Shown here piece after piece: positions 1-61,995 of a stretch of 61,995 nt of DNA (positions are counted from its first letter, which is position 1; each line of letters begins with the position of its first letter). This DNA comes from Eubacteriales bacterium (lineage in GTDB: Bacteria; Bacillota; Clostridia; Oscillospirales; CAG-272): contig JAZQUS010000045.1 of the NCBI GenBank assembly GCA_045631445.1, positions 1-61,995 on the forward strand, written 5' to 3'. The position numbers were made by a program, and so were the translations under genes. The notes under the pieces were generated by a model. It was given only the letters and a program-made list of their open reading frames with translations, had not been told where the DNA came from and searched no databases.

Positions 1-180
1 AGACTAACGGCTTTCTCGAAAAACTAAAACCTTGATTTTTCAAGTAATTTCTTTATGTTAACAAACGATGTTAAGCGGAGAAAGACGATTATTTGTTAAA
101 ACTTTGCTCTCCTCATCCACCACGCAAAGCGCGGTCCCCCTTCTCCGCTGGAGAAGGCACCGACAAATCAAAATTTGAAC
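1..180 (+). mobile_element. Palindromic repeat element A (left part outside window) of the shared-terminus repeat family
   Basis: Right terminus CCGACAAATCAAAATTTGAAC at 160-180, near-identical to four other copies; internal hairpin unit CCTCATCC...CCTTCTCCGCTGGAGAAGG at ~110-158. Confidence 0.7.
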
Positions 181-182
181 AA

Positions 183-899
183 TTAAATTTTTTCAAAAAT
201 TAGTTTTCTTCCCTCTTTGCGTAAGGATAGAAGTTCCGTTTCAAGAAGGAGCTTTTGCGCGCCCCAAAGCTTTCTTCCGTTTAATTTCAACGCTTTTGAC
301 AAAGTTGCGCGATCAAATTCACCGTCGGGCAGGATAGGAAAAAGTGCATTTTTGACATCGTCAATGCTATTTATGTAATCAAGTGAATATATCTCACCCG
401 CGACACGATCTACACTCGTTGCGCGGATCTTTTTTTGTTTTCCGTAGCCGTCGAGCAGTCTCACTTCGTCAATTTCCATGGACACAAAGCAAAACGAAAG
501 CTTTTCGTTTCCTAAAAATTCCTTTAAATAAAACAAATCGGCAATTCCGCTCGCAAGATTTTCGTGCTTTGAGGAGAGACGAGGCGCTTTTTTCATCTCA
601 CCTGACTCCTTATCAAGCCAAAATATTCTGCGATTTTTGGCAAGTGGGCAGACGACAATTATTTTATAATCAGTGTTTTCAAGGTAAAACTTTAATTTTT
701 TGACAAGGTTTCCAAGCTTTGCGGTTTGGATTTCATAAATCACACCGTTAGAACAAGCATCTGCAACAAAACGTCCGATTTTTACCTCGTGGCACGTTTC
801 GTCGGGGCAAAAATATGCCTTTAACGACGCGTGCAAGGAGCGTTCCATATACGTTGTTATTAAATTTTCCGTTTTTTCTATGGCAAAATTTTCTGACAT
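183..899 (-). CDS. Hypothetical protein, probable PD-(D/E)xK nuclease-like fold with C-terminal helical domain
   Basis: 238-aa ORF; E-x-SLH helix followed by VAD...YEIQT motif resembling restriction-endonuclease-like active sites. Confidence 0.55.
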   Translation of the reverse strand: MSENFAIEKTENLITTYMERSLHASLKAYFCPDETCHEVKIGRFVADACSNGVIYEIQTAKLGNLVKKLKFYLENTDYKIIVVCPLAKNRRIFWLDKESGEMKKAPRLSSKHENLASGIADLFYLKEFLGNEKLSFCFVSMEIDEVRLLDGYGKQKKIRATSVDRVAGEIYSLDYINSIDDVKNALFPILPDGEFDRATLSKALKLNGRKLWGAQKLLLETELLSLRKEGRKLIFEKI

Positions 900-945
900 A
901 TGCTTCTCCTTTCGCGTGAATTTACATATTATTGTATGGGGATAA

Positions 946-1498
946 TAAATTTAGTGAGAAGTTAGTTAAAATTAGGATTTTTTCGTTCTTTTTGAAAAAA
1001 GAACCAAAAACTTTTTAATCGTGGGAATGTATTAAAACCGCGCAAATCGTGATGTTTGATTTTAATCAAACATCACATAACGATTTTGCTCATATATTCG
1101 CAAAATCTGTGATTTGCTAATAAGTACGTAGCCGCGTGGATATCAAAATAGCATTGTATGAAAAAAATATCAAACATATCGGTGCGGGTGCACGGAGTGC
1201 CCCCCCTACGAATTTGCGTGTAGCCGTTTTGCTATCAAACGGCTATAGTTTAACAGAGTAAATTTTAGAAAATCACTATGTAAATAGTGGTTTTCGTAGT
1301 TTTGAAGGTTCGGCTCACACGTCGCGCTTGCGTGCAAGTGTGTGACGAAGTTTCAAAACCGATAATTTGTTCAAAAACAAATTATCGAAAATTTACGTCG
1401 AGTCAGCACAAACCCGCGATTAAAAGTTTTTTGCGAGCTTTTTTTCAAAAAAGCGAAAATCTTTACTTAACTAACTATTCGATAAATCAAAATTTGAA
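946..1498 (+). mobile_element. Composite palindromic element B (MITE/REPIN-like, non-autonomous)
   Basis: ~65-bp imperfect inverted arms (961-~1025 vs ~1412-1476), right terminus 1480-1498, single GTAG-type REP at 1184-1209; homologous to 6283-6833 and 16243-16757; left terminus degenerate. Confidence 0.8.
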
Positions 1499-1614
1499 AT
1501 TCAAACAAAATTTTTACACTTTTATTTTATCATATTTTGAGCAAATTATAAACAGGAGAATTGAAAATTTTAAGAAAAAATTGCAAAAAATTCTCTTGGG
1601 AGGTAAAAAACGAT

Positions 1615-2796
1615 ATGAAAAATATAAAAACAGGGCAAAAAATTGCGTTTTGTGGGCTTTTCTTCGTGATTTTGGCTCTTTTGGTGCTCGGATTTTACAA
1701 TGCGGCAATTCCAAAAACCGTTTCGTGTTTTTCGGGTGACGAGATTCCGAGTTATCTTGGTGCAACCTTTGAGGCGGACTCGATTGCAACCTCGACGAGT
1801 GGTGAAACGCGGGGTCAATACAAGCTTTTTGGCGCGATTCCCGTAAAAAGTGTGACGGTTTCACGCCTTGAGGATGTTAAGGTTTACGTTGGCGGTGTTC
1901 CCTTCGGTATCAAATTTTTGACCGAGGGCGTGAGTGTGGTCGGTTTTGAGGACGAAGCGTCAAACCCCGCTTACAAGGCCGGATTGCGCCTTTATGATAC
2001 CATTATCAAAATAAACGGCAAGAAAATTTCGGGCAATGCGGACGTTAGCGAGGCGGTTTCGGGCGGCGGTGAGATGAATATCACGTTTTTGCGCGCGGGC
2101 AAGGAAATGAGCTTAAAATTCACACCAAAATATTCCGAAAACGAGAAAAAATATACGCTCGGTGTTTGGCTCAAGGATAGCGGCGCGGGAATCGGCACGC
2201 TCACCTACGTTACTACCGACGGTGTTTTTGGCGGTCTTGGACACGGAATTTGTGATGGTGAGACGGGTGAACTCGTTCCAATCACAAGCGGAAGCGTGCT
2301 CGGTGTTACCTTAAACGGAATCGTAAAGGGCAAAAAGGGTGAGCCGGGTGAGCTCAAGGGCTATTTTAACTCGTCAAAGGTGGGTGCGATATACAAAAAT
2401 TCAGAGGTTGGCGTTTTCGGTGCATTGGCGGAAATTCCCGACGCCATCAAAGGAAAAACCTATTCAATCGGACTTAAAAACGAGCTTAAAGAAGGCAAGG
2501 CGACCATTCTATGCACTCTTGACGATAACGTCAGGCGCGAATACAGCATAGAAATTTCAAATATCAATCGCAACGCGGACGGAAACAAGTGCTTTAGCAT
2601 CAAAATCACCGACGAGCGCTTAATTAACGCGACGGGCGGTATTGTTCAAGGCATGAGCGGTTCGCCCATCATTCAAAACGGAAAGCTCGTCGGGGCGGTC
2701 ACTCACGTTCTTATTAACGATCCCTGCGCAGGATATGGCATTTTTATCGAAAACATGCTAAGGCAGAACGTTAAAGAGGAAAAAGCGGCGGCGTGA
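1615..2796 (+). CDS. spoIVB: SpoIVB peptidase (S55) with PDZ domain
   Basis: IVQGMSGSPIIQNGKLVGAVTHV catalytic motif, FGGLGHGICD motif, PDZ segment; GGAGGT RBS before ATG 1615. Confidence 0.95.
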   Translation: MKNIKTGQKIAFCGLFFVILALLVLGFYNAAIPKTVSCFSGDEIPSYLGATFEADSIATSTSGETRGQYKLFGAIPVKSVTVSRLEDVKVYVGGVPFGIKFLTEGVSVVGFEDEASNPAYKAGLRLYDTIIKINGKKISGNADVSEAVSGGGEMNITFLRAGKEMSLKFTPKYSENEKKYTLGVWLKDSGAGIGTLTYVTTDGVFGGLGHGICDGETGELVPITSGSVLGVTLNGIVKGKKGEPGELKGYFNSSKVGAIYKNSEVGVFGALAEIPDAIKGKTYSIGLKNELKEGKATILCTLDDNVRREYSIEISNINRNADGNKCFSIKITDERLINATGGIVQGMSGSPIIQNGKLVGAVTHVLINDPCAGYGIFIENMLRQNVKEEKAAA

Positions 2797-2800
2797 ATAC

Positions 2801-2831
2801 AAAAAATCCTTCCCGTTTGGGAAGGATTTTT
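2801..2831. terminator. Bidirectional intrinsic terminator between spoIVB and the DUF2752 gene
   Basis: AAAAAATCCTTCCC-GTTT-GGGAAGGATTTTT hairpin with A/T tails between convergent genes. Confidence 0.85.
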
Positions 2832-3167
2832 CTATAATAATTTGGAAATATAAAAAACAAAATTTATTATTAATACAAATAATACCGAAAAATATATCGC
2901 CTTTTTTCTCTTGAATTTAGATACATGAATCATCAACAAAGTCGCAACAAGCAATGGTAATGCAAATGGTTGATAGAATAAGTACCCCTCAGTATCTAGT
3001 TTTAATAATGAAATAATTGCTCTCGTGCAACCACAAGTTGGGCAAGGAATTTTGAAAACAAATAAAAACGGACACCCAATATTAAAAAAAGTTATTGCAA
3101 AAATAAATAGACATATAATAAAAACTAATAAAATATGTCTATTTATTATTTTGTTTGTTTTTCTCAA
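2832..3167 (-). CDS. DUF2752-like small membrane protein
   Basis: CPF...IPCPTCGCTRA motif between hydrophobic helices; TTG start overlaps the TGA stop of the upstream TM2 gene. Confidence 0.85.
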   Translation of the reverse strand: MRKTNKIINRHILLVFIICLFIFAITFFNIGCPFLFVFKIPCPTCGCTRAIISLLKLDTEGYLFYQPFALPLLVATLLMIHVSKFKRKKAIYFSVLFVLIINFVFYISKLL

Positions 3168-3517
3168 AGCATAAACATCAAATCATTGAAGTTCTTTTCT
3201 TTGGTTTTCTTTTGAATTGAGAACCAGTCAATGATGGTTAAAATACCACAAAAACCACCGGTTAAGAGTTTTAATACTCCCATACCTGTTTCTTTTAACA
3301 TAAAGCGGTCAACCCCTAATGTTCCCAAGAACAATGATACCAAAAGCAAGGTTGTAGGATCTTTAAATTCCATACAAGACACCAATGAAAACTTTGATTC
3401 ATCCATTTGATAAAGTTTTTCCTTCAAAAAAATCATTTTCTCAGCAGGAAAATACTTTTGATTGGTCATAATAAACATATCGACCTTTTGTTTGTCAACT
3501 AATACTTTTTCTTCCAT
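3164..3517 (-). CDS. TM2 domain-containing membrane protein
   Basis: KDPTTLLLVSLFLGTLGVDRFML...GVLKLLTGG...IDWF, typical TM2 signature. Confidence 0.9.
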   Translation of the reverse strand: MEEKVLVDKQKVDMFIMTNQKYFPAEKMIFLKEKLYQMDESKFSLVSCMEFKDPTTLLLVSLFLGTLGVDRFMLKETGMGVLKLLTGGFCGILTIIDWFSIQKKTKEKNFNDLMFML

Positions 3518-3537
3518 TTTTTCAGTCTCCTTTTAAA

Positions 3538-3588
3538 TATACCAAATTGGGATATTTGAATTATACCACTTTGGTATAATGTTGTCAA
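3538..3588. promoter_or_regulatory. Overlapping divergent sigma-A promoters with two palindromic operator candidates
   Basis: Minus: TTGACA(3588-3583)-17bp-TATAAT(3565-3560); plus: extended -10 TGnTATAAT (3572-3580); palindromes TATACCA-N3-TGGTATA at 3562-3578 and TATACCA-N3-TGGGATA at 3538-3554. Confidence 0.75.
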
Positions 3589-3626
3589 GACAATTTGCAA
3601 AAAAAGTCAAAAAAGAGGACAAAATA

Positions 3627-3833
3627 ATGAGATTTAGACTAAAGGAATTACGAAAGGAACGTAAAATTTCACAATTAAAACTCGCACTTGATTTGAATAT
3701 GAATCAAAATAGTATTAGCCGATATGAAAACATGGAGCGCGAGGCAGATTATGAAACACTCATCAAATTTGCAGACTATTTTAACGTTTCAATCGATTAT
3801 TTGCTAGGGAGAACCGATAATGAAAATAATTAA
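3627..3833 (+). CDS. XRE-family helix-turn-helix transcriptional regulator
   Basis: RLKELRKERKISQLKLA...ISRYENMERE...FNVSIDYLLGRT HTH_3 pattern; GAGG RBS before ATG 3627. Confidence 0.92.
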   Translation: MRFRLKELRKERKISQLKLALDLNMNQNSISRYENMEREADYETLIKFADYFNVSIDYLLGRTDNENN

Positions 3834-3878
3834 AAGACCTTTGTATTGGGTAACACAAAGGTCTTTTTGTTTTATATA

Positions 3879-4646
3879 TTAGTAGCTAATAAGTCCGCTA
3901 TCTGCTGTTACGATTGCGCCGCTTACAACTGCTGCTTCGTCGCTTGCGAGGAAGAGGGCGATGTCTGCGATTTCGAATGCTTCTGCGCTTCTTGTTCCGA
4001 AGTGCATTGCGAGCATTGCTGCGCCAAGACCCTTCTGGTCCGCAGTTGCGAAAAGTGCAGGATCTGTCATTTCTGTGTTGATACCCGCAGGACAGATTGC
4101 GTTGCAACGAATCTTATTGAGTCTATAGTTGAATGCTGTATTCTTTGTAAGACCGATAACCGCGTGCTTAGCCATTGTGTAAGCGCATCCACTCTTACCA
4201 CCGCAAAGGCCTGCGATGGAAGCGATGTTTACGATGTTACCGCCGTTTTCGTTTTCCATAAATACTCTAACTGCCTTTCTTGTAGCCCAAGCAGGACCGT
4301 AAACGTCAACCTTCATAAGACGTTCCATAAGCTCTGTATCAAGGTTTTCGGCAGGAGCGAAGTTGTCCATAAGACCTGCGTTGTTTACAAGAACGTCGAA
4401 CTTGCCGAACTTTTCGATTGCAAAGTCGATCATCTTTTCGTTTGTTTCTTCAAGAGAAATGTCACCTGCATATGCAACGATTTCACCTGCAAATTCCTTG
4501 CTCTGTTCTTCAAGAGCTGCAAGGCGCTCTGCTCTTCTTGCTACTGCAACAACCTTTGCGCCTTCTTTAGCAAAACGGAGAGCCACTTCTCTACCAACGC
4601 CACTTGATGCGCCTGTTACTACTACAACTTTGTTTTCTAATCTCAT
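3879..4646 (-). CDS. SDR-family NAD(P)-dependent oxidoreductase
   Basis: TGASSGVG, VNNAG, NIAS, YTMAK motifs; GGAGG RBS before ATG 4646; TTGACA(4720-4715)-17-TATAAT(4697-4692) promoter. Confidence 0.93.
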   Translation of the reverse strand: MRLENKVVVVTGASSGVGREVALRFAKEGAKVVAVARRAERLAALEEQSKEFAGEIVAYAGDISLEETNEKMIDFAIEKFGKFDVLVNNAGLMDNFAPAENLDTELMERLMKVDVYGPAWATRKAVRVFMENENGGNIVNIASIAGLCGGKSGCAYTMAKHAVIGLTKNTAFNYRLNKIRCNAICPAGINTEMTDPALFATADQKGLGAAMLAMHFGTRSAEAFEIADIALFLASDEAAVVSGAIVTADSGLISY

Positions 4647-4739
4647 TTTTGTTTCCTCCAATAATTAATATTATTTTTAATGAGCATATGTATTATATCA
4701 CATTGTTAAATATTTGTCAATATGTTTTTTTGTTGATTA

Positions 4740-4801
4740 AAATTGGGGATTTGTCGGAGAGATCGCACAAACTTGTAGGGGAGGGTCTTTTACAAGCCCT
4801 C
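4740..4801 (+). repeat. Truncated repeat element F: left terminus joined to a single GTAGGG REP
   Basis: AAATTGGGGATTTGTCGG then GCACAAACTTGTAGGGGAGGG, matching GCACAAATCTGTAGGGGAGGGG inside element C. Confidence 0.65.
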
Positions 4802-4807
4802 TTTTTG

Positions 4808-5404
4808 TTATTTTTCAATTTTTATTTTCCCCATTATACAATCAATAATTATTTTTGTGATGTTTTCAATACTTTCTTCGCAATTGTTGTCAAGCCACTC
4901 CATAACGATTGCGGTAATGCCCGAAAGGTAGAATTTCATAACGTATGCACGCTCGTTTTCGGGAAATTTAAATCTCGAAAGCACGGGACTAAATATATTA
5001 TCGAACATTTTTTGATAAACTCTATCAAACTCCATTGTGCCAAGGTGCTTGATTGACGTTTTGAATATCTGACGATTATCTTTGATAAAGGTCAGATACG
5101 GCGTTATATATTTGGGGGTTATGAAAAACAGCTCGTTTATATTGCACTCTTCAAGGTTTAATGATATGCTTTTTCTATCATTAGTGAAATAGGACAAAAA
5201 ACTATCAATCACATACCCTGTCGTTTCGCGCAAAAGATCGCAGGTGTTTTCATAATGAAGGTAAAAGGTTGATCGATTTACCCCTGCTTTTTCACAAATC
5301 TCGCGAATTGTGATGTACTCAAACTCCTTTTTCTCAAGCAAGGAAAGGAGTGCTTTATCGAATTTTTGTGCAGTATTGAAATATTTGCTTTCGTTCTTGT
5401 TCAT
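4808..5404 (-). CDS. TetR/AcrR-family transcriptional regulator
   Basis: LLSLLEKKEFEYITIREICEKAGVNRSTFYLHY HTH; GAGGAG RBS before ATG 5404. Confidence 0.93.
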   Translation of the reverse strand: MNKNESKYFNTAQKFDKALLSLLEKKEFEYITIREICEKAGVNRSTFYLHYENTCDLLRETTGYVIDSFLSYFTNDRKSISLNLEECNINELFFITPKYITPYLTFIKDNRQIFKTSIKHLGTMEFDRVYQKMFDNIFSPVLSRFKFPENERAYVMKFYLSGITAIVMEWLDNNCEESIENITKIIIDCIMGKIKIEK

Positions 5405-5425
5405 TTTTAGCACTCCTCTTCTCTT

Positions 5426-5776
5426 TTACTGTTTAGCGATTTCTTCTGCCAATTTTACGATATCGTATGCGTACTTTTTCTTGCCCTTTTCAAGCATTTT
5501 CTTATAGATGGGATAATTCACACCGCATCCGATAAATCCGAGAATGCCGATAATAATGCCCAACACCATCCAAGTTGTGCCGCCGCCGATGACCTGCATT
5601 GAAAGGCACATTCCCGTTCCTGCAACAAGTGACGAAATGATGCCAAATGCATAAGTAAATACGGTTGCGGGCATTTTTGCCTTTGCGTCAAGCTTTTTAA
5701 GTGCCACGATTTTTGAATTGTTTTTGGGCGCGTACTCCTTTGCTATGGATTCCGCATAAATTTTGTCTGTGTTCAT
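5426..5776 (-). CDS. Conserved small membrane protein of unknown function (two TM helices)
   Basis: K-x-x-AL-K-K-LD-x-K-A-K-x-PA motif then two Gly-rich hydrophobic helices; GGAG RBS before ATG 5776. Confidence 0.75.
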   Translation of the reverse strand: MNTDKIYAESIAKEYAPKNNSKIVALKKLDAKAKMPATVFTYAFGIISSLVAGTGMCLSMQVIGGGTTWMVLGIIIGILGFIGCGVNYPIYKKMLEKGKKKYAYDIVKLAEEIAKQ

Positions 5777-5910
5777 AATTTTTAATCTCCTTTTTGTTTT
5801 GTGGCTTAATTTTAGCATACGAAAAGAAGAATTTGAACAACAAGATTGTGGAAAAACGTGGAGTTTTGGGGAGTTTTATTATAGTATCATAAGTTTATTT
5901 GTTTTTTTAA

Positions 5911-6087
5911 GTGAAATATTCGACGTTGTCGAATGTGAAATAATGTTCTTCACACATTGTGAAATATTGCTCCTTCGTCGCAATGTGAAATGAAATTTGC
6001 TCACATTCGCGTCAGCGAATATTTCACGCGCCGCAGGCGTATTTCAAAGCAAAGCTATTTCACTTGCCCGCAGGGCAAATTTCGTTG
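5911..6087. repeat. Array of short hairpins spaced by GTGAAAT (x4) then ATTTCAC-like (x4) linkers
   Basis: GTGAAAT at 5911, 5935, 5959, 5985; inverted ATTTCAC/ATTTCAA/ATTTCAC/ATTTCGT in 6021-6086; most spacers are self-complementary. Confidence 0.75.
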
Positions 6088-6115
6088 AAAAAAGCACGCT
6101 TTCGCGTGCTTTTTT
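6088..6115 (-). terminator. Intrinsic terminator after tRNA-Arg
   Basis: AAAAAAGCACGC-TTTC-GCGTGCTTTTTT immediately 3' of the tRNA CCA. Confidence 0.85.
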
Positions 6116-6116
6116 C

Positions 6117-6194
6117 TGGCCCGCCCTGAGGGATTTGAACCCACGACCAACGGAATCGGAATCCGGTACTCTATCCGGGCTGAGCTAAGGGCGG
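6117..6194 (-). tRNA. tRNA-Arg (CCG)
   Basis: Cloverleaf: acceptor CCGCCCT/AGGGCGG, anticodon loop TTCCGAT, T-loop TTCAAAT, encoded CCA. Confidence 0.92.
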
Positions 6195-6201
6195 AGAGGG
6201 G

Positions 6202-6271
6202 GAATAAAGAATAATGAATAATGAATAAAGAATAATGAATAATGAATAATGAATAATGAATAATGAATAAT
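6202..6271. repeat. Heptamer tandem repeat (GAATAAT/GAATAAA) x10
   Basis: Ten contiguous 7-bp units, eight GAATAAT and two GAATAAA. Confidence 0.95.
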
Positions 6272-6282
6272 TTAAAAGCGCG

Positions 6283-6833
6283 TTCAAATTTTGATTTGTC
6301 GGAAAGTTAGTTAAGTGAAAATTTTCGCTTTTTTGAAAAAAAGAACCAAAAAACTTTTAAACGTTGGGGAAAACAAATTTCGCGCAATGCGCGTGACTCG
6401 CAATCACACGCGCTCGTCACACTCGTTTTTGTTGCACAGATGCAACAAAAACCGCGCATTGCTACTTTGCACATAGCCGTTTTGATAGCAAAATGGCTAC
6501 GCACAAATCTGTAGGGGAGGGGTTTTCCCTCCCGCCAAAAATGAAATTAGTTTGAGTTCATAAGCGGGTGCACGGAGTGCCCCCCTACAAAGTCGGCACA
6601 TAACCGTTTTGATAGCAAAATGGCAACGTTTGGCATTAGCAAATCACAGATTTTCGAACTGCCTGCCAACAGTGAGAAAATCGTTATGTATTGTTTGATT
6701 GAAATCAAACAATACGATTTGCGCGGTCTTAATTCAACACCTACGATTAAAAAGTTTTGGGGTTATAGGGGGATTTTTCAAAATCCCCCTAAATCTTTTC
6801 TTAACTATCTTCTCCTCGATAAATCCACAATTT
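6283..6833 (-). mobile_element. Composite palindromic element C (MITE/REPIN-like, non-autonomous)
   Basis: Inverted-orientation homologue of element E; termini at 6283-6302 and 6812-6833; GTAG REP doublet at 6511-6535 and 6564-6588 flanked by repeated TAGCCGTTTTGATAGCAAAATGGCTA-type hairpins. Confidence 0.85.
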
Positions 6834-6882
6834 ATCTTTCAAGAAAAGCCCCCAATAGATATGGGGGCCTTGCGTATAATAT

Positions 6883-7830
6883 TTACATCAAAAGGGCAGC
6901 AGCACCAAGGAGTCCTGCGCTATTTTCAAGCTCTGCGATGAGAATGGGCACACGAGGGCCTTTATCACCTGCGTATATTTCCTTATCAACGAGCTTCTGC
7001 AAGGGAACGATAAGATTATCACCCTGCGCACAAACTCCACCGCCGAGAAGAATTACTTCAGGACGGAAGATATTTGCATAGTTTACAAGTCCACAAGCAA
7101 GGTGCTCTATGTAAGAATCAACAACTTCTTTTGCATAAGCATCAACAGGAGCATAATCGAACACGGTTTTTCCACAAACCATATCAAGCGAACCACATTC
7201 CCACATTTTTGAATCAGGATGTGCTTCCATTGCTCTTTTTGTATCGCGGATAAGAGCCGTTGCTGAAGAATACGCTTCAAAACATCCCTTTCTGCCACAA
7301 GAACACTGTTCCCCGCCCTTCACAATAACAATATGACCAAGTTCTGCGCCGGCTCCCATATTACCTTCAACAAGCTTACCATCGATAACGATACCACCAC
7401 CAACACCTGTGCCAAGAGTGATCATAACTGCGCTATTATAGTTACGAGCCGCGCCAAATTTAACCTCACCAAGAGCTGCAACGTTTGCGTCATTACCTAT
7501 CTTAACCTTGATTCCGCCAAGAAGACGTGACAATTCATCACAAATTCTGAAATTTTCCCAACCGAGATTGTTTGCATAAACAACGTTACCTTTGGCAGAA
7601 TCAATCATACCGGGTGAACCGATGCCGAGTCCTTCAACATCATTCACAGTAAGTCCCTGCCTTTCAAGAAGCATATTTGCAAGCTTTGCAATGTTAGCCG
7701 CAACACCCTTGTCACCCTTCTCAACCTCTGTAGGTGTTTTATCAGAAACAAGAATTTCTCCGCTTTCATTAACGATTCCGCCCTTGATAAATGTTCCACC
7801 AAGGTCTATTCCAATATAATACTTTGCCAT
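6883..7830 (-). CDS. glcK: ROK-family glucokinase
   Basis: GIDLGGT, GIGSPG, NDANVAALGE, TLGTGVGGG, ELGH, CSCGRKGCFE motifs. Confidence 0.92.
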   Translation of the reverse strand: MAKYYIGIDLGGTFIKGGIVNESGEILVSDKTPTEVEKGDKGVAANIAKLANMLLERQGLTVNDVEGLGIGSPGMIDSAKGNVVYANNLGWENFRICDELSRLLGGIKVKIGNDANVAALGEVKFGAARNYNSAVMITLGTGVGGGIVIDGKLVEGNMGAGAELGHIVIVKGGEQCSCGRKGCFEAYSSATALIRDTKRAMEAHPDSKMWECGSLDMVCGKTVFDYAPVDAYAKEVVDSYIEHLACGLVNYANIFRPEVILLGGGVCAQGDNLIVPLQKLVDKEIYAGDKGPRVPILIAELENSAGLLGAAALLM

Positions 7831-7842
7831 AATTTTTCTCCT

Positions 7843-9054
7843 TTATTGTTCATAATACGGATCCATACTAACTTCTTCTTTATCATAAAGGGGCTTGTAT
7901 TTATCCTGATAATAATTTTCGTGTACTATATTTTCAACACCAAACTCACCGTTTGATTTTATAGTCAAAACCGTGCAACCTCTCTGCGATCCCGATTTAT
8001 CGATATCACTGTATGCAGAGTAGTCAATGCTGTATCCATAGGAGAAAAGAACACCCTTATAATCAAGCACAAAATTGTTTAAATGATCGTGACCAAAGAA
8101 CATTGCTCTTGTGTTGCCAAGCTCAAGTACTTTTTCAAACAAATCATCTCCAAGACGGGATGCAAAAACTACTTCGTCACTTCTATCCTCACCGTCAACA
8201 CCGAAAAGCCACTTAACGTTTTCGGTATCTGTTCTTCCATTTGCAATATGTTCGTCATAAGCATTTTTAACTTCTCTGATCGGAATGTGGAAGAACAACA
8301 AGCTGCTCTTGGGTTGGTATTGCTCAATAATACCTTCATACCAATCAATCTGGTCTTGCTTTATATTATCGTAATTCCAAAAGATAGCATCAACTGTTCC
8401 AAGCAAAAGATCCTTGTGAATATATGCGTGTGAATCAATCATAATAAGGGATTGAGTTACTTCACCTGCAGTATTTTTCACATTGATAACGTGGTTGCCA
8501 ATTCCCGACACGTTTTCAGGGGATTGCTCAAACAAGCAATATTTTAAATCCTCGTTTGCATACATATCCGCAACAGCTTGACGTCTTTTATAGTTAAATG
8601 CCTCGTCATCGTGATTACCGAACGTAACCGTCCAATAAACACCCAAGTTTTCCATCAAACGAATAAACATATTATGAGCATATGTATTATTTATTGTACC
8701 CGTATTGGGAATTGCAAAGGAAATGTCACCGGTTACGATAACAAGATCGGGATTCTCTGCCACAACCATTGCCGCAACGGCATTGATTGCCATTTTATCC
8801 TGTTCCGCATTAGCAAAACCACCTGTGATATGTACGTCTGTAAGATGAAGCACCTTGAGGTCATCGTCGGTTGTGAAATACCAGTTACCAATATCATCTT
8901 TTTGAGGTATTAACTGATTTCCCGATTCCACCTTAAAGGTTTCTATGTATTCAATCATATTGTCATAATTTTTTTCGTTCAATAAATAAAAAGTACCACA
9001 CGCTGCACCAATAATCAATGCAAAAATAAGTATTCCAATTAAAATCTTATCCAT
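7843..9054 (-). CDS. Membrane-anchored calcineurin-like metallophosphoesterase
   Basis: LTDVH, TGD, FGNHD, FFHIP, FGHDH motifs; N-terminal TM helix. Confidence 0.88.
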   Translation of the reverse strand: MDKILIGILIFALIIGAACGTFYLLNEKNYDNMIEYIETFKVESGNQLIPQKDDIGNWYFTTDDDLKVLHLTDVHITGGFANAEQDKMAINAVAAMVVAENPDLVIVTGDISFAIPNTGTINNTYAHNMFIRLMENLGVYWTVTFGNHDDEAFNYKRRQAVADMYANEDLKYCLFEQSPENVSGIGNHVINVKNTAGEVTQSLIMIDSHAYIHKDLLLGTVDAIFWNYDNIKQDQIDWYEGIIEQYQPKSSLLFFHIPIREVKNAYDEHIANGRTDTENVKWLFGVDGEDRSDEVVFASRLGDDLFEKVLELGNTRAMFFGHDHLNNFVLDYKGVLFSYGYSIDYSAYSDIDKSGSQRGCTVLTIKSNGEFGVENIVHENYYQDKYKPLYDKEEVSMDPYYEQ

Positions 9055-9213
9055 AATTTTTCCAATCCTTTTAGATTTATGAGTACCCAACCTCATATTA
9101 AATATATTTTATCATATTTTATTAATAATAGCAAGTGTTTTTTCTTGCACACGTGGATAATTTGTAAAAATATTTATTTTTTAAAAAAAGTTTAATTTTT
9201 TTCAAAAAAGGTA

Positions 9214-9242
9214 TTGACAAATCGATTGACTTGTGGTAGAAT
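9214..9242 (+). promoter_or_regulatory. Sigma-A promoter of the tRNA-Met/tRNA-Glu operon
   Basis: TTGACA(9214-9219)-17bp-TAGAAT(9237-9242) with extended -10 TG. Confidence 0.85.
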
Positions 9243-9269
9243 AAACAAGTCGCAGATGTGCGGTAATAT

Positions 9270-9346
9270 GGCGGGATAGCTCAGTTGGCTAGAGCAATCG
9301 GTTCATACCCGATAGGTCATGGGTTCAAGTCCAATTCCCGCTACCA
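9270..9346 (+). tRNA. tRNA-Met (CAT), elongator type
   Basis: Acceptor GGCGGGA/TCCCGCT, anticodon loop TTCATAC, no three-GC initiator stem, encoded CCA; one T-stem mismatch. Confidence 0.9.
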
Positions 9347-9351
9347 TTTTC

Positions 9352-9426
9352 GGCCCGTTGGTCAAGCGGTTAAGACACGGCCCTTTCACGGCTGTAACAT
9401 GGGTTCGATTCCCGTACGGGTCACCA
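9352..9426 (+). tRNA. tRNA-Glu (TTC)
   Basis: GGCCCGTTGGTCAAGCGGTTAAGAC...CTTTCAC...GGTTCGATTCCCGTACGGGTCACCA cloverleaf. Confidence 0.95.
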
Positions 9427-9432
9427 AAAAAA

Positions 9433-9466
9433 GCAAAGCACCACAAAAGTGGTGCTTTGTTTTTTT
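9433..9466 (+). terminator. Intrinsic terminator after tRNA-Glu
   Basis: AAAGCACCAC-AAAA-GTGGTGCTTT followed by T-rich tail. Confidence 0.85.
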
Positions 9467-9479
9467 GTTTCTCTCGCGC

Positions 9480-9590
9480 TTGGAATCGACCCATCTTTTT
9501 GCGAAGCAAAAATTATGGGCAAGAATGCGCAAGCATTCTTGGTTCTATTTGTCGCCTTGGTGACAAATAGTATCTTGATTCCCGTACGGT
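9480..9590. repeat. tRNA-adjacent multi-hairpin cassette ending in a 13-bp copy of the tRNA-Glu T-arm
   Basis: Hairpins CCCAT..ATGGG, AAGAATGC/GCATTCTT, CTATTTGTC/GACAAATAG; GATTCCCGTACGG at 9577-9589 repeats 9407-9419. Confidence 0.55.
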
Positions 9591-9701
9591 AATGTTTTGC
9601 GCGGGATTGGGTCGCATTCTTGTTTTTATTTATCCTTCAACCATTGACTTTTTTACGATTTTGTGATACCATTAATTGACTTTATTATAAAGGAGAAAAA
9701 T

Positions 9702-10970
9702 ATGAAAGAAAAGCTCAAAAAATTCTTCACATCTAAAAAATTTATTATTACCACAAGTATTATTGCAGGAATTTTGCTTCTCTGCACTTTAGTTGGTCCT
9801 CGCATAGTTCTCATGGCAGTTCGTCAGCCAAAGACAGAAGCTCATAAATATAGTGAGTATTTCTATAACACATACGAGGAAGTCCGTACTCATCTTGCTC
9901 AAAGGGTTGAAAAACTCAAAGAAAGCGGAATTGAAGTTGAGCACAAAACTCACGCAATCGATGAGAGTGACAACCTTTATATAGATAATATCTATCTCCC
10001 CGCAAGTGAAGAAAACACTAACCTTATCGTTCTCACAACCGGTGTTCATGGTATTGAGGGTTATATCGGCTCCGCTATGCTTGATGTCTTCTTTGAGGAT
10101 ATTTATCCCACCATCGACACGGATAAAACAGGTATTTTGATTGTAGCTAACGTAAATCCTTACGGTATGAAATATATGCGTCGCTATAACGAAAACAACG
10201 TAGACCTCAACAGAAACTTTATTGAGGATTGGAGCACATTCGATCTCTCCTCTAACAAGGAATATCCTAAGGTTGATAAATTCCTTCAGCCCACAGGTAA
10301 AATGGGCAACGCATTCTGGCACGAGGTAGGTTTTTATCTCTCACTCGCTAAAGAAGCTATTTTCACAGGTGCAGACACAATTTCCGATGCACTCCTCACA
10401 GGTCAATACGAATATGCAGAAGGTGTTTATTACGGCGGCAACGGTGACGAAGCATCAACAACATATTTAAAAGGTGTTTTTGCAGATTGTATCGATGGTG
10501 AATATGAAAATATCATTCACGTGGATATCCACTCCGGCTACGGTCCAAGATACAACATGGTGATTTTCAATTCCGTTCAGGATTTGACAACCGAAGCAGA
10601 AGCCAAGGAAATGCTTCAATATGATTATATTATAGCCCAAGATTCTGAGGATTTCTATGTAACTTACGGTGACACAACCGACTATTTCTATCGTTTACTC
10701 AAGAGTAAAAACTCCGATAAATCTCTTTATTCCACCTGCTTTGAGTTTGGTACAATTGGTGACGGTTTCTTCGATTCTATTCTTTCTCTTAAATACACAG
10801 TTGACGAAAACCGTCAGCATTGGTATCCAACAACCAACAAAACCACTGCCGAGGTTGTTCGTCAAAATTATCTTGAATTGTTCTATCCAACAGAAACTGA
10901 TTGGAGAACAAAAACAATCGAGGATTTCACAAAAGCAATGACAGGCGTCCTTAACGCAAAACTTAAATAA
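9702..10970 (+). CDS. M14-family zinc carboxypeptidase-like protein (DUF2817-like), membrane anchored
   Basis: TGVHGIEG, RRYNENNVDLNRN, DIHSG, FEFG motifs; N-terminal TM; AAGGAG RBS before ATG 9702. Confidence 0.85.
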   Translation: MKEKLKKFFTSKKFIITTSIIAGILLLCTLVGPRIVLMAVRQPKTEAHKYSEYFYNTYEEVRTHLAQRVEKLKESGIEVEHKTHAIDESDNLYIDNIYLPASEENTNLIVLTTGVHGIEGYIGSAMLDVFFEDIYPTIDTDKTGILIVANVNPYGMKYMRRYNENNVDLNRNFIEDWSTFDLSSNKEYPKVDKFLQPTGKMGNAFWHEVGFYLSLAKEAIFTGADTISDALLTGQYEYAEGVYYGGNGDEASTTYLKGVFADCIDGEYENIIHVDIHSGYGPRYNMVIFNSVQDLTTEAEAKEMLQYDYIIAQDSEDFYVTYGDTTDYFYRLLKSKNSDKSLYSTCFEFGTIGDGFFDSILSLKYTVDENRQHWYPTTNKTTAEVVRQNYLELFYPTETDWRTKTIEDFTKAMTGVLNAKLK

Positions 10971-11017
10971 ATCTCAAAAGGAGCATTGAATCACAATGCT
11001 CCTTTTATATCGCAAAT

Positions 11018-11255
11018 AAATTGTGATTTATCGGGGAGATAATTATAATCGGCATTTCGCGCAAGATCCTTCGGTCGCTTGGGCTCCCTCGAGGATGACG
11101 CACCCATGTGCGTCGCGCGAGATATAGTGAAATTAAGGTTCCGCGCGTCATTCTTGAACGAAGCGTAAGCGTAGTGAAGAATCTTGCGCGGCAGGTGAAT
11201 AAAGGATTTTACCATTTTCATTCAACTAACTTCCCCGATAAATCAAAATTTGAAC
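11018..11255 (+). mobile_element. Palindromic element D: family termini enclosing a GTCATT/GGATGAC-type REP doublet
   Basis: Left AAATTGTGATTTATCGGGGA (11018-11037), right CCCCGATAAATCAAAATTTGAAC (11233-11255); CGCGCAAGAT/ATCTTGCGCG perfect 10-bp arms at 11058 and 11181. Confidence 0.8.
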
Positions 11256-11292
11256 AAATCAAGGGGGCTTGCGCCCCCCATTGTTTTTATAC

Positions 11293-11385
11293 TTATCTGT
11301 TGCAGCAGCAGGTGATCAGAAGAAGCGCAATGATAAGAAGCCAGATATAATCGTTGTCAAAAATGTTGCAAAGGCAGTTGTTCAT
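11293..11385 (-). CDS. Small Cys-rich membrane peptide (30 aa, MNNCLCNIFDNDYIWLLIIALLLITCCCNR), not in the ORF track
   Basis: Hand-translated; ACGGAG RBS, ATG 11385, TAA 11295-11293, followed by GGGGGC/GCCCCC terminator at ~11261-11280. Confidence 0.7.
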   Translation of the reverse strand: MNNCLCNIFDNDYIWLLIIALLLITCCCNR

Positions 11386-11503
11386 AAATATACTCCGTTT
11401 CAATTTAGTAAGCAGGCATTTTTCCCTGCTTCGATATCATTTTATGATGCAACAGAAAATATGTTAAAGAAAAGGTCGGCTCCATTTCGAAACCGACCTA
11501 ATT

Positions 11504-12166
11504 TTATTCAAGATAAAGGGCATCTGCATCCAAAAACGCGTGTGTATTAAGTGAATTATCCGTAGGAATCACTCTCTTAGCACCGCAATCGCGACACTTA
11601 ACAAGAACATCGTTTGCACGCATCTCAAAGCCGTATTTTTCCTCGTCTATCTCACCCGAACGTTCACACTTGCAGAATATTTTATTCTCCGCTTCAAGCT
11701 CAGAAAGAACAAAAATTACCGCTTGTGTAAGCTCGGAATCAAGCGCCTCGTCGTCGTTCTCGGTATTGGCATTCTTGAAAGCAGAAAGGTCACTAATTCC
11801 ATTCTGCTCCATAAGCTCAAGAAGCTTCAATTCGCTTTTAGCAAGATTTGCCTTAACGTAATCCATTTCTCCAAGGAAGCACACGTCAAGATCGGAATAA
11901 GGACACCCAAGGAAGAATTCCTCTTTACCGAAAAACACCTTTGGACTTACCAAAAAGCTATGTGGCTTAGGACAAATGATACAAGGAACGGTAAGTCTTA
12001 TTTTTCCGTCACTCTGCTTTACTATGGTCATTTCACTTCCACCGCAATCACATTTAAGCTTGATCATTGGTGCGGATAATGTGAAAACGTCAATTATACT
12101 CATAACACCCGCGCCACAATGTGGACAGCGGTATGCTATAGTGGTTTGTTTCTTTTCAAGTACCAT
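11504..12166 (-). CDS. Conserved hypothetical multi-Cys (zinc-ribbon-like) protein
   Basis: CPHC, CDC, CIIC-x2-H, CKC, CRDC motifs; AGGTGA RBS before ATG 12166. Confidence 0.75.
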   Translation of the reverse strand: MVLEKKQTTIAYRCPHCGAGVMSIIDVFTLSAPMIKLKCDCGGSEMTIVKQSDGKIRLTVPCIICPKPHSFLVSPKVFFGKEEFFLGCPYSDLDVCFLGEMDYVKANLAKSELKLLELMEQNGISDLSAFKNANTENDDEALDSELTQAVIFVLSELEAENKIFCKCERSGEIDEEKYGFEMRANDVLVKCRDCGAKRVIPTDNSLNTHAFLDADALYLE

Positions 12167-12219
12167 AAAATCACCTATCAAAATGGCACGGACGAGCCGT
12201 GCCATTTTTATTTCATTAA

Positions 12220-14085
12220 TTATTTATTGAAAACCTTTTCAAAGATGCTATCATTGATAGTTACGTTGTGAGTAAGTGCTTCGAACCAAGCATCCATTTC
12301 TTCGTTTGTTGCACCATCATGAGCAGTGGGTCTCCAAGCGGGCTCGCCTGTTTCACCGCCGTAGTACATAATGTGCCAACCGTACTGTGTCTTAACAAGA
12401 CCGATTTCACCTTCTGTTTCTGCAGCATAGAGCCAATCCTCGAATTCTGCAACCATCTGACCCTTAGCTACGTCTTCATAGAATACGTTGGAGTCATGTG
12501 TGTTCTTGCCGAATTCTTCGAATTTTTCCTTGGAAATCTTACCATCAACAAGCTGTGCCTTGATTTCTTCGTAAAGCTTTTCAGCAGCTTCCTTAGCAGC
12601 AGCTTCAGTCTTGTAGTATGTGCCTGTTGTATCAGAAGAATCAACCTTGAAGAGAATATGTCCAACATCACGAAGGCTATATTCATCTCTATGAGCAGCT
12701 TCTGTTACGAAATAAAGTGACATTGAATACTTACCAATGTTCTTATCTGCATCAGCTGTATATTCTGTTTCGTCAAAGAAGTGATCGTTTACAGGAGCAT
12801 TTGTTCCCTTTTCTTCGCCTTCCTTGTATTCAATACCGTACTGATCCTTAACTCCTGCGAAAAGGAACTTACCAAGGTCATTTTCAAGTGTGTAAGTAAC
12901 TGTCTTTGTATTATCTGTAATAACCTTCTTAAGAGCTGTAATCAAAGACTTAGCAAATGTTTCCTTAGCTTTTTCCCACTTTGTCTTTGTTGCTGTTTCA
13001 TCAGCTGTTGTTTCAGGTGTGGATTCTTCTTTATCAAGGTCATCCTTGCCTGCAACAGTTGCAGCAATAACCTTATCCTTCAACTCTGCCTTGTAAGCTT
13101 CAAGCTCCTCTGTAGAGGGCTTATCACCGGAAGCAAAGTTCTTAACTGCTGTATCATATGTGGACTGGAATGCAGAATCATAGTTGAATTCAAGGAACAT
13201 TGTCTTGAACTCTTCAAGAGTCTTTGCAGTTGCAAGCTTATCAAGCTTTTCCTTATCTGCAATCTTCTGAAGGTCATTTGTCTTCTTAGCAGCTTCTTCA
13301 GCAGCAGCTACAGCATCCTTGTATTCCTGACTTTCCTTGCCGCCTTCATACTTCTTTTCATCAATCTTTTCAGCAGTTACTGTGCTTGAAAGTGTGAAAA
13401 TGATATACTCAGCAGAAATGAATTCGTTAAGGTGTTCACCAAAATACTTATCCTCGCGAGCTTCGTCAACCGCGTCAAACTTTCTACCGTGAACGATTTC
13501 ATAGTAATCGGAAGCGATGTGTTCGATAACAAGTGCCTTCTTAAGATCATTAACGTTAATGTACTGACCAAAATACTGACGGATATATCCCTTAAGGCTC
13601 ATGCTATTTGTCTTTGCAGCTTCTCTAAGAGATTCGATGGATTCCTTTGCATACTTTTCAGCCTCTGCTTCAAGCTCACTGTAGTTAACCTCAGGGTCAA
13701 CCATAGCTTCTTCACAATACTTAAGGTATGTGGAAACTGTGCTCTTTGTACCGTTTACAAAGTAATCATAGTATGTTGTCTTACCATCAGTTGTTAACTG
13801 GCTGCTAAGAGGAGCATTGGGGTCGAACTTAATCATACCGAACATGATGTAGTAGTAATACTGTGAGTACCAGTTCTGGTAATAAGAGTTTGCATAGTAG
13901 GACATCATAGAACCGTTAACCTTGAAGTTCTCGGATGATGCGCCCTTGCGGATACGAACGAAAAGTCCCGTACCAGCCAAAAGTGAAACTACAAGTCCGA
14001 ACAAGATAGCTATTGTTACTATCAAAGCGGCAAGAGCAGGTCCACTCATTTTTTTCTTTGTGTTTGTGGGTTTAATCTGTGCCAT
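12220..14085 (-). CDS. Membrane-anchored PrsA/SurA-like peptidylprolyl isomerase (parvulin type)
   Basis: N-terminal TM; GHILFK, KGQMVAEFEDW, GLVKTQYGWHIMY parvulin motifs. Confidence 0.85.
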   Translation of the reverse strand: MAQIKPTNTKKKMSGPALAALIVTIAILFGLVVSLLAGTGLFVRIRKGASSENFKVNGSMMSYYANSYYQNWYSQYYYYIMFGMIKFDPNAPLSSQLTTDGKTTYYDYFVNGTKSTVSTYLKYCEEAMVDPEVNYSELEAEAEKYAKESIESLREAAKTNSMSLKGYIRQYFGQYINVNDLKKALVIEHIASDYYEIVHGRKFDAVDEAREDKYFGEHLNEFISAEYIIFTLSSTVTAEKIDEKKYEGGKESQEYKDAVAAAEEAAKKTNDLQKIADKEKLDKLATAKTLEEFKTMFLEFNYDSAFQSTYDTAVKNFASGDKPSTEELEAYKAELKDKVIAATVAGKDDLDKEESTPETTADETATKTKWEKAKETFAKSLITALKKVITDNTKTVTYTLENDLGKFLFAGVKDQYGIEYKEGEEKGTNAPVNDHFFDETEYTADADKNIGKYSMSLYFVTEAAHRDEYSLRDVGHILFKVDSSDTTGTYYKTEAAAKEAAEKLYEEIKAQLVDGKISKEKFEEFGKNTHDSNVFYEDVAKGQMVAEFEDWLYAAETEGEIGLVKTQYGWHIMYYGGETGEPAWRPTAHDGATNEEMDAWFEALTHNVTINDSIFEKVFNK

Positions 14086-14207
14086 TTTTTATCTCTCCTT
14101 TATAGGCATTAATAGGGTTATTATATATTCATTTTGTTATCACATTTTGAACAAATTATGAACAATGTGTGAATTGTATAGTTATTCTACACTTTTATAC
14201 AATTTTC

Positions 14208-16193
14208 TTAAATGTTCATAATAATTGGCAAAATCATTGGTCTGCGTTTGGTTTTGGAATAGACATATTTTGCAAGGTCGTCCTTCAACTTTGTCTTAAG
14301 TGCAGTTCTATCTGCAAAGCGAGTGTGATCAAGATAATCCTCGATAGTTTTTTCCGCAACTTCCTTGATTTCGTCCATAAGCTCCTCCGCCTCGCGAACG
14401 TAAACAAATCCGCGAGAAACTACGTCGGGACCCGACATAAGAAGCTTTGCATCAATATCAACTCCCGCTACCACAACGATAAGTCCGTCCTGTGAAAGAT
14501 GACGTCTGTCACGAAGCACTATATTACCGATTTCACCAACACTATTGCCGTTGACGAGTGTTTTGCCCGCAGGCACGCTACCAACAAATTTAGCACCCGA
14601 AGCGCCCAATTCAAGAATCTTACCAATATCGGAGATAAAAATATCTCGCTCGTCCATTCCCATTTCAAGCGCAAGCTCACGATTTGCATTAAGGTGACGG
14701 TATTCTCCGTGAATGGGCATAAAATATCTCGGCTTGAGAAGTGCCTGCATCAATTTAAGCTCCTCTTGACACGCGTGTCCTGATACGTGAACGCTTACAA
14801 GCGCATCGTGAAGCACGGTAACTCCATTTTTAGTAAGTTCGTTGATAATTCTGCTTATCAATTTTTCGTTGCCGGGAATTGGGCTCGAAGAAAGAATTAC
14901 CACGTCGTTTCTGCCGATGCTCACCTCTCGGTGATCGGAAAACGCCATTCTGTAAAGCGCACTCATCGGTTCTCCCTGTGAACCGGTTGTTACAATCGTT
15001 AATTGATCCGGACGATATCTCTTGATTTCAGAAATATCAATCAAAACACCTTCGGGAATATTCATATAACCAAGTTCGGTAGCAGCACCGATTACATTCA
15101 GCATACTGCGTCCCGTGATGGCAACCTTTCTTCCGTGTCGCGCACTTGTATCAATAACCTGCTGAACTCGATGAACATTCGATGAGAAGGTTGCGATAAC
15201 AATTCTCTTATCCTTTTGAGTTGAGAAAATATATTCAAGTGATTTTCCAACCTTGCGCTCACTCGGTGTAAAGCCAACGCGCTCAGCATTAGTGCTTTCG
15301 CACATAAGAAGCTCAATCCCCTCTTTTCCAAGCTCACCAAGGCGCGTGATGTCCATTACCTCTCCGTCAATTGGGGTGAGGTCGAGCTTGAAGTCACCTG
15401 TATGGAAAATCTTGCCAACAGGCGTATCAATAGAAAGCGCGCACGCGTCTGCAATGGAGTGGTTAACGTGAATAAATTCAACCGCAAAATTAGAACCAAT
15501 TTTCACAGTCTCACCTGCGCTAACCACCTTTAAATCCGCATTAAAGGGCAATTTGTGTTCAAGTAGCTTGTTTTTAATAATACCGAGTGTTAAAAGCGTA
15601 CCGTAAACGGGCACGTTCACCTCTCGAAGAAGATAAGGAATACCGCCAATATGGTCCTCGTGTCCGTGAGTTAGAACGATTGCGCGTACCTTATCCGCAT
15701 TATCACGAAGATAGGTAAAATCAGGAATTACAAGATCAATTCCGAGCATATCCTCATCTGGAAAACCGAATCCACAATCAATAACAATGATGTCATCTCC
15801 GCACTCGATGGCGGTGATATTCTTACCTACCTCGTTAAGTCCACCAAGAGGAATTATACGCACCTTTGCAGAAGGATTTTTAACAATAGTGGGGATGAAT
15901 TCACGCTTCTTTTCCTTTTTGCCAAAATGATCATTTTTCTGCTTTTTCTGTGTTTTTTTCTCGTTTTTAGGTTTGCTTTCAACCTTTTTATTCACTTCTT
16001 TTTCTTTAACCTTTTTAGGGTTCTTTTCAATGCTTTCCAAAACTTCATTTTGGAGTTTTGCGAGTTTTTCTCTCACCTTTTGCTTGGATGCCTGTTTTCT
16101 TTTGCCACCCTTTTTGCGATTGTGCACGGGGGCTTTTATCTTTTCAACATTTTCTGAATTTTCAGTGTTGTGTTTTTTAGCCAATAGTAACAC
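14208..16193 (-). CDS. rnj: Ribonuclease J with long basic N-terminal extension (start may be TTG at 16184)
   Basis: IIPLGGLNEVGKN, THGHEDHIGG, HTGDFK, HVSGHA, PIHGE motifs. Confidence 0.96.
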   Translation of the reverse strand: MLLLAKKHNTENSENVEKIKAPVHNRKKGGKRKQASKQKVREKLAKLQNEVLESIEKNPKKVKEKEVNKKVESKPKNEKKTQKKQKNDHFGKKEKKREFIPTIVKNPSAKVRIIPLGGLNEVGKNITAIECGDDIIVIDCGFGFPDEDMLGIDLVIPDFTYLRDNADKVRAIVLTHGHEDHIGGIPYLLREVNVPVYGTLLTLGIIKNKLLEHKLPFNADLKVVSAGETVKIGSNFAVEFIHVNHSIADACALSIDTPVGKIFHTGDFKLDLTPIDGEVMDITRLGELGKEGIELLMCESTNAERVGFTPSERKVGKSLEYIFSTQKDKRIVIATFSSNVHRVQQVIDTSARHGRKVAITGRSMLNVIGAATELGYMNIPEGVLIDISEIKRYRPDQLTIVTTGSQGEPMSALYRMAFSDHREVSIGRNDVVILSSSPIPGNEKLISRIINELTKNGVTVLHDALVSVHVSGHACQEELKLMQALLKPRYFMPIHGEYRHLNANRELALEMGMDERDIFISDIGKILELGASGAKFVGSVPAGKTLVNGNSVGEIGNIVLRDRRHLSQDGLIVVVAGVDIDAKLLMSGPDVVSRGFVYVREAEELMDEIKEVAEKTIEDYLDHTRFADRTALKTKLKDDLAKYVYSKTKRRPMILPIIMNI

Positions 16194-16242
16194 TTCCTTT
16201 CTGTATGTAAATATATAAGTTAGTTGAGTTGATTTGTAAGTT

Positions 16243-16757
16243 AAATTGGGATTTATCGGGGAGTTAGTTAAGTAAAGATTTTCGTTCTTTTTGAAAAAAG
16301 AACCAAAAACTTTTTAATCGTGGGTATTAAATTAATCCGCGCAAATCGTAATGTTTGATTGAAATCAAACATTACATAACGATTTTCTCACTGTTGGCAG
16401 GCAGTTCGAAAATCTGTGATTTGCTAATGCCCAACGTAGCCATTTTGTTATCAAAACAGTTTATATCTGTAGGGGAGGGGTCTTCCCTCCCGTTGATATA
16501 ATGCGGGCGCACGGAGTGCTCCCCTACGAAGATTGTTCTTAGACATTTTGCTATTAAAACGGCTATGTGCAGAGTAGCAAAGCGCAGTTTCATTGTTTTC
16601 TCGAAAACAAAGAAACATTTGTGACGAGCGCGAAGAAGTGAGTCACGCGCATTGCGCGGTCTAAATTATTACCCACCTATAAAAGTTTTTTGCGAGCTTT
16701 TTTTCAAAAAAGCGAAAATTTTTACTTAACTAACTACTCGACAAATCAAAATTTGAA
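16243..16757 (+). mobile_element. Composite palindromic element E (MITE/REPIN-like, non-autonomous)
   Basis: Termini 16243-16262 and 16739-16757; ~65-bp inverted arms; GTAG REP doublet 16469-16492 and 16503-16527. Confidence 0.85.
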
Positions 16758-16819
16758 AAATCTTTATATCGTTTCAAAATATTGTCAATACTAATGATAA
16801 AAAAATGAAAGGTTACAAT

Positions 16820-18232
16820 ATGAATAAATTATCAAACGATTATAGAGAAAACGTATCTACACTCGATTCAATTTTGTCGGTACGTGAAAATTTTGATATA
16901 CTTAAAAAGACGCTTATTATCGGTGAGGACGAGCTTACCTTATACTTTATTGACGGATTTGTAAAGGATGCCGTTATGCAAAAAATGATGGTGCATTTTC
17001 TTTCCCTCAAATCTCTTGGTGAGCGCACGGACAGGAGCGCGCAGGATTTTCTATTTCACAATCTGCCGTATGTAGAGGCAGATGTGACCGATGATATTAA
17101 TACAATGACACAAATGCTATTGTCAGGTGCAACTGTTATGCTCGGCTCGGCATTTTTAAATCGCGGAATAATCATTGATGCGCGAACTTATCCTGCACGC
17201 GAAACTGCAGAGCCCGAAAACGACCGAGTTATCAAGGGCGCGCGCGACGGATTTGTTGAAACTCTAATTTTCAACACCGCCCTTATTCGTCGAAGAATTC
17301 GGGATCCAAAATTAAGAATGTCCTATATGACGGTTGGGACTCGTTCAAAAACCGATGTTGTAGTATGCTATATTGAGGACAAAGCCGACCTTGATTACGT
17401 AAACGATTTGAAAGAGAAAATAAAAACTATCAATGTTGAAGCACTCACCGTCGGAACGCAATCCCTTGTTGAATGTCTTATTCCAAGCAGATGGTATAAT
17501 CCCTTTCCCAAGGTGCGCACCACCGAGCGCCCCGATGCCGCCGCGGCTCAGTTGATGGAAGGAAACGTTCTGATTATCTGCGACAATTCTCCCGAAGTTA
17601 TGATTTTGCCTGCATCCCTTTTCGATTTTATGCAGGACACAAACGATTTCTATTTTCCACCCCTAACAGGAAGTTATTTAAGAATAATTCGATATGTAAT
17701 TTTCTTTATGACACTTCTCTTTATGCCGCTTTGGTTAATTGCAATTCATAACCCTGAGGCAGTTCCGCCGTGGCTTGAATTCGTACTACCGCAGGAGCAC
17801 GGCAGATTACCTATAATCGTGCAATTATTTCTTGCAGAGTTTATCATCGACGGCTTGCGACTTGCCTCAATGAATACCCCCGGCACACTTTCCAACTCCC
17901 TTTCCGTCATCGGTGGATTGATTTTAGGAGATTTTTCAATTCAAATCGGATGGCTCATTCCCGAGGTAGTTGTCTATGGCGCATTCGTTGCCATTGCAAA
18001 CTTCTCGCAACGAAATTACGAGCTTGGATATGCTTTCAAATTTCTGCGCCTAATTTTGCTCATTTTGACGTGGTTTTTCAACTTTTGGGGCTTTGTTGCA
18101 GGACTCCTACTTTGCTTTGCCCTCCTCGTTTCCAATAAAACCCTCAACGGTAATCACTCATACCTCTATCCACTAATTCCATTCAATGCAAAAGCCCTAA
18201 AACGAATGATTTTTAGGGTTAAAAAGAAATAA
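16820..18232 (+). CDS. Spore germination protein, GerA/GerKA family (SpoVAF-like)
   Basis: EPENDRVIKGARDGFVETLIFNTALIRRRIRDP, TERPD, GGLILGD motifs; C-terminal TM bundle. Confidence 0.9.
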   Translation: MNKLSNDYRENVSTLDSILSVRENFDILKKTLIIGEDELTLYFIDGFVKDAVMQKMMVHFLSLKSLGERTDRSAQDFLFHNLPYVEADVTDDINTMTQMLLSGATVMLGSAFLNRGIIIDARTYPARETAEPENDRVIKGARDGFVETLIFNTALIRRRIRDPKLRMSYMTVGTRSKTDVVVCYIEDKADLDYVNDLKEKIKTINVEALTVGTQSLVECLIPSRWYNPFPKVRTTERPDAAAAQLMEGNVLIICDNSPEVMILPASLFDFMQDTNDFYFPPLTGSYLRIIRYVIFFMTLLFMPLWLIAIHNPEAVPPWLEFVLPQEHGRLPIIVQLFLAEFIIDGLRLASMNTPGTLSNSLSVIGGLILGDFSIQIGWLIPEVVVYGAFVAIANFSQRNYELGYAFKFLRLILLILTWFFNFWGFVAGLLLCFALLVSNKTLNGNHSYLYPLIPFNAKALKRMIFRVKKK

Positions 18233-18254
18233 AGAGAGGCACCGCCTCTCTTTA
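18231..18254. terminator. Bidirectional terminator between the germination gene and truB
   Basis: AAAGAGAGGC-ACC-GCCTCTCTTT hairpin between convergent stops. Confidence 0.8.
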
Positions 18255-19175
18255 TGATTCTAAACTAAACGTCTTAATTGCCTTAATAGCCGTGCCGTTT
18301 TCATACTCGCGGACTTCTCCGAGCGCAAAAAATTCACCGTTTGCAGAGTAAAGTCTCACGCGCGCGCCGACTTCAAGATTTGTTTTTATCTTGTTTTGAT
18401 AAATTTCACATCCGCTTCTGCAGAGTTTTTCATAAAAAGCAGGTAATTTCACCGCTTCAAGCTCATCAAAAAGCGATTCGGTTGGAGCTAAAAGACTATA
18501 TCTTTCTTCAATCCCCATTGCTTCAAGCTCGTCAAGTGTGTGCGAATTTTCAATATCAAATCCACCCGCTTTTACTCGATGCAAAGCACTCATCACTCCA
18601 CCGCAACCGAGCGTTGCACCAATGTCTGCGCAAAGTGTTCTTATATATGTTCCCGACGAGCATTCAACGAGCAATTCGTACTCGTTTGCCTTGCCAGTTG
18701 GAGTGCAATCAAGACGAAAAATCTCAATATCTCGCGCTTTTCTCTCAACCTCAATTCCCTCTCGCGCAAGGTCATAGAGCTTCTTTCCGTCAACCTTCAA
18801 GGCACTATACATAGGCGGAATTTGCTTGATTTTTCCTAAAAACTTACCGCAAGCGGATACTACTTCTTCAGTTGAAGGAATATTATCACACTCGGTAAGC
18901 ACCTTGCCTGTAATATCCTCTGTGTCAGTTGTCAAACCAAGAGTCAATCTTGCACAATAGGTCTTTCTATCAGCAACAAGGTATTCCGCCGCCTTTGCGG
19001 CACGTCCGAGCAAAATTACAAGCACACCCGTAGCAAGTGGGTCCAGCGTTCCCGTGTGCCCCACCTTGCGAGTACCGTATAATTTTCTGATTTTGCCAAC
19101 CACATCGTGACTTGTTATACCCTCTGGCTTATTAACAATCAAAACACCGTTTGGCTCTTTTTTATTATCAATCAT
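18252..19175 (-). CDS. truB: tRNA pseudouridine(55) synthase
   Basis: NKPEGITSHDVV, KVGHTGTLDPLATGVL, PPMYSA, CSSGTYIRTL. Confidence 0.97.
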   Translation of the reverse strand: MIDNKKEPNGVLIVNKPEGITSHDVVGKIRKLYGTRKVGHTGTLDPLATGVLVILLGRAAKAAEYLVADRKTYCARLTLGLTTDTEDITGKVLTECDNIPSTEEVVSACGKFLGKIKQIPPMYSALKVDGKKLYDLAREGIEVERKARDIEIFRLDCTPTGKANEYELLVECSSGTYIRTLCADIGATLGCGGVMSALHRVKAGGFDIENSHTLDELEAMGIEERYSLLAPTESLFDELEAVKLPAFYEKLCRSGCEIYQNKIKTNLEVGARVRLYSANGEFFALGEVREYENGTAIKAIKTFSLES

Positions 19176-19186
19176 TTCTTAAATCC

Positions 19187-19834
19187 TCAAAATCTAACGT
19201 GAGCAGAATAGATGGGCTGACCTTTATCGGAGAAATTCTTCTCATATTCGGTCATAACGTTGCCTTCATTCTTCTCGGAATTGTGTAAATCGCGTGTTAC
19301 AAACTCAAATTCAAGTCCAAACGCCTCAAATTCCTCAAGTGAGAAGTCAAAAAGTCCCTCGTTATCGGTTTTAAGTTTGAGCATTCCTCCTTCTTTGAGC
19401 AAGGTTTTATATATTTCAAGGAATGTGTGATATGTAAGACGGCGCTTTGCGTGTCCTGCCTTGGGCCAGGGGTCACTAAAGTTGAGATAGATGCAGTCCA
19501 CACTATGCTCGGGAAAATATTCAATAAGATTTTTAGCATCACCAATGATGAAGCGGAGATTGTCAGGGCGGTCGTCCTTTGCCTTTTCCGCTTTTTCAAG
19601 AGCAAGGCAAGCAACGTCCGCAATTTTTTCCATCGCGATAAAGTTCACGTTGTGGTGCTGTGCACTCATCCCAACGGCAAAATTACCCTTACCGCAACCA
19701 ATTTCAAGATGAATTGGCTTCTTTTCGTTAAAGGCAGATTGAACGTCAGTTTTAAATTCTTCATTAGGTGTAATAAGCAAATGTGCGCACGCTTCAATAC
19801 GCTCCGCACCGTGCTTTTTCTTTCTCATTCTCAT
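19187..19834 (-). CDS. trmB: tRNA (guanine-N7)-methyltransferase
   Basis: LEIGCGKG, LNFSDPWPK, KRRLT, LKTDN, MTEYEKNF. Confidence 0.97.
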   Translation of the reverse strand: MRMRKKKHGAERIEACAHLLITPNEEFKTDVQSAFNEKKPIHLEIGCGKGNFAVGMSAQHHNVNFIAMEKIADVACLALEKAEKAKDDRPDNLRFIIGDAKNLIEYFPEHSVDCIYLNFSDPWPKAGHAKRRLTYHTFLEIYKTLLKEGGMLKLKTDNEGLFDFSLEEFEAFGLEFEFVTRDLHNSEKNEGNVMTEYEKNFSDKGQPIYSAHVRF

Positions 19835-19902
19835 ATATTTTTATTCCTTTCGGTTTATTTCATTTTTATTTTAAAAAGTTTTATCATTTATTCAAAAAGA
19901 CC

Positions 19903-19931
19903 TTGACAATTTAATAAAAAAGTATTACAAT
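19903..19931 (+). promoter_or_regulatory. Sigma-A promoter of the DUF975 gene
   Basis: TTGACA(19903-19908)-17bp-TACAAT(19926-19931). Confidence 0.7.
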
Positions 19932-19969
19932 TATGGTATATAACTATAATCATTTTTTGGAGGCACTTA

Positions 19970-20662
19970 ATGTATCTTACAAATGCTCAAATACGCACCA
20001 AAGCACGTCGCTTGCTTGACGATAACATTTTTGGAAAGGACTGGCTTAAATCCGCGTTTATTTCTACTCTTATGATTCTTATCATAATTGCAACAAGCGG
20101 TTCTTTGATTATACTTTCTAACAAATTCGTCGACCCATTCCTTAACTCTGTTATCACGGACCCCTCGATTTTGTTCGCAGCAGAAATCCTTCTTTACGTT
20201 GTAGACGTTTTGTTCATCTTTGTTCCCATCGGTCCTATCTCCGTTGGCCTCTCATCTCTTCATATGGATCTTGTAAGAGGCTCCGGTGCTATTAGAATAT
20301 CCAAGTTCTTCGATGGATTCAAAGGAATCATTGATAACTTCCAGATTGGTTTCATGTATGCATTGAACATCGTTTTGTGGTCATTGCTCGGCATATTCCC
20401 CGGTATATACTTTGGATATTCCTATTCAATGGCATTCTACATTAGAAAGGACCACCCCGAATACACATGGAGAGAATGCTTCGACGAGAGTGAAAGAATT
20501 ATGGAAGGAAACAGATGGAGACTCTTCAAGCTTCACTGCAACTTCATAGGTTGGTTCTTGCTCGGATTTGCATTTGCAGGTATCGGACTTTTGTGGGTAT
20601 TCCCCTATGTATCGGTTTCAACTGCAGTTTTCTATGAAGAAGCCAAGCTTTCAAAAGAATAA
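19970..20662 (+). CDS. DUF975-family integral membrane protein
   Basis: LWSLLGIFPGIYFGYSYSMAFYI...ESERIMEGNRWRLF...GLLWVFPY motif. Confidence 0.88.
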   Translation: MYLTNAQIRTKARRLLDDNIFGKDWLKSAFISTLMILIIIATSGSLIILSNKFVDPFLNSVITDPSILFAAEILLYVVDVLFIFVPIGPISVGLSSLHMDLVRGSGAIRISKFFDGFKGIIDNFQIGFMYALNIVLWSLLGIFPGIYFGYSYSMAFYIRKDHPEYTWRECFDESERIMEGNRWRLFKLHCNFIGWFLLGFAFAGIGLLWVFPYVSVSTAVFYEEAKLSKE

Positions 20663-20676
20663 AATCTTTTAAATTT

Positions 20677-20708
20677 TGCCTGTTGGCTATTAGCCAACAG
20701 GCATTTTT
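20677..20708. terminator. Bidirectional terminator between DUF975 gene and ychF
   Basis: TGCCTGTTGGCT-ATT-AGCCAACAGGCA hairpin with T tails. Confidence 0.85.
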
Positions 20709-20712
20709 GCTT

Positions 20713-21807
20713 TTATACGTTAAATCTAAACAAAACTATATCTCCGTCTTTTACTACGTAGTCCTTACCTTCGCTACGAAGAAGACCCGCATCCTTAACA
20801 GCAGACATTGAACCAAGCTTTGTAAGAACGTCAAAATCAACGACCTCTGCACGAATAAATCCGCGCTCAAAATCGCTATGGATTTTACCTGCCGCTTGAG
20901 GAGCTCTCATACCCTTTGTAATCGTCCAAGCGCGAACCTCTTTAGGACCTGCGGTGAGATAGGAAATAAGTCCAAGCAAGGAATAGCTTGCCTTGATAAG
21001 ACGATCAAGACCACTTTCCGCAATACCCATATCGTCAAGGAACATCTTCTTTTCCTCTGCATCAAGCTCACTGATTTCTGCTTCAATTTGTGCGCAGATT
21101 GCAATAATTTCGGAGTGCTCCGCAGTTGCAAATTCTTTAAGCTCGCAGTAAAGTGCATTTTCCGTGGGCTCATGATCAGCTTCCGATTCACTAACATTTG
21201 CAACGTAAATAACCGGCTTCATAGTAAGAAGCTGCGTATCACCGAGAAGCTCAAGCTCGTCTGCATCAAGCTCCATGGTACGAGCACATTTACCCTCTTC
21301 AAGTGTAGCATGAATTCTTTCAAGAAGTTCAACGGTTGATGCAAGTGTCTTGTCACCCTTCATTGCCTTCTTAACTCGGTCAATACGACGCTCAAGAATT
21401 TCCATATCCGAAAAAATAAGCTCAAGATTTATAGTTTCAAGGTCACGAATAGGATTTATATTTCCGTCAACGTGAATAATATTATCGTCTTCAAAGCAAC
21501 GAACAACGTGTACAATAGCATCAACCTGACGGATATTATCGAGGAACTTGTTTCCAAGACCCTCACCCTTTGATGCACCCTTAACAAGACCTGCAATATC
21601 AACGAATTCAATAACTGCAGGTGTGAATTTTTCAGGATTGTACATTTCTGCCAAAACGTCAAGACGGTGATCGGGCACCGCAACAATACCCACATTGGGC
21701 TCTATTGTGCAGAAAGGATAGTTTGCAGATTCTGCTCCTGCGTTTGTCAATGCATTAAACAATGTGCTCTTTCCAACATTTGGAAGACCAACAATTCCGA
21801 GTTTCAT
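20713..21807 (-). CDS. ychF: Redox-regulated ATPase YchF
   Basis: [62 protein letters not shown]. Confidence 0.98.
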
Positions 21808-21994
21808 ATATTTATTCTCCTTTAATAGACATAATTATACATTTTAACAATATATTATATCACACAAATTATATTTTTTCAAGTGTTCATTTTCAATTTC
21901 TTGTCTATGATTTTAAAAATTATTTAAGTATTTATATTTAATAATTTTTAATCTTCAAATTGTTAAATAAAATAATTTTTTATTAATCCTATAT

Positions 21995-22039
21995 AAGAAT
22001 AACCGCAATTTGCCATAAAAACACATTGCGGTTATTCTT
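21995..22039 (-). terminator. Terminator closing the glycan locus
   Basis: 15-bp stem AAGAATAACCGCAAT/ATTGCGGTTATTCTT at the PHP gene stop. Confidence 0.75.
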
Positions 22040-23054
22040 ATTTTATTTCATCTAAAAAATATGCTCTGCTATATGCGACATTTCCATATTCGTCCATCAA
22101 AGTAATTCGAATATACTGGTGTTCAAGCGGTCCGATTTTCTCCATCTCCAAGTGCCACCCAATATCAAACTGAACCTCAGTCAACAAATTTTCTTCATCT
22201 CTCTTAGCAAAAAGATGTCTGTTTTCAGTTGAAAGTCCAACAAATGCAACAGGCGAACATTTCACCGTAACGACTCCATTCTCAATGGAAATTTCGTTAA
22301 TTTCAGGCCCCGTTGAAGCATAAAAATCACCGTTTTTAAGTGCTCTAAAAATATCACTATAGGTCAATTTTTCTGCCCTTATCATTACAAATCCACCAAA
22401 GCAATCACGCAAAAGATGAGCATCATCAGTCGCAAGTGGGAAAATTCTTTCTCCCTTTCTTAACAAATCGTCAAACGGTTGTGCGGTATCAAAATAACCG
22501 TTTCTTGCACACCCTGTGTTGTAAAGCTCTATCCCCCAAAGTCCTTTGAGGTCGGCATAATCAGAATAGTTCTGCAAGGACCACACAGGGTGATTATATG
22601 ACACCAAGCATCCCTCGTCATTCGCCATTTGAATTACTTTATTCACGTCCGAAATATCATAAATTCTCGCGTGTTGTATAGCTTCCTGCTCCTCAGTAAT
22701 AAACTTAAACGAATGCTCAAGCCACATTTTGCTTTTGTCAAAGGTATTGAAGCAGTTTTTGTTCTCATCGGGAGAATAAATATTTAAATGGTAAGTTTTA
22801 GCATAGCAAAAATCACAATCTGTTCGATTATTAGTGCTTATCTCGGTTGATGTCAGAGCAACAAAATGCTCATCAGTAAGTTCGGGATGCGGAACCATAA
22901 CCTCGTGGTCGGTGAAGGCAACTACAGAATATCCTTTTTCCATATAAATTCTTTTTATTTCCTCAGGGCTCATCGCACCATCGGAAAGGTTAGTATGAAC
23001 ATGTAAATTAGCTTTATAAAAGCTACCGACATTTGACAAAAGATATTTTTTCAT
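22038..23054 (-). CDS. PHP-domain metal-dependent phosphoesterase (cytoplasmic)
   Basis: NLHVHT-x2-SDG, FTDHE, NHP, TDDAH motifs; no signal peptide. Confidence 0.88.
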   Translation of the reverse strand: MKKYLLSNVGSFYKANLHVHTNLSDGAMSPEEIKRIYMEKGYSVVAFTDHEVMVPHPELTDEHFVALTSTEISTNNRTDCDFCYAKTYHLNIYSPDENKNCFNTFDKSKMWLEHSFKFITEEQEAIQHARIYDISDVNKVIQMANDEGCLVSYNHPVWSLQNYSDYADLKGLWGIELYNTGCARNGYFDTAQPFDDLLRKGERIFPLATDDAHLLRDCFGGFVMIRAEKLTYSDIFRALKNGDFYASTGPEINEISIENGVVTVKCSPVAFVGLSTENRHLFAKRDEENLLTEVQFDIGWHLEMEKIGPLEHQYIRITLMDEYGNVAYSRAYFLDEIK

Positions 23055-23070
23055 CCCTACACCTCCATAA

Positions 23071-24738
23071 TTATTTACCCAAAATAGCTATCTCGTTAAT
23101 CGCACCGTCATTGGGCAAATTAAAACCAATTTTTACCTTTTCCGCTTTAAAGGTCTTTAAAATTTCCAAATTAAAGCAACTCAAAGGGCGCACAAATTCG
23201 TTTTCATGATTAACATAAAAATCTTCGCAAAATTGTGGATAATAAATAATATTTCCATTGCCAAAGTCAATGTACTCTATTTCTATAATATAAGAATCAT
23301 AGTACGCGCTATTATAAACGATAATGCCTTTGATTTCATAAAAATCATCAAACTCAATTTCAATATACGATTCACCCGCGCCTAAAAGCACCTCGTTATC
23401 CTTAGAATCTAAATTGTAGCAATCAACTACATAATTATCATTAACATTTTGAATGTTTTTAATGTTACTGCCCGTAATTACTGCATCAGTAAGTATATTT
23501 TTATATCCACTTATACTTTCGGGTAAATTGATAACAGAATAAGTAGGTCCATTTACAAAAGGAACACCGTTTTCATCAAAATAAACGTAATCAAATGCAA
23601 AGAAACGAGGAGTATAATCCTTCGAGTTCCAATCTCTGTTTTGATGCGCGTGATATCCAACCATCAACTCGTCACCCGCATAGAAAAAGCAATGATGACC
23701 GGTTCCCGATGCGTAACCTTTCCACTGATTATAAACAAGCGCTTCTTCATCGTTTGTGCCTGGAAATCCCATAAGCAAATTCGTCCATATCTTGCCTTCC
23801 TCATAAGGCTTGACAAAATTACCAAGAGGAGTATCGGAAACCGCGTAGCACACGTTATAATGCTTATTCCAAGCACCGTTTGCTGAGTATGTTAAATAAT
23901 ACTTCCCGTTGCTTTTAATCATAAACGGAGCTTCGTTAATTTGAACCTTGTTGTCGCGATACAATTCCCAAGTAAGTAGCTGCTCCTCACTTTCAGCATT
24001 AACCGTACCGGGTATTACCAACTCTTTATATGTTGACCAGTCTGCCTGATATGGAGAAATAAGTTCAACACCAACAATATGCTGAGTGTTTACTTCAGTT
24101 ATATTCTGTGATGTTTGTGTAACTGTAAAATACATATACATTTTACCATCATCGTCCACAAAAACAGTTGCATCGAGTCCTCTTTTTACATAATCCGCAT
24201 TATGAAACAAGGGATTATTCAAACCGTCAACCTCATCGTTAACCAAGGGTTTGTAAGGTCCTAAAGGATTATCCGCTACAACCACACTGATTCTGCGCTT
24301 CAAATTTATATCCTTTGCACTGTAATACATATAATATACACCGTCAAAGCAATAAATTTCAGGCGCAAAAACCAATGCCTCTTTCCTATCTTCCCAACCT
24401 TCGTATAACACAGGATTATATATCTCCTTGTGCAACTCATAGTTAACAAAATCGGTTGTGACATAGCAATCAACAGCATCGGGATTTCTATCACTTGTGC
24501 CAACAATATAATACGTATCGTTTTCAACGTAAACATGAGGGTCGGGCAACGGAACATCCTTCAAAAGATTCATATGCCATAATGATTTGTTATACTCAAT
24601 AGACTCACCGTCATAGTTTGAAGTAAGGTCAATATAATCCTCATGTTCAATCAAATGATTCTTTTGGGGTGACTCCTCTGGCTTGCAGGAGGTCAAAATC
24701 ATTATGAATACAAAACAAATAATTAATATTCTTCTCAT
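23071..24738 (-). CDS. GH43 glycoside hydrolase lipoprotein with C-terminal beta-sandwich
   Basis: Lipobox LTSC; PDPHV, GLDATVF, INEAPF catalytic motifs; GTGHH. Confidence 0.9.
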   Translation of the reverse strand: MRRILIICFVFIMILTSCKPEESPQKNHLIEHEDYIDLTSNYDGESIEYNKSLWHMNLLKDVPLPDPHVYVENDTYYIVGTSDRNPDAVDCYVTTDFVNYELHKEIYNPVLYEGWEDRKEALVFAPEIYCFDGVYYMYYSAKDINLKRRISVVVADNPLGPYKPLVNDEVDGLNNPLFHNADYVKRGLDATVFVDDDGKMYMYFTVTQTSQNITEVNTQHIVGVELISPYQADWSTYKELVIPGTVNAESEEQLLTWELYRDNKVQINEAPFMIKSNGKYYLTYSANGAWNKHYNVCYAVSDTPLGNFVKPYEEGKIWTNLLMGFPGTNDEEALVYNQWKGYASGTGHHCFFYAGDELMVGYHAHQNRDWNSKDYTPRFFAFDYVYFDENGVPFVNGPTYSVINLPESISGYKNILTDAVITGSNIKNIQNVNDNYVVDCYNLDSKDNEVLLGAGESYIEIEFDDFYEIKGIIVYNSAYYDSYIIEIEYIDFGNGNIIYYPQFCEDFYVNHENEFVRPLSCFNLEILKTFKAEKVKIGFNLPNDGAINEIAILGK

Positions 24739-24739
24739 A

Positions 24740-26473
24740 TTATCTAACTAAAATTTCTCTAACCTTAGCAGGATCAACCTTGAGATTGTGCTCGTTATCC
24801 AAAAGGCCGTTCATTTCCTGCTGAACATCTGTAAGCTGTGTATAGCAGAAGCCTTGGAAGTCACATTCATAAATACCATCAACAAGCTCCTTCAATCTGT
24901 TAAAGAACTCGTCATCATTTTTAGCGGCAGAGTTATATCCCCAGTTATCGTCCTTTTGATCCTTTTCAAACATAATTCCACCAAACTCTGTAAATAATAC
25001 GGGTTGTCCAAGATAAGGATTATCATTTGCAAGAACTCTTCTGAAGCTTTGGAAAGTGTCGTCGTAAGTACTTTCGTTATATCTGCCCTTTAATTCTGCA
25101 CCCAAGCTCGAGTAATCATGAATAGCCAAGATATCACTATCGGACATATTTTCCCAACCGTCGTTTGTGGAAATAAGTCTTGATGGGTCGATTGACTTTG
25201 TTAAATAGTACAAAGAGGAAGCAAAGTTCTGCTGCTCACGATTGTTAAGTATCTTTCTAACACCCCAAGATTCATTAATTGGAACATAAGTGATAATAGA
25301 TGAGAATTTCTTTGCTGTATTAACAATTTCCTGCCATTCCTTAGTAACGTAAGCTACTTCATCGGAATTGAAATTATATGATGATGGCATTTCACACCAA
25401 GTAAGGAGTCCAAGCTCGTCTGCATAGTAATAATAGTATGGATCTTCAAATTTTTGATGCTTTCTTGCACCGTTAAAGCCCATTTCCTTAGTTAACTGAA
25501 CATCTTTTTTGATTTCTTCAATGCTCGGAGCAGTAAGTCCGGAATTCTTCCAATAACCCTGATCCAAAATTAAGCGTTGATAAAGTGGCTTATTATTGAG
25601 CCAAACTCTACCGTCCTGCGTACTAATTTTTCTCATTCCAAATCTCGTATGTACAGTATCAAGAAGGGCACCATCCTTATACAAATTAAAATCAACATAG
25701 AAAAGATTCGGATGCTCAGGGGTCCAATAGGTAATCTCATCAACAAAGTTAAGCTCCATCAAATTTACACTATATCGAGTATACTTTCCGTCAGGAGAGA
25801 ACATTTGACGTTTAACAAGCTTATTATCGTAATAAACCTTAATTTCAATCAAATCCGCAAGCGCATTTCTAAGCTTTATTTCACCACTGAAGGAATTTGT
25901 ATCAATATCGGGAGTGATTGAAAAGTCGTCAATAGAATCCTTGCCAACAAAATCAAGCCAAACGCTCTGCCAAATACCGCTATTAGGAGTATACCAGCAC
26001 GCCCAAGTGCCTTCACCCCAATATTGTTTTCCTCTTGGAATAGTGGGGTCTGCCGGGTCATAGCATTTAACTACGATGGTATTTTCACCCTCTTTAACAA
26101 GTTTTGTAATATCAACAGTAAATGGCGCAAAACCACCTTGGTGTGATGTTGCAAAATATCCGTTTACCCAAACCGTTGTAATATAGTCACTTGCATTAAA
26201 GCCCAAAATAACGTCTTTGTCTAATTTATCATAAACAAAGCTCTTTCTATACCATAAGGTATCGTGGAATGACTTATCACCAATTCCACTTTCAGGATAC
26301 TGATATGTAAAAGGAACGTTAATCTCTTTTGAAAGCTTAACATCACCGTTATGAATTCCTCTCAAATCACCGTCGTGATTATCGTCAAACTCAAATTCCC
26401 AAATTCCGTTCAAGGATAACCACTCATCTCTTCTAAAATGAGGTCTTGGATATTCATTTCTTAATTTCAACAT
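24740..26473 (-). CDS. GH2 glycoside hydrolase (beta-galactosidase/galactofuranosidase-like), cytoplasmic
   Basis: EYPRP, LNGIWEF, LDQGYW, RKHQK, PINESWG, TEFGG, YTQLTDVQQE; AAGGAG RBS before ATG 26473. Confidence 0.9.
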   Translation of the reverse strand: MLKLRNEYPRPHFRRDEWLSLNGIWEFEFDDNHDGDLRGIHNGDVKLSKEINVPFTYQYPESGIGDKSFHDTLWYRKSFVYDKLDKDVILGFNASDYITTVWVNGYFATSHQGGFAPFTVDITKLVKEGENTIVVKCYDPADPTIPRGKQYWGEGTWACWYTPNSGIWQSVWLDFVGKDSIDDFSITPDIDTNSFSGEIKLRNALADLIEIKVYYDNKLVKRQMFSPDGKYTRYSVNLMELNFVDEITYWTPEHPNLFYVDFNLYKDGALLDTVHTRFGMRKISTQDGRVWLNNKPLYQRLILDQGYWKNSGLTAPSIEEIKKDVQLTKEMGFNGARKHQKFEDPYYYYYADELGLLTWCEMPSSYNFNSDEVAYVTKEWQEIVNTAKKFSSIITYVPINESWGVRKILNNREQQNFASSLYYLTKSIDPSRLISTNDGWENMSDSDILAIHDYSSLGAELKGRYNESTYDDTFQSFRRVLANDNPYLGQPVLFTEFGGIMFEKDQKDDNWGYNSAAKNDDEFFNRLKELVDGIYECDFQGFCYTQLTDVQQEMNGLLDNEHNLKVDPAKVREILVR

Positions 26474-26537
26474 ACGTAAAACTCCTTTTTGTATGATTTT
26501 TTTCATAAGAAAATATATTTTATGCCAAATATACTTT

Positions 26538-26599
26538 ATTATAACAAAAATACATATTTTGTCAAGAAGAAGCAAGAAGTTACCAAGCTTCTTCTTGAC
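26538..26599 (-). promoter_or_regulatory. Terminator hairpin whose downstream arm overlaps the -35 of an internal promoter for GH2-GH43-PHP
   Basis: Stem GTCAAGAAGAAGC (26561-73)/GCTTCTTCTTGAC (26587-99); TTGACA(26565-26560)-16bp-TGnTATAAT(-10 at 26543-26538). Confidence 0.65.
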
Positions 26600-26609
26600 T
26601 ATATTGTGT

Positions 26610-28253
26610 TTATCTTTCTATACCTGCGTTTTTAAATACCTCTTTGGCATTGTAGTAGTCACTGCTTACACCTGTAACGTATGTATGCAAATTCTTAATA
26701 GCATTTATATCGTTAACTGTCCAAACCTCAAGAGGAATTCCCGCTTCCTTAACCACGTCAACAACGTCTTGAGTAGCCAATGTATACCAAATATCAAAAA
26801 CAACCTGGTTTTGTCCTGTCATCAAATTCATCTGTGCAAACGGAATATTGTTTGCGGCAATTTTAGTTGCGTTAGTGTCTGTAATAACCCAAACAATTCG
26901 CGCAGTAGGACAGTTATGAGCGATTTTTGATAACGCATCACCTGAAAATCCGAGCCACGAAACGTTATCGGTCATACCTGCGTCAGCTACGATCTTAATC
27001 AACGCTTTAGCTTCTTCATCGGTCATATTTCCCTTGATTTCGATATATGGATGAAGTCCCAATTCCTTACACAAGGCAATAAATTCAACAAATGTGGGAA
27101 TTTTTTCGCCCCTGTATGCTGAAAAATCGTTCACTGTATCATTATCATCATAAGAGAAATCGTATTGAGAAACCTCTGCATAGGTCATCTGACTTAACGT
27201 ACCGCTTCCGTTTGACGTTCTGTCAATCGTATCATCGTGAAGCAACACGGGCACACCGTCTTTAGTAAACTGAACGTCACATTCAACGTACTTAAATCCG
27301 TGATTATACGATTCGCGGTAAGCCGCAAGTGTATTTTCAGGAGCTTTGTACCAACCTCTATGACCAACGCTTACCATTGTATCCTTCGTAGCAGCATTAT
27401 TAACAGAACCATTGTTTAAAATATTACCTAAAGCATCCTCTGCCTTAACGCCTTCAATCTTGAACATACTGTGGATATTTGCAAGTTCATCGTTTGTAAG
27501 TTTAAGATTGGGCCTGCCGTTGGCATCAAGCTTACCAACGGTAAGAACAAAATATCCTGTAGCATAAGTCGTTACATAGGTTCTTTCATTGGGATTTGTC
27601 CAAGAAGTATTCCAACCCGTGTCCTTCCACGCACCTGAAGAAGCATTGTCCTTATCCGTGGTTTCCATAACACCCCAACAGTAAACGTTAGTGTCACCAA
27701 GGAATGTAATTTTTGTACCTCGAGCCATTCTCACCTTAACAAGAATTTTCATTCGGGTATTATTATTTACCCAAGGTGAGCCAAACATAGCAGGCTGCTC
27801 TAAAAATTCTTCTTCAGTAAGATATTCAAGATCAGGAGTGTCGGGCTCTTTTTCTTTTATCATAATACCCGTATCAACACTATTGATATGTATATAGCCA
27901 CCAATAACGGTAATTTTAGCAGGAGAGCCATTAAAAAGCTTTGTATTTCTTCCATTAATGTACCAAACACCATTTTTGCTTTCAATAGATGGAGCTTCCT
28001 CGGAATCTCCTCTGATACAACCAATCAAAATCCATTCACCATCTATAAACTGATACAAATTGTATGTATCCTGATCCAAGCACATCTGTCCTTCAAGTAC
28101 ACCTTCTGTATACTGTGGCTCACCAACCTCAATTAACCATCCACCAAGCTTTTCTTTATATATTGTGGTCGTAGTCACTTCGCCGCCATTAGCACAGCCA
28201 ACAATAGGAAGAAGCATCAAAAATGCTAAAATTATTGTTAGTATTTTTTTCAT
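26610..28253 (-). CDS. Glycerophosphodiester phosphodiesterase (GDPD) lipoprotein with N-terminal spacer domains
   Basis: Lipobox IVGC; GHRG, PENTL, VECDV-x2-TKDG-x-PVLLHD, IEIKG, VWTVN. Confidence 0.9.
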   Translation of the reverse strand: MKKILTIILAFLMLLPIVGCANGGEVTTTTIYKEKLGGWLIEVGEPQYTEGVLEGQMCLDQDTYNLYQFIDGEWILIGCIRGDSEEAPSIESKNGVWYINGRNTKLFNGSPAKITVIGGYIHINSVDTGIMIKEKEPDTPDLEYLTEEEFLEQPAMFGSPWVNNNTRMKILVKVRMARGTKITFLGDTNVYCWGVMETTDKDNASSGAWKDTGWNTSWTNPNERTYVTTYATGYFVLTVGKLDANGRPNLKLTNDELANIHSMFKIEGVKAEDALGNILNNGSVNNAATKDTMVSVGHRGWYKAPENTLAAYRESYNHGFKYVECDVQFTKDGVPVLLHDDTIDRTSNGSGTLSQMTYAEVSQYDFSYDDNDTVNDFSAYRGEKIPTFVEFIALCKELGLHPYIEIKGNMTDEEAKALIKIVADAGMTDNVSWLGFSGDALSKIAHNCPTARIVWVITDTNATKIAANNIPFAQMNLMTGQNQVVFDIWYTLATQDVVDVVKEAGIPLEVWTVNDINAIKNLHTYVTGVSSDYYNAKEVFKNAGIER

Positions 28254-28267
28254 AAAAAATTCCTTTC

Positions 28268-28300
28268 AACCCACGGTTCGTTTAAAGCAAACCGTGGGTT
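28268..28300 (-). terminator. Hairpin between the 1312-aa gene and the GDPD gene
   Basis: AACCCACGGTT/AACCGTGGGTT 11-bp stem. Confidence 0.65.
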
Positions 28301-28312
28301 AAAGTACCAGTA

Positions 28313-31300
28313 TTACTGTTGAATTTGACCAATAATATCACCGTATACAGCGCCTATAACTGTTCCGTTATTTGTATTAGTTGTCTTGATTTCATCAAGA
28401 TATGTTGTAACGAAGAGACGTCCAACAATACCGCCAACGTAAACGCTTGAACCAACAATGTCACCGTTGTTTGTATTATTAGTTGCCTTGCCATAGAACA
28501 TACCAACGATACCGCCAAGGTCACCCTGAGCACTAATTGAACCGTTGTTTACACAACCTGTAATTTCACCAAGTGTATCACCTGCGATACCACCAATACC
28601 CCAAGTACCCTTTACACTACCGTTGTTTACACATCCTGTGAGTGTAACTGAACCTGTACCTGTGGAAGCGTTATAGTAGATACCCAAGATACCACCGTTA
28701 CCTGTAGAAGTAGCAGTAATATTACCGTTGTTTACACAGTTTGTAGCAGACGCTGTAGCATCAGTAGCTATAAAACCAATTACACCGCCAAGCGCCCAAG
28801 TACCGTTTACATTACCGTAGTTTACACAACCAACGATGGGCTTATTTGCCTGACCTGCAATACCTGCGGCCTTGCCTCTTGCCTGAATATTACCGTAGTT
28901 ATAGCAATTTTCAATCTTACCTGTGTTCTTTGTTGAACCTGCAATACCACCAACACAGTCACTTGCAGTACTTGTAATGTTACCGTAGTTTACACAATTC
29001 TTAATATCGTGTCCACCAGAACCTGCAATACCCGCGATAATGTAGCTTGAACCTGTAACATTACCGTAGTTTACACAGTTGAGAACTGTAGATGCTTGGT
29101 TTTCTGCATTAGCAACTACACCACCCAGTGTACTTACACCTGTAACGGTCACATAGTTTGTAAGATTTTCAAGAATACCACCATTTGCAACATATCCAAC
29201 GATACCACCAACAGTATCATTTCCGCTTACTTTACCGTAAACACTAAGATTCTTAAGATAACCTTGTTCAATTGTACCAAACAATGACTTGGTATTATTC
29301 AAACCTCTAATTGTGCAGTGGTTACCGTCAAAGAATCCATAGAATCCTTTTCTTGTAGACCAACCAGGAAATTCACCCATATTAAGATTATGACCATTCA
29401 AATCGATACTTTGTGTCAACTTGAAATATTTGCCTGAGAAATTAGCAGACCTTTCGGGTGCCGCATTAACAACACCTGCAATGTAAGCAAGATCTGCACC
29501 GCTTGTTACAAGGAAAGGATCATCAGCAGTACCATTTCCCTGCAAGCTTGTGCTTACTGACTTACCATCCCAAACAGCTACTGTTGAATAGTAAACTGTC
29601 TTGTTAAGATCATCGTAAATCGTGCTAAGGATAAAGTAATCGTATTCTGCAACGTAACCCTCAAGTGCAGGAGAGGTTACTACACACATACCCTTATCGT
29701 TAGACTTTGTAAATGTTGTCATTGATGGCGCTGCATGATTTACAATATATGTTGTTGTAGCATACAAACCAACATTAACTGTAGCAACAGCATTTTCTCC
29801 TGCCCAAAGCTTAATAACAACGTGGAAATTAATTTCTTCAACTGTTACCTTGTCAACGCTATCACTTACACCTGCAAACAATTTAGCGCCTGCAATAGTG
29901 CTTTCGTTTACAGAGGAGTAAACGCCTTCATAATAGTTCCAACCAAGGTCAAGTTTAAGATCACCGTATTTACCCAAAACGAAATCGTTCAAGCTAATTA
30001 CACTTGCAGTTGCACCAAGTTCTGTAGCATCTGCACTATAGAACTTATCTCCATTAAAGAATGTATCAACTGTGCCTGTGCTAGTTGCTACTTCTCTGTA
30101 GTAAACACCCTTGTTATAATATTTTTCAAGCAATTCCTGAAGTGCAAGAGCTATGGGGTCATCTGTAGCAGAAGCAATTCTCTGATAGCCGCACGCACAA
30201 GAGTAAACCATATATCCGTCTGCGTTCAAAACGCCACCGTCGAAAGTATGAGGCTCTACATCATACATATAACCGCAATCACATGCCTTATGATGTGACT
30301 GTTCATTATAAGCATCTTTGAAATCGTGAGGATCAGCATTAAGAGAATCTGTCAAATCAAGAACGAACTGATTGTGCTCCTGATAATGCTTACCCGTATC
30401 AGTAGAAAGCCATTCAACCTTCATCTGAGTTCCGTCCTCAGAGAAGTAAAGCATACACACCATACCAACGCCGCCCTTTTGTGGATCCATCCACTGTGCG
30501 TCGATAACCATCTGATTTACAACGTTTCCGTGATTACCTTCAGTTTGAAGAAGAACTACGTCTTCAAAAGGAGTATGTCCGCACATAATAAGGAAAATAT
30601 TGGGATGCTTTGAAATCAACTTATCCCAAACCTGCTGACCGTTGTTATAACCTCTGTTGTTATTACCAACGTTTGTATCAACGTCGTTCTGTGATCCCAT
30701 ACCGCCACTTGTTGGTACGTTATCATAATCAATACGGTCTTCATTAAATGCCTGATAACCGTGTGTTGTAATAATTACTTTGTGATTAGGATGAGCAAGA
30801 ATAACTTCATTAGCCCATTCAATCATTTCATCACTGACACCGAAGTCCAATGTAATGAACAAGTAATCGGTTTGACCAATAGTCATCAACATATAGGAGT
30901 TTCTAATGTCACCATCAGCAATAAAGCCGTCGAACTGACTCATATATGTTTCGTTTGCAAAATACTTAAGGAAGTATTTTGATTCGTCGTGGTTACCACG
31001 AACCAAGGAGTAAGAAATCTTACCGTCGAGCTTGGAAATGTATTGCTGAGCGCGAATCCATTCCTGCTCCTTGTTAGCTGTATTCCAGTCTTCAGTAATG
31101 TCACCAAGACCGAATACGTGAGCAATTTTCTTTGACTCTTGGTTTGCAAGAATCCAATCGTAAATACCCTCCATCTTTGCAGGAGCATATTTAGAAAGCC
31201 ACTGTGTATCACCAACTACCGCAAAAGAGTATGCATAATCGAAATCTGACTCATAAGAATCAAGCCATTCCTTTGAAATATCAAATCCGTTAGGTGACAA

Positions 31301-32251
31301 GTCCTTAATGTCGTTACCTGCGCTCTCGGGAGTGAGAACATAGTGAACAAGGATATTATCTGCGTTGCTATCAATTCCGTTTGCCGCAGTATTAGCAATT
31401 TCTTCTGCAGTTCTAACGTCGGAATATGCCGCAACATTTCTCATATATCCCTTAAAGTAGTTACCGTTGTCACTTCTGCCGTCGCCACCAACGATAAATC
31501 TAAATGTTGTAATATCTTCAGCCAAATCATTTGTGATAGTAACGCTCTGTGCAAGCTCACCATCGAGATAAACTGACATAACGCGGTTTGCATAGTCAAA
31601 TGTAAATGCAATGCGTACCCAATCACCTGTTCTAACGTCTACTTCTGTAAACTTAATGTCTTTAACATTTCCGCCTGCATCGTGATAATAGAATCTCGGA
31701 ACACCGTTTTCAAAAATTTCAAACAACCAGTCCTGTCTAACACCAATATAGTTACCGAAAATAGCACCTACGCGACCTGTGAAATTAGGGTCAACGTAAA
31801 TTTCTGCTTCAAGTGACAAAGGTGTTTTAGGAAGGTGATCGTCCATTTTATAGAACGTTGACTTCAAGAATGACAGGCCGTTGAGCTCAACGTCACCGCC
31901 ACCAACGTCACCACCGCCAACATCTCCGCCGCCAACATCTCCACCACCTTGAGTATCTTCATAAGTGATTTTTTGAGCGGATTTTTTACCACATTCCATA
32001 CATGTGAATGTCTTGATACCGTCACTGTCTTTGGTGGGGATAATTGTAATTACACCGTCATTCCAAACGTGCTCTTCAAGACCTTCTTTTTCATTACATC
32101 CCTCACAAGCATACCAGTGATGCGTAGCATCATTTGAATATGTATCCTTAAAGCTATGCGTGTGAGCACTTTCTGGTGGTGTAACTACTCCGCAAGAGCT
32201 AAGAAGAGCCAACACCAAAATTAATGATACCAATAAAATTTTAATTTTCAT
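28313..32251 (-). CDS. 1312-aa surface lipoprotein: LamG/ConA-like domain + calcineurin-like metallophosphoesterase + GLUG-repeat module
   Basis: Lipobox LSSC; W-x-RIAFT...YLDG...IVGG LamG pattern; GDTQ, GDITE, RGNHD, TTH, CGH; repeated VGGIVG...CVNYG-x-V. Confidence 0.82.
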   Translation of the reverse strand: MKIKILLVSLILVLALLSSCGVVTPPESAHTHSFKDTYSNDATHHWYACEGCNEKEGLEEHVWNDGVITIIPTKDSDGIKTFTCMECGKKSAQKITYEDTQGGGDVGGGDVGGGDVGGGDVELNGLSFLKSTFYKMDDHLPKTPLSLEAEIYVDPNFTGRVGAIFGNYIGVRQDWLFEIFENGVPRFYYHDAGGNVKDIKFTEVDVRTGDWVRIAFTFDYANRVMSVYLDGELAQSVTITNDLAEDITTFRFIVGGDGRSDNGNYFKGYMRNVAAYSDVRTAEEIANTAANGIDSNADNILVHYVLTPESAGNDIKDLSPNGFDISKEWLDSYESDFDYAYSFAVVGDTQWLSKYAPAKMEGIYDWILANQESKKIAHVFGLGDITEDWNTANKEQEWIRAQQYISKLDGKISYSLVRGNHDESKYFLKYFANETYMSQFDGFIADGDIRNSYMLMTIGQTDYLFITLDFGVSDEMIEWANEVILAHPNHKVIITTHGYQAFNEDRIDYDNVPTSGGMGSQNDVDTNVGNNNRGYNNGQQVWDKLISKHPNIFLIMCGHTPFEDVVLLQTEGNHGNVVNQMVIDAQWMDPQKGGVGMVCMLYFSEDGTQMKVEWLSTDTGKHYQEHNQFVLDLTDSLNADPHDFKDAYNEQSHHKACDCGYMYDVEPHTFDGGVLNADGYMVYSCACGYQRIASATDDPIALALQELLEKYYNKGVYYREVATSTGTVDTFFNGDKFYSADATELGATASVISLNDFVLGKYGDLKLDLGWNYYEGVYSSVNESTIAGAKLFAGVSDSVDKVTVEEINFHVVIKLWAGENAVATVNVGLYATTTYIVNHAAPSMTTFTKSNDKGMCVVTSPALEGYVAEYDYFILSTIYDDLNKTVYYSTVAVWDGKSVSTSLQGNGTADDPFLVTSGADLAYIAGVVNAAPERSANFSGKYFKLTQSIDLNGHNLNMGEFPGWSTRKGFYGFFDGNHCTIRGLNNTKSLFGTIEQGYLKNLSVYGKVSGNDTVGGIVGYVANGGILENLTNYVTVTGVSTLGGVVANAENQASTVLNCVNYGNVTGSSYIIAGIAGSGGHDIKNCVNYGNITSTASDCVGGIAGSTKNTGKIENCYNYGNIQARGKAAGIAGQANKPIVGCVNYGNVNGTWALGGVIGFIATDATASATNCVNNGNITATSTGNGGILGIYYNASTGTGSVTLTGCVNNGSVKGTWGIGGIAGDTLGEITGCVNNGSISAQGDLGGIVGMFYGKATNNTNNGDIVGSSVYVGGIVGRLFVTTYLDEIKTTNTNNGTVIGAVYGDIIGQIQQ
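31889..31948 (-). repeat. Four 15-bp units encoding (GGGDV)4 linker
   Basis: aacgtcaccgccacc / aacgtcaccaccgcc / aacatctccgccgcc / aacatctccaccacc. Confidence 0.9.
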
Positions 32252-32298
32252 TTTAAATCCCCTTTCTGGTGATTTTTTAATCTATTTTTGACAATAGA

Positions 32299-34506
32299 TT
32301 ATCTTTTTACTATACCGTTAGCCGTAATGTCTGCTACTTCTTGGTTATCATTCCAAAGTGCACCGAGCCAGCTAAAGTTTGTACCGTTAAAGCCAACTTT
32401 AATTGCGTGTGTTGAAGCAATTCCCTCAACACAAAGCTCAACGGTAGTTACGTACTTGCCATTAACCATTTCGGTTTTTGACACGCCGTGTGTAATATTG
32501 CTTGAATATGTTGCAACTCCCTCATAGAAAATAACCGTATAGGAAGCGCCGCTATTCAACTTAAATTCGATATTATCATTGAGCCACCAGCTACTGTTAA
32601 GTGGGCTCCATTCTCCGTGTGTAAGTTCAAAGGACATATAAAGGTTGCCATCTTTAATCATACCCGCAAATTTTACTGACAATTTGCCATTGGAAGCCGT
32701 AATAATATTGCCAACGTATTCACCGTTTGAAATCACAGCATCAAAAACGATGCCGCTCATAGTAAGATCTCCAACTGTAACTTCAGTTGTTGCAGATTTG
32801 CCTGCACATTCAACGGTAATTGTTGCACTACCCTTCTTTTTAGCAGTTAAAAGACCGTTTTCATCAACTGAAACTACATCAGGATTATTTGATGAATATT
32901 TCACAAAATAATCAACGTCAACTGACTTTTTAATGTCCAACTGATGTGTTGTTCCCGATTGAGTGAAGCCCAAGTTGAGTGTTTTGTTGAGAATAAGTTC
33001 GAAATCCGCTTCATCGTAGCGATTTTCAAAAGAAACACCGTTTAAGAAGTTAATACCCGCATTAACGAGCTTCTGCGCACCCTCAACATCTGCACCGTCC
33101 TTATACATTTCTTCACTTGCAAGCTTTGCTACACTTGTGCCAACAAATCTTGAAGAATACATATACTGACCTTCGGGATTTTTAATATATGCGATTGCGG
33201 TATATGAGGTATTCAAATCCTCATAAAGTACGTCTGTAAGCTTACCGCTAAAATAAATATCCGAATATTCATCGTCTATTTTTTCAACAGTAACCTGTGA
33301 CTTAACGTGCTTATATGTAACGTAAGCCGCATCTAATTCCTCAAAATAATTGCCTTCAATATTATTCTTTGTTAAGTCCGATGTAGGAACGAAAATAAAG
33401 CCGTATTCATACTTATTTTTGCTATCGTGATTAGTCAAATTAGCGCGGAATTCAAGTCCATTTTCATCAGCTAACAACTTAATTTCTTTGTCAATACTAA
33501 CTCTTTCATTGAAATATGAATCGTTTTCTATTTCAAAAGTTTCAAGAAGAGTAACGAATGCCTCACCAAGATACTGCTGACCTTGTGCGTTAAAATGCCA
33601 GTCATCGTGTTGAACGAGGGGCATACAGTCAACGCAACCAACGTTGTCAACTTCACTCGCAACCGTTGTCATAGCAGTTCTAACCATACCCTGATATGTG
33701 GGAGGAGCACTATTCTTTGTGTTCCATTTAGGAAGACCGCAAACGAAAGGAACGTTGCCACAATCATATCCGGTTACTTCACTAAGCATATTTCTTGTGT
33801 CATAAATAAGAGTTTCAAAAAGCTCTCTGTATGCAGAAGCCATTTCAAGCGTAAACATTTCCGCCTCACCCTGCATCCACCAAACACCTTTGATAACGGG
33901 AGTGTACCCGTCTTCAACAAGCAACTGAATAGCATCTATAACAGTTTGTTCAAATCTTCTAAACATATTGCCAATCAAAGGATTTTTGGACATATCAACA
34001 TTATTGTTTTTAATATATGTGGGAGAAGTCCACGTTCCATATTTCAAAGAAACTTCGTATGTAGTATCGGGATAGAGGTGTGTAGCACCCTGTGCGCATT
34101 TGATAATAGCGCTCATCTCACCGTAATCGGCAACTGCGTTAGCAATACCAATTTCCGCACCTGAGCGAGTAGGTTCAACACCCATACCAAGCTTAACGGG
34201 TTCAAAGCCACCGTCAAAGCTCTTTCCACTCCAACGCTCAAAAGAACCGTAATATAAAACGTTTTCAAAGCCGTTTACAAATCTATCGTCGGACTTAGCA
34301 ATTTTGTTGCCTGTATCCATACCGTAACCAACGGCATTGGACTGACCTGCAATCAAATATACGTTAATAATTTTTTCATTACCTGACATTTGTTTTTCTT
34401 CCTCCTGCTTCGAATCACCTCCACCGAGATTACACGAAGCCAAGGGTAATACTAAAGAAAACACCAAAAGTAACAACAATATCAAAGAAACATTTCTCAT
34501 TTTCAT
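32299..34506 (-). CDS. SASA/CE6-like sialate or carbohydrate O-acetylesterase lipoprotein with Ig-like and C-terminal beta-sandwich domains
   Basis: Lipobox LASC; YLIAGQSNAVG, WMQGEAE, DDWHF; YSSNNPDVVSVDENGLLTAKKKGSATITV (Big_2-like). Confidence 0.85.
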   Translation of the reverse strand: MKMRNVSLILLLLLVFSLVLPLASCNLGGGDSKQEEEKQMSGNEKIINVYLIAGQSNAVGYGMDTGNKIAKSDDRFVNGFENVLYYGSFERWSGKSFDGGFEPVKLGMGVEPTRSGAEIGIANAVADYGEMSAIIKCAQGATHLYPDTTYEVSLKYGTWTSPTYIKNNNVDMSKNPLIGNMFRRFEQTVIDAIQLLVEDGYTPVIKGVWWMQGEAEMFTLEMASAYRELFETLIYDTRNMLSEVTGYDCGNVPFVCGLPKWNTKNSAPPTYQGMVRTAMTTVASEVDNVGCVDCMPLVQHDDWHFNAQGQQYLGEAFVTLLETFEIENDSYFNERVSIDKEIKLLADENGLEFRANLTNHDSKNKYEYGFIFVPTSDLTKNNIEGNYFEELDAAYVTYKHVKSQVTVEKIDDEYSDIYFSGKLTDVLYEDLNTSYTAIAYIKNPEGQYMYSSRFVGTSVAKLASEEMYKDGADVEGAQKLVNAGINFLNGVSFENRYDEADFELILNKTLNLGFTQSGTTHQLDIKKSVDVDYFVKYSSNNPDVVSVDENGLLTAKKKGSATITVECAGKSATTEVTVGDLTMSGIVFDAVISNGEYVGNIITASNGKLSVKFAGMIKDGNLYMSFELTHGEWSPLNSSWWLNDNIEFKLNSGASYTVIFYEGVATYSSNITHGVSKTEMVNGKYVTTVELCVEGIASTHAIKVGFNGTNFSWLGALWNDNQEVADITANGIVKR

Positions 34507-34539
34507 TATTGTTCACCTCGTTTTTTTATTTTTCATTGG

Positions 34540-34567
34540 GCAAGAAAGGGCAAAAGCCCTTTCTTGC
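34540..34567 (-). terminator. Hairpin after the 1338-aa gene
   Basis: GCAAGAAAGGGC-AAAA-GCCCTTTCTTGC 12-bp perfect stem. Confidence 0.75.
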
Positions 34568-34578
34568 ATATTGATTAA

Positions 34579-37500
34579 TTATTCTGCGGGAACGTATTCT
34601 TTAACTTCACCGTTATCTACGCAGTTAGTTACTGTAGAGGTTGTTGTACCGTAAATACCACCAACACCCTTAGAGATTGTACCAATAACCGTACCATAGT
34701 TTACACAGTCGGAAATTGGTTTCTTAGCTGTACCAACGATACCGCCAATCTGACCGTATGTTGTTGTAGCACCTGTTACTGTACCATAGTTTACGCAACC
34801 GGAAATTGTACCCTTATCCTTTGTAGAACCGGAAATACCGCCAACAGAAACGTTACCGCCTGTTACGTCACCCCAGTTTACACAATTTGTCATATTCTTA
34901 CCGCCTGAACCAACGATACCACCTACGATATAGGAGTCACAGATAACTGTACCGTAGTTTACACAGTTAAGAAGAGCACCTGCACTATTTTCCTGGTTAG
35001 CAACGATACCGCCAACTGTACCCTGACGACCGCTAGATACCTTAGATGTTACGTTAACGTAGCTTGTTACGTTTTCAATAACTGCATTTGTTGCTGTGTA
35101 ACCAACCAAGCCTGCAGTACCGGAATTACCCTTAACGCTACCGTAAATGCTCAAATTCTTAATAGTACCCGAGTTTACACATCCAAACAATGCTGTAGAT
35201 GTTTTACCTGCAGAACCGTCAAGGTTAATACCTCTGATTGAGCAGTTGTTACCGTCAAATGTTCCGAAGAAGCCCTGATAGTTGTTCCAACCTGCATGCA
35301 TACCAACGATAAGGTAGTGACCGTTAAGGTCGATGCTCTTTGTCATCTTGAAGTACTGACCCTTGAATGTTGTTACCTTGTAGTTAGCACCTGAAGCTGC
35401 CGTATTAGCATTAACCTGAGATGCAAAGTATGCAAAGTCAGCTGCACTCTGAATAAGGAAAGGATCAGTTGATGTACCTGTACCTGCAAGAGATTCACTT
35501 ACAGATACGCCGTCCCAAACAGAAACTTCAGAATAGTAAATTGTGACTGAACTGTTTTCAAGCACGTGTACCTTCACATAGTCGTGAGAAGCAACGTAGC
35601 CTGCGATTTCTTTTGCATTGATTGTTGCGATTTCACCATTAGCGAATTCTAATGTCTCAGCAGGAGCTGCTACCGAACCGTCAAGATTCAAGTAGTTAAC
35701 TGTTACTGTACACTTTGCAGATTCTACTCTTGTTTCACCACAGTTACCACAAGTATAAGTTATCTTACCGTTTGCAGTTGTTCCCTCGTTCCAAGCGTGA
35801 CCTGTTGCAGAAACAACAACGTTAGAAATTACCTTGCCGTCCGCATCATAATTCTTATCACATACTGAGCAATGATCGTATGCAACGTTACCGTTTTCTT
35901 CGCAAGTAGCATCCTTTGCATCAGTGTGTGTAAATTCGTGCGCAAGGATTGTAACTGTACCGTTGTTTACACAATTTGTCTGTGTTGATACAGCGGAAGT
36001 AATACCATCAATACTTGTGCTTGTACAAGTTGTACCAAGTGCCTTGCCATAGTTTGTACAATCAGTAAGTGTAGCTTCTATAGAACCGTTTCTAGCGCCT
36101 GCAATACCACCAACTACTGTTTCACCACTTACAGTACCGTAGTTTACACAATGAGTCAATGTACACTTCCAATAAAGGTTACCAACGATACCACCAACGT
36201 TGTTAGTTCCAGTTACTGTACCCCAGTTAGTGCAATTAACGAGATATCTACCAATCAAACCTGCGATACCACCTACATTTTGAACACCAGTGATTGTACC
36301 ATAGTTAACCAAATTTGTTGCGGGTGTGTCGTTAGACTGTTCCATGTTACCAACGATACCACCAACGTTTCCGCGACCGTTCATGCTAGCATAGTTTGTA
36401 ATGTTTTCCAAAGGAGCCAATCTATTATATCCTACAAGTACACCAACAGAATCATTGCCCTTTGCTACTTCAACATGACCGTAAAGGCTAAGGTTCTTTA
36501 TCCAACCGCCTTCAACACAACCAAACAATGAAAGTGTATTTTTGATACCTCTGATAGAACAGTTATTGCCGTCAAGGTAGCCAGCAAACATCTGTCTTGT
36601 ACCCCATGCACTTCCTGTTCCGATATGAAGAGCGTGACCGTTAAGGTCGATGGACTTTGTAATTACGAAATACTGACCGCTAAATGCTGCAGTCTTAACT
36701 TCAAGTGCATTTACAACCTGTGCAATGTATGCGAGGTCTGCACCACTCTGAATAAGGTAAGGATCTTCAGCAGTACCTGAACCTGTAAGAGATGCGCTTA
36801 CAGAAACGCCGTCCCAAACAGAAACCTCAGAATAGTAAATTGTGAATGTATATGTTGCTGCTGCATCGTGGAAGCCGAACTTCACATAATCGTGAGAAGC
36901 TACTCTGCCTGCGATTGCAGGAGCATTAATTGTTGCGATAGAATCTACCAATGTAACATCTGCTTCAACAACCTTTGTTTGTGTTCCGGCTGTGTATGTA
37001 AATGTTACCTTTGTTGCAGTAACGTTAAGAGTTACTGTAGAAACTGTTGTTGTTTCTGCGATAACGTGAGAAGCATCATTTGCACAAATCTGTTTTGATG
37101 TGCATGTGGAGTTATCATCACTCCATGTGTATGTTACTTCACCATAATTATGTCCAAGTGCGGGAATTACTTCCTGTGCAAGTGTTGTCTTGCCACAAAC
37201 TGAACATACGCTACCGTCCTTAAGACCTGTAGCTTCACAAGTAGCTGCCTTGCCGGGAACTACTGTATTAGCATGACCATATGCATTAACTGTTTCCTGT
37301 GCTACTGTTACTGTACCACAAACTGAACACTTCTTACCTGCTGTAAGACCTGTATTTTCACAATCAGGTTCAACTGCAGGAATAGATACTTCTGTGTGAG
37401 GAATTACAGAAACTGCAACTGTTTCTCTGCTAATCTCTTCGCCACATCTTGAGCATTTAATAACGCTATCATAAGAGCCTTCTGCTGTGCAAGTGGGGGC

Positions 37501-38595
37501 TTTTTCATTTTCCTTAACTGCGGCAGCAGGAATATGATCCGTGCAAAGATCCACATGACAAACGTCACACTCAAAGTCGCCGTTGTCATCCTTGTGACCA
37601 AGTGCAGAAACCAATGTCTGTTCAACAAGAATCTTGTTACAAGCTGAGCAATGCTTACCTTCTGTAAGACCTGTTTCTGTACAAGTAGGAGCTTTTGCTG
37701 CATCAACTACTTCTGTATGTCCAAGAGCAGGAACTCTTGTCTGAGCAACAAGAATTTCTCCGCAAGCTGTACACTTTTTACCTTCTGTAAGACCTGTATT
37801 TTCGCAATCAGGAGCAACTGCAGAAATGGATTCTTCTGTGTGTCCCTTAGCAGCAACTGTCTGCTGGGCAACGAGAACCTCGTTACATACTGAGCAATGC
37901 TTGCCTTCTGTAAGACCTGTTTCTGTACAAGTAGCAGCTTTTGCAGTATCTACTACTTCTGTGTGTCCAAGAGCAGGAATTGTTTCCTGATTCTTTGTAA
38001 CATCACCACAAACTGCACACTTTTCACCGTTTGTGAGACCTGCTTCTGTACAAGTAGGAGCTTTGCCTTCAACTACTGTCTTGTTACCGTTGTGTGCACA
38101 TGTACGTGTAGCACCGCAAACGTTACAATCAGCATCCCATTGACCTTCGTCATATGTATGAGCTACAACGGGAACTTCTGTTTGTGCAACAAATACCTTC
38201 TCACAAACCGAGCAATGTTTTCCTTCTGTAAGACCGGTTTCTGTACAAGTAGGAGCTTTTGCTTCATCAATTACTTCTACGTGTCCGGGAGCTTCAATAA
38301 CTGACTGTGAAACGACAACCTCCATACATACTGAGCAGTATTGACCTTCTGTAATACCGTCTTCAGTACATGTAGCTTCTTTGCCGTCCACTGTAACGAG
38401 AGTATGTTCAGCTTTTTCGCCATAACTTTCGCCACATTTTTCACATACAGCTGCATTTTCACATGTAGCTGTGCCGCCTGTGTGTTCACAAGCTGGAGGT
38501 GTAGTGGGTTGAGGATTCAAATCACAAGCGGTAAATGCCGCAAGCGCAAGAACGATAACCATCACTACTACGAGTGTTTTAATGATGTTTTTCAT
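34579..38595 (-). CDS. 1338-aa surface lipoprotein: Cys/His-rich repeat stalk + two GLUG-repeat modules, no recognisable catalytic domain
   Basis: Lipobox FTAC; ~39-aa GH...(A/P)TC...G...CxxC repeats; two WDG...GSGT-x2-DP(Y/F)LI modules. Confidence 0.8.
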   Translation of the reverse strand: MKNIIKTLVVVMVIVLALAAFTACDLNPQPTTPPACEHTGGTATCENAAVCEKCGESYGEKAEHTLVTVDGKEATCTEDGITEGQYCSVCMEVVVSQSVIEAPGHVEVIDEAKAPTCTETGLTEGKHCSVCEKVFVAQTEVPVVAHTYDEGQWDADCNVCGATRTCAHNGNKTVVEGKAPTCTEAGLTNGEKCAVCGDVTKNQETIPALGHTEVVDTAKAATCTETGLTEGKHCSVCNEVLVAQQTVAAKGHTEESISAVAPDCENTGLTEGKKCTACGEILVAQTRVPALGHTEVVDAAKAPTCTETGLTEGKHCSACNKILVEQTLVSALGHKDDNGDFECDVCHVDLCTDHIPAAAVKENEKAPTCTAEGSYDSVIKCSRCGEEISRETVAVSVIPHTEVSIPAVEPDCENTGLTAGKKCSVCGTVTVAQETVNAYGHANTVVPGKAATCEATGLKDGSVCSVCGKTTLAQEVIPALGHNYGEVTYTWSDDNSTCTSKQICANDASHVIAETTTVSTVTLNVTATKVTFTYTAGTQTKVVEADVTLVDSIATINAPAIAGRVASHDYVKFGFHDAAATYTFTIYYSEVSVWDGVSVSASLTGSGTAEDPYLIQSGADLAYIAQVVNALEVKTAAFSGQYFVITKSIDLNGHALHIGTGSAWGTRQMFAGYLDGNNCSIRGIKNTLSLFGCVEGGWIKNLSLYGHVEVAKGNDSVGVLVGYNRLAPLENITNYASMNGRGNVGGIVGNMEQSNDTPATNLVNYGTITGVQNVGGIAGLIGRYLVNCTNWGTVTGTNNVGGIVGNLYWKCTLTHCVNYGTVSGETVVGGIAGARNGSIEATLTDCTNYGKALGTTCTSTSIDGITSAVSTQTNCVNNGTVTILAHEFTHTDAKDATCEENGNVAYDHCSVCDKNYDADGKVISNVVVSATGHAWNEGTTANGKITYTCGNCGETRVESAKCTVTVNYLNLDGSVAAPAETLEFANGEIATINAKEIAGYVASHDYVKVHVLENSSVTIYYSEVSVWDGVSVSESLAGTGTSTDPFLIQSAADFAYFASQVNANTAASGANYKVTTFKGQYFKMTKSIDLNGHYLIVGMHAGWNNYQGFFGTFDGNNCSIRGINLDGSAGKTSTALFGCVNSGTIKNLSIYGSVKGNSGTAGLVGYTATNAVIENVTSYVNVTSKVSSGRQGTVGGIVANQENSAGALLNCVNYGTVICDSYIVGGIVGSGGKNMTNCVNWGDVTGGNVSVGGISGSTKDKGTISGCVNYGTVTGATTTYGQIGGIVGTAKKPISDCVNYGTVIGTISKGVGGIYGTTTSTVTNCVDNGEVKEYVPAE
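37065..38493 (-). repeat. Intragenic Cys/His-rich tandem repeats (about nine ~39-aa units plus shorter CxxC connectors)
   Basis: Near-identical DNA GAGCAATG...CCTTCTGTAAGACC(T/G)GTTTCTGTACAAGTAG at ~37646, ~37891, ~38210. Confidence 0.85.
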
Positions 38596-38661
38596 AGTTT
38601 TTTCTCCTTTTAAACTAAGAATTTATGATTAAAAAATAATCAACTAAATAAATTTTGTGGT

Positions 38662-40938
38662 TTACCACGGTCTGTATTTAACTACGATGTCATCAAAATT
38701 AATATTTTGATTAATCTTTGAGTGTTCATTCAAATATTTAACCAAATCCTCCATCTGCTCATAGGTAATATTAATATCACCGTCGCAAATAGTAACTCTG
38801 AGTGCCTTGGAATCAATCCAAAACAGTTTCTTTTCAAAATCTTCAATGTCAATCGGCAAATTATTTTCCTTAACGTATTGCTTAAACAAATCGTTTTCAA
38901 ACAAAATGCCTGCAGGCGTATCCAAGGTGTATTTTGAGGGAACTTCTTTGATTTCTAACACATCAGGTGTAAGCTTTTCTTCGAATTTAACACCATCAAG
39001 ATTAATTATTGCTTTATTAATAATCAAGTTGGTATTCAATGCAACGTAAATTTCATACTCTCCGCCCTCAAGCTCAAAAGCATCGGTAGCATCGCGATAT
39101 GATTTAACATCATCAATATCAACTTCGACATTAATATGCTTTGTTTCGTTTGCCTTAACAAAAGCTTTAGCAAATGCCTTCAATTCCTTAATAGGTCTGT
39201 ATATATCGGAGTTTTTCTTTCCTATATATATTTGAATAACATCCTCTCCGTCAATATTGCTTTCATTTGTTACGTCAAGATAAATCTTAATTTTATCATT
39301 TTCAACTGCATATTCAAAATTAGAATAATCAAATTTAGAATAACTCAATCCATACCCAAACGGCAACATAAATCCGTCGCTATGCAAATCGTAATATCTA
39401 TAACCAACAAAAATGTCATCGTGATAATATGTGTGATAAATATCGCGTCTTGCATATTCATCATTGATGGGATTTTGCTTCAAGGATGAAATCCAAGTTT
39501 CAGGCAAGCGTCCACTTGGATTATGGAGACCAAACAAATTGTTGTAAATTGCTTCACTCTGTCCCTCTCCCGCAAGGTAGGTTATGAACATCGAATTTGA
39601 TTTTTCATAAACCTCACTCACGTTCACAACACTTCCGCTAACTAACACAGTCGCAAAGGTACTAAACACCTCTTTAACCATATTAAGAACTTCAATCTGC
39701 TGTGGACGAAGGTCAATAGTGCTTCTGTCAATTCCTTCGGACTCGTCGTGTTGATATTGACCGAGGAACAACAAAACCTTGTCATATTTGTTTTGATATT
39801 TTTTCAAATCATCGGCTGTGATGGTAGCTTTTTCTTCGTCATAGCATTCAACAAAATCGTAATCAACTTCGTTTGAATTTAAAACGTCAAGGAATGTTGT
39901 ATCTTTGTAAGCATTAACCCAACCGCTTCCCTTTCCAACAAAACGCGCATGATTTGCAAAATATCCAAGAACCAATATTTTTTGATTTTTATTGAGTGGC
40001 AAATAATCATCATCGTTTTTAACCAAAACAAGCGTTTTATCTGCCACACTCACTGCCTGAGTATGAAGCTTGTCTAAATCGAGCTCATTAAGTGATTTTG
40101 TGTCCTTAAATTTGGAAATTGTTTGATAAAGCTCGTTATCCAACTTGATAAGATCCTCATCATCAAACGTTTTTCCATATCCCCTATCCATAAAATCATA
40201 ACTCATTTTTGCAAGGGGCATTTCAATATTAAGTCCCGTTCTGAATGTTTTTCCTTTATCACTCACCGCGCACCAGTCCGACATAATAAGTCCACGGAAA
40301 TTAAATTCTTTTCTTAATTTCTTTTGCAACAAATATTCGGATTCGTTAACGTAAACTCCGTTTATTTTGTTGTAAGAAGTCATTATCGACGATGGATTTG
40401 AATATTTAAGAGTGTATTTAAATCCTCTCAAATAAATTTCGTTAAGTGCTCTTAAAGATACTTCACTGCTATTTATTGTTCGTCCGTGCTCCTGTGAGTT
40501 GCACGCATAATGCTTAACACAAGCACCAACGCCCATATCTTCAAGGCCGTTAACGTAATTAGCAGCCAAAACTCCCGTTAAATAGGGGTCTTCAGAGAAA
40601 TACTCAAAGTTTCTTCCGCACATAACGTATCTCTTGATGTTAATTCCGGGCGCTAATAAAATATTTGTTTTGTGGTGTAAGCATTCTTTAGCAATAAGCT
40701 CACCTGTTTCATAACAAGCTTCCTTATCAAAGGATGCAGCCAAAGCACTCGGTGTCGGCATACAAACAGTTTGAATTACCTCATTCTGCTCAGTAAAACC
40801 GTTTTTTAGGGGCTTTCGAAGTCCGCTTGGGCCGTCATTTAATATAATAACGTTTTCGGGATCGCGATAGCTTGCGATTTCCCAAGCGGAAAGCCCTGTA
40901 AGATATTTGTATCTGTTATATCTTTCGTTTTTATTCAT
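38662..40938 (-). CDS. GH3 beta-glycosidase with C-terminal Fn3-like domain, cytoplasmic
   Basis: DGPSGLRK, PGINIKR...GRNFEYFSEDP, KHY, IMSDW nucleophile, GRLPETW, PFGYGLSY. Confidence 0.92.
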   Translation of the reverse strand: MNKNERYNRYKYLTGLSAWEIASYRDPENVIILNDGPSGLRKPLKNGFTEQNEVIQTVCMPTPSALAASFDKEACYETGELIAKECLHHKTNILLAPGINIKRYVMCGRNFEYFSEDPYLTGVLAANYVNGLEDMGVGACVKHYACNSQEHGRTINSSEVSLRALNEIYLRGFKYTLKYSNPSSIMTSYNKINGVYVNESEYLLQKKLRKEFNFRGLIMSDWCAVSDKGKTFRTGLNIEMPLAKMSYDFMDRGYGKTFDDEDLIKLDNELYQTISKFKDTKSLNELDLDKLHTQAVSVADKTLVLVKNDDDYLPLNKNQKILVLGYFANHARFVGKGSGWVNAYKDTTFLDVLNSNEVDYDFVECYDEEKATITADDLKKYQNKYDKVLLFLGQYQHDESEGIDRSTIDLRPQQIEVLNMVKEVFSTFATVLVSGSVVNVSEVYEKSNSMFITYLAGEGQSEAIYNNLFGLHNPSGRLPETWISSLKQNPINDEYARRDIYHTYYHDDIFVGYRYYDLHSDGFMLPFGYGLSYSKFDYSNFEYAVENDKIKIYLDVTNESNIDGEDVIQIYIGKKNSDIYRPIKELKAFAKAFVKANETKHINVEVDIDDVKSYRDATDAFELEGGEYEIYVALNTNLIINKAIINLDGVKFEEKLTPDVLEIKEVPSKYTLDTPAGILFENDLFKQYVKENNLPIDIEDFEKKLFWIDSKALRVTICDGDINITYEQMEDLVKYLNEHSKINQNINFDDIVVKYRPW

Positions 40939-40940
40939 AA

Positions 40941-42728
40941 TTACTTAATCAAATCATTAATTGAGAAGTATGACTCGATATTTTCCTCTGCCTTTTCAGT
41001 AAGATCACCTGCAACCAAATAATTGTTCACATTGGTCTTAACACCGTCAACGCTTGAAACGTTGTTATAATTGAAGCAAAGCTTAATATCTTCGGAATTC
41101 TTAACCCCAATGTCCTCAAAACTAATGAAAAGTTCAAGAGTAAGACCGCCTGACTCTCCACAGTTCATAAGACCGCTTGTGTTAACGTGGAACGCATAAT
41201 TTGAAAGCTTCTTGTTGTAAACAAGGTTTCCGTATTCAAGCTTGATATCATCACTATCCAAACTAAGTCCCTTGTTATAAACTCTCAAAAGGTTAGCCGC
41301 GCTCAAGCAAATAGTTGTTCTGCTTGAAACGTCACCCTCTGTAAGATAAATGATAAAGTCATCATTATTACCTTTCTGACCCATATCGCCCTTCTTCCAG
41401 TTTTCACCGTCGGTCCAAATTTCACTATCGTTTATTTTAGCGGCAACATAAAGACCTACATTGCTAACAACAACATAAACATCACCAAGACCGTTGGGCA
41501 ACTCAAGCTTCTTTGCATTTACATATTCTGTAAGATTACCATCAACATAAGGATGATTTTCAACAACATTCACAAGGAAAGGAACTTCAACAAGTCCGTC
41601 AGCTGTCTTCACCTTTGCCTTTATTGTTTGAAGACCTGCCTTGCTAGAATCGTAAGCAGAATATTCTTCTACCTTCACATAACCGCTATAGTAGTTAGTG
41701 AAGCTTGCCTTAATGTACTGTGGCAACTCAACTTCGACTCCAAGTGGTACATAAATTGCAGGAGTTTCAACCTTATCAATAACTCTTGTGTCATTGTAAG
41801 AAATAATTTCAGCCGCAATTCTGTTACCCAAAATCATATTGCTCTCTGCACCAAAGTGCCAAGGCTCAAATGTGTTTGTATACAAATCGTCAGTTTCAAT
41901 AAAGGAAACGTTCGTCATATTTTTTGCAACGCTTTCCTGAATTGCTCTCAATGTGTTGGAATACTTAGCACTATTTGTCAATGCTTCGGTAACAACAACG
42001 GGCATATCACTATCATTAAAATATGCTCTAAAGTCATCAATGAAATATGTCAATGCCTTTTCATAAATCGCCATATTTTCATCAAATTTTGCATCCTGCT
42101 CACCGTGAACGAATGCCATACCGTCGATTACCACTTCGTAACCAAGGTCGTTAAGGTCTGTAATTGCTTTTTCAACCAAAGAATACAAATTATTTGTAAG
42201 AGGACCTGTTTCCTGACCATTATCTAATATTGCAACCTGGTCATAATTCAATTTTTCTGCAAGTTCAGGATCGTTGATTGCAGAATTAGAATACCAATGA
42301 TCAGTAAAAGTTGAACCACTTGCTGTATATTTAACGATTACTGTTTTGTAATCCTCATCAAACTTTGGGTAAGCAGAAGCCAATGTCTGTCCCATACCGA
42401 GTTCAGGACCGAACTCGGATGGGAAATCTCCGTATCCGGGCTCAAGAATATCAATGTCTTTTGACTCGTCAATACTAGGGATATTTACCAAATCTCCCAT
42501 TGGCAAGCCGTCTGCCAAAATATCAACATCGATATTTGCTTCCTTGTCCTCTTCACTCAAATCGTTAACAAGAGCTTTACCTCTTGCACCCGACTGCCCT
42601 GCCAAAACAACAAGATGAACCTTGTTATCCTCGGTTTTAGTGTTTTCTACAGGAGGAGTGTTTGGTTTACAGCTAACGAGAGGCAACAACAACAAACCAA
42701 CCAATAAAATTGCTATGAGTTTTTTCAT
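40941..42728 (-). CDS. SASA/CE6-like O-acetylesterase lipoprotein with non-canonical motifs and C-terminal CBM9-like beta-sandwich
   Basis: Lipobox LVSC; VVLAGQSG, FGPELGMG, FVHGEQDA, EPWHFG; GGAGG RBS before ATG 42728. Confidence 0.75.
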   Translation of the reverse strand: MKKLIAILLVGLLLLPLVSCKPNTPPVENTKTEDNKVHLVVLAGQSGARGKALVNDLSEEDKEANIDVDILADGLPMGDLVNIPSIDESKDIDILEPGYGDFPSEFGPELGMGQTLASAYPKFDEDYKTVIVKYTASGSTFTDHWYSNSAINDPELAEKLNYDQVAILDNGQETGPLTNNLYSLVEKAITDLNDLGYEVVIDGMAFVHGEQDAKFDENMAIYEKALTYFIDDFRAYFNDSDMPVVVTEALTNSAKYSNTLRAIQESVAKNMTNVSFIETDDLYTNTFEPWHFGAESNMILGNRIAAEIISYNDTRVIDKVETPAIYVPLGVEVELPQYIKASFTNYYSGYVKVEEYSAYDSSKAGLQTIKAKVKTADGLVEVPFLVNVVENHPYVDGNLTEYVNAKKLELPNGLGDVYVVVSNVGLYVAAKINDSEIWTDGENWKKGDMGQKGNNDDFIIYLTEGDVSSRTTICLSAANLLRVYNKGLSLDSDDIKLEYGNLVYNKKLSNYAFHVNTSGLMNCGESGGLTLELFISFEDIGVKNSEDIKLCFNYNNVSSVDGVKTNVNNYLVAGDLTEKAEENIESYFSINDLIK

Positions 42729-42738
42729 TTTAACCTCC

Positions 42739-44409
42739 TTACTTACCAAGAACCACGATTTCGTTCAACGCAACGGCAATATCCGATTTCACACAAATAA
42801 CAACGTGATCCGCTTCAAAAGTATTCAAAAATTCAATAGTAAACGCACTTGATGGGAAAATAAATTGCTTTGCATCATTAACATATTGATCATAAGCAAA
42901 TTGAGGATAATGTACTGCATTTCCATTGCCAAAATCAATATAAACGATTTCTGACAAAAGCTTTTCATAATAAGCACTATTATAAATTGCAATTCCGCCT
43001 ATTTCATAAGTTCTGTCAAATTTTAATTCAATATAGGAATAACCTGTGCCAAGAGAAACCTCTTTTTCCGCTTCTCCGGGCAAATTGTAGCAATCAACTA
43101 TGTAATTATCATTAATTGCACTAGCATTTGTAACGTTTTCCGACTTAACCTGTGATGACGGTGCGATATTGTAATACCCACTCAATTCATCAGGAAGAGG
43201 TTGGATTGAATATGTAGGACCGTTACAGAAAGGCACTCCATTTTTATCAAAGTGAAGGTAATCAAATGCAAAATAACGTTCCTCGTATCTTCCATTATTA
43301 CCCGCACGATTTTGGTGCGCGTGGTAGCCTATCATAATTTGATCACCAATATTAAAGAAGCAATGGTGAGCAGTACCCGAGTTAAATCCCGTCCATTGAC
43401 TGTTAACAGTCGCATTTCCAACGTTAGTGCCGGGATAACCTAAAAGCAAGTTAGTCCAAGTTCCACCCGACTGATATGGCTTTTCAAAATTGCCAAGGGG
43501 GGAATCTGATACAGCATAGCAAACATTATAGAATTTATCCCAACATCCGTTAACGGAATACGTCATATAGTACTTACCGTCGGATTTGATAAGATATGGT
43601 GCTTCAACGATGGGCGTACCGCTTCTGTACATTTCCCAACTCAACGGTTTCAAAATAGAGTTTGTAGAGTTCAATGCACCCGGAACAACCAAAACGGTAT
43701 ATGTACTCCAATCCGCTTCATAAGGACTGTTCATTTTTACGCCAACAATATGCTGATTATCGTTGGTGGCAACGCTGTAATACATATACATTTGACCATC
43801 ATCATCTACAAAAATGGTGATGTCCAATACGCCAAAGCTCTTGTTTTTGTCAATGAAAATTGGCTCTGCCAATCCGTCAACCTTGTCATTCTGCAATGGT
43901 CTGTAAGGACCGAGAGGAGTATCTGCTACTACAACACTATTGCGACGAATTCCATCACCGTCAATCGCACTATAATACATATAATAAACTCCGTCAAAGC
44001 AATACAATTCAGGAGCATATATAGCGGCTTTTTCTGCCTCCCAGCCTTCGAAGGTCGCAGGATCATATATAGCAAGATATCTTGTATAATCAACAAAATC
44101 CTCTGTAACGTAACAATCAATAACGTTGTTATCTCTATCACTCGTACCAACTATGTAATATTTTCCGTCCTCAACGTAAACATGTGGATCAGCAAGAGGA
44201 ACAGCCTTAAGTTCATTGACATACCACATTGAATCATCATAAGCGAGACCTTTACCGTCATATGTTGATGAGTGATCAACATAATCAACCCCTTCAACCA
44301 AATTTGAGTCCACAGTTTCAGGATAGTTGTTTTTTTCATTGTTTCCGCATCCCGACAAAACTGACAGGAGCATCACTACTATCATCAAGATAGATATTTT
44401 TTTGATCAT
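42739..44409 (-). CDS. GH43 glycoside hydrolase lipoprotein (paralogue of 23071-24738)
   Basis: Lipobox LSGC; ADPHV, VLDITIF, IVEAPY, GTAHH; GGAGG RBS before ATG 44409. Confidence 0.9.
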   Translation of the reverse strand: MIKKISILMIVVMLLSVLSGCGNNEKNNYPETVDSNLVEGVDYVDHSSTYDGKGLAYDDSMWYVNELKAVPLADPHVYVEDGKYYIVGTSDRDNNVIDCYVTEDFVDYTRYLAIYDPATFEGWEAEKAAIYAPELYCFDGVYYMYYSAIDGDGIRRNSVVVADTPLGPYRPLQNDKVDGLAEPIFIDKNKSFGVLDITIFVDDDGQMYMYYSVATNDNQHIVGVKMNSPYEADWSTYTVLVVPGALNSTNSILKPLSWEMYRSGTPIVEAPYLIKSDGKYYMTYSVNGCWDKFYNVCYAVSDSPLGNFEKPYQSGGTWTNLLLGYPGTNVGNATVNSQWTGFNSGTAHHCFFNIGDQIMIGYHAHQNRAGNNGRYEERYFAFDYLHFDKNGVPFCNGPTYSIQPLPDELSGYYNIAPSSQVKSENVTNASAINDNYIVDCYNLPGEAEKEVSLGTGYSYIELKFDRTYEIGGIAIYNSAYYEKLLSEIVYIDFGNGNAVHYPQFAYDQYVNDAKQFIFPSSAFTIEFLNTFEADHVVICVKSDIAVALNEIVVLGK

Positions 44410-44437
44410 AATTAAACCTCCAAATTTATCGCAAATC

Positions 44438-46480
44438 TTAGATTCTGTCTCCGCAGTTATCATCGAAAATCAAAATTTTATCCTGATTTATTGCCAATTC
44501 AACGTCGGTATGGGGTTTAATCAATACATTTGTTGAAATTTTAGCTATAATGTTAGAATTTGCAAATTCAGAGTGAACCAAAAGCTCACTACCAAGCAAT
44601 TCAACAATATTGGAATTAACAACGAATTTTTCAGTTTTATTTCCTGTAAATTCCGCATCCAAAACTATATCTTCGGGTCTTATGCCAACTCTAATAGGAT
44701 GTCTTCCTGCCAATGCCTGTTCACACTTAGCTAAAAGATTTGAAGCAACCTCATAAAGATTGTTAACAAACTCAATATCAGTTGAATTCAAGTTGATATT
44801 GCTCTTAATATTCTTCTTGTTGTTTTTCTTCTTTGGTTTCTGATAATACAATGTGTTATCAACAACGATTTCTTCCTTGCTAAATACTTGAGCATTGTGT
44901 AAAATACCAATATCTCTTGAAGGAATTTTATCAAAGCTTAACAACGGCTCTCTAATCTTAAGCAACCACTTTTTATCAACCTTGGGATTACCGTTGTTTT
45001 CTTCTTTATAGCGAGATATCAAATCTTTAATTACTTCACTACATTCAATATCTGCAGTGATTTTAAGAACTTCATCAACTGCCTTTTCGATAGCGGAAGG
45101 ATCTTCTTGAGCATCAAGATTGAAAAGAACCTTATCAAGCACCTTCAAGGCATGCATCTTTTTGAAATCATCCGTATCAAGCATTCTTCTGAGATCTTGA
45201 ATTTTTGTTTCATAATATTCATTATGTCTTGTAACATAATCATTTGACAAAGCAATCTCATATCCGTTTTTGAAAATAAGCTTGCCGTTATCATATTCCG
45301 CATCAAAAATATTCATCGCAGGAGAACCAATAAATGTAGCAACAAAGATATTTTTAGGGTTATAGTAAATTTCTTGAGGAGTACCAATTTGCTGTACCCA
45401 ACCCTTACTCATAACAACGATCTTAGTAGCCATCGTCATAGCTTCTGTTTGATCGTGAGTAACGTAAATTGTCGTCGCTCCAATTTGCTCGTGAATTCTA
45501 ACAATTTCACTACGCATCTGTACTCTAAGCTTAGCATCCAAGTTAGAGAGCGGCTCATCCATCAAGAAAAGCTTCGCATTTCTAACTATAGCGCGTCCTA
45601 AAGCAACACGCTGCATCTGTCCACCTGACAATTCCTTAGGTCTTCTATCGAGATAAGGACCAAGATCCAAAATTTCTGCAGCCTCAAATACACGTCTTCT
45701 GATTTCCTCATTACCCATTTTCACATAATGATATTGAAGCTCACCATTCTTTAAAAGACGGTAATTTTCATCCATTTCATATCCATTAGATGAAATTTTC
45801 TTTGTTTCACTAAGAATTTTTGCTTTTGCGCTCTCTTTAATTTTTTCAGGTGATGCCGCCTTTGATTTACAAAGAATCTTTGCCGCATCATCACAAATTT
45901 TCATTTTTGTTGCAACGTATTCAACAACCGTACCATAATTTAACGCTTTATCCTTGGCATTTGCAAATGCCTGATTAAATTCATCAATTCTGCCGTCCAA
46001 AACATCAATAACCTGAGTATTTGCCTTAACAACAGTCGCTTCCATAGGCATTCTAAACTTTTTGGCACGAAGTGGGAATGCAATATTATCAAACACCGTC
46101 ATTTGAGGATACAACGCATAATTTTGGAACACCATAGAAATATCGCGATCCTTACTACTCGTATAATTAGACAAAACTTTATCAATATATAAATAACCGC
46201 TTGTGATATTTTCAAGTCCCGCAATCATACGCAATGTTGTTGACTTACCACATCCCGAGGGTCCAACCAAAACAATGAAATCATTTTCGGATATATCGAT
46301 ATTGAAATCATATACGGCTTGGACTCCGTTAGGATAAATTTTATTAATATCCTTTAAGGATACAAAAGCATCAAGTTCATTGTTGGCAATTTTGTATCCA
46401 CTTTTCTTTAATATTTTTCCCGCGTTCTTGGCAGACACTTCCATGCTGCCATCAACGGGCTTATTATCTAAATTAGCCAT
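44438..46480 (-). CDS. MalK/MsmK-type sugar ABC ATP-binding protein with two large insertions
   Basis: GPSGCGKST, VFQNYALYP, LSGGQMQR, LMDEPLSNLD, YVTHDQ, GIRPED (TOBE region); 680 aa. Confidence 0.92.
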   Translation of the reverse strand: MANLDNKPVDGSMEVSAKNAGKILKKSGYKIANNELDAFVSLKDINKIYPNGVQAVYDFNIDISENDFIVLVGPSGCGKSTTLRMIAGLENITSGYLYIDKVLSNYTSSKDRDISMVFQNYALYPQMTVFDNIAFPLRAKKFRMPMEATVVKANTQVIDVLDGRIDEFNQAFANAKDKALNYGTVVEYVATKMKICDDAAKILCKSKAASPEKIKESAKAKILSETKKISSNGYEMDENYRLLKNGELQYHYVKMGNEEIRRRVFEAAEILDLGPYLDRRPKELSGGQMQRVALGRAIVRNAKLFLMDEPLSNLDAKLRVQMRSEIVRIHEQIGATTIYVTHDQTEAMTMATKIVVMSKGWVQQIGTPQEIYYNPKNIFVATFIGSPAMNIFDAEYDNGKLIFKNGYEIALSNDYVTRHNEYYETKIQDLRRMLDTDDFKKMHALKVLDKVLFNLDAQEDPSAIEKAVDEVLKITADIECSEVIKDLISRYKEENNGNPKVDKKWLLKIREPLLSFDKIPSRDIGILHNAQVFSKEEIVVDNTLYYQKPKKKNNKKNIKSNINLNSTDIEFVNNLYEVASNLLAKCEQALAGRHPIRVGIRPEDIVLDAEFTGNKTEKFVVNSNIVELLGSELLVHSEFANSNIIAKISTNVLIKPHTDVELAINQDKILIFDDNCGDRI

Positions 46481-46492
46481 CTAATCCACTCC

Positions 46493-47443
46493 TTATCCTT
46501 TGATTCCACTACTTGACATGCCCTCAATAATCTTATCCTGGGCAATTATATACATTACGAGCACGGGCAACAAGCAAATAACACCGCCTGCCAAAGCAGA
46601 GCCAATCAAGTTGCTTGTTTTGGAATTGTTAATGATATATGCCATACCAACCTGTAAGGTCCACAAATTAGTGTCCTTCGCGCCGTAAAGCATCTGGGGC
46701 CAAATCAAATCGTTCCAGCCACCCATAAATCCGAACAATCCCTGAACGAACAAAACGGTTTTACCAAGTGGCAACACAATTTTATAAAAAATCTTAAAAT
46801 TACTGTATCCATCCATTTTTGCAGATTCTATAAGATCCTTTGGAATTGACTCAAAAAAGGTCTTAATGAGATACATTCCGTAAACACCTCCAAGGCCCGG
46901 AATAATAAGAGCCAAAAGAGATCTATTAAGTCCCATAGAATAAACCATTGACTGATTACCAACGGCAGTTGCGGCGCCAGGAATAATCATGGACGCAATA
47001 ATTCCCGCAAACAAAACGTTGCGATATTTGAAATCAATAAAGGTAAACGCATAAGCCGCCAATGAGGCAACGAACAAATACAAAACTGTTCCACCAATGG
47101 CAGAAAAACAGCTGTTCAAAAACCAAGTTCCGATTTTATAATCCTGAACCGAGTTTACCTGTCCAATACCCTCAGGGAGCTTGCCCAAAAGGAGCATCTC
47201 ATAGTTTTCCAAGGTATATCCACTATGAGGATAGAACAATTCCTTCGGATAAAGCATCGTATCTGAATATCCTCTGAGCGAGCCAAAGAACATAATAACG
47301 AATGGAGATAACCAAACTATGCAGAATATAAGCAAAACCGCAAAGGATACTACCTTGCCAATATTAAATTTCCCTTTTTCTCTAAAGTCCTTCTTCTTAA
47401 GAAAGCCAATGTATTGTTCTGAAGTTATCTGATTTCGTGCCAT
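46493..47443 (-). CDS. Carbohydrate ABC transporter permease (MalG-like)
   Basis: FFESIPKDLIESAKMDG EAA loop; six TM segments. Confidence 0.93.
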   Translation of the reverse strand: MARNQITSEQYIGFLKKKDFREKGKFNIGKVVSFAVLLIFCIVWLSPFVIMFFGSLRGYSDTMLYPKELFYPHSGYTLENYEMLLLGKLPEGIGQVNSVQDYKIGTWFLNSCFSAIGGTVLYLFVASLAAYAFTFIDFKYRNVLFAGIIASMIIPGAATAVGNQSMVYSMGLNRSLLALIIPGLGGVYGMYLIKTFFESIPKDLIESAKMDGYSNFKIFYKIVLPLGKTVLFVQGLFGFMGGWNDLIWPQMLYGAKDTNLWTLQVGMAYIINNSKTSNLIGSALAGGVICLLPVLVMYIIAQDKIIEGMSSSGIKG

Positions 47444-48492
47444 TTGTTATATGCCTCCGAAATTTTTGTTCCTGTTTTCTTTTCACGGGTAAGATACATC
47501 TGAATACCCGAGATAATTCCTGCAAACAAAGCAAACACTAAGCTTGCCGCAGCGCCAAGTCCATATAAACTCGACTTAAACTGCAAATTGTTTGCTACCA
47601 AATCTTGAATAAAATACATAAGCGTTGAGGTCTTACCACCCGCAGGCATACTCGCAATCGCGGCAATGGATGGACCACCGCCCGATAATACGTAGTTCTG
47701 ACCGTAAAGTCCGAGATAGCCAAGGATTGTTGTAAACAAACACAAAACCAGCTGCGGTTTGATACCTGGAATAGTAACGTTCAAAATTTTACGCCATGTG
47801 GAGCAACCGTCAATATCAGCCGCCTCATAAAGATGCTTTGGAACGTTTTGAAGTCCCGCGCTAAGAATTATGAAGTTACCTCCCCAACCTCCCCATAAGC
47901 ACATAAAGAAGATCGGAATCCACGCATAAGCTATTTCAACGGTTTGACCGAACAAATTAAATGAAAACCATGTATCTATAAACCACATAGTTTCTATTCC
48001 AAAGAACTCCGCTAAAACACCGTGCTGCGATTTAGACATAAACAGCAAGGTGAAAATCGTACCTGAAGCGGTAAGCGGAACAATGGATGGCATATAGATC
48101 AATGCTCTAAATAATTTGAAGCCAGGTGGCTTCTGATTAACCAAAATTGCCAAGCCCAAGGGCAATAGAATTGCTATTGGAACCATAATCACTGAAAACG
48201 TTATGGTATGCACGAATGCAAGCCAAAAGCTGTTATAAATACCGGGCATATATGATTTATCAAAAATCATTTTAAACCACATAAACGAGTTAAAGGTTTC
48301 TATGCCCGGCTTTCCATATTGAAAGTTTGTCAGTGAAATATATATTCCATAAAATAACGGTATCACAAAAAACGTTATAAATGCCGCTATATACGGTAAT
48401 AAAAATATAGCAGTTACACCATATTTTTTGAACAATCCTATACGTTTAGACCTTTGCTTAGCATATTCCTCTAAAACGATAGTTTTTGCCAT
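47425..48492 (-). CDS. Carbohydrate ABC transporter permease (MalF-like)
   Basis: AGLQNVPKHLYEAADIDG EAA loop; multiple TMs. Confidence 0.93.
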   Translation of the reverse strand: MAKTIVLEEYAKQRSKRIGLFKKYGVTAIFLLPYIAAFITFFVIPLFYGIYISLTNFQYGKPGIETFNSFMWFKMIFDKSYMPGIYNSFWLAFVHTITFSVIMVPIAILLPLGLAILVNQKPPGFKLFRALIYMPSIVPLTASGTIFTLLFMSKSQHGVLAEFFGIETMWFIDTWFSFNLFGQTVEIAYAWIPIFFMCLWGGWGGNFIILSAGLQNVPKHLYEAADIDGCSTWRKILNVTIPGIKPQLVLCLFTTILGYLGLYGQNYVLSGGGPSIAAIASMPAGGKTSTLMYFIQDLVANNLQFKSSLYGLGAAASLVFALFAGIISGIQMYLTREKKTGTKISEAYNKWHEIR

Positions 48493-48509
48493 AAATATAT
48501 TCCCAAAAA

Positions 48510-50144
48510 TTATTTAATTCCTAATTTTAACAAGTTAATAGCTTCCTGTGTTGACTGAGCTGTTGCCAAAAGAGTTTGCTTTGCCTTTTCAACTGTGCAA
48601 CCGTCAACGGACAAAAGCTGCGCCTGAACGTCACCTACAGCAGTTGTAAGACCTGAAATCAAAGTTGTTGCATATCTTGAGCTTTCAAGTGCAATAATTT
48701 CTGCGGGGTCACCCATTGCTGTCAATGTAATGCTCTTTTCTGCAGTTGCTTTATAAGAATCGGACTCATAAACGTTCTTCCAAGCAGGAACGTGACCTGC
48801 CTTACACCAATCTGTAAGGTTGTAGTTACCGTTGTCATCCTTGCCCTGAGTGAGCCATTCTGCAAAAATCAACGCAGCCGCTGCCTTCTGCATGCTTGTT
48901 ATCTTCTTAGTAACTGTAATAACGTGTCCGTTACCGTACCACTTAGAAGCGGTTTCGGAGGGAGCACTTTCGTCTGCCATATAGTAAGGACGAGCTACCG
49001 CATAAGGATTTGCATATACGGGATCTGCCGCATCCTCTTCAGTAACACCAAGCTTGCCTGCTGTTGAAAGCTGCTTGTTGTTCCACCAAATATCGTATGT
49101 ATTAGCAACCATCCAAGGACCTTCAGAGAACATAACCACCTGTCCTGTGGGGAAAGCCGCTTCCTTGTTACCTGCGTCACCGTACAATCTTGAATTGTAA
49201 CGTTCAACCAAATCAGTAACGTACTTTGTAAGACCTGTATTTTGAGCAAATGTAACGTTGTCATTTGCATCTGCAAGTGTACCTCCGTTTACATACAATG
49301 CGGTCAAGTTGTCACTTTCTTGAGAATGGAAGAAAGCGGGATAGAAATTGTCTACCGTTGCCTGAGCCGCAGCATCCAACTTAGGATTGCCATTTTTCAA
49401 CTGATACCAAGAGTGGTCTTGGTCAAGGTTAATATTTCTTACCCAAAGTTCACCAGAATCTGCCAAAGCTCTAAGGCCTTCAAGCAATGTCTGATATTCC
49501 TCATAGTTTTGAGGAACGAAACGTGTATTACCGTCAAATCCAAGACCATTCTTCTTAATAATGTCCTGTCTAATCTGTGTCAAATATCCGTGTGCATCAA
49601 CGGGAATACCGTAGTGCTTACCATCATAAATAGTTGTTTTTTCAATGTTATCATAAGCATTTGCAAAATCAATGCCAACGCCTGTTTTTTCAATTAACTC
49701 ATCAAGGGGATAGAAATAACCCTTAAGAGCATATTCAATATTCTTTTCGTTGTGCATAAAGCAAACGTCGGGGAAATTACCGTAATCATTTGCATATGTA
49801 CTGTCAAGAGCATTGTAATAATCATAGTGACCAACGCTTGTTACCTTAATTTCGATCATGCCTGCGAATTCTTTGTTAAATTCCTTAACCAAAGCAAGCA
49901 AGGTTTCCTGGTCGGGCTGACCGATAACGCTCCACATATTAAGCTGAACGTTTTCAAGAAGAGTAACGTCAAAATTACCCGCTTCATCTCTTGGAAGGTC
50001 ATCAACGATACTATCCGTGTTAGTAGGATCATTCTTGTTTCCGTTATCTTTGCCACCGCAACCAACCAAAACAAACGCCAATGTAGTGCTCATCAATGCA
50101 AGAATCATCAATAAGCTCAAAAATTTCAATACATTTTTTCTCAT
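48510..50144 (-). CDS. Carbohydrate ABC transporter solute-binding lipoprotein (family 1)
   Basis: Lipobox LVGC; PDV, YPLDELI, YGIPVD, GQVVMFSEGPW, AAALIFAEWLT. Confidence 0.88.
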   Translation of the reverse strand: MRKNVLKFLSLLMILALMSTTLAFVLVGCGGKDNGNKNDPTNTDSIVDDLPRDEAGNFDVTLLENVQLNMWSVIGQPDQETLLALVKEFNKEFAGMIEIKVTSVGHYDYYNALDSTYANDYGNFPDVCFMHNEKNIEYALKGYFYPLDELIEKTGVGIDFANAYDNIEKTTIYDGKHYGIPVDAHGYLTQIRQDIIKKNGLGFDGNTRFVPQNYEEYQTLLEGLRALADSGELWVRNINLDQDHSWYQLKNGNPKLDAAAQATVDNFYPAFFHSQESDNLTALYVNGGTLADANDNVTFAQNTGLTKYVTDLVERYNSRLYGDAGNKEAAFPTGQVVMFSEGPWMVANTYDIWWNNKQLSTAGKLGVTEEDAADPVYANPYAVARPYYMADESAPSETASKWYGNGHVITVTKKITSMQKAAAALIFAEWLTQGKDDNGNYNLTDWCKAGHVPAWKNVYESDSYKATAEKSITLTAMGDPAEIIALESSRYATTLISGLTTAVGDVQAQLLSVDGCTVEKAKQTLLATAQSTQEAINLLKLGIK

Positions 50145-50171
50145 AAGAGTTCCCTTTCTATTTTTAGACAA

Positions 50172-51371
50172 TTAATCTCGTTCACCCTCACCAATATAGT
50201 GAACGTCAACTACAACGTCATTAAAAATCAAATTAACTAAATTCTGCCTTCTTACCGTAAACAACGCAAAGGCATTTACTATTCCGCCAAGAATTACAAC
50301 GGCTAAAATCACCATTGCCAATGATATATTACATTCGGTATTCACAGGCGTGAACATAGCCTCATATCCGCCCTCAAATGGTGGAAAAAGATACAAAACG
50401 AACGAAGCCGGAATAAACCCAATGCATTCTATAAGTGTTTTAACAAACGGAACATACCAAGCATTTGCTTCTCCGTCCATTCTTATCACTCCCAAACCGA
50501 GCAATTTATATCCCAAGGTTTTTTCGTCCTTGAACAAATATTTTGGCAAAAGCAAAACAAGAAAACACGCAATAAAAATTGATACTATCAAAGCAATATT
50601 CGTATATCTTGCCTCGGTGCAATATGCTTCCTTATAATCTCTATAATGAGTTGAGAAATACGGCTCACTCTTAAGAACGAGCATCTCTGCCTCCTCAAGC
50701 ATATTTGCATATGCGTTGTAATAAGAGCGATAATACGTCGCGCCTGTCTGTCCAATGCTATCGGAAGAGTCAATAAACAAATAATGGAACAAATAGTAAG
50801 CAACCTGCGTATTCAAAACAGGAATTTCACTATTTTCCTTGTTAAACGAGAACATAAACGTAGCATCGTCGCCAAATGCCTTTTTGTATATCTCAAACAA
50901 ATCATCGTTCACTTCAACTTCAATACTCGGATTATTTTTCAAATATCGTGTGTAAAAATACGCAATATTATCATTTTCCAAAGAATGAACGCCGTTCTTC
51001 ATTACGTCGTGATTTTCATCAAAGACAAAATCGGACTGTTGATTGTTACCAAAAACCTCATATGAAAGGCAAATAGCCCTATAAATGTTTTTAAGCACAA
51101 CAACATCGCTCGTTACTCTCGCACCGTCAACATATTCCACTATGTGAGTTTCCTTTGTTAACTGCTCGTAATAAGCAATCTCATCATTAACCGTTTCCTT
51201 GGCAGCATTGTATGCCGATGTGTTTTGCGTAATTGGAAACAATACTGCAAAAATAACACCGGCAATCAAAGCCACCAACACGAAGTCTATCACCCAACAA
51301 ACAAATCGTTTACTTAACTTTGCGGGTGACGATTTTCTTAATAGTTCTATGTTGGAGTTAAAAATTCTCAC
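50172..51371 (-). CDS. RDD-family membrane protein with large extracytoplasmic insertion
   Basis: KRFVCWVIDF (RDD N-motif), TLGYKLLGLGVI, RRQNLVNLIFNDVVV C-motif; ~250-aa polar insert. Confidence 0.75.
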   Translation of the reverse strand: MRIFNSNIELLRKSSPAKLSKRFVCWVIDFVLVALIAGVIFAVLFPITQNTSAYNAAKETVNDEIAYYEQLTKETHIVEYVDGARVTSDVVVLKNIYRAICLSYEVFGNNQQSDFVFDENHDVMKNGVHSLENDNIAYFYTRYLKNNPSIEVEVNDDLFEIYKKAFGDDATFMFSFNKENSEIPVLNTQVAYYLFHYLFIDSSDSIGQTGATYYRSYYNAYANMLEEAEMLVLKSEPYFSTHYRDYKEAYCTEARYTNIALIVSIFIACFLVLLLPKYLFKDEKTLGYKLLGLGVIRMDGEANAWYVPFVKTLIECIGFIPASFVLYLFPPFEGGYEAMFTPVNTECNISLAMVILAVVILGGIVNAFALFTVRRQNLVNLIFNDVVVDVHYIGEGERD

Positions 51372-51375
51372 TTAA

Positions 51376-52473
51376 TTAGTCTTCCAAAAATTCTGTGTAT
51401 ACGGGTTCTGCAGGAATCTTTTTAGCAACCTCCGCAGCATCCTGAGTTGCAAGATAGTTGGAGAATGTTGCGTCGCAGCTAAAGTGATAGAATGCAACGT
51501 TACTTGCAACGGGCTGACCGTTTTCATAAAGAACTTCGAGTTCTGAGCTAAGCTGGAAGGATCCCATATAGTTACCGTTTACGTAAACGTGGAAGTTTGC
51601 ACCGTCACGAGCAACACCAAGCTTGAATGTTGTATCAAATGTAACCTTGCTATCACCTGTGTTCCAAGCGTAGTCGTGATGTCTTGCCAAGGAGTTTGTA
51701 ATACCGGCTTCCCAAGCCCAGTGACCACCGGGAGCTACTTCAGCAACACCAAATTCGTTCCAATAGTTATTGTCTTCGCCTCTAACAAAATTGCCATTTT
51801 CATCATAAGAGTCACCAAGACCGATAGATGCATTCAAGAAGAAAGCAACCATTGTTTCAACACCCGCTTCGTTCTTGTTCTGAGCAACGATACCAATCTT
51901 AGGCCATCTGTCATCCCAGTTTACAGAGTGAAGAGTAATGTCTGTTTCAACATACCACTGAGTTGAATAAATATCAGCAATATAGTAGAAGTTTGTAATA
52001 CCGGAGCTTGTTCTAAAGGAACCTGTTCCCGTAGCGTCATCCCATTCGTTTGTGAAATCGTCTTCAGAAGGAATCATAGACATTTCTCTGTCAATAAATA
52101 CCTTTGATACAACAACGTCAAATGTGCAAGACTTTGTGGGGTCAACCTTTGATGTTACTGTGATAGTTGCAGTACCGGAAGCAACCGCTTCTGCTCTTTT
52201 TGCATTAATCTTAACAATTTCAGGGTTGCTTGAAACGTAGTCACAAGCTCTCTGAGCAGCACTCAATGTTGAAGTGCCCTTAATTTCATAAAAATTCGTC
52301 AACAAAATTGATTCACCAATTTTAAGTGTTGTGGATGATTCAGTCGCAGTCAATGACGCAATAGGACTAGCAGGCTCAGTTTCCTGAGGCGTTGTGCCAC
52401 CGCAAGCAGTTACAACGAGACATAACATGCAAGCCATAAGAATCAACGATACCGTAGTTATTATTTTTTTCAT
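51376..52473 (-). CDS. Lipoprotein with Ig-like (Big_2) domain and aromatic-rich beta-sandwich domain
   Basis: Lipobox VTAC; YVSSNPEIVKI...AVASGTATITVTS; C-terminal FKLGVARDG...VYVNG lectin-like pattern; start uncertain. Confidence 0.7.
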   Translation of the reverse strand: MKKIITTVSLILMACMLCLVVTACGGTTPQETEPASPIASLTATESSTTLKIGESILLTNFYEIKGTSTLSAAQRACDYVSSNPEIVKINAKRAEAVASGTATITVTSKVDPTKSCTFDVVVSKVFIDREMSMIPSEDDFTNEWDDATGTGSFRTSSGITNFYYIADIYSTQWYVETDITLHSVNWDDRWPKIGIVAQNKNEAGVETMVAFFLNASIGLGDSYDENGNFVRGEDNNYWNEFGVAEVAPGGHWAWEAGITNSLARHHDYAWNTGDSKVTFDTTFKLGVARDGANFHVYVNGNYMGSFQLSSELEVLYENGQPVASNVAFYHFSCDATFSNYLATQDAAEVAKKIPAEPVYTEFLED

Positions 52474-52714
52474 AATGATTATGTGATAACCAGTTGTACT
52501 TTTGATTATCAATTCTCCTTTTTTTATTATTTTTGACCGTGAGTACAACACAGTATTTGTCGTATACATTTTAACATATAATAAGGAATGAAAAAACCCT
52601 TTCAATTGCTCACTTGGGTGCAAAATGTTCTCATTTTCGCCTCTTTTTCTCTAATTTGTATAATCCGGCTTTTGATTTTTGTGCAGTTTGAACAATTATT
52701 TGATTTTTGACACA

Positions 52715-52743
52715 TTGACAAAGTAAAAAAAATATGATAATAT
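52715..52743 (+). promoter_or_regulatory. Putative sigma-A promoter of the AraC regulator
   Basis: TTGACA(52715-52720)-17bp-TAATAT with upstream TG. Confidence 0.5.
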
Positions 52744-52775
52744 GTAGTCAAGAAAACATGAAAAGGGGGTAAAAT

Positions 52776-53627
52776 ATGTACATCAGTGCTTGGGGAGAAA
52801 AAATCGTAATTGATAACATTCAAACCAATAGTTATCTCGAACCAATTATGGCAGGAATAACCTATCCTAACCCCTCATATCGAATAATGCACAATATTTC
52901 AAAGGAATTTCCTTATGATGCTTACGTTTTCGAATACGTTGTTAAGGGCACGGGGTATATCGAAACCCCAGAGAAAAAATACACCGTAACCGAGGGCGAT
53001 TTTTACTTTTTGAATAAGTTACGTTATCACATCTATTATGCCGATCCCGATGACCCTTACGAAAAAATCTTTATCGTTTTAAAGGGTAAATTTGTGGACT
53101 TTTTGGTTTCAAATCATCTTTTAAATGATAGCGTATATATCAAAAAATGTAATATGCATAACTATATGATGCACGTTATCAACCTGCTAAACCAAGACGA
53201 TCCAATCAATTATGACCGACTTGCGGTGTGCGTTTTGGAAATTTTTCAATTGGCATTTCCTTCCCCTTATCAAACAGTTCCAAGTACAAGCAAAATTCCT
53301 GAAATGATTAGAAATTACATTGACGTGCATATTTATGAAAAAATTACTCTTGAGGACATTAGCAATAGCTTGTACATAAGCAAATCACATATTGAAAGGG
53401 CTTTCAAAAAGGAATACGGCATAACGCCCCTTGTTTATTGTGCAAATCAAAAAGTCGCGCAGGTCGCCTCAATGCTCGTAACCACCGACTATTCTCTTTC
53501 TCAGATTTCGCAATTAATCGGCTTTTCCGACGTAAAATATATGTCAAAAAGCTTTAAAAAAATAACAGGAAAAACCCCTATGCAATACAAACGAGATGAA
53601 CTCGCAAAAAGCAAAATTGTTAAATAA
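52776..53627 (+). CDS. AraC-family transcriptional regulator (cupin sensor + double HTH)
   Basis: YVVKGTGY...GDFYF...H-x-Y cupin; ITLEDIS...SKSHIERAFKKEYG; ISQLIGFSDVKYMSKSFKKITGKTP. Confidence 0.95.
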   Translation: MYISAWGEKIVIDNIQTNSYLEPIMAGITYPNPSYRIMHNISKEFPYDAYVFEYVVKGTGYIETPEKKYTVTEGDFYFLNKLRYHIYYADPDDPYEKIFIVLKGKFVDFLVSNHLLNDSVYIKKCNMHNYMMHVINLLNQDDPINYDRLAVCVLEIFQLAFPSPYQTVPSTSKIPEMIRNYIDVHIYEKITLEDISNSLYISKSHIERAFKKEYGITPLVYCANQKVAQVASMLVTTDYSLSQISQLIGFSDVKYMSKSFKKITGKTPMQYKRDELAKSKIVK

Positions 53628-53692
53628 TGGTTCAATAACCATCTAAAATAAAATGCAAACGCACTCAAACCGTTTGCGGAAAGGTTTAAATT

Positions 53693-55693
53693 ATGAAAAA
53701 AACAACAATTCTCATTCTACTTCTCGTTATGGTTGCCATCGTGATCGCATCTTGCGGAAACAATAATACGCCAAGCAATACAGCCGTCACAACAGAGCCA
53801 CCCATCACAGATCCCTCTGAAATTATGGAAATCAAACTAATCGGAGCGAAAAAAAGTTTTGATTTCACAGAAGATTTCAGCTATGATAATTTAGTAGTAA
53901 CTTTAGTTATGACAGACGGAACTGAACGTATGTTACCCAAAGATGGCTACACAGTTTCTTGCGCAGATTATAACTCTATGAGAGCAGGTACATATAAAGT
54001 GACAGTAAAAATTAACGGTACAAATTTTGCACAATCCTACGATGTAAAAGTAAACCCTGCCAATAAACTCAAAGTTTTAATGATAGGAAACTCATTTGCA
54101 GATGATACCATTAACTATGCTTATGAGATTGCTAAGAGTGTGGGTATTCCCGCAGAAAACATTCTTATAGCAGATATTTATATCGGTGGTTGCTCACTTG
54201 CAACCCACTGGGAAAACGCACAATCAAACAAACCCGCTTATCGCTTCGGTTTAGAAAAAGAAGGTTGGTTTGACGGTAGTTCCTATACTAACTGGACAAT
54301 GGAACAAGCAATTATGTATGCAGATTGGGATTTTATCACCTTCCAACAAAATAGTGGTAATAGCGGTGGTTCCGCTTCCTATTCTTGCTTGCAGAATTTA
54401 ATGGACTACGTTTATGACGTAGCAACCGACGAGGAAAACAACCCCAACGCAAATCCCAACGTTAAATTCGTATGGCATCAAACTTGGGCATATCAGCAAG
54501 GAACAACTGCAGCCGCATTCGCTAAGCACAATTATGATCAAATGACTATGTACAATGACATTATGTCATGTATGAAAGAACACGTTTTGAACAAGAACTT
54601 CGTTGCTATTATTCCTAACGGAACTGCAATTCAAAATGCAAGAACATCAACTATTGGCGACACATTCAGCCGAGACCAACATAACCACTTAAGCTACGGT
54701 GCAGGAAGATATATTGCTTCTATGAACCTTGTAAGCGTACTTACAGGTAGAGATATGTCTACTTTAACTTGGAAGCCCACGGATAGTGGATTCAATTACT
54801 CTTTGACCGAAACCGAAATCAATATTTGCAAAGAAAGCGTTGCCAATGCAATTGCAAATCCATTTGAAATAACAAAATCCAAATATCCCCCTGCCCCCAC
54901 AGACCTTTCTGAAATGTTTGAGGGCGAAGGAACAGAACAAAACCCCTACCTTATTCAAAATGCAGAAGATTTGTGGGCACTTTCCAACTTTACAAAGGGA
55001 AAGAATTTCGAAGATAGAAATACATATTTCAAGCTTACCGCGGATATCGATGTAAGTGCAGAAAATTGGAATCCCATTTGCTCCTCTGCAGAAAGCGGTT
55101 GGGTAAGCGTAAAGAACGGAAACGTAAATAGTTTCAACGGCAACTTTGACGGCAATGGAAAGACCATTACATTTATTGGAAAATATACTGGAGACACTTG
55201 GGCAAAAGGACTTTTCGGATGTATCGGTGGATATGTTCACGATTTGACACTTCGTGGCTCAATCACAACCGAAAAAGGTAAGGTTGGTTCACTTGCGGCT
55301 ATGGCAATAACAGGTGCTAAAATTGAAAACATTACCTCCTATGTTGATATCTCCGCGCAAAATAACCAAGTTGGTGGTATAATAGGATATATCGAGTCAG
55401 ATGGTGTAGTTATCGAAAATTGCCAGAATTACGGAACAATTTCAGCTCGCGAACTAGTTGGCGGCATTCTTGGCGGTGGATATAAGAACACGGTATTTAC
55501 AAATTGCGAAAATCATGGTAATGTAACAGCAACTTCTGCACGTGCAGGTGGTATTACAGGTGAAAAATATGCTTCAATGACTGTTACCAACTGTGTAAAC
55601 ACAGGGACAATTAGCGCTGGCGGAGTTGTAGCAACCTCCAATTCAGGATCCACAAGTAACTATGCAGGTTACCTCTTTGGCGAAGAAAAATAA
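53693..55693 (+). CDS. Lipoprotein: bacterial Ig-like domain + DUF4886-like SGNH hydrolase + GLUG module
   Basis: Lipobox IASC; MIGNSF, IGGCSL, WDFITFQQ, HQTWAY, RDQHNHL; GEGTEQNPYLIQNAEDL and VGGIIG/CxNYG repeats. Confidence 0.8.
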   Translation: MKKTTILILLLVMVAIVIASCGNNNTPSNTAVTTEPPITDPSEIMEIKLIGAKKSFDFTEDFSYDNLVVTLVMTDGTERMLPKDGYTVSCADYNSMRAGTYKVTVKINGTNFAQSYDVKVNPANKLKVLMIGNSFADDTINYAYEIAKSVGIPAENILIADIYIGGCSLATHWENAQSNKPAYRFGLEKEGWFDGSSYTNWTMEQAIMYADWDFITFQQNSGNSGGSASYSCLQNLMDYVYDVATDEENNPNANPNVKFVWHQTWAYQQGTTAAAFAKHNYDQMTMYNDIMSCMKEHVLNKNFVAIIPNGTAIQNARTSTIGDTFSRDQHNHLSYGAGRYIASMNLVSVLTGRDMSTLTWKPTDSGFNYSLTETEINICKESVANAIANPFEITKSKYPPAPTDLSEMFEGEGTEQNPYLIQNAEDLWALSNFTKGKNFEDRNTYFKLTADIDVSAENWNPICSSAESGWVSVKNGNVNSFNGNFDGNGKTITFIGKYTGDTWAKGLFGCIGGYVHDLTLRGSITTEKGKVGSLAAMAITGAKIENITSYVDISAQNNQVGGIIGYIESDGVVIENCQNYGTISARELVGGILGGGYKNTVFTNCENHGNVTATSARAGGITGEKYASMTVTNCVNTGTISAGGVVATSNSGSTSNYAGYLFGEEK

Positions 55694-55700
55694 TCAAATA

Positions 55701-55747
55701 AAAAAAAATCATGGGGCAATTTTAATGATTGCCCCATGATTTTTTTA
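55701..55747. terminator. Bidirectional terminator between the locus and galT
   Basis: AAAAAAAATCATGGGGCAAT...ATTGCCCCATGATTTTTTT. Confidence 0.88.
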
Positions 55748-57241
55748 TTTATTAAGATAATCCACAAATCTATCAAAAGCAGTTTGTCCTTCTTCGTTTC
55801 GTTTGAAGACACCCGCATCGCACAAAACCTCGCTAAACACCTTACCAATTTCCATATCAAGAATTGCTCTTGCATTTTCACTTGAAAATTCAGAGTGTCT
55901 TGCCAGAACATCCTTTGCCCACTCCGCGTGAGAAGCAGTTTCAGGAATTTCATCAATATTTTCACCGTTAAGCAATGCCTTTTCGAGCACAGAAATCTCG
56001 TTTGCAAGTCTTGCAGGTAAAACCGCAAGACCCATAACCTCAATAAGACCAATATTCTCCTTCTTTATGTGATGCAAAGTGGGATTTGGATGAAAAAGTC
56101 CAAGTGGTCTTTCTTCGGTAGTCAAATTGTTACGAAGAACAAGATCGCAAACGTAAATATTACCATTCATTCTTGCAATAGGAGTTATTGTATTATGAGG
56201 CACACCCTCAGTTTCCGCAAATATGTAGGCCGCAGGGTCACTGTAACCTCTCCACTTAGAGAGCACAAGGTCACAAGCCTCAACAAGCTCATCACGATTT
56301 TCCGAGCTTAAACGAATAACCGACATCGGCCACTTAACAATACCCGCTTTAACGTTTTGATAGCCCTCAATTTCAAAATTTCTATCAATTACCGCCTTTT
56401 CCATTGCAAAAGTATATCTTCCACCCTGGAAATGCTCGTGACTCAAAATAGAACCGCCAACGATGGGCAAATCCGCGTTTGAACCCACAAAATAATGTGG
56501 AAATTTCTCAATAATATCAAAAAGCTTTGAGAAAACCGAACGGTCAATCTTCATTGGAACGTGCTTTGAATTAAACACGATGCAATGCTCATTATAATAT
56601 CCGTATGGAGAATACTGAAGCTCCCATCTCTCGTTATTAACAACAATAGGAATGGGCCTTAAATTCTGTCGAGCAGGATGATTTGCATGTCCTGCAAACC
56701 CTGCATTTTCAGAACAAAGCTGACATTTGGGATAACTGCTTGCCTTTTGCAATTTAGCAGCGGCAATATCCCTTGGATCCTTTTCGGGCTTAGATCTATT
56801 TATAGTGATATCAAGAGTTCCGTAATCGCAATCATAGGTCCAAACCAAATCTCTTGCTATTCTCTCTGCGCGAACGTAGTTAGTGTTTTTGCTATACTGA
56901 TAATACCAATCCGTTGCTTCTTTGGGAGATTGCTCATACCTTCTATTAAATTCCGCAATAACCTCGCGCGGCATTGCTGTAAGAAGTCCCATAATTTTTG
57001 TATCGAAGAGGTCGCGTGAATTGGTGGTGTCGGCAATTATCCCGTTTTCACAGGCATAATCAATGATGGGGGCAAGTATTGCTTCTATACTATCCATATC
57101 GGCAGCCATTGCATTTTCATTCCAATCAGAAAGCTTCAAGACATCCATGATAGCATTACGAACCACTATCACGTCGTCTTCCATTATAAGTTGATTTTTA
57201 ATACCGTAATTAATTAAATTTTGAATTGCTTCACAAATCAT
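55745..57241 (-). CDS. galT: UDP-glucose--hexose-1-phosphate uridylyltransferase (Firmicutes type II)
   Basis: TINRSKPEKDPRDIA, YPKCQLC, YSPYGYYNEHC, GGSILSHEHFQGG, HIKKENIGLIEVMGLAVLP. Confidence 0.95.
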   Translation of the reverse strand: MICEAIQNLINYGIKNQLIMEDDVIVVRNAIMDVLKLSDWNENAMAADMDSIEAILAPIIDYACENGIIADTTNSRDLFDTKIMGLLTAMPREVIAEFNRRYEQSPKEATDWYYQYSKNTNYVRAERIARDLVWTYDCDYGTLDITINRSKPEKDPRDIAAAKLQKASSYPKCQLCSENAGFAGHANHPARQNLRPIPIVVNNERWELQYSPYGYYNEHCIVFNSKHVPMKIDRSVFSKLFDIIEKFPHYFVGSNADLPIVGGSILSHEHFQGGRYTFAMEKAVIDRNFEIEGYQNVKAGIVKWPMSVIRLSSENRDELVEACDLVLSKWRGYSDPAAYIFAETEGVPHNTITPIARMNGNIYVCDLVLRNNLTTEERPLGLFHPNPTLHHIKKENIGLIEVMGLAVLPARLANEISVLEKALLNGENIDEIPETASHAEWAKDVLARHSEFSSENARAILDMEIGKVFSEVLCDAGVFKRNEEGQTAFDRFVDYLNK

Positions 57242-57251
57242 AGCATTCTCC

Positions 57252-57776
57252 TTATACTCTGTTAACTGAAATTATATGTTCCTTGGCAGGAGCATCATCC
57301 GTTCCGTATCCAAAGGCAACCGCAAGCAGGGGTTCAAATCCCTCTGGGATTTCCAAATCTCTCTTTAAAGAATTATTTTTTGAAATTGCCGCAATAGGTC
57401 CGCCAAGTACAACCGAGTCAATCCCCATAGACGTTGCAGCTATTACCATATTTTCAATCACAAATCCTGCGTGAGCGTATTCTACTCCCTCTCTATATGC
57501 AGGAGCAGATGAAACGATTATAACCGTTTTAGCACCGAAATTCATATTTTTTCTAATGCCTATTTCTTTGAAAAGAGTTTCCTCTGCCTCATTAAATATG
57601 CGCTCGAGCATATCATCATTTTGAACTATCGTAAGGTGAAGGGTATCGTATCTTCCCATTCCAATAGGCGCAGAACATCCCGCCTTGACAATTTGTTCAA
57701 GCAATTCCTCAGAAATTTGTTTAGGAAGGTATGCTCTTGTTGATTTTCTTTTAAAAATCGCCTCTAATGTATTCAT
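57252..57776 (-). CDS. Nitroreductase-family flavoprotein
   Basis: AIFKRKSTRAY, AGCSAP, ENMVIAATSMGIDSV, PLLAVAFGY; AAGGAG RBS before ATG 57776. Confidence 0.88.
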   Translation of the reverse strand: MNTLEAIFKRKSTRAYLPKQISEELLEQIVKAGCSAPIGMGRYDTLHLTIVQNDDMLERIFNEAEETLFKEIGIRKNMNFGAKTVIIVSSAPAYREGVEYAHAGFVIENMVIAATSMGIDSVVLGGPIAAISKNNSLKRDLEIPEGFEPLLAVAFGYGTDDAPAKEHIISVNRV

Positions 57777-57790
57777 ATAATTCTCCTTTA

Positions 57791-58483
57791 TCAATATCTT
57801 TCAGTAATCAATTTCAAAATAGCTGTGTAATCCCTTCCGTCAACTATAACGTGCTCAACCAAGGCCACTCCAATAATTTTCAGTTCTCTCTCAAGCAAAA
57901 TAGTAAAATCTATATCCTCAGTTGATGCTTCAACACCACCGTTTGGATGATTATGAAATATTGCAACCGCAGTTGCGCGCTTCAAAACGCATAGCTCCAT
58001 TATAGTTCTTAGAATTGGTTTTGCCTCGTTTACTGTTCCGATTGCTATAACGTTGGACGAAATAATATTAAAATTATCATCCATAAACACAGCACAAACA
58101 AGCTCATTAGTAGCCCCCAAAGTATGAATATTTGCATATTCAACAAGGTCATCAATGCTTACAATCCTCTTGTGTTCATCAAAACAATTTTCAACATATT
58201 CCTTGGCAAGCATCAATGTCAAATTAATGAGAATCGCACTTTTATCACCAATGCCGCGAACAAGCTTCAGTTCATCAACGGACGCCTCCATAACTCCCTT
58301 GACAGAACCAAATCTTTCAATAAGCAAGTGAGCAATTTCATTAGTGTTTGAACGAGGAATAGAATAAAACAATAAAAGTTCAAGCAGCTCATGATCACTA
58401 AATCCTTTGGCACGCGAAGCTAAATACCGCTCTCTTACTCTCTTTCTATGTCCCGAATGTGAATTGATGGTTGATTTTATCAT
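57791..58483 (-). CDS. radC: RadC-family JAB/MPN domain protein
   Basis: GHRKRVRERY, DHELLELLL, HNHPNG, EDI, EHVIV; AAGGAG RBS before ATG 58483. Confidence 0.92.
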   Translation of the reverse strand: MIKSTINSHSGHRKRVRERYLASRAKGFSDHELLELLLFYSIPRSNTNEIAHLLIERFGSVKGVMEASVDELKLVRGIGDKSAILINLTLMLAKEYVENCFDEHKRIVSIDDLVEYANIHTLGATNELVCAVFMDDNFNIISSNVIAIGTVNEAKPILRTIMELCVLKRATAVAIFHNHPNGGVEASTEDIDFTILLERELKIIGVALVEHVIVDGRDYTAILKLITERY

Positions 58484-58797
58484 AAAGCATTCTCCTTTAA
58501 AATCTACCTTTATTATACAAAAAAAACACCCTCGTGTCAACAAGATATTGTTCATTACATAAATATAGATATGTTTTTATTCGCATTTTACTTGACTTTT
58601 TAATAAAAATATAGTATAATTTTTTATGAACATAACAATTTGTTAAAATTTAGTTCTAAATTTGGCAACATTTACTTTGGATTTTTAATTTCAAGTTTTT
58701 TTAAGGATTTTAAATTATAATATCTCTATACTGGTAAAAATTTGTTATTTTAGTTTGTTTTATGTAATATATCTACCATTTCAGGAGGAAGTCAAAC

Positions 58798-59493
58798 ATG
58801 TTAGATACAAAAATTCTCGTTATCGATGATGACGTTGCAATTTGTGAAACATTAAAAAATTATTTTGAAAAAGAAGGATATGAGGTTAAAACTGTCAACG
58901 ATGGTATTGCGGGTATCGATAGCTTCAAGCTATATAATCCCGATATCGTTCTTCTTGATATAGTGCTTTCAAAAAAAGACGGTTGGCAGGTTTGCCGCGA
59001 GATTCGCGAAGTTTCAACTCAGCCAATCATAATTATCAGTGCAAAGAACGATACATTTGATAAAGTTCTTGGACTTGAATTGGGTGCCGATGATTATCTT
59101 GTAAAGCCCTTTGATATCAAGGAACTTTCCGCGCGAGTTAAGGCAGTTCTCCGTCGCACGCGTTTGCATAGCACCACAAAGAACGATAGCGAAGTTATTA
59201 AATTTGATAACATTGAAATCAGTCTTGAAAAATATGAGCTTAAGCTCTGTGGAAAATCCGTTAGCGTTCCTCCAAAGGAATTGGAGCTTCTCCACTTCCT
59301 TGCATACAATAGAAACCGAGTTTTCACTCGCGATCAGTTACTTGATAAGGTTTGGGGTTTTGACTATCTTGGAGACTCAAGAACTGTTGACGTTCACATC
59401 AAGCGTCTTCGTGAAAAGCTCGACGGAACAAGTGATAAATGGGTTCTCAAAACAGTTTGGGGCGTTGGATATAAATTCGAAATTTTAGAGTGA
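58798..59493 (+). CDS. OmpR/PhoB-family response regulator (no adjacent kinase)
   Basis: VIDDD, LLDIV (phospho-Asp), GADDYLVKPF, RTVDVHIKRLREKL, VWGVGYK. Confidence 0.95.
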   Translation: MLDTKILVIDDDVAICETLKNYFEKEGYEVKTVNDGIAGIDSFKLYNPDIVLLDIVLSKKDGWQVCREIREVSTQPIIIISAKNDTFDKVLGLELGADDYLVKPFDIKELSARVKAVLRRTRLHSTTKNDSEVIKFDNIEISLEKYELKLCGKSVSVPPKELELLHFLAYNRNRVFTRDQLLDKVWGFDYLGDSRTVDVHIKRLREKLDGTSDKWVLKTVWGVGYKFEILE

Positions 59494-59498
59494 ATATA

Positions 59499-59528
59499 AA
59501 AAGCTGACCATATAATCGGTCAGCTTTT
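59499..59528. terminator. Bidirectional terminator
   Basis: AAAAGCTGACC-ATATAATC-GGTCAGCTTTT. Confidence 0.8.
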
Positions 59529-59543
59529 GTTTTTTTATTTAAT

Positions 59544-59942
59544 CTATTTAGCCAGTTTCACAATCTGATCTCTAACCCATTTTTTATCTCTGAAATTATC
59601 GGCAAACTCCTCGAAATCATCAAAAATCTTAATTTCGTATTTCAAGGTATCTATATCGTGATTTATGTGTACATATACACTCGTATCGTGTAAAGTAAAA
59701 TCAATATTTTCTATTTCGATAGTTTTTGTTGGAGTCGTTATTTTCATCATAAAAGTGTGTTCACCTTTGCAAAGACGATGTAAAGCAAGTTGCTGATTCA
59801 TCCTACTTTGTTCAGTGCCGTCAAGAAAAGGAAAGCATTTGTTAGTATTAATAACCGCATAGCTACAATACACAATTAAATTGTTAGTTCCAATTACTTC
59901 CAACGCTTTTTTTGTCCTCCGCAATAGCCTTAGCAACCTCAT
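59544..59942 (-). CDS. Hypothetical protein; possibly the C-terminal half of a frameshift-split gene
   Basis: Open frame overlapping the upstream ORF by 59 bp around an A7 run; no confident start. Confidence 0.45.
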   Translation of the reverse strand: MRLLRLLRRTKKALEVIGTNNLIVYCSYAVINTNKCFPFLDGTEQSRMNQQLALHRLCKGEHTFMMKITTPTKTIEIENIDFTLHDTSVYVHINHDIDTLKYEIKIFDDFEEFADNFRDKKWVRDQIVKLAK

Positions 59943-60426
59943 ATTCGCGACGTGCTATTGTCAATTCTTGCTCCAACCTTTCGATTTCATTTTCTATTTG
60001 AGGAATTTTTGAATTGCTCGCATAAATCAATTGAATTTTATTATTGATTCTATCAATTTCTTCATCAATCACCGTAATTCTTTCAGTATATTCATTGTCG
60101 TATTTAGGCTTAATCCAAAAAGCCAAAAAAAGTATCACCGCAGCAGTGACAAGAGACAAGATTGAAAATAAAATCATGTACCTGATAGCCAACACAAATG
60201 AACTAACCGCAAGAATAAAGGAAATTGCACACATAAAAGGAAATATTAACTTTATTGCAATTTTCTTTTTCTTTTGATTTTTTTCTTCAAGCTCCTTGGT
60301 CAAAGGAGCAACCTGTACCTCAAGTGCTTCGTAAAGAGAATTGACATCACTTTTTAATTTGTTTATTTTTTGATCACAATCAGTAATAAAAGCAAGAATT
60401 TCATCAGGTTCTCTCATAGCATCCAT
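59884..60426 (-). CDS. Hypothetical membrane protein with coiled coils flanking two TM helices
   Basis: 180-aa ORF, AAGGA RBS, hydrophobic pair at aa ~55-101 between heptad-like charged segments. Confidence 0.6.
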   Translation of the reverse strand: MDAMREPDEILAFITDCDQKINKLKSDVNSLYEALEVQVAPLTKELEEKNQKKKKIAIKLIFPFMCAISFILAVSSFVLAIRYMILFSILSLVTAAVILFLAFWIKPKYDNEYTERITVIDEEIDRINNKIQLIYASNSKIPQIENEIERLEQELTIARREYEVAKAIAEDKKSVGSNWN

Positions 60427-60587
60427 CCTTAATTTTTATATATTCAATCACAGTATAACACTATAATTACCTTTTGTCAAGTTCACAAAAAAAACGCTCA
60501 TTCAGTTTTTTTAAAATCCATCTTGCAAAAATGGATAAAATATGGTAATATATAAAATGGATTAATTTGTGATGATTGGAGATAGAC

Positions 60588-61694
60588 ATGATTATCGAAC
60601 TTGAAGAATACAAATATAAATTAATTGGAATGAGAAAGGATATCGAAGAGCTTCACGATGCACTTCGAATCGCAGAACTCACAAAACAGGTAAACGAGAT
60701 GGAAGAAAAGACTCTCGACCCTGACTTTTGGAGTGACCAAACCAACTCATCTAAAATTTTGCAGTCAATCAAGCAGGGCAAGAAAAAGCTTGACGAATTT
60801 AACGGTCTTGCACAACGCCTCGAGGACGCAATTGCTCTTGCAGATATGGCTATAGAAGAAAACGAAGAGGGCTATGCAGAAGAAGTAAAGGCAGAGCTTG
60901 AATTTGTTGAAAAGGAAGAGGAAAGAATGAGAATTGAAATTCTTCTTTCAGGTCAATACGATAGAAACAATGCCATCGTTTCCTTCCACCCCGGCGCAGG
61001 TGGTACTGAAGCGCAGGACTGGGCTCAGATGCTTTATAGAATGATTACCCGTTGGGCAGAAGCGCACGATTTTACAGTTAAGCTTCTCGACTGGCTCGAT
61101 GGTGATGCAGCAGGAATTAAGAGTGCCACAATTATGGTTGAGGGTGAGAATGCTTACGGCTATCTCAAGAGTGAAAACGGTGTTCATCGCCTTGTGCGCG
61201 TTTCTCCATTTGATGCAAACGGAAGACGTCAAACCTCATTTGCTTCAATCGAAGTAATGCCTGAATTTGAAGATGATAACACAATTGAGCTTCGTATGGA
61301 GGACCTCGACATCACCGCGCACCGTTCAAGTGGTGCAGGTGGTCAGCACATCAACAAAACCGACTCTGCTATCCGTATCTTGCATAAGCCCACGGGTATC
61401 GTTGTTGGTTGCCAGACCGAAAGAAGCCAGCTTCAAAACAAGGAAACCGCTCTCAAAATGCTCAAATCCAAGCTTCTTGAAATTAAAATTCGTGAAAATC
61501 TTGAAAGAGTTGAAGATATTCAGGGTAATAAAGCAAATATCGAATGGGGCTCACAGATTCGTTCCTACGTGTTTATGCCCTACACTCTCGCAAAGGATAC
61601 AAGAACAGGTCACGAAAACGGCAATATCCAAGCAGTTATGGACGGTGACCTCGACGGATTTATTAACGCTTATCTTAAACACATAACAAAATAA
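60588..61694 (+). CDS. prfB: Peptide chain release factor 2, uninterrupted reading frame
   Basis: GAGGTEAQDW, GVHRLVRVSPFD (SPF), SSGAGGQH (GGQ), WGSQIRSYV; GGAG RBS before ATG 60588. Confidence 0.97.
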   Translation: MIIELEEYKYKLIGMRKDIEELHDALRIAELTKQVNEMEEKTLDPDFWSDQTNSSKILQSIKQGKKKLDEFNGLAQRLEDAIALADMAIEENEEGYAEEVKAELEFVEKEEERMRIEILLSGQYDRNNAIVSFHPGAGGTEAQDWAQMLYRMITRWAEAHDFTVKLLDWLDGDAAGIKSATIMVEGENAYGYLKSENGVHRLVRVSPFDANGRRQTSFASIEVMPEFEDDNTIELRMEDLDITAHRSSGAGGQHINKTDSAIRILHKPTGIVVGCQTERSQLQNKETALKMLKSKLLEIKIRENLERVEDIQGNKANIEWGSQIRSYVFMPYTLAKDTRTGHENGNIQAVMDGDLDGFINAYLKHITK

Positions 61695-61700
61695 AAATTT

Positions 61701-61730
61701 AGCGCGATGTAGTTCAACATCGCGCTTTTT
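61701..61730. terminator. Bidirectional terminator after prfB
   Basis: AGCGCGATGT-AGTTCA-ACATCGCGCTTTTT. Confidence 0.85.
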
Positions 61731-61836
61731 ATTTACCAATCAAAAAACAAACAAAATACATCATCACACACGCAACGAGTAGAATCCTCTCCCACCTTTT
61801 CTCTTTGCTGTCTATCCGCTTTATCCTGTATTTCAT
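61729..61836 (-). CDS. Putative small membrane peptide (35 aa, MKYRIKRIDSKEKRWERILLVACVMMYFVCFLIGK), not in the ORF track
   Basis: Hand-translated; purine-rich GAAGGCGGTGGGGT before ATG, TATAAT at 61861-61856, stop abuts terminator. Confidence 0.5.
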   Translation of the reverse strand: MKYRIKRIDSKEKRWERILLVACVMMYFVCFLIGK

Positions 61837-61888
61837 ACCCCACCGCCTTCAATCAATTATATTCGGGCAAAGTGAAAAAATGAATAAT

Positions 61889-61903
61889 AAATTGGGATTT
61901 ATC
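61889..61903 (+). repeat. Left terminus G of the repeat family
   Basis: AAATTGGGATTTATC identical to 16243-16257. Confidence 0.55.
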
Positions 61904-61995
61904 TATGCCTTCCCAAGTCGGAGGCCCAAGCGGTCTTAGGAAGACAAGACCTGATAACAACTCCTTGGCTCACAGAACGACATGGCTACGATCCG

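Follow-up and report, generated by a model that had tools for sequence, protein, structure and literature searches.

The 61,995-nucleotide stretch of DNA analysed here (the window) carries copies of a new repeat family, of a kind broadly known from bacteria, in which two unlike ends, left (L) and right (R), enclose a variable interior. We consider it about an even chance that these L..R units are genus-specific, non-coding, non-autonomous elements, similar to MITEs, BOX and BIMEs, which have functional asymmetric ends, are mobilised in trans and are shuffled by recombination. The window lies in G000, a 1.77-Mb draft MAG of an uncultured ruminant-gut Clostridia genus. The R end, CGAYAAATCAAAATTTGAA, was found five times in the window (0.06 exact matches expected from shuffles), and five sites of the L end, (T)AAATTGGGATTTAKCG, were also present. 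All ten ends had been pointed out in an earlier note, which placed two of the R ends, at 160 and 11233, 1 and 3 nt away from their actual positions. The copies in the window are the following.

Element A, 1..179, + strand: 3' portion of a "class A" element truncated at the contig start; R at 161-179; interior a CCTTCTCC..GGAGAAGG hairpin adjoining the R end.
Element B, 947..1498, + strand: main-family copy; R at 1480-1498; L end degenerate, with a deletion of about 9 nt; one REP (..GGGTGCACGGAGTGCCCCCCCTAC) at about 1184-1209.
Element F, 4741..4803, + strand: lone L at 4741-4756, then a degenerate GTAG REP from 4778; no R end.
Element C, 6283..6832, - strand: main-family copy of 550 bp; R at 6283-6301, L at 6817-6832; 78-nt REP doublet at 6511-6588 between two copies of hairpin H.
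Element D, 11018..11254, + strand: "class D", 237 bp; L at 11018-11033, R at 11236-11254; interior of GGATGAC/GTCATTC-type hairpins, without a GTAG REP.
Element E, 16243..16757, + strand: main-family copy of 515 bp; L at 16243-16258, R at 16739-16757; central GTAG REP doublet at 16469-16527 between two copies of hairpin H.
Last element, 61889..61995, + strand: L at 61889-61904 and a class-A-like start, cut by the contig end.

The subterminal sequence of element A also adjoins R ends on C30, C53, C80 and C67, and class D recurs at C81 and in G005 (L130), a better-assembled congener. Strong folds were predicted for element D (-56.4 kcal/mol, z = -8.6) and for element E (-116.5 kcal/mol, z = -11.7), in which L and R pair with each other. 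At 949-953 of element B, a related strain in run X7 contains additional letters, which we read as a fuller L end. In one metagenome strain, the stretch 4731-4819 around element F is swapped for 66 other letters.

Genome-wide, 145 R ends with at most two mismatches were found (approximately none expected), and looser matching yielded 158 R and 154 L ends. These ends form 66 complete L..R pairs of 60-686 bp. Among the 180 unpaired ends, 122 are no more than 700 nt from a contig end, and 122 of the 296 contig ends fall within L/R elements. The family makes up approximately 3% of the G000 sequence, and approximately 40% of the assembly breaks are inside it. In G005, 15 of 16 R ends are partnered by an L end 66-993 bp away, and the exception is a 53-bp R-R mini-palindrome. 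No ORF was evident between paired ends in G000, in G005 or among the G014 matches listed; the ORF calls that overlap 14 of the 66 G000 elements are a product of the crude ORF finder only. The most similar full-length copies share at most 93% identity. This lack of near-identical copies is weak evidence against the preferred reading, because the assembly would break on them.

The two ends have the cores AAATTGGGATTTA (L) and AAATCAAAATTTGAA (R). Of 16 positions, 14 are shared by L and the reverse-complemented R, as in the terminal inverted repeats of a short non-coding element; the two are told apart by a TT in the latter where L has GG or GT (approximately 90% of the 66 pairs). The ends are thus oriented, as the earlier note had proposed. 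With strict end patterns, 32 of 33 elements were L+R, one was R+R and none was L+L. Core positions are 94-100% invariant, and the end consensus is identical across 18 species. No compensatory covariation was detected in the L:R stem of the 66 pairs: at the inner end, 16 cases combine L13 G with a facing R2 A, and 15 combine R3 C with a facing L12 A. These changes suggest that the ends are read by sequence recognition and not as an L:R stem. Read from the sequence, each end contains an AAAT-N4-ATTT mini-palindrome, which is typical of dimer binding sites. The ends are AT-rich and have no GTAG or CGTC beside a GC-rich hairpin, whereas the REPs nested in the cargo do have GTAG next to one.

The interiors are mosaics of hairpin modules, with module alleles, and fall into one main family and at least 14 small classes, bearing out the idea that one family of termini encloses several unrelated interiors, some with GTAG REP doublets of differing classes. 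Their orientation relative to L/R varies (235 pairs against 606); for example, positions 75-398 of E37 match 342-20 of E32. Both orientations were seen between different copies, and in the assembled contigs of the runs not at one locus.

The GTAG REP doublets are secondary inserts in the carriers. At least 15 carriers, no two of them more than 93% alike, share the 78-nt doublet at 100% identity, and its position is always at hairpin H. Doublets are missing from 420-bp copies, and many carriers have no REP. In addition, REPs abut the outer boundaries exactly (TTTGAA|GGCGGGTGCACGG.. and ..CACAATTT|GTAGGGG). The doublets appear to have been inserted later, in a site-specific manner, either at hairpin H or at an outer boundary. 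A search for Y1/HUH genes, suggested earlier, revealed four RAYT-like Y1 transposase loci in G000 (match to NF047646 with E = 1e-19 and 4e-16, below the 80-bit cut-off), each of which contains a REP pair within the coding sequence. None of them is flanked by L/R in this genome. Their internal REPs match genomic REP classes and not L/R, and REPs like the internal pairs of the two intact genes also occur away from carriers. The earlier proposal of a shuttle that captures and disperses REPs was not supported; the doublets look like later arrivals with RAYT-like enzymes of their own. Its alternative, an insertion hot spot, is partly consistent with the exactly abutting REPs, the bidirectional cargo and the replacement of cargo at fixed sites (see below).

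RAYT-like genes were present in 16 of 18 L/R-positive and in one of four L/R-negative congeners, and their copy number does not follow that of L/R. The RAYT-like family and its REPs are common in other Oscillospirales, which are without L/R except for two MAG loci (L040 and L114), perhaps from congeners. This REP/transposase system is not previously described in this Clostridia group; in a word search, the main text of a 2013 GTAG survey named no Clostridia or Firmicutes family (PMC3733652).

The L/R family is restricted to one sub-clade of one genus, in which 18 of 22 congeners were positive, with 4 to 125 copies. Outside the genus it is effectively absent (one copy each in 4 of 300 other genomes of the order). 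Phages and plasmids gave no match, and Rfam at gathering thresholds detected nothing on the elements. At orthologous sites in different species, the ends are 84-100% identical, the flanks 53-73% and the interiors, which diverge or are replaced, 33-56%. Presence also differs between species: of the 16 sites in G005, four have clean empty counterparts in G000, which lack the complete L..R unit together with TTTGAA. All three filled sites compared between G000 and G005 keep position and polarity and have a different cargo class. The site of element E (16243) is occupied in eight species, with different cargo, and has no recognisable element in five repeat-bearing species and in three of the four repeat-free ones, those keeping the upstream gene. 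Thus, as in BOX- and BIME-type repeats, end modules are kept and a variable modular interior differs between genomes at a given locus. None of the three outcomes that the earlier note had named as contradicting its reading was observed: the termini do pair genome-wide, the interiors are of more than one class, and presence varies at orthologous loci. Among strains of approximately 95% identity, no empty allele was found in Logan contigs of six metagenomes, whose contigs simply break at element ends; this counts against the reading we prefer.

No target-site duplication (TSD) was found: for k = 2-8, flank matches never exceeded the level expected from shuffles, whatever the boundary offset. This agrees with the earlier impression from the window, and flank logos revealed no direct repeat. 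The sole apparent matches were the AAATT common to both ends. In the left flank, (G)(A)T was only weakly preferred (45, 61 and 71%). TTTGAA or AAATT as a pre-existing target was rejected: approximately 60 AAATTTGAA sites outside R ends had no repeated empty-site context, and TTTGAA is missing at empty orthologous sites. Uptake signals were also rejected, the ends being intergenic and seen only as pairs or as orphans at contig breaks; a few loose matches with three mismatches within coding sequence look like chance. Orientation relative to GC skew was 26:30. This absence of strand bias argues against a classic lagging-strand mechanism of the IS200/IS605 type, and neither the conserved tetra- or pentanucleotide target nor the replication orientation bias of IS200/IS605-derived PATEs was observed. 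The elements sit just 3' of terminators, with a T-rich left and an A-rich right flank. Convergent gene pairs are enriched around them (19 of 66), and element orientation did not correlate with that of neighbouring genes.

In the search for an autonomous partner, which had a limit of 3 kb in G000, the longest L..R pair measured 686 bp in G000 and 993 bp in G005, and no such partner appeared among the G014 matches listed (100 of 140). Likewise, no enzyme gene or parent IS with the same ends was found in this non-exhaustive search of draft MAGs (G000, G005 and the listed G014 matches), which also counts against the preferred reading. An IS481-like DDE transposase, the only multi-copy one found through paralogy, was rejected as partner: it has different ends of its own and targets REP loops.

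According to the preferred reading, each end is probably a sequence-specific site bound by a putative trans-acting enzyme that would need one L and one R and leave no TSD. Because of the missing TSD, an HUH/Y1 enzyme or a site-specific recombinase would fit better than a DDE transposase. The interior would be dispensable cargo, made of linked hairpin modules whose arrangement three processes keep changing. Recombination or gene conversion among the approximately 150 copies, and between an element's own inverted arms (65-100 bp), would result in module swaps, inversion and deletion down to the minimal hairpins of 53-66 bp. Nested GTAG REP doublets would be inserted, most likely by the resident RAYT-like Y1 transposases, and tandem expansion would add to the variation. 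That the elements move in trans, that a protein recognises their ends and that the mosaicism arises from recombination is what we infer from the features described above. Two properties are less easily accommodated: a simple TIR transposon does not predict bidirectional cargo, and with ends more conserved than flanks, a purely selfish fixed element would need repeated conversion, re-insertion or host selection.

The same two properties would fit if L and R were instead recombination sites bounding approximately 150 fixed intergenic "sockets", one of each per socket, in which a putative site-specific recombinase or HUH enzyme inverts or exchanges hairpin cargo and which only rarely arise anew, by analogy perhaps with invertible switches, pdif modules and cassette exchange. 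Position and polarity kept under changing cargo (at the three shared sites and at the one followed across eight species), the strict L+R heterotypy, the dimer-site-like palindrome in each end, minimal forms resembling empty sockets and the stability of sites among strains all fit. We nevertheless regard it as a possible but doubtful explanation: no candidate recombinase was found, homologous recombination between the inverted arms explains inversion and swaps without a dedicated enzyme, and sites differ between species, the four empty ones implying gain or loss of entire sockets. Its narrower form, in which the ends are att-like sites and the sockets permanent, with RAYT-spread REPs among the flipped and swapped cargo, appears unlikely.

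A model in which the genome's own RAYT-like Y1 (HUH) transposases move the elements in folded single-stranded form, which would make the carriers an extended REPIN, agrees with the missing TSD, the long hairpin into which every element folds (z = -8.6 to -11.7), the four RAYT-like loci, their co-occurrence with L/R among congeners and the REPs inside and abutting the elements. But published TnpA(REP) systems cleave using a GTAG tetranucleotide (PMC8266576), which L/R lack; the same enzyme family and its REPs occur in other Oscillospirales without L/R, copy numbers do not track, and neither compensatory stem variation nor strand bias was seen, making this explanation quite improbable. We think it very unlikely that the elements have lost their mobility and that the host retains them in a structural or regulatory role, for example as sites for protein binding, as insulators or as signals for RNA processing or stability next to terminators and in 5' UTRs. 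The conserved ends, the location 3' of terminators with its flank bias and convergent pairs, the stability among strains and one G005 copy between a promoter and an RBS are in line with such a role. Against it are the lack of correlation with gene orientation, presence/absence at orthologous sites without visible consequence, extremely variable interiors, the range of copy numbers among congeners and a single RNA run, in which depth was compatible with copy number and showed no enrichment beyond it.

Among known repeats, the closest parallels differ in defined ways. BOX elements (boxA-boxB(n)-boxC) of the Firmicutes Streptococcus pneumoniae and S. suis are intergenic, modular and of similar size (67-637 bp), have conserved end modules that are unlike each other and form a stem together, an interior that differs between strains at fixed loci and no known cognate transposase (PMC3049150), and are apparently dormant among close strains. 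However, they show no sequence similarity to L/R elements, their end modules measure 50-60 bp and not 16-19 nt, and their interior is one repeated module, whereas L/R interiors comprise many unrelated classes and nested REP doublets in either orientation. BIMEs/REPINs with RAYT/TnpA(REP) are likewise intergenic mosaics with GTAG REP hairpins in inverted pairs (PMC3333891, PMC3116915, PMC8266576); they too share their genome with RAYT-like Y1 genes, persist vertically at orthologous sites and have no TSD. The L/R ends are, in contrast, not GC-rich hairpins, REPs are just one kind of cargo, the RAYT-like genes hold the REP pair within the coding sequence instead of flanking it, and the host belongs to the Clostridia. 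Classical MITEs (RUP, Correia/NEMIS, Nezha and bcr1) share short, AT-rich, non-coding intergenic sequences, terminal inverted repeats, strong hairpin potential, high copy number and presence/absence polymorphism (PMC3184786). L/R elements differ from them in lacking a TSD and a found IS with matching ends, and in having obligatory unlike ends and cargo replaced at fixed sites. ERIC/IRU sequences of Enterobacteria are long imperfect palindromes in intergenic, transcribed regions, with size variants from internal insertions at fixed points and copies at orthologous sites across species; unlike L/R, ERIC is a single family of approximately 127 bp that is not known to have interchangeable interiors or unlike ends.

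The combination of obligatory unlike ends, no TSD, bidirectional cargo and cargo replacement at conserved sites is unusual for a bacterial repeat and poses a testable question, transposition versus in-place recombination. If the ends were indeed att-like, they would form a system in which cassettes of regulatory or structural DNA are exchanged across the whole genome. The REP/RAYT system extends REP biology into the Oscillospirales, including the cultured Ruminococcus flavefaciens. Recognition of the L/R family would improve assembly and annotation across a whole clade of ruminant-gut Clostridia and would stop single copies from being reported as candidate structured RNAs.

G000, the draft genome bin to which the window belongs as contig C45, comprises 1.77 Mb in 148 contigs at 39% GC, with an estimated contamination of 3.6%. 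Its relatives are MAGs from the ruminant gut, classified as Eubacteriales, Oscillospiraceae, or Clostridia (all genomes compared here are draft MAGs), and metagenome runs containing the window sequence were of bovine and other gut origin. The right end (R) of the hairpin elements, CGAYAAATCAAAATTTGAA, has five exact matches in the window, at 161, 1480, 6283 (minus strand), 11236, and 16739, while dinucleotide shuffles predict 0.06. Left ends (L) lie at 4741, 6817 (minus strand), 11018, 16243, and 61889. This confirms the five right ends and the left ends described in the earlier note, and the sequences agree.

Across G000, 145 R ends were found at up to two mismatches, and slightly looser patterns gave 158 R and 154 L ends. 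The pairing of termini proposed in the earlier note holds genome-wide, with 66 complete L..R units of 60 to 686 bp (mean, 378 bp). Among the unpaired ends, 122/180 lie within 700 nt of a contig end in the direction of the expected partner; therefore, breaks inside the L/R repeat account for about 41% of all contig ends. We estimate approximately 150 copies in G000, corresponding to roughly 3% of the genome. In the better assembled congener G005 (30 contigs), an L end was located 66 to 993 bp from 15 of the 16 R ends, the remaining R end belonging to a 53-bp R-R mini-palindrome. No evident ORF was seen in the G005 L..R intervals.

The logo of L is (T)AAATTGGGATTTAKCG and that of R is CGAYAAATCAAAATTTGAA; thirteen core positions of L and fifteen of R are conserved at 82 to 100%, mostly at 92% or more. 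Compared with the reverse complement of R, L has GG or GT in place of TT at two internal positions and also differs at the outermost three; the resulting G/A mismatches are retained in 60 of 66 pairs. With strict end patterns, 32 of 33 elements were L+R, one was R-R, and none was L-L, so end heterotypy is maintained. The inner polymorphic positions L13 (T/G), R1 (G/T), and R3 (T/C) vary without compensation, which argues that each end would be read as sequence and that the L:R helix is probably not the selected thing. No target-site duplication was detected at any boundary offset of the elements, in line with the earlier note, which had seen no clear one.

Several unlike interior classes within one pair of ends had also been proposed, and clustering of the interiors bore this out, giving one main family (39 complete copies of 380 to 665 bp) and at least 14 small classes, the smallest form being a 60-bp minimal hairpin. 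Main-family interiors are chains of hairpin modules, with several alleles per module, stems kept, and free combination of left and right subterminal alleles. The predicted fold of element E (16243-16757) reached -116.5 kcal/mol versus -55.7 kcal/mol for shuffles (z = -11.7); for element D (11018-11254), z was -8.6. Cargo occurs in both orientations with respect to L and R: among interior pairs with more than 50% coverage, 606 matched better on the same strand and 235 on the opposite strand (for example, positions 75-398 of element E37 equal 342-20 of E32).

Main-family copies of about 420 bp are without a REP doublet; in longer copies, including C and E of the window, a GTAG REP doublet is flanked on both sides by the central hairpin H, TAGCCATTTTGCTATCAAAACGGCTA. 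A 78-nt doublet is 100% identical across at least 15 loci, every time in the hairpin H context, and the elements carrying it are at most 93% alike, a value to be read with the knowledge that short-read assemblies hide near-identical copies. REPs are also found directly against the outer edge of an end, with no base in between. One such junction, TTTGAA|GGCGGGTGCACGG.., recurs in a tandem array on contig C19; on contig C29, a REP lies directly outside an element end (..CACAATTT|GTAGGGG). The REP doublets are secondary in the L/R family. On contig C97, the unit of H plus the 78-nt doublet is present three times in tandem, and C19:21347-21437 consists of head-to-tail repeats of a unit of REP, 26 nt, and R end. 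These tandem module arrays suggest that modules were multiplied by unequal recombination.

The R end was detected in 18 of 22 congeners, with 4 to 125 copies each. It was absent from all 18 genomes in a first sample of other genera, and a further set of 300 genomes, from 153 genera of the order, had the exact R end in only four, as a single copy each. The four congeners without R are the most divergent, with 73 to 79% identity in the protein of window 16805-18232 versus 88 to 93%. Searches of phage and plasmid collections gave no match, and no Rfam family was found on the elements.

Upstream of the window gene starting at 16805, an element is present in eight species, with its R end 27 to 28 nt from a conserved promoter-like ttgtcaatactaat. 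In the three species with contigs reaching L, this end is at the same place past the upstream terminator. Both class and length vary between the interiors, which measure 515 bp in G000, about 370 bp in G018, and about 390 bp in G003; that of G014 (205 bp) has a REP doublet. No recognizable element was found at this site in five repeat-bearing species, nor in three of the four repeat-free species (those with the conserved upstream gene); short sequences there in G004 and G019 may be element remnants. Presence/absence differences at orthologous sites, whose lack would have spoken against the earlier note, were found: at 4 of 16 G005 sites, G000 is cleanly empty and lacks the entire L..R, TTTGAA included, with boundaries that are not base-exact because intergenic sequence is too divergent between species. 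Three sites are filled in both genomes, at the same position and polarity and with different cargo. Identity at shared sites was 84 to 100% in the ends, 53 to 73% in the flanks, and 33 to 56% in the interiors. In strains about 95% identical (six metagenomes), the window elements occupy the same sites, and the sole polymorphism was a replacement at 4731-4819.

The flanks are T-rich on the left and A-rich on the right, with only a weak (G)(A)T preceding L, and among the examples inspected, many ends are preceded by an intrinsic terminator at 8 to 25 nt. Element orientation was unrelated to that of neighbor ORFs, which, like the other gene calls, came from our own crude ORF caller (<E<, 20; >E<, 19; <E>, 11; >E>, 11), and had no relation to GC skew (26:30). 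A small ORF at window 11299-11391 (minus strand; MNNCLCNIFDNDYIWLLIIALLLITCCCNR), which may encode a small membrane peptide, has its own terminator, the end of which is 8 nt away from R of element D. Between a tRNA gene (6120-6194, minus strand) and the R end of element C, about 10 tandem copies of a 7-nt repeat (GAATAAT/GAATAAA) lie at 6202-6271. Adjoining this tRNA gene are two adjacent, opposed matches to the Rfam Gut-1 RNA (RF01706) at 5909-5996 (plus strand; 50.1 bits) and 6016-6087 (minus strand; 66.7 bits). One G005 L..R element, with a tandem 45-nt repeat as cargo (C4:100551-100925; locus L117, 1652-2026), sits between a -10 box and a ribosome-binding site and should therefore be part of the 5' UTR of the downstream gene; the G000 orthologue of this gene is without it.

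A Pfam Y1_Tnp scan followed by a protein scan detected RAYT-like (Y1/HUH transposase) genes in 16 of 18 repeat-bearing versus one of four repeat-free congeners.

RAYT-like genes and IS481-like copies in G000
C39:20886-21443, minus strand, RAYT-like, intact
C135:3218-3760, minus strand, RAYT-like, intact
C23:2235-2752, plus strand, RAYT-like, one frameshift
C7:19549-19030, minus strand, RAYT-like, one frameshift
C73:4530-5910, IS481-like (rve), inserted in REP loop
C26:30760-31479, IS481-like (rve), inserted in REP loop
C91:1720-2413, IS481-like (rve), inserted in REP loop

The two intact proteins matched NCBIfam REP_Tyr_transpos with E = 1e-19 and 4e-16, below the 80-bit cut-off, and Pfam Y1_Tnp weakly. 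Unexpectedly, two GTAG REP hairpins, inverted relative to each other, flank the HUH motif within each G000 RAYT-like reading frame; those in C23 and C7 are the two most abundant REP classes of G000. Congeners' genes have such internal pairs too, as do 68 of 80 homologous loci sampled across many genera of Oscillospirales, including cultured Ruminococcus flavefaciens; the stems differ by lineage and covary within a gene, and the internal REPs correspond to REP classes dispersed in the respective genome. In four genomes of the R. flavefaciens group (three flavefaciens strains and Ruminococcus sp. YRD2003), the REP located inside three of these genes had 30 to 51 occurrences per genome versus 0 for a control pattern. 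No description of a REP pair inside a RAYT-like coding sequence was found in the REP/RAYT literature searched. The frameshifts of the C23 and C7 copies (C23:2300-2345 and C7:19470-19510) are less than about 30 nt apart in position, the former at an A AAA AAC run resembling a -1 slippery heptamer; these copies may be pseudogenes or cases of programmed frameshifting.

The IS481-like rve transposase (380 aa) has three G000 copies, each in a GTAG REP loop (GTAGGGACAGGCGTCC/..TGTCAAGAGTAAG..), with ends unrelated to L/R. ISKpn1, like IS1397, is a REP-targeting IS. As a REP-targeting IS in Clostridia, the element resembles IS1397-type targeting (PMC1525189). Of the transposase genes that the earlier note proposed to look for between the same termini, RAYT-like Y1 genes are present, but neither these nor the IS481-like genes of G000 are flanked by L/R.

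Most economically, the L/R elements would be a trans-mobilized, nonautonomous family whose copies recombine intensively. Recombination would occur between copies and between the 65- to 100-bp inverted arms of each element, and the family would be a favored insertion site for REP doublets, most likely mobilized by the RAYT-like enzymes. The descriptive core of the earlier reading (ends, pairing, and varied cargo) stands; candidates for the REP-mobilizing enzymes that it invoked are present as RAYT-like genes. That these enzymes also move the L/R elements themselves we consider quite improbable, since published TnpA(REP) enzymes need GTAG for cleavage (PMC8266576), a motif missing from L/R, and the RAYT-like family is widespread where L/R is absent. 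The absence of a target-site duplication points away from a DDE enzyme. Unlikely, too, is that L and R serve as the recombination sites of "sockets" fixed in place; we keep this explanation alive because cargo replacement at conserved sites, cargo in both orientations, and strict L+R pairing are not predicted by a simple MITE.

The kinds closest to the trans-mobilized family preferred here are pneumococcal BOX elements (PMC3049150), BIMEs and REPINs (PMC3333891, PMC3116915), and classical MITEs. Because the target-site duplication that defines MITEs was looked for and is absent, we file the family as a modular intergenic repeat outside every named family. Its ends are identical across species, obligatorily unlike, and conserved in place beyond their surroundings. 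Selection clearly acts on the ends, and the cargo is free to vary.

Follow-up and report, generated by a model that had tools for sequence, protein, structure and literature searches.

A ruminant-gut clostridial gene cluster with the predicted capacity to degrade a microbial beta-D-galactofuranose glycan

Introduction

In glycoside hydrolase family GH43, the best-known galactofuranosidase (Galf-ase) subfamily is GH43_34, and we know of no phospho-galactofuranan system of the kind proposed here that has been described in Firmicutes. In family GH2, furanosidase activities are specific to group III, which also takes in alpha-L-arabinofuranosidases, and secreted enzymes account for fewer than 10% of GH2_19 (PMC12243196). 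Bifidobacterium bifidum makes a phospho-glycero-beta-galactofuranan alongside a beta-1,6-glucan (PMC10700415, PMC8551831). This is a natural polymer that matches the predicted substrate of the locus described below.

The window analyzed here, a stretch of 61,995 nucleotides, comes from an uncultured, Christensenellales-like member of the Clostridia of the ruminant hindgut, found in bovine and other ruminant gut metagenomes. With moderate confidence, we read its conserved cluster of 18 genes (~34 kb) as a Gram-positive PUL for a microbial beta-D-Galf glycan bearing O-acyl and phosphodiester-linked substituents, the latter probably glycerophosphate; the bifidobacterial phospho-glycero-galactofuranan is, for example, one such substrate. 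If this reading is true, the bacterium feeds on the cell-surface polymer of other microbes after removal of phosphate and acetyl groups. An earlier sequence-only reading of the locus is strengthened rather than proven, being partly supported, and the substrate is a predicted one, for which that reading had offered, among others, teichoic acid, a capsule, or a fungal glycan.

Results

Layout and conservation of the locus

ORF and Pfam calls place all 18 genes where the sequence-only reading had put them: 16 co-oriented ORFs on the minus strand (22038-52623), with a divergent AraC gene and a further lipoprotein gene, DUF4886, on the plus strand. Pfam likewise found every domain it had named (GDPD, calcineurin-like, PHP, two SASA, DUF4886, two GH43, GH2, and GH3).

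22038..23054, minus: cytoplasmic two-domain PHP-family metal-dependent phosphoesterase, last operon gene (Pfam PHP, 29.9 bits; cut-off, 26.4)
23071..24738, minus: GH43b, surface lipoprotein (Pfam GH43, 117 bits; lipobox LTSC)
24740..26473, minus: cytoplasmic GH2 of group III, GH2_19-like (Pfam N, Ig, and TIM domains; the mechanical ORF reaches 26575)
26610..28253, minus: surface GDPD lipoprotein (Pfam GDPD, 125 bits; lipobox IVGC)
28313..32251, minus: LamG-MPE lipoprotein, 1312 aa (Pfam Laminin_G_3, 66 bits; Metallophos, 27.6 bits)
32299..34506, minus: SASA2, surface SGNH-type O-acylesterase with a Big_2 domain (Pfam SASA, 64.9 bits, and Big_2; lipobox LASC)
34579..38595, minus: Cys/His-rich repeat lipoprotein, 1338 aa, with two GLUG-like beta-helical modules (lipobox FTAC)
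38662..40938, minus: cytoplasmic GH3 exo-glycosidase, beta-glucosidase-like (Pfam GH3 N, C, and Fn3-like; beta-glucosidase structures PDB 5WAB, 391 bits, and 7MS2, 377 bits)
40941..42749, minus: SASA1, surface SGNH-type O-acylesterase (Pfam SASA, 62.6 bits; lipobox LVSC)
42739..44463, minus: GH43a, surface lipoprotein (Pfam GH43, 110 bits; lipobox LSGC)
44438..46480, minus: MalK/UgpC-like ABC ATPase, 680 aa, with large insertions (Pfam ABC_tran and OB_MalK)
46493..48492, minus: two CUT1-type ABC permease genes, 47425-48492 and 46493-47443 (Pfam BPD_transp_1)
48510..50171, minus: divergent solute-binding lipoprotein (SBP), directly upstream of the permeases (lipobox LVGC)
50172..51371, minus: RDD-family multi-pass membrane protein (Pfam RDD, 31.7 bits)
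51376..52623, minus: Big_2 Ig-like surface lipoprotein, operon gene 1 (Pfam Big_2, 21.6 bits, just below cut-off; lipobox VTAC)
52776..53627, plus: AraC-family regulator, divergently transcribed (Pfam HTH_18, HTH_AraC, and AraC_binding)
53693..55693, plus: DUF4886 (SGNH-like) lipoprotein with a Big_3 domain and GLUG-like tail (Pfam DUF4886, 217 bits, and Big_3; lipobox IASC)

A lipobox regex over the locus proteins returned exactly 10 lipoproteins, the number claimed earlier: the Big_2 protein, SBP, GH43a, SASA1, the Cys-repeat/GLUG protein, SASA2, LamG-MPE, GDPD, GH43b, and DUF4886. Inspection of the GH2, GH3, and PHP sequences showed no signal peptide in any of the three, a pattern that fits the earlier proposal of stripping at the surface followed by finishing in the cytoplasm. 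Synteny of the locus extends to 15 ruminant-gut species of the genus, with gene order kept and 60 to 94% protein identity, and full synteny is seen in 8 genomes. The AraC gene has the same position in congeners (75 to 95% identical), and the permeases are 91 to 98% identical among them.

Glycoside hydrolases and the predicted fate of galactose

GH2 has PDB relatives in 7XYR (GH2_19; 323 bits, 3e-95), 7SF2 (258 bits), and 9J6N (205 bits), the best being 7XYR and the Streptomyces Galf-ase structures 9J6M/N (3e-59). Alignment to the structures shows that it keeps the NE motif and the nucleophile. The ligand residues of Streptomyces ORF1110 (K212, Y228, H401, N463, E464, E530, and E594) are all matched, including the binders of Galf O6 (K212, Y228, and E594), while the equivalent of Y551 is displaced by two residues where the alignment has gaps. 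As a Glu binding O5/O6 is common to group III structures, this residue does not discriminate alone. From these sequence features, GH2 is predicted to be an exo-beta-D-galactofuranosidase.

The two GH43 proteins are paralogues, about 55% identical. In GH43a the catalytic Asp/Asp/Glu motifs are visible (ADPHVY, LDITIF, and EAPY), a C-terminal domain of ~150 aa is left without assignment by Pfam, and the protein is predicted to cut a furanosidic backbone or side chains extracellularly. The earlier suggestion of Galf-ase-type enzymes in both families is supported for GH2, a group III enzyme with the Galf O5/O6 residues, whereas the GH43s are not close to GH43_34 (only 24 bits to 3QZ4). The closest PDB entry to GH43a is 4QQS (83 bits); this nearest solved relative, HoAraf43, has weak arabinofuranosidase activity.

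These likenesses bear on a different target, a plant glycan with much furanose and galactose (arabinan, type II arabinogalactan, or pectic side chains, for example), for which GH43 and GH2 would be alpha-L-arabinofuranosidases or arabinanases, the SASA proteins CE6-like acetyl esterases, and the phosphoesterases incidental. GH43 is classically a family of arabinofuranosidases, arabinanases, and xylosidases, 4QQS acts on pNP-Araf, and arabinofuranosidases occur among group III GH2 enzymes; the best NCBIfam match of GH3 is an L-arabinopyranosidase model, GH78 and esterases lie near the core in other taxa, and the host animals eat plant fiber. We nevertheless consider a plant target unlikely. The GH3 match lies far under the model's cut-off (509 versus 1300 bits), and the resemblance of GH43 to the GH43_24 exo-beta-1,3-galactanase structure 6EUG is weak (38 bits). 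GH2 keeps the residues with which the Galf-ase binds O6, and plant wall polymers would offer no role for three conserved phosphoesterases, of which two are surface proteins that occur as a fusion in five species.

The genes for sugar catabolism point the same way. L-Arabinose isomerase (AraA, PF02610) was found in none of the 16 genomes searched in the genus (that of the window and 15 congeners), although control genomes were detected, whereas galK is present in all 16, and the genus also has galE and galM. The galT gene reported immediately outside the locus is confirmed:

55745-57241, minus: galT, UDP-glucose--hexose-1-phosphate uridylyltransferase (NCBIfam NF003629, 745 bits; cut-off, 628)

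It is the sole copy in the genome and converges with the DUF4886 gene, with a hairpin between them. At the opposite end of the locus, the neighbor at 20713-21807 is ychF (Pfam), not galT. Leloir genes are physically linked to GH2 in several lineages: galT directly follows PHP in three congeners (G020, G002, and G012), in Anaerocaecibacter muris the GH2 orthologue is immediately preceded by galT-galK-galE-galM, and three more loci have a galT-like gene beside it. Together, the group III GH2 with its O5/O6 residues, the lack of AraA in these genomes, the Leloir genes, and the galT linkage favor the earlier view that this is not a typical plant-fiber locus and that galactofuranose is involved.

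Esterases and phosphoesterases

SASA1 and SASA2 each have a C-terminal domain, that of SASA1 without assignment, and a PDB sequence search returned no relative for the catalytic part of SASA2. The DUF4886 protein matches PDB 4I8I, a hypothetical protein (E = 7e-36). In the GDPD protein, the motifs HR..E.D..HD are visible, and the GDPD domain matches 5T91 over its full length (E = 1.2e-14), following an N-terminal region of ~270 aa without assignment.

LamG-MPE comprises, in order, a LamG lectin-like domain, a calcineurin-like metallophosphoesterase of the DxQ variant, and a GLUG-like tail. Its metal-ligand residues (D28/Q30, G63-D64, G99-N100-H101, H177, and G238-H239) are invariant in 20 homologues. 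Foldseek matched the MPE model (AF2 pTM, 0.83) to Lmo2642, purple acid phosphatases, and GpdQ and the PHP model (AF2 pLDDT, 91) to 3E38 (BVU_3505), 2ANU, and RNase AM, at fold level only (TM about 0.5). AlphaFold2 and Foldseek thus confirm the calcineurin-like and PHP folds, and with these folds and the invariant metal ligands of the MPE the enzymes look active.

Importer, surface proteins, and a proposed pathway

A sugar ABC importer had been claimed, and Pfam recovers its two permeases and its ATPase; the latter scores 414 bits, below cut-off, against the NCBIfam UgpC subfamily. Pfam returns nothing for the SBP; its assignment is based on where the gene lies and on a weak BLASTP hit (27% identity, E = 8e-8) in the related locus L055, to a protein that Pfam verifies as SBP_bac_8. 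The Big_2 lipoprotein, whose true start is probably M51 at 52473, has a C-terminal domain of ~245 aa with no Pfam match and is a candidate glycan-binding protein. The Cys/GLUG protein has no Pfam match over threshold; its GLUG-like tail is 47 to 51% identical to that of the LamG-MPE protein, and it is a candidate binding or scaffold protein.

On the galactofuranan reading, the divergent AraC-type regulator would turn on the operon, and the 10 lipoproteins, placed at the cell surface by their lipoboxes, would act according to their families. The two SASA esterases and the DUF4886 esterase would take off O-acyl groups, GDPD and the LamG-guided MPE would remove or cut phosphodiester-linked groups, and the two GH43s would break the furanosidic polymer into oligosaccharides, with the Big_2 and Cys-repeat/GLUG proteins binding or scaffolding. 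Oligosaccharides would enter through the divergent SBP, the two permeases, and the MalK-like ATPase. In the cytoplasm, GH2 would free galactofuranose, GH3 would take off beta-linked glucose or a similar residue, PHP would clear residual phosphate, and galactose would pass into the Leloir pathway via GalK, GalT, and GalE.

The same hydrolases might instead serve to remodel or recycle a polymer of the bacterium itself, either a Galf-containing wall polymer or a teichoic-acid-like one, and not to feed on foreign glycans. UDP-galactopyranose mutase (glf) is encoded in its own genome (contig C82), the many surface-anchored hydrolases could act on its own envelope, and in Bacillus the GDPD-type GlpQ participates in turning over the teichoic acid that the cell itself makes. 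This we judge very improbable, as the architecture is one of nutrient acquisition (AraC regulator, SBP-dependent importer, cytoplasmic exo-glycosidases, and galT) and the locus is accessory: 10 of the 23 genomes in the genus have it, and several MAGs with a completeness of 95% or more do not. Nor does its presence track glf, which was not found in six locus-bearing congeners searched (G002, G003, G004, G006, G009, and G012) and is present in two, G001 and G007, without the locus.

Spread of the locus and its transcription signals

That the phosphoesterases belong to the system is supported within the genus. They accompany the GHs in all 15 congeneric loci; LamG-MPE is present in 15/15 loci with GH2 of at least 76% identity, most of which also have GDPD, PHP, SASA2, and GH43b, and in five species LamG-MPE-GLUG-GDPD forms a single open frame of 1616 to 1704 codons. 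In contrast, the 65 homologous GH2 loci outside the genus keep the ABC/GH43/GH2 core, with GDPD in only 3 and MPE and PHP in none. The gene combination thus recurs in the 15 congeneric species, but beyond them only its core does. Neighbors of that core outside the genus are GH43 lipoproteins (22 loci), GDSL esterase (9), GH36, GH78, and GH3 (5 each), and galT (4), a galactose/rhamnose/acyl signature that typifies the surface polysaccharides of bacteria.

As phosphoesterases are rare outside the genus, they are a lineage-specific add-on between GH43a and GH2, and these GHs do not have them as partners in general. The widespread core would comprise the Big_2 lipoprotein, SBP, two permeases, ATPase, GH43, GH2, and GH43, into which a six-gene block (SASA1, GH3, the Cys/GLUG protein, SASA2, LamG-MPE, and GDPD) would have been inserted between GH43a and GH2 in the genus, with the RDD and PHP genes also added. 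Locus L041 has the core with its Big_2 lipoprotein (72% identity); the RDD protein, kept in congeners, is missing there.

Alternatively, the cluster could be a mosaic whose modules just lie side by side and function independently: a galactofuranan core PUL beside a surface module (GDPD, MPE, and PHP) with its own esterases, scavenging phosphate or acting on teichoic-acid or phospholipid head groups. The core is free of phosphoesterases in L041 as well as in 62 of the 65 distant loci, the same genome has a second, paralogous, core-only locus on its contig C53, and LamG-MPE homologues elsewhere in the order stand mostly in unrelated contexts. We think it improbable that the modules are independent, since the inserted block sits within the operon, between GH43a and GH2, with the same orientation and little space between genes, its order is kept in 15 species, and the operon ends with PHP, downstream of GH43b. 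Furthermore, a distant, independent metagenomic contig (L109) again carries PHP (58%), AraC (45%), LamG-MPE (37%), SBP, permeases, and GH43 together, and Pfam domain calls over the whole locus found no Pho-type regulator or phosphate transporter. In G170, PHP adjoins LamG-MPE.

The cluster is also split by terminator-like and promoter-like signals, a point in favor of independent modules:

26538..26565, minus: sigma-70-like promoter upstream of GH2, perfect 12/12, extended -10 (consensus scan only)
28265..28303, minus: terminator-like hairpin, 16-bp, LamG-MPE/GDPD intergenic (consensus scan only)
55702..55746, both strands: bidirectional terminator-like hairpin, DUF4886/galT intergenic (consensus scan, 19-20 pairs)

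Evidence from RNA is fragmentary. The hairpin after the MPE gene, a possible internal terminator or attenuator, and the site before GH2, a possible internal promoter driving GH2-GH43b-PHP, suggest several transcription units.

Gene content and class of the locus

The locus at 22038-55693 contains 16 minus-strand ORFs (22038-52623), set apart by short gaps or small overlaps, together with a divergent AraC gene and one further lipoprotein gene. By Pfam and NCBIfam, the operon runs in the order Big_2 lipoprotein, RDD membrane protein, a lipoprotein placed as the solute-binding protein (SBP), two BPD_transp_1 permeases, a 680-aa MalK/UgpC-like ATPase, GH43a, SASA1, GH3, a 1338-aa Cys-repeat/GLUG-like lipoprotein, SASA2, a 1312-aa lipoprotein with Laminin_G_3, Metallophos, and GLUG-like regions (LamG-MPE, MPE being its calcineurin-like metallophosphoesterase), GDPD, GH2, GH43b, and PHP. 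At one end the neighboring gene is ychF; at the other end lie the following features.

52776-53627, plus strand, AraC gene, divergent from the operon
53693-55693, plus strand, DUF4886 lipoprotein gene (Pfam)
55745-57241, galT, convergent with the DUF4886 gene, with a bidirectional terminator-like hairpin between the two (consensus scan)

The gene set, domain calls, and positions proposed in the sequence-only reading were borne out in every particular by ORF, Pfam, and NCBIfam analysis. Its count of ten lipobox proteins is exactly what a lipobox regular expression returns, galT does lie immediately outside the locus, and the two enzymes that it had placed in the cytoplasm, GH2 and GH3, both lack a signal peptide, as does PHP. 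The SBP has no Pfam hit and is assigned solely by position and by a weak match to the verified SBP of a related locus. A relaxed Pfam scan (E up to 1) of the unassigned regions, which are the C-terminal parts of the Big_2 protein, both SASAs, and GH43a, the N-terminal part of GDPD, the SBP, and the Cys/GLUG protein, returned nothing beyond hints of GLUG and MucBP below threshold.

Gram-positive PULs (gpPULs) of gut Firmicutes, reportedly described by Sheridan et al. in 2016, are said to bring together GHs, an ABC importer with a lipoprotein SBP, and a regulator. Under a definition that asks for one or more polysaccharide-degrading CAZymes next to a transporter for carbohydrate and a transcriptional regulator, we find two GH43s, GH2, GH3, an SBP/permease/ATPase importer, and AraC within 33.6 kb, and the locus is very probably a Gram-positive PUL. 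The SusC/SusD pair of a Bacteroidota-type PUL is missing, as none of the 18 proteins belongs to a TonB-dependent transporter or SusD-like family. As in gpPULs, surface enzymes are predicted to cut the polymer and cytoplasmic exo-enzymes to finish it. Unlike the usual gpPULs, the locus has three phosphoesterase folds, three SGNH-type esterases, furanosidase-type GH2 and GH43 enzymes, and ten lipoproteins including Cys-repeat/GLUG giants, and its predicted substrate is microbial, not dietary.

Two features of the large proteins may be added. The ATPase (44438-46480, 680 aa) is about twice the usual MalK size, and since its orthologues in related loci are likewise long (769 aa in L041; 545-572 aa in L043 and L056), extra length is characteristic of this transporter family. 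A GLUG-like beta-helical module of ~330-350 residues occurs in four copies over three lipoproteins (28316-29701, 34582-36939, and 54905-55660), one in LamG-MPE, two in the Cys-repeat protein, and a more divergent one in the DUF4886 protein; the copies are mutually 29-51% identical, and the GLUG motif is sub-threshold in Pfam.

GH2 is most likely a galactofuranosidase

A PDB search with GH2 gave 7XYR (3e-95), 7SF2 (2e-75), and 9J6M/9J6N (3e-59) as the best solved relatives, against 4e-20 or weaker for ordinary beta-glucuronidases and beta-galactosidases. By these matches the enzyme groups with the group III furanosidases (GH2_18/GH2_19) defined in PMC12243196, where 7XYR is an uncharacterized GH2_19 and 9J6M a GH2_18. 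Secretion is rare among GH2_19 members (PMC12243196), a pattern with which the predicted cytoplasmic location fits; like most of that subfamily, the window GH2 has no signal peptide, and it is nearer to 7XYR (323 bits) than to ORF1110 (205 bits), the GH2_18 galactofuranosidase of Streptomyces sp. JHA19 (PDB 9J6M/9J6N; PMC11627007).

ORF1110 shares with the window enzyme group III membership and the same three-domain core. In its complex with a galactofuranose (Galf) mimic, N463 contacts O2, H401 and K212 contact O3, Y551 and E594 contact O5, and K212, Y228, and E594 contact O6, while E464 and E530 are catalytic (PMC11627007). Residues were mapped through a HMMER alignment in which chain index + 23 gives ORF1110 numbering, verified at the NE motif. 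K212, Y228, H401, N463, E464, E530, and E594 are all identical in the window GH2, so that the NE acid/base, the nucleophile, and residues bonding O2, O3, O5, and O6 are kept; INESWG aligns with N463/E464 and FTEFGG with E530, and the Y551 equivalent falls 2 positions off a Tyr in a gapped stretch of the alignment. The residues facing the C5-C6 diol are exact for K, Y, and E, but because the Glu is also found in uncharacterized group III structures, the conserved contacts support Galf recognition short of proving it. The window GH2 further differs from ORF1110 in having no CBM42/AbfB domain and in being cytoplasmic rather than secreted, and group III also holds Araf-ases.

The metabolic genes bear on the choice between galactose and arabinose. 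L-Arabinose isomerase (PF02610) is missing from the window's genome and from 15 congeners, in a search that was positive in Escherichia coli, Bacillus subtilis, Bacteroides thetaiotaomicron, Thermotoga, and Lactococcus controls. Galactokinase was found in every congener searched, galE and galM lie on contig C36 of the window's genome, and the galT beside the locus is that genome's only copy. In three congeners (G020, G002, and G012) galT directly follows PHP on the same strand, and a galT-like gene adjoins GH2 in three further loci. In the cultured Anaerocaecibacter muris, a GH2 orthologue (53% identity) comes directly after galT-galK-galE-galM, and no other glycosidase is encoded close by. 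The simplest reading of these gene contexts is that GH2 releases galactose, which, given group III membership, would be galactofuranose. Judged from homology, GH2 is a furanosidase-type enzyme and most likely a beta-D-galactofuranosidase, and Galf is reasonably probable as the target sugar of the locus. In A. muris strain CLA-AA-M11 the segment (L069:4129-11743) reads galT, galK, galE, a galM-like gene, and then the group III GH2 orthologue.

Surface GH43s and esterases

GH43a and GH43b match the Pfam GH43 family at 110 and 117 bits, and both show, by eye, the motifs DPHVY, LD(I/A)T(I/V)F, and EAP, corresponding to the Asp base, Asp modulator, and Glu acid expected in this five-bladed propeller family. 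The Galf-active subfamilies considered were GH43_3, 8, 30, 31, 32, 34, and 37. The match to 3QZ4 (GH43_34) is of 24 bits only, the nearest structures being 4QQS and 3KST, and this comparison excludes only closeness to GH43_34 and GH43_24. SASA1 and SASA2 are SASA/CE6-like SGNH esterases by PF03629 (63 and 65 bits), with the nucleophile block GQSG in SASA1 and GQSN in SASA2; a PDB sequence search with the SASA2 catalytic domain gave no useful match.

Three phosphoesterase folds

The sequence-only reading had named three phospho(di)esterase folds, and all are real, GDPD by Pfam and the calcineurin-like and PHP folds by AlphaFold2 and Foldseek. GDPD matches PF03009 at 125 bits over profile positions 1-241 of 244 and has the motifs GHRG, ECD, and LLHDD. 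It matches 27 GDPDs in the PDB, with a full-domain match only to 5T91 (E = 1.2e-14), which we take to be Bacillus subtilis GlpQ, a teichoic-acid glycerophosphodiesterase that is exo-lytic on wall teichoic acid. Like GlpQ, the locus enzyme has an extracytoplasmic GDPD catalytic domain, and cell-envelope glycerophosphate is a plausible substrate. Unlike GlpQ, it is a lipoprotein with an ~270-aa N-terminal region, lies in a glycan-utilization operon instead of the Pho regulon, and is fused to LamG-MPE in five congeners. With the GlpQ/PhoD teichoic-acid salvage system of Bacillus the locus shares only a GDPD; a Pfam scan found neither a PhoD family hit nor a Pho regulator in the locus, whose regulator is AraC.

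MPE matches PF00149 at 27.6 bits (cut-off, 21.5). The metal-binding motifs of this family (D-x-H, GD, GNH(D/E), H, and GH) were sought in 20 homologues, among which D28, G63-D64, G99-N100-H101, H177, and G238-H239 are invariant. Motif I is D-T-Q, with invariant Gln, in place of the canonical D-x-H, whereas the other four motifs are invariant. Searches of the PDB gave no sequence relative, and a profile of the 20 homologues gave nothing below E = 0.05. The AlphaFold2 model (pLDDT, 75.7; pTM, 0.83) is matched by Foldseek to Lmo2642, purple acid phosphatases, GpdQ, Rv0805, and ADPRM, at a TM of about 0.5, and the model confirms the calcineurin-like fold at superfamily level only, not the substrate. 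Among the homologues examined LamG is always N-terminal to MPE. The LamG-MPE module is present in 17 of 301 genomes sampled across the order, in heterogeneous contexts where the functional clue is limited to one PHP and one GH3 neighbor.

PHP carries the metal motif NLHVHT and matches PF02811 at 29.9 bits (cut-off, 26.4). Its predicted model (AlphaFold2; pLDDT, 91) is matched by 3E38 (two-domain BVU_3505), 2ANU (TM0559), RNase AM, and 2YB1 (Cv1693), which confirms the fold, again at superfamily level only; PDB sequence searches with the PHP and LamG-MPE proteins gave nothing useful. We infer the substrates of GDPD, MPE, and PHP from family or fold.

LamG-MPE is tandemly duplicated in some congeners, with two MPE copies each in L037 and L038. 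A divergent MPE paralogue (35% identical), which has 27 inserted residues following motif I, occurs once each in L033, L035, and L039, downstream of the locus.

A lineage-specific insertion in a widespread core

Synteny extends over the whole locus in eight congeneric genomes, with proteins 60-98% identical. A GH2-anchored survey of 185,579 species genomes gave 80 loci, 15 of them with GH2 identity of at least 76%. LamG-MPE is present in 15/15 of these, and GDPD, PHP, GH43b, and SASA2 are present in most, as far as the contigs extend. In five species MPE, the GLUG-like tail, and the GDPD catalytic domain form a single open frame of 1616-1704 codons (L034-L038: 5013-9863, 4768-9852, 3230-8290, 4744-9858, and 4770-9848), with loss of the ~270-aa N-terminal region of the stand-alone GDPD. 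This Rosetta-stone fusion argues that the two surface phosphoesterases act on the same substrate. An unrelated metagenomic contig, L109, encodes PHP (58%), AraC (45%), and LamG-MPE (37% over 608 residues), along with an SBP, permeases, and a GH43, and in genome G170 PHP (37%) adjoins LamG-MPE.

The other 65 loci (GH2 identity, 40-68%) keep the SBP, two permeases, long ATPase, GH43 lipoprotein(s), and GH2. The expectation that phosphoesterases co-occur with the GHs in homologous loci thus holds among the congeners, as LamG-MPE shows, but fails outside them, where GDPD is found in 3/65 loci and MPE and PHP in 0/65 each. Other frequent neighbors in these 65 are a 1142-aa GDSL esterase (9 loci), a GH36 alpha-galactosidase (5), a GH78 rhamnosidase (5), GH3 (5), and galT (4).

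L041 presents the bare core in the order of the window: Big_2 lipoprotein, SBP, permeases, ATPase, GH43a, GH2, GH43b, and DUF4886-like protein. The Christensenellales core loci (L041, L043, L056, and C53) share the order from Big_2 lipoprotein to GH43, at 53-87% identity in L041, and have no phosphoesterases. The window locus differs by six genes inserted between GH43a and GH2 (26610-42749), namely SASA1, GH3, the Cys/GLUG protein, SASA2, LamG-MPE, and GDPD, and by additional RDD and PHP genes. As the core is present elsewhere without these genes, the phospho/acyl-stripping module represents an upgrade, specific to this lineage, of a furanoside core that is widespread.

The window's own genome has a second, paralogous furanoside locus (C53:850-24086), phosphoesterase-free and with the core architecture seen in other Christensenellales. 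It encodes AraC and a MarR/ArsR-type regulator, an SBP with two permeases, lipoproteins of 1513 and 1257 aa, a 726-aa Cys-repeat lipoprotein that shares 53% identity with the repeats in the window protein, two GH43 lipoproteins of ~820 aa each, and a paralogue (39%) of the group III GH2. In another congener (JAZRRX010000039, L029:12987-19608), the locus has neither GH43b nor GDPD, and PHP is followed by a recombinase-like ORF and by nagA-like, N-acetylhexosamine-kinase-like, 458-aa, and galE-like genes; counterparts of the nagA-like gene and of the 458-aa gene, at 92-94% identity, lie on C67 in the window's genome.

Own or foreign polymer

Galactofuranose is absent in mammals and plants and common on bacterial, fungal, and protozoal surface glycans. 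A glf gene, for UDP-galactopyranose mutase, is present in the window's genome, and the organism probably makes Galf glycans itself, so the locus might act in turnover of the bacterium's own polymer. Yet in a search that covered six congeners with the locus (G002, G003, G004, G006, G009, and G012), glf was found in none of them, and it is present in two congeners without the locus. As glf does not track the locus, we give self-turnover less weight. The locus is also accessory: of 23 genomes of the genus, 10 have a GDPD orthologue that is full-length or nearly so, and several 95-99% complete MAGs lack the locus. The accessory distribution and the glf pattern favor an exogenous nutrient, as do the importer, the regulator, and the cytoplasmic exo-enzymes. 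In the window's genome glf lies on C82:7031-10981, ~1.5 kb from a GH3-like gene.

An exogenous polymer suited to the locus would combine beta-Galf, phosphodiester-linked groups removable by GDPD, O-acyl groups, and a substrate for a beta-glucosidase-like GH3. The step to a candidate is one that we can only infer. Lactococcal and streptococcal phospho-polysaccharides and fungal and protozoal Galf glycoconjugates suit these expectations. Bifidobacterium bifidum, too, makes a phospho-glycero-beta-galactofuranan (PGbetaG), a beta-1,6-glucan, and a beta-galactofuranan (PMC10700415, PMC8551831). The glycan interpretation in the sequence-only reading stands in part: the Gram-positive PUL and the signs of Galf in GH2 and the gal genes speak for it, but the phosphoesterases are not general partners of the GHs. 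Overall, a phosphodiester-decorated microbial Galf glycan is slightly favored as the substrate, and any one specific polymer is unlikely. It is a long shot that we have here the first catabolic system dedicated to a lipoteichoic-acid-like phospho-glycero-galactofuranan, PGbetaG being one example, with the LamG-linked DxQ MPE, which some species fuse to a GDPD, as a new family of glycan-directed phosphodiesterases; if so, a gut Firmicute would feed on the cell envelopes of neighboring Gram-positive bacteria.

Analogies to this reading exist in concept only. Dysgonomonas gadei reportedly has PULs for mycobacterial arabinogalactan, and the yeast-mannan PULs of B. thetaiotaomicron are said to include a sugar-phosphate phosphatase, so that in each a wall polymer of another microbe is met by Galf-active or phosphate-removing enzymes beside GHs. 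The locus differs from both in phylum and enzyme families and in having an ABC importer and lipoproteins in place of SusC/D, and we know of no GDPD/LamG-MPE/PHP trio described in either. The full-text literature yielded no locus combining these families, nor any for galactofuranan or teichoic-acid utilization by gut Firmicutes. What is known of gut recycling of Galf-type microbial "necromass" comes largely from a few Bacteroidota systems. Should the reading hold, it would provide a lipoprotein-based Firmicute pathway for phosphodiester-decorated galactofuranan, candidate enzymes to take glycerophosphate and acyl groups off immunologically active lipoteichoic-acid-type polymers, testable functions for the large, mostly uncharacterized GH2_19 subfamily and for the unstudied LamG-metallophosphoesterase family, and an example of a simple core PUL upgraded through insertion of a "decoration-stripping" module.

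Transcription signals, expression, and host

A consensus scan placed the following signals within the cluster.

26538-26565, 12/12 sigma-70-like promoter with extended -10, just upstream of the true GH2 start
28265-28303, 16-bp terminator-like hairpin between the MPE and GDPD genes
Between the Cys/GLUG and SASA2 genes, hairpin

Because such terminator- and promoter-like signals, which are pattern matches only, divide the cluster, it may be read as several transcription units. In one RNA run from bovine gut, a few contigs of 160-320 nt match the MPE, SASA2, Cys/GLUG, and GH2 regions at 95-99% identity, weak evidence of expression given that DNA carry-over is possible.

The window forms contig C45 of a Clostridia MAG, 1.77 Mb in size and 95% complete. 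Its closest public relatives are MAGs of uncultured Clostridia/Eubacteriales recovered from yak colon, sheep rectum and colon, roe-deer caecum, and Tibetan sheep, and more distant GH2 relatives are found in Christensenellaceae, Candidatus Gallimonas, and A. muris. The sequencing runs that contain window DNA are bovine and other gut metagenomes.
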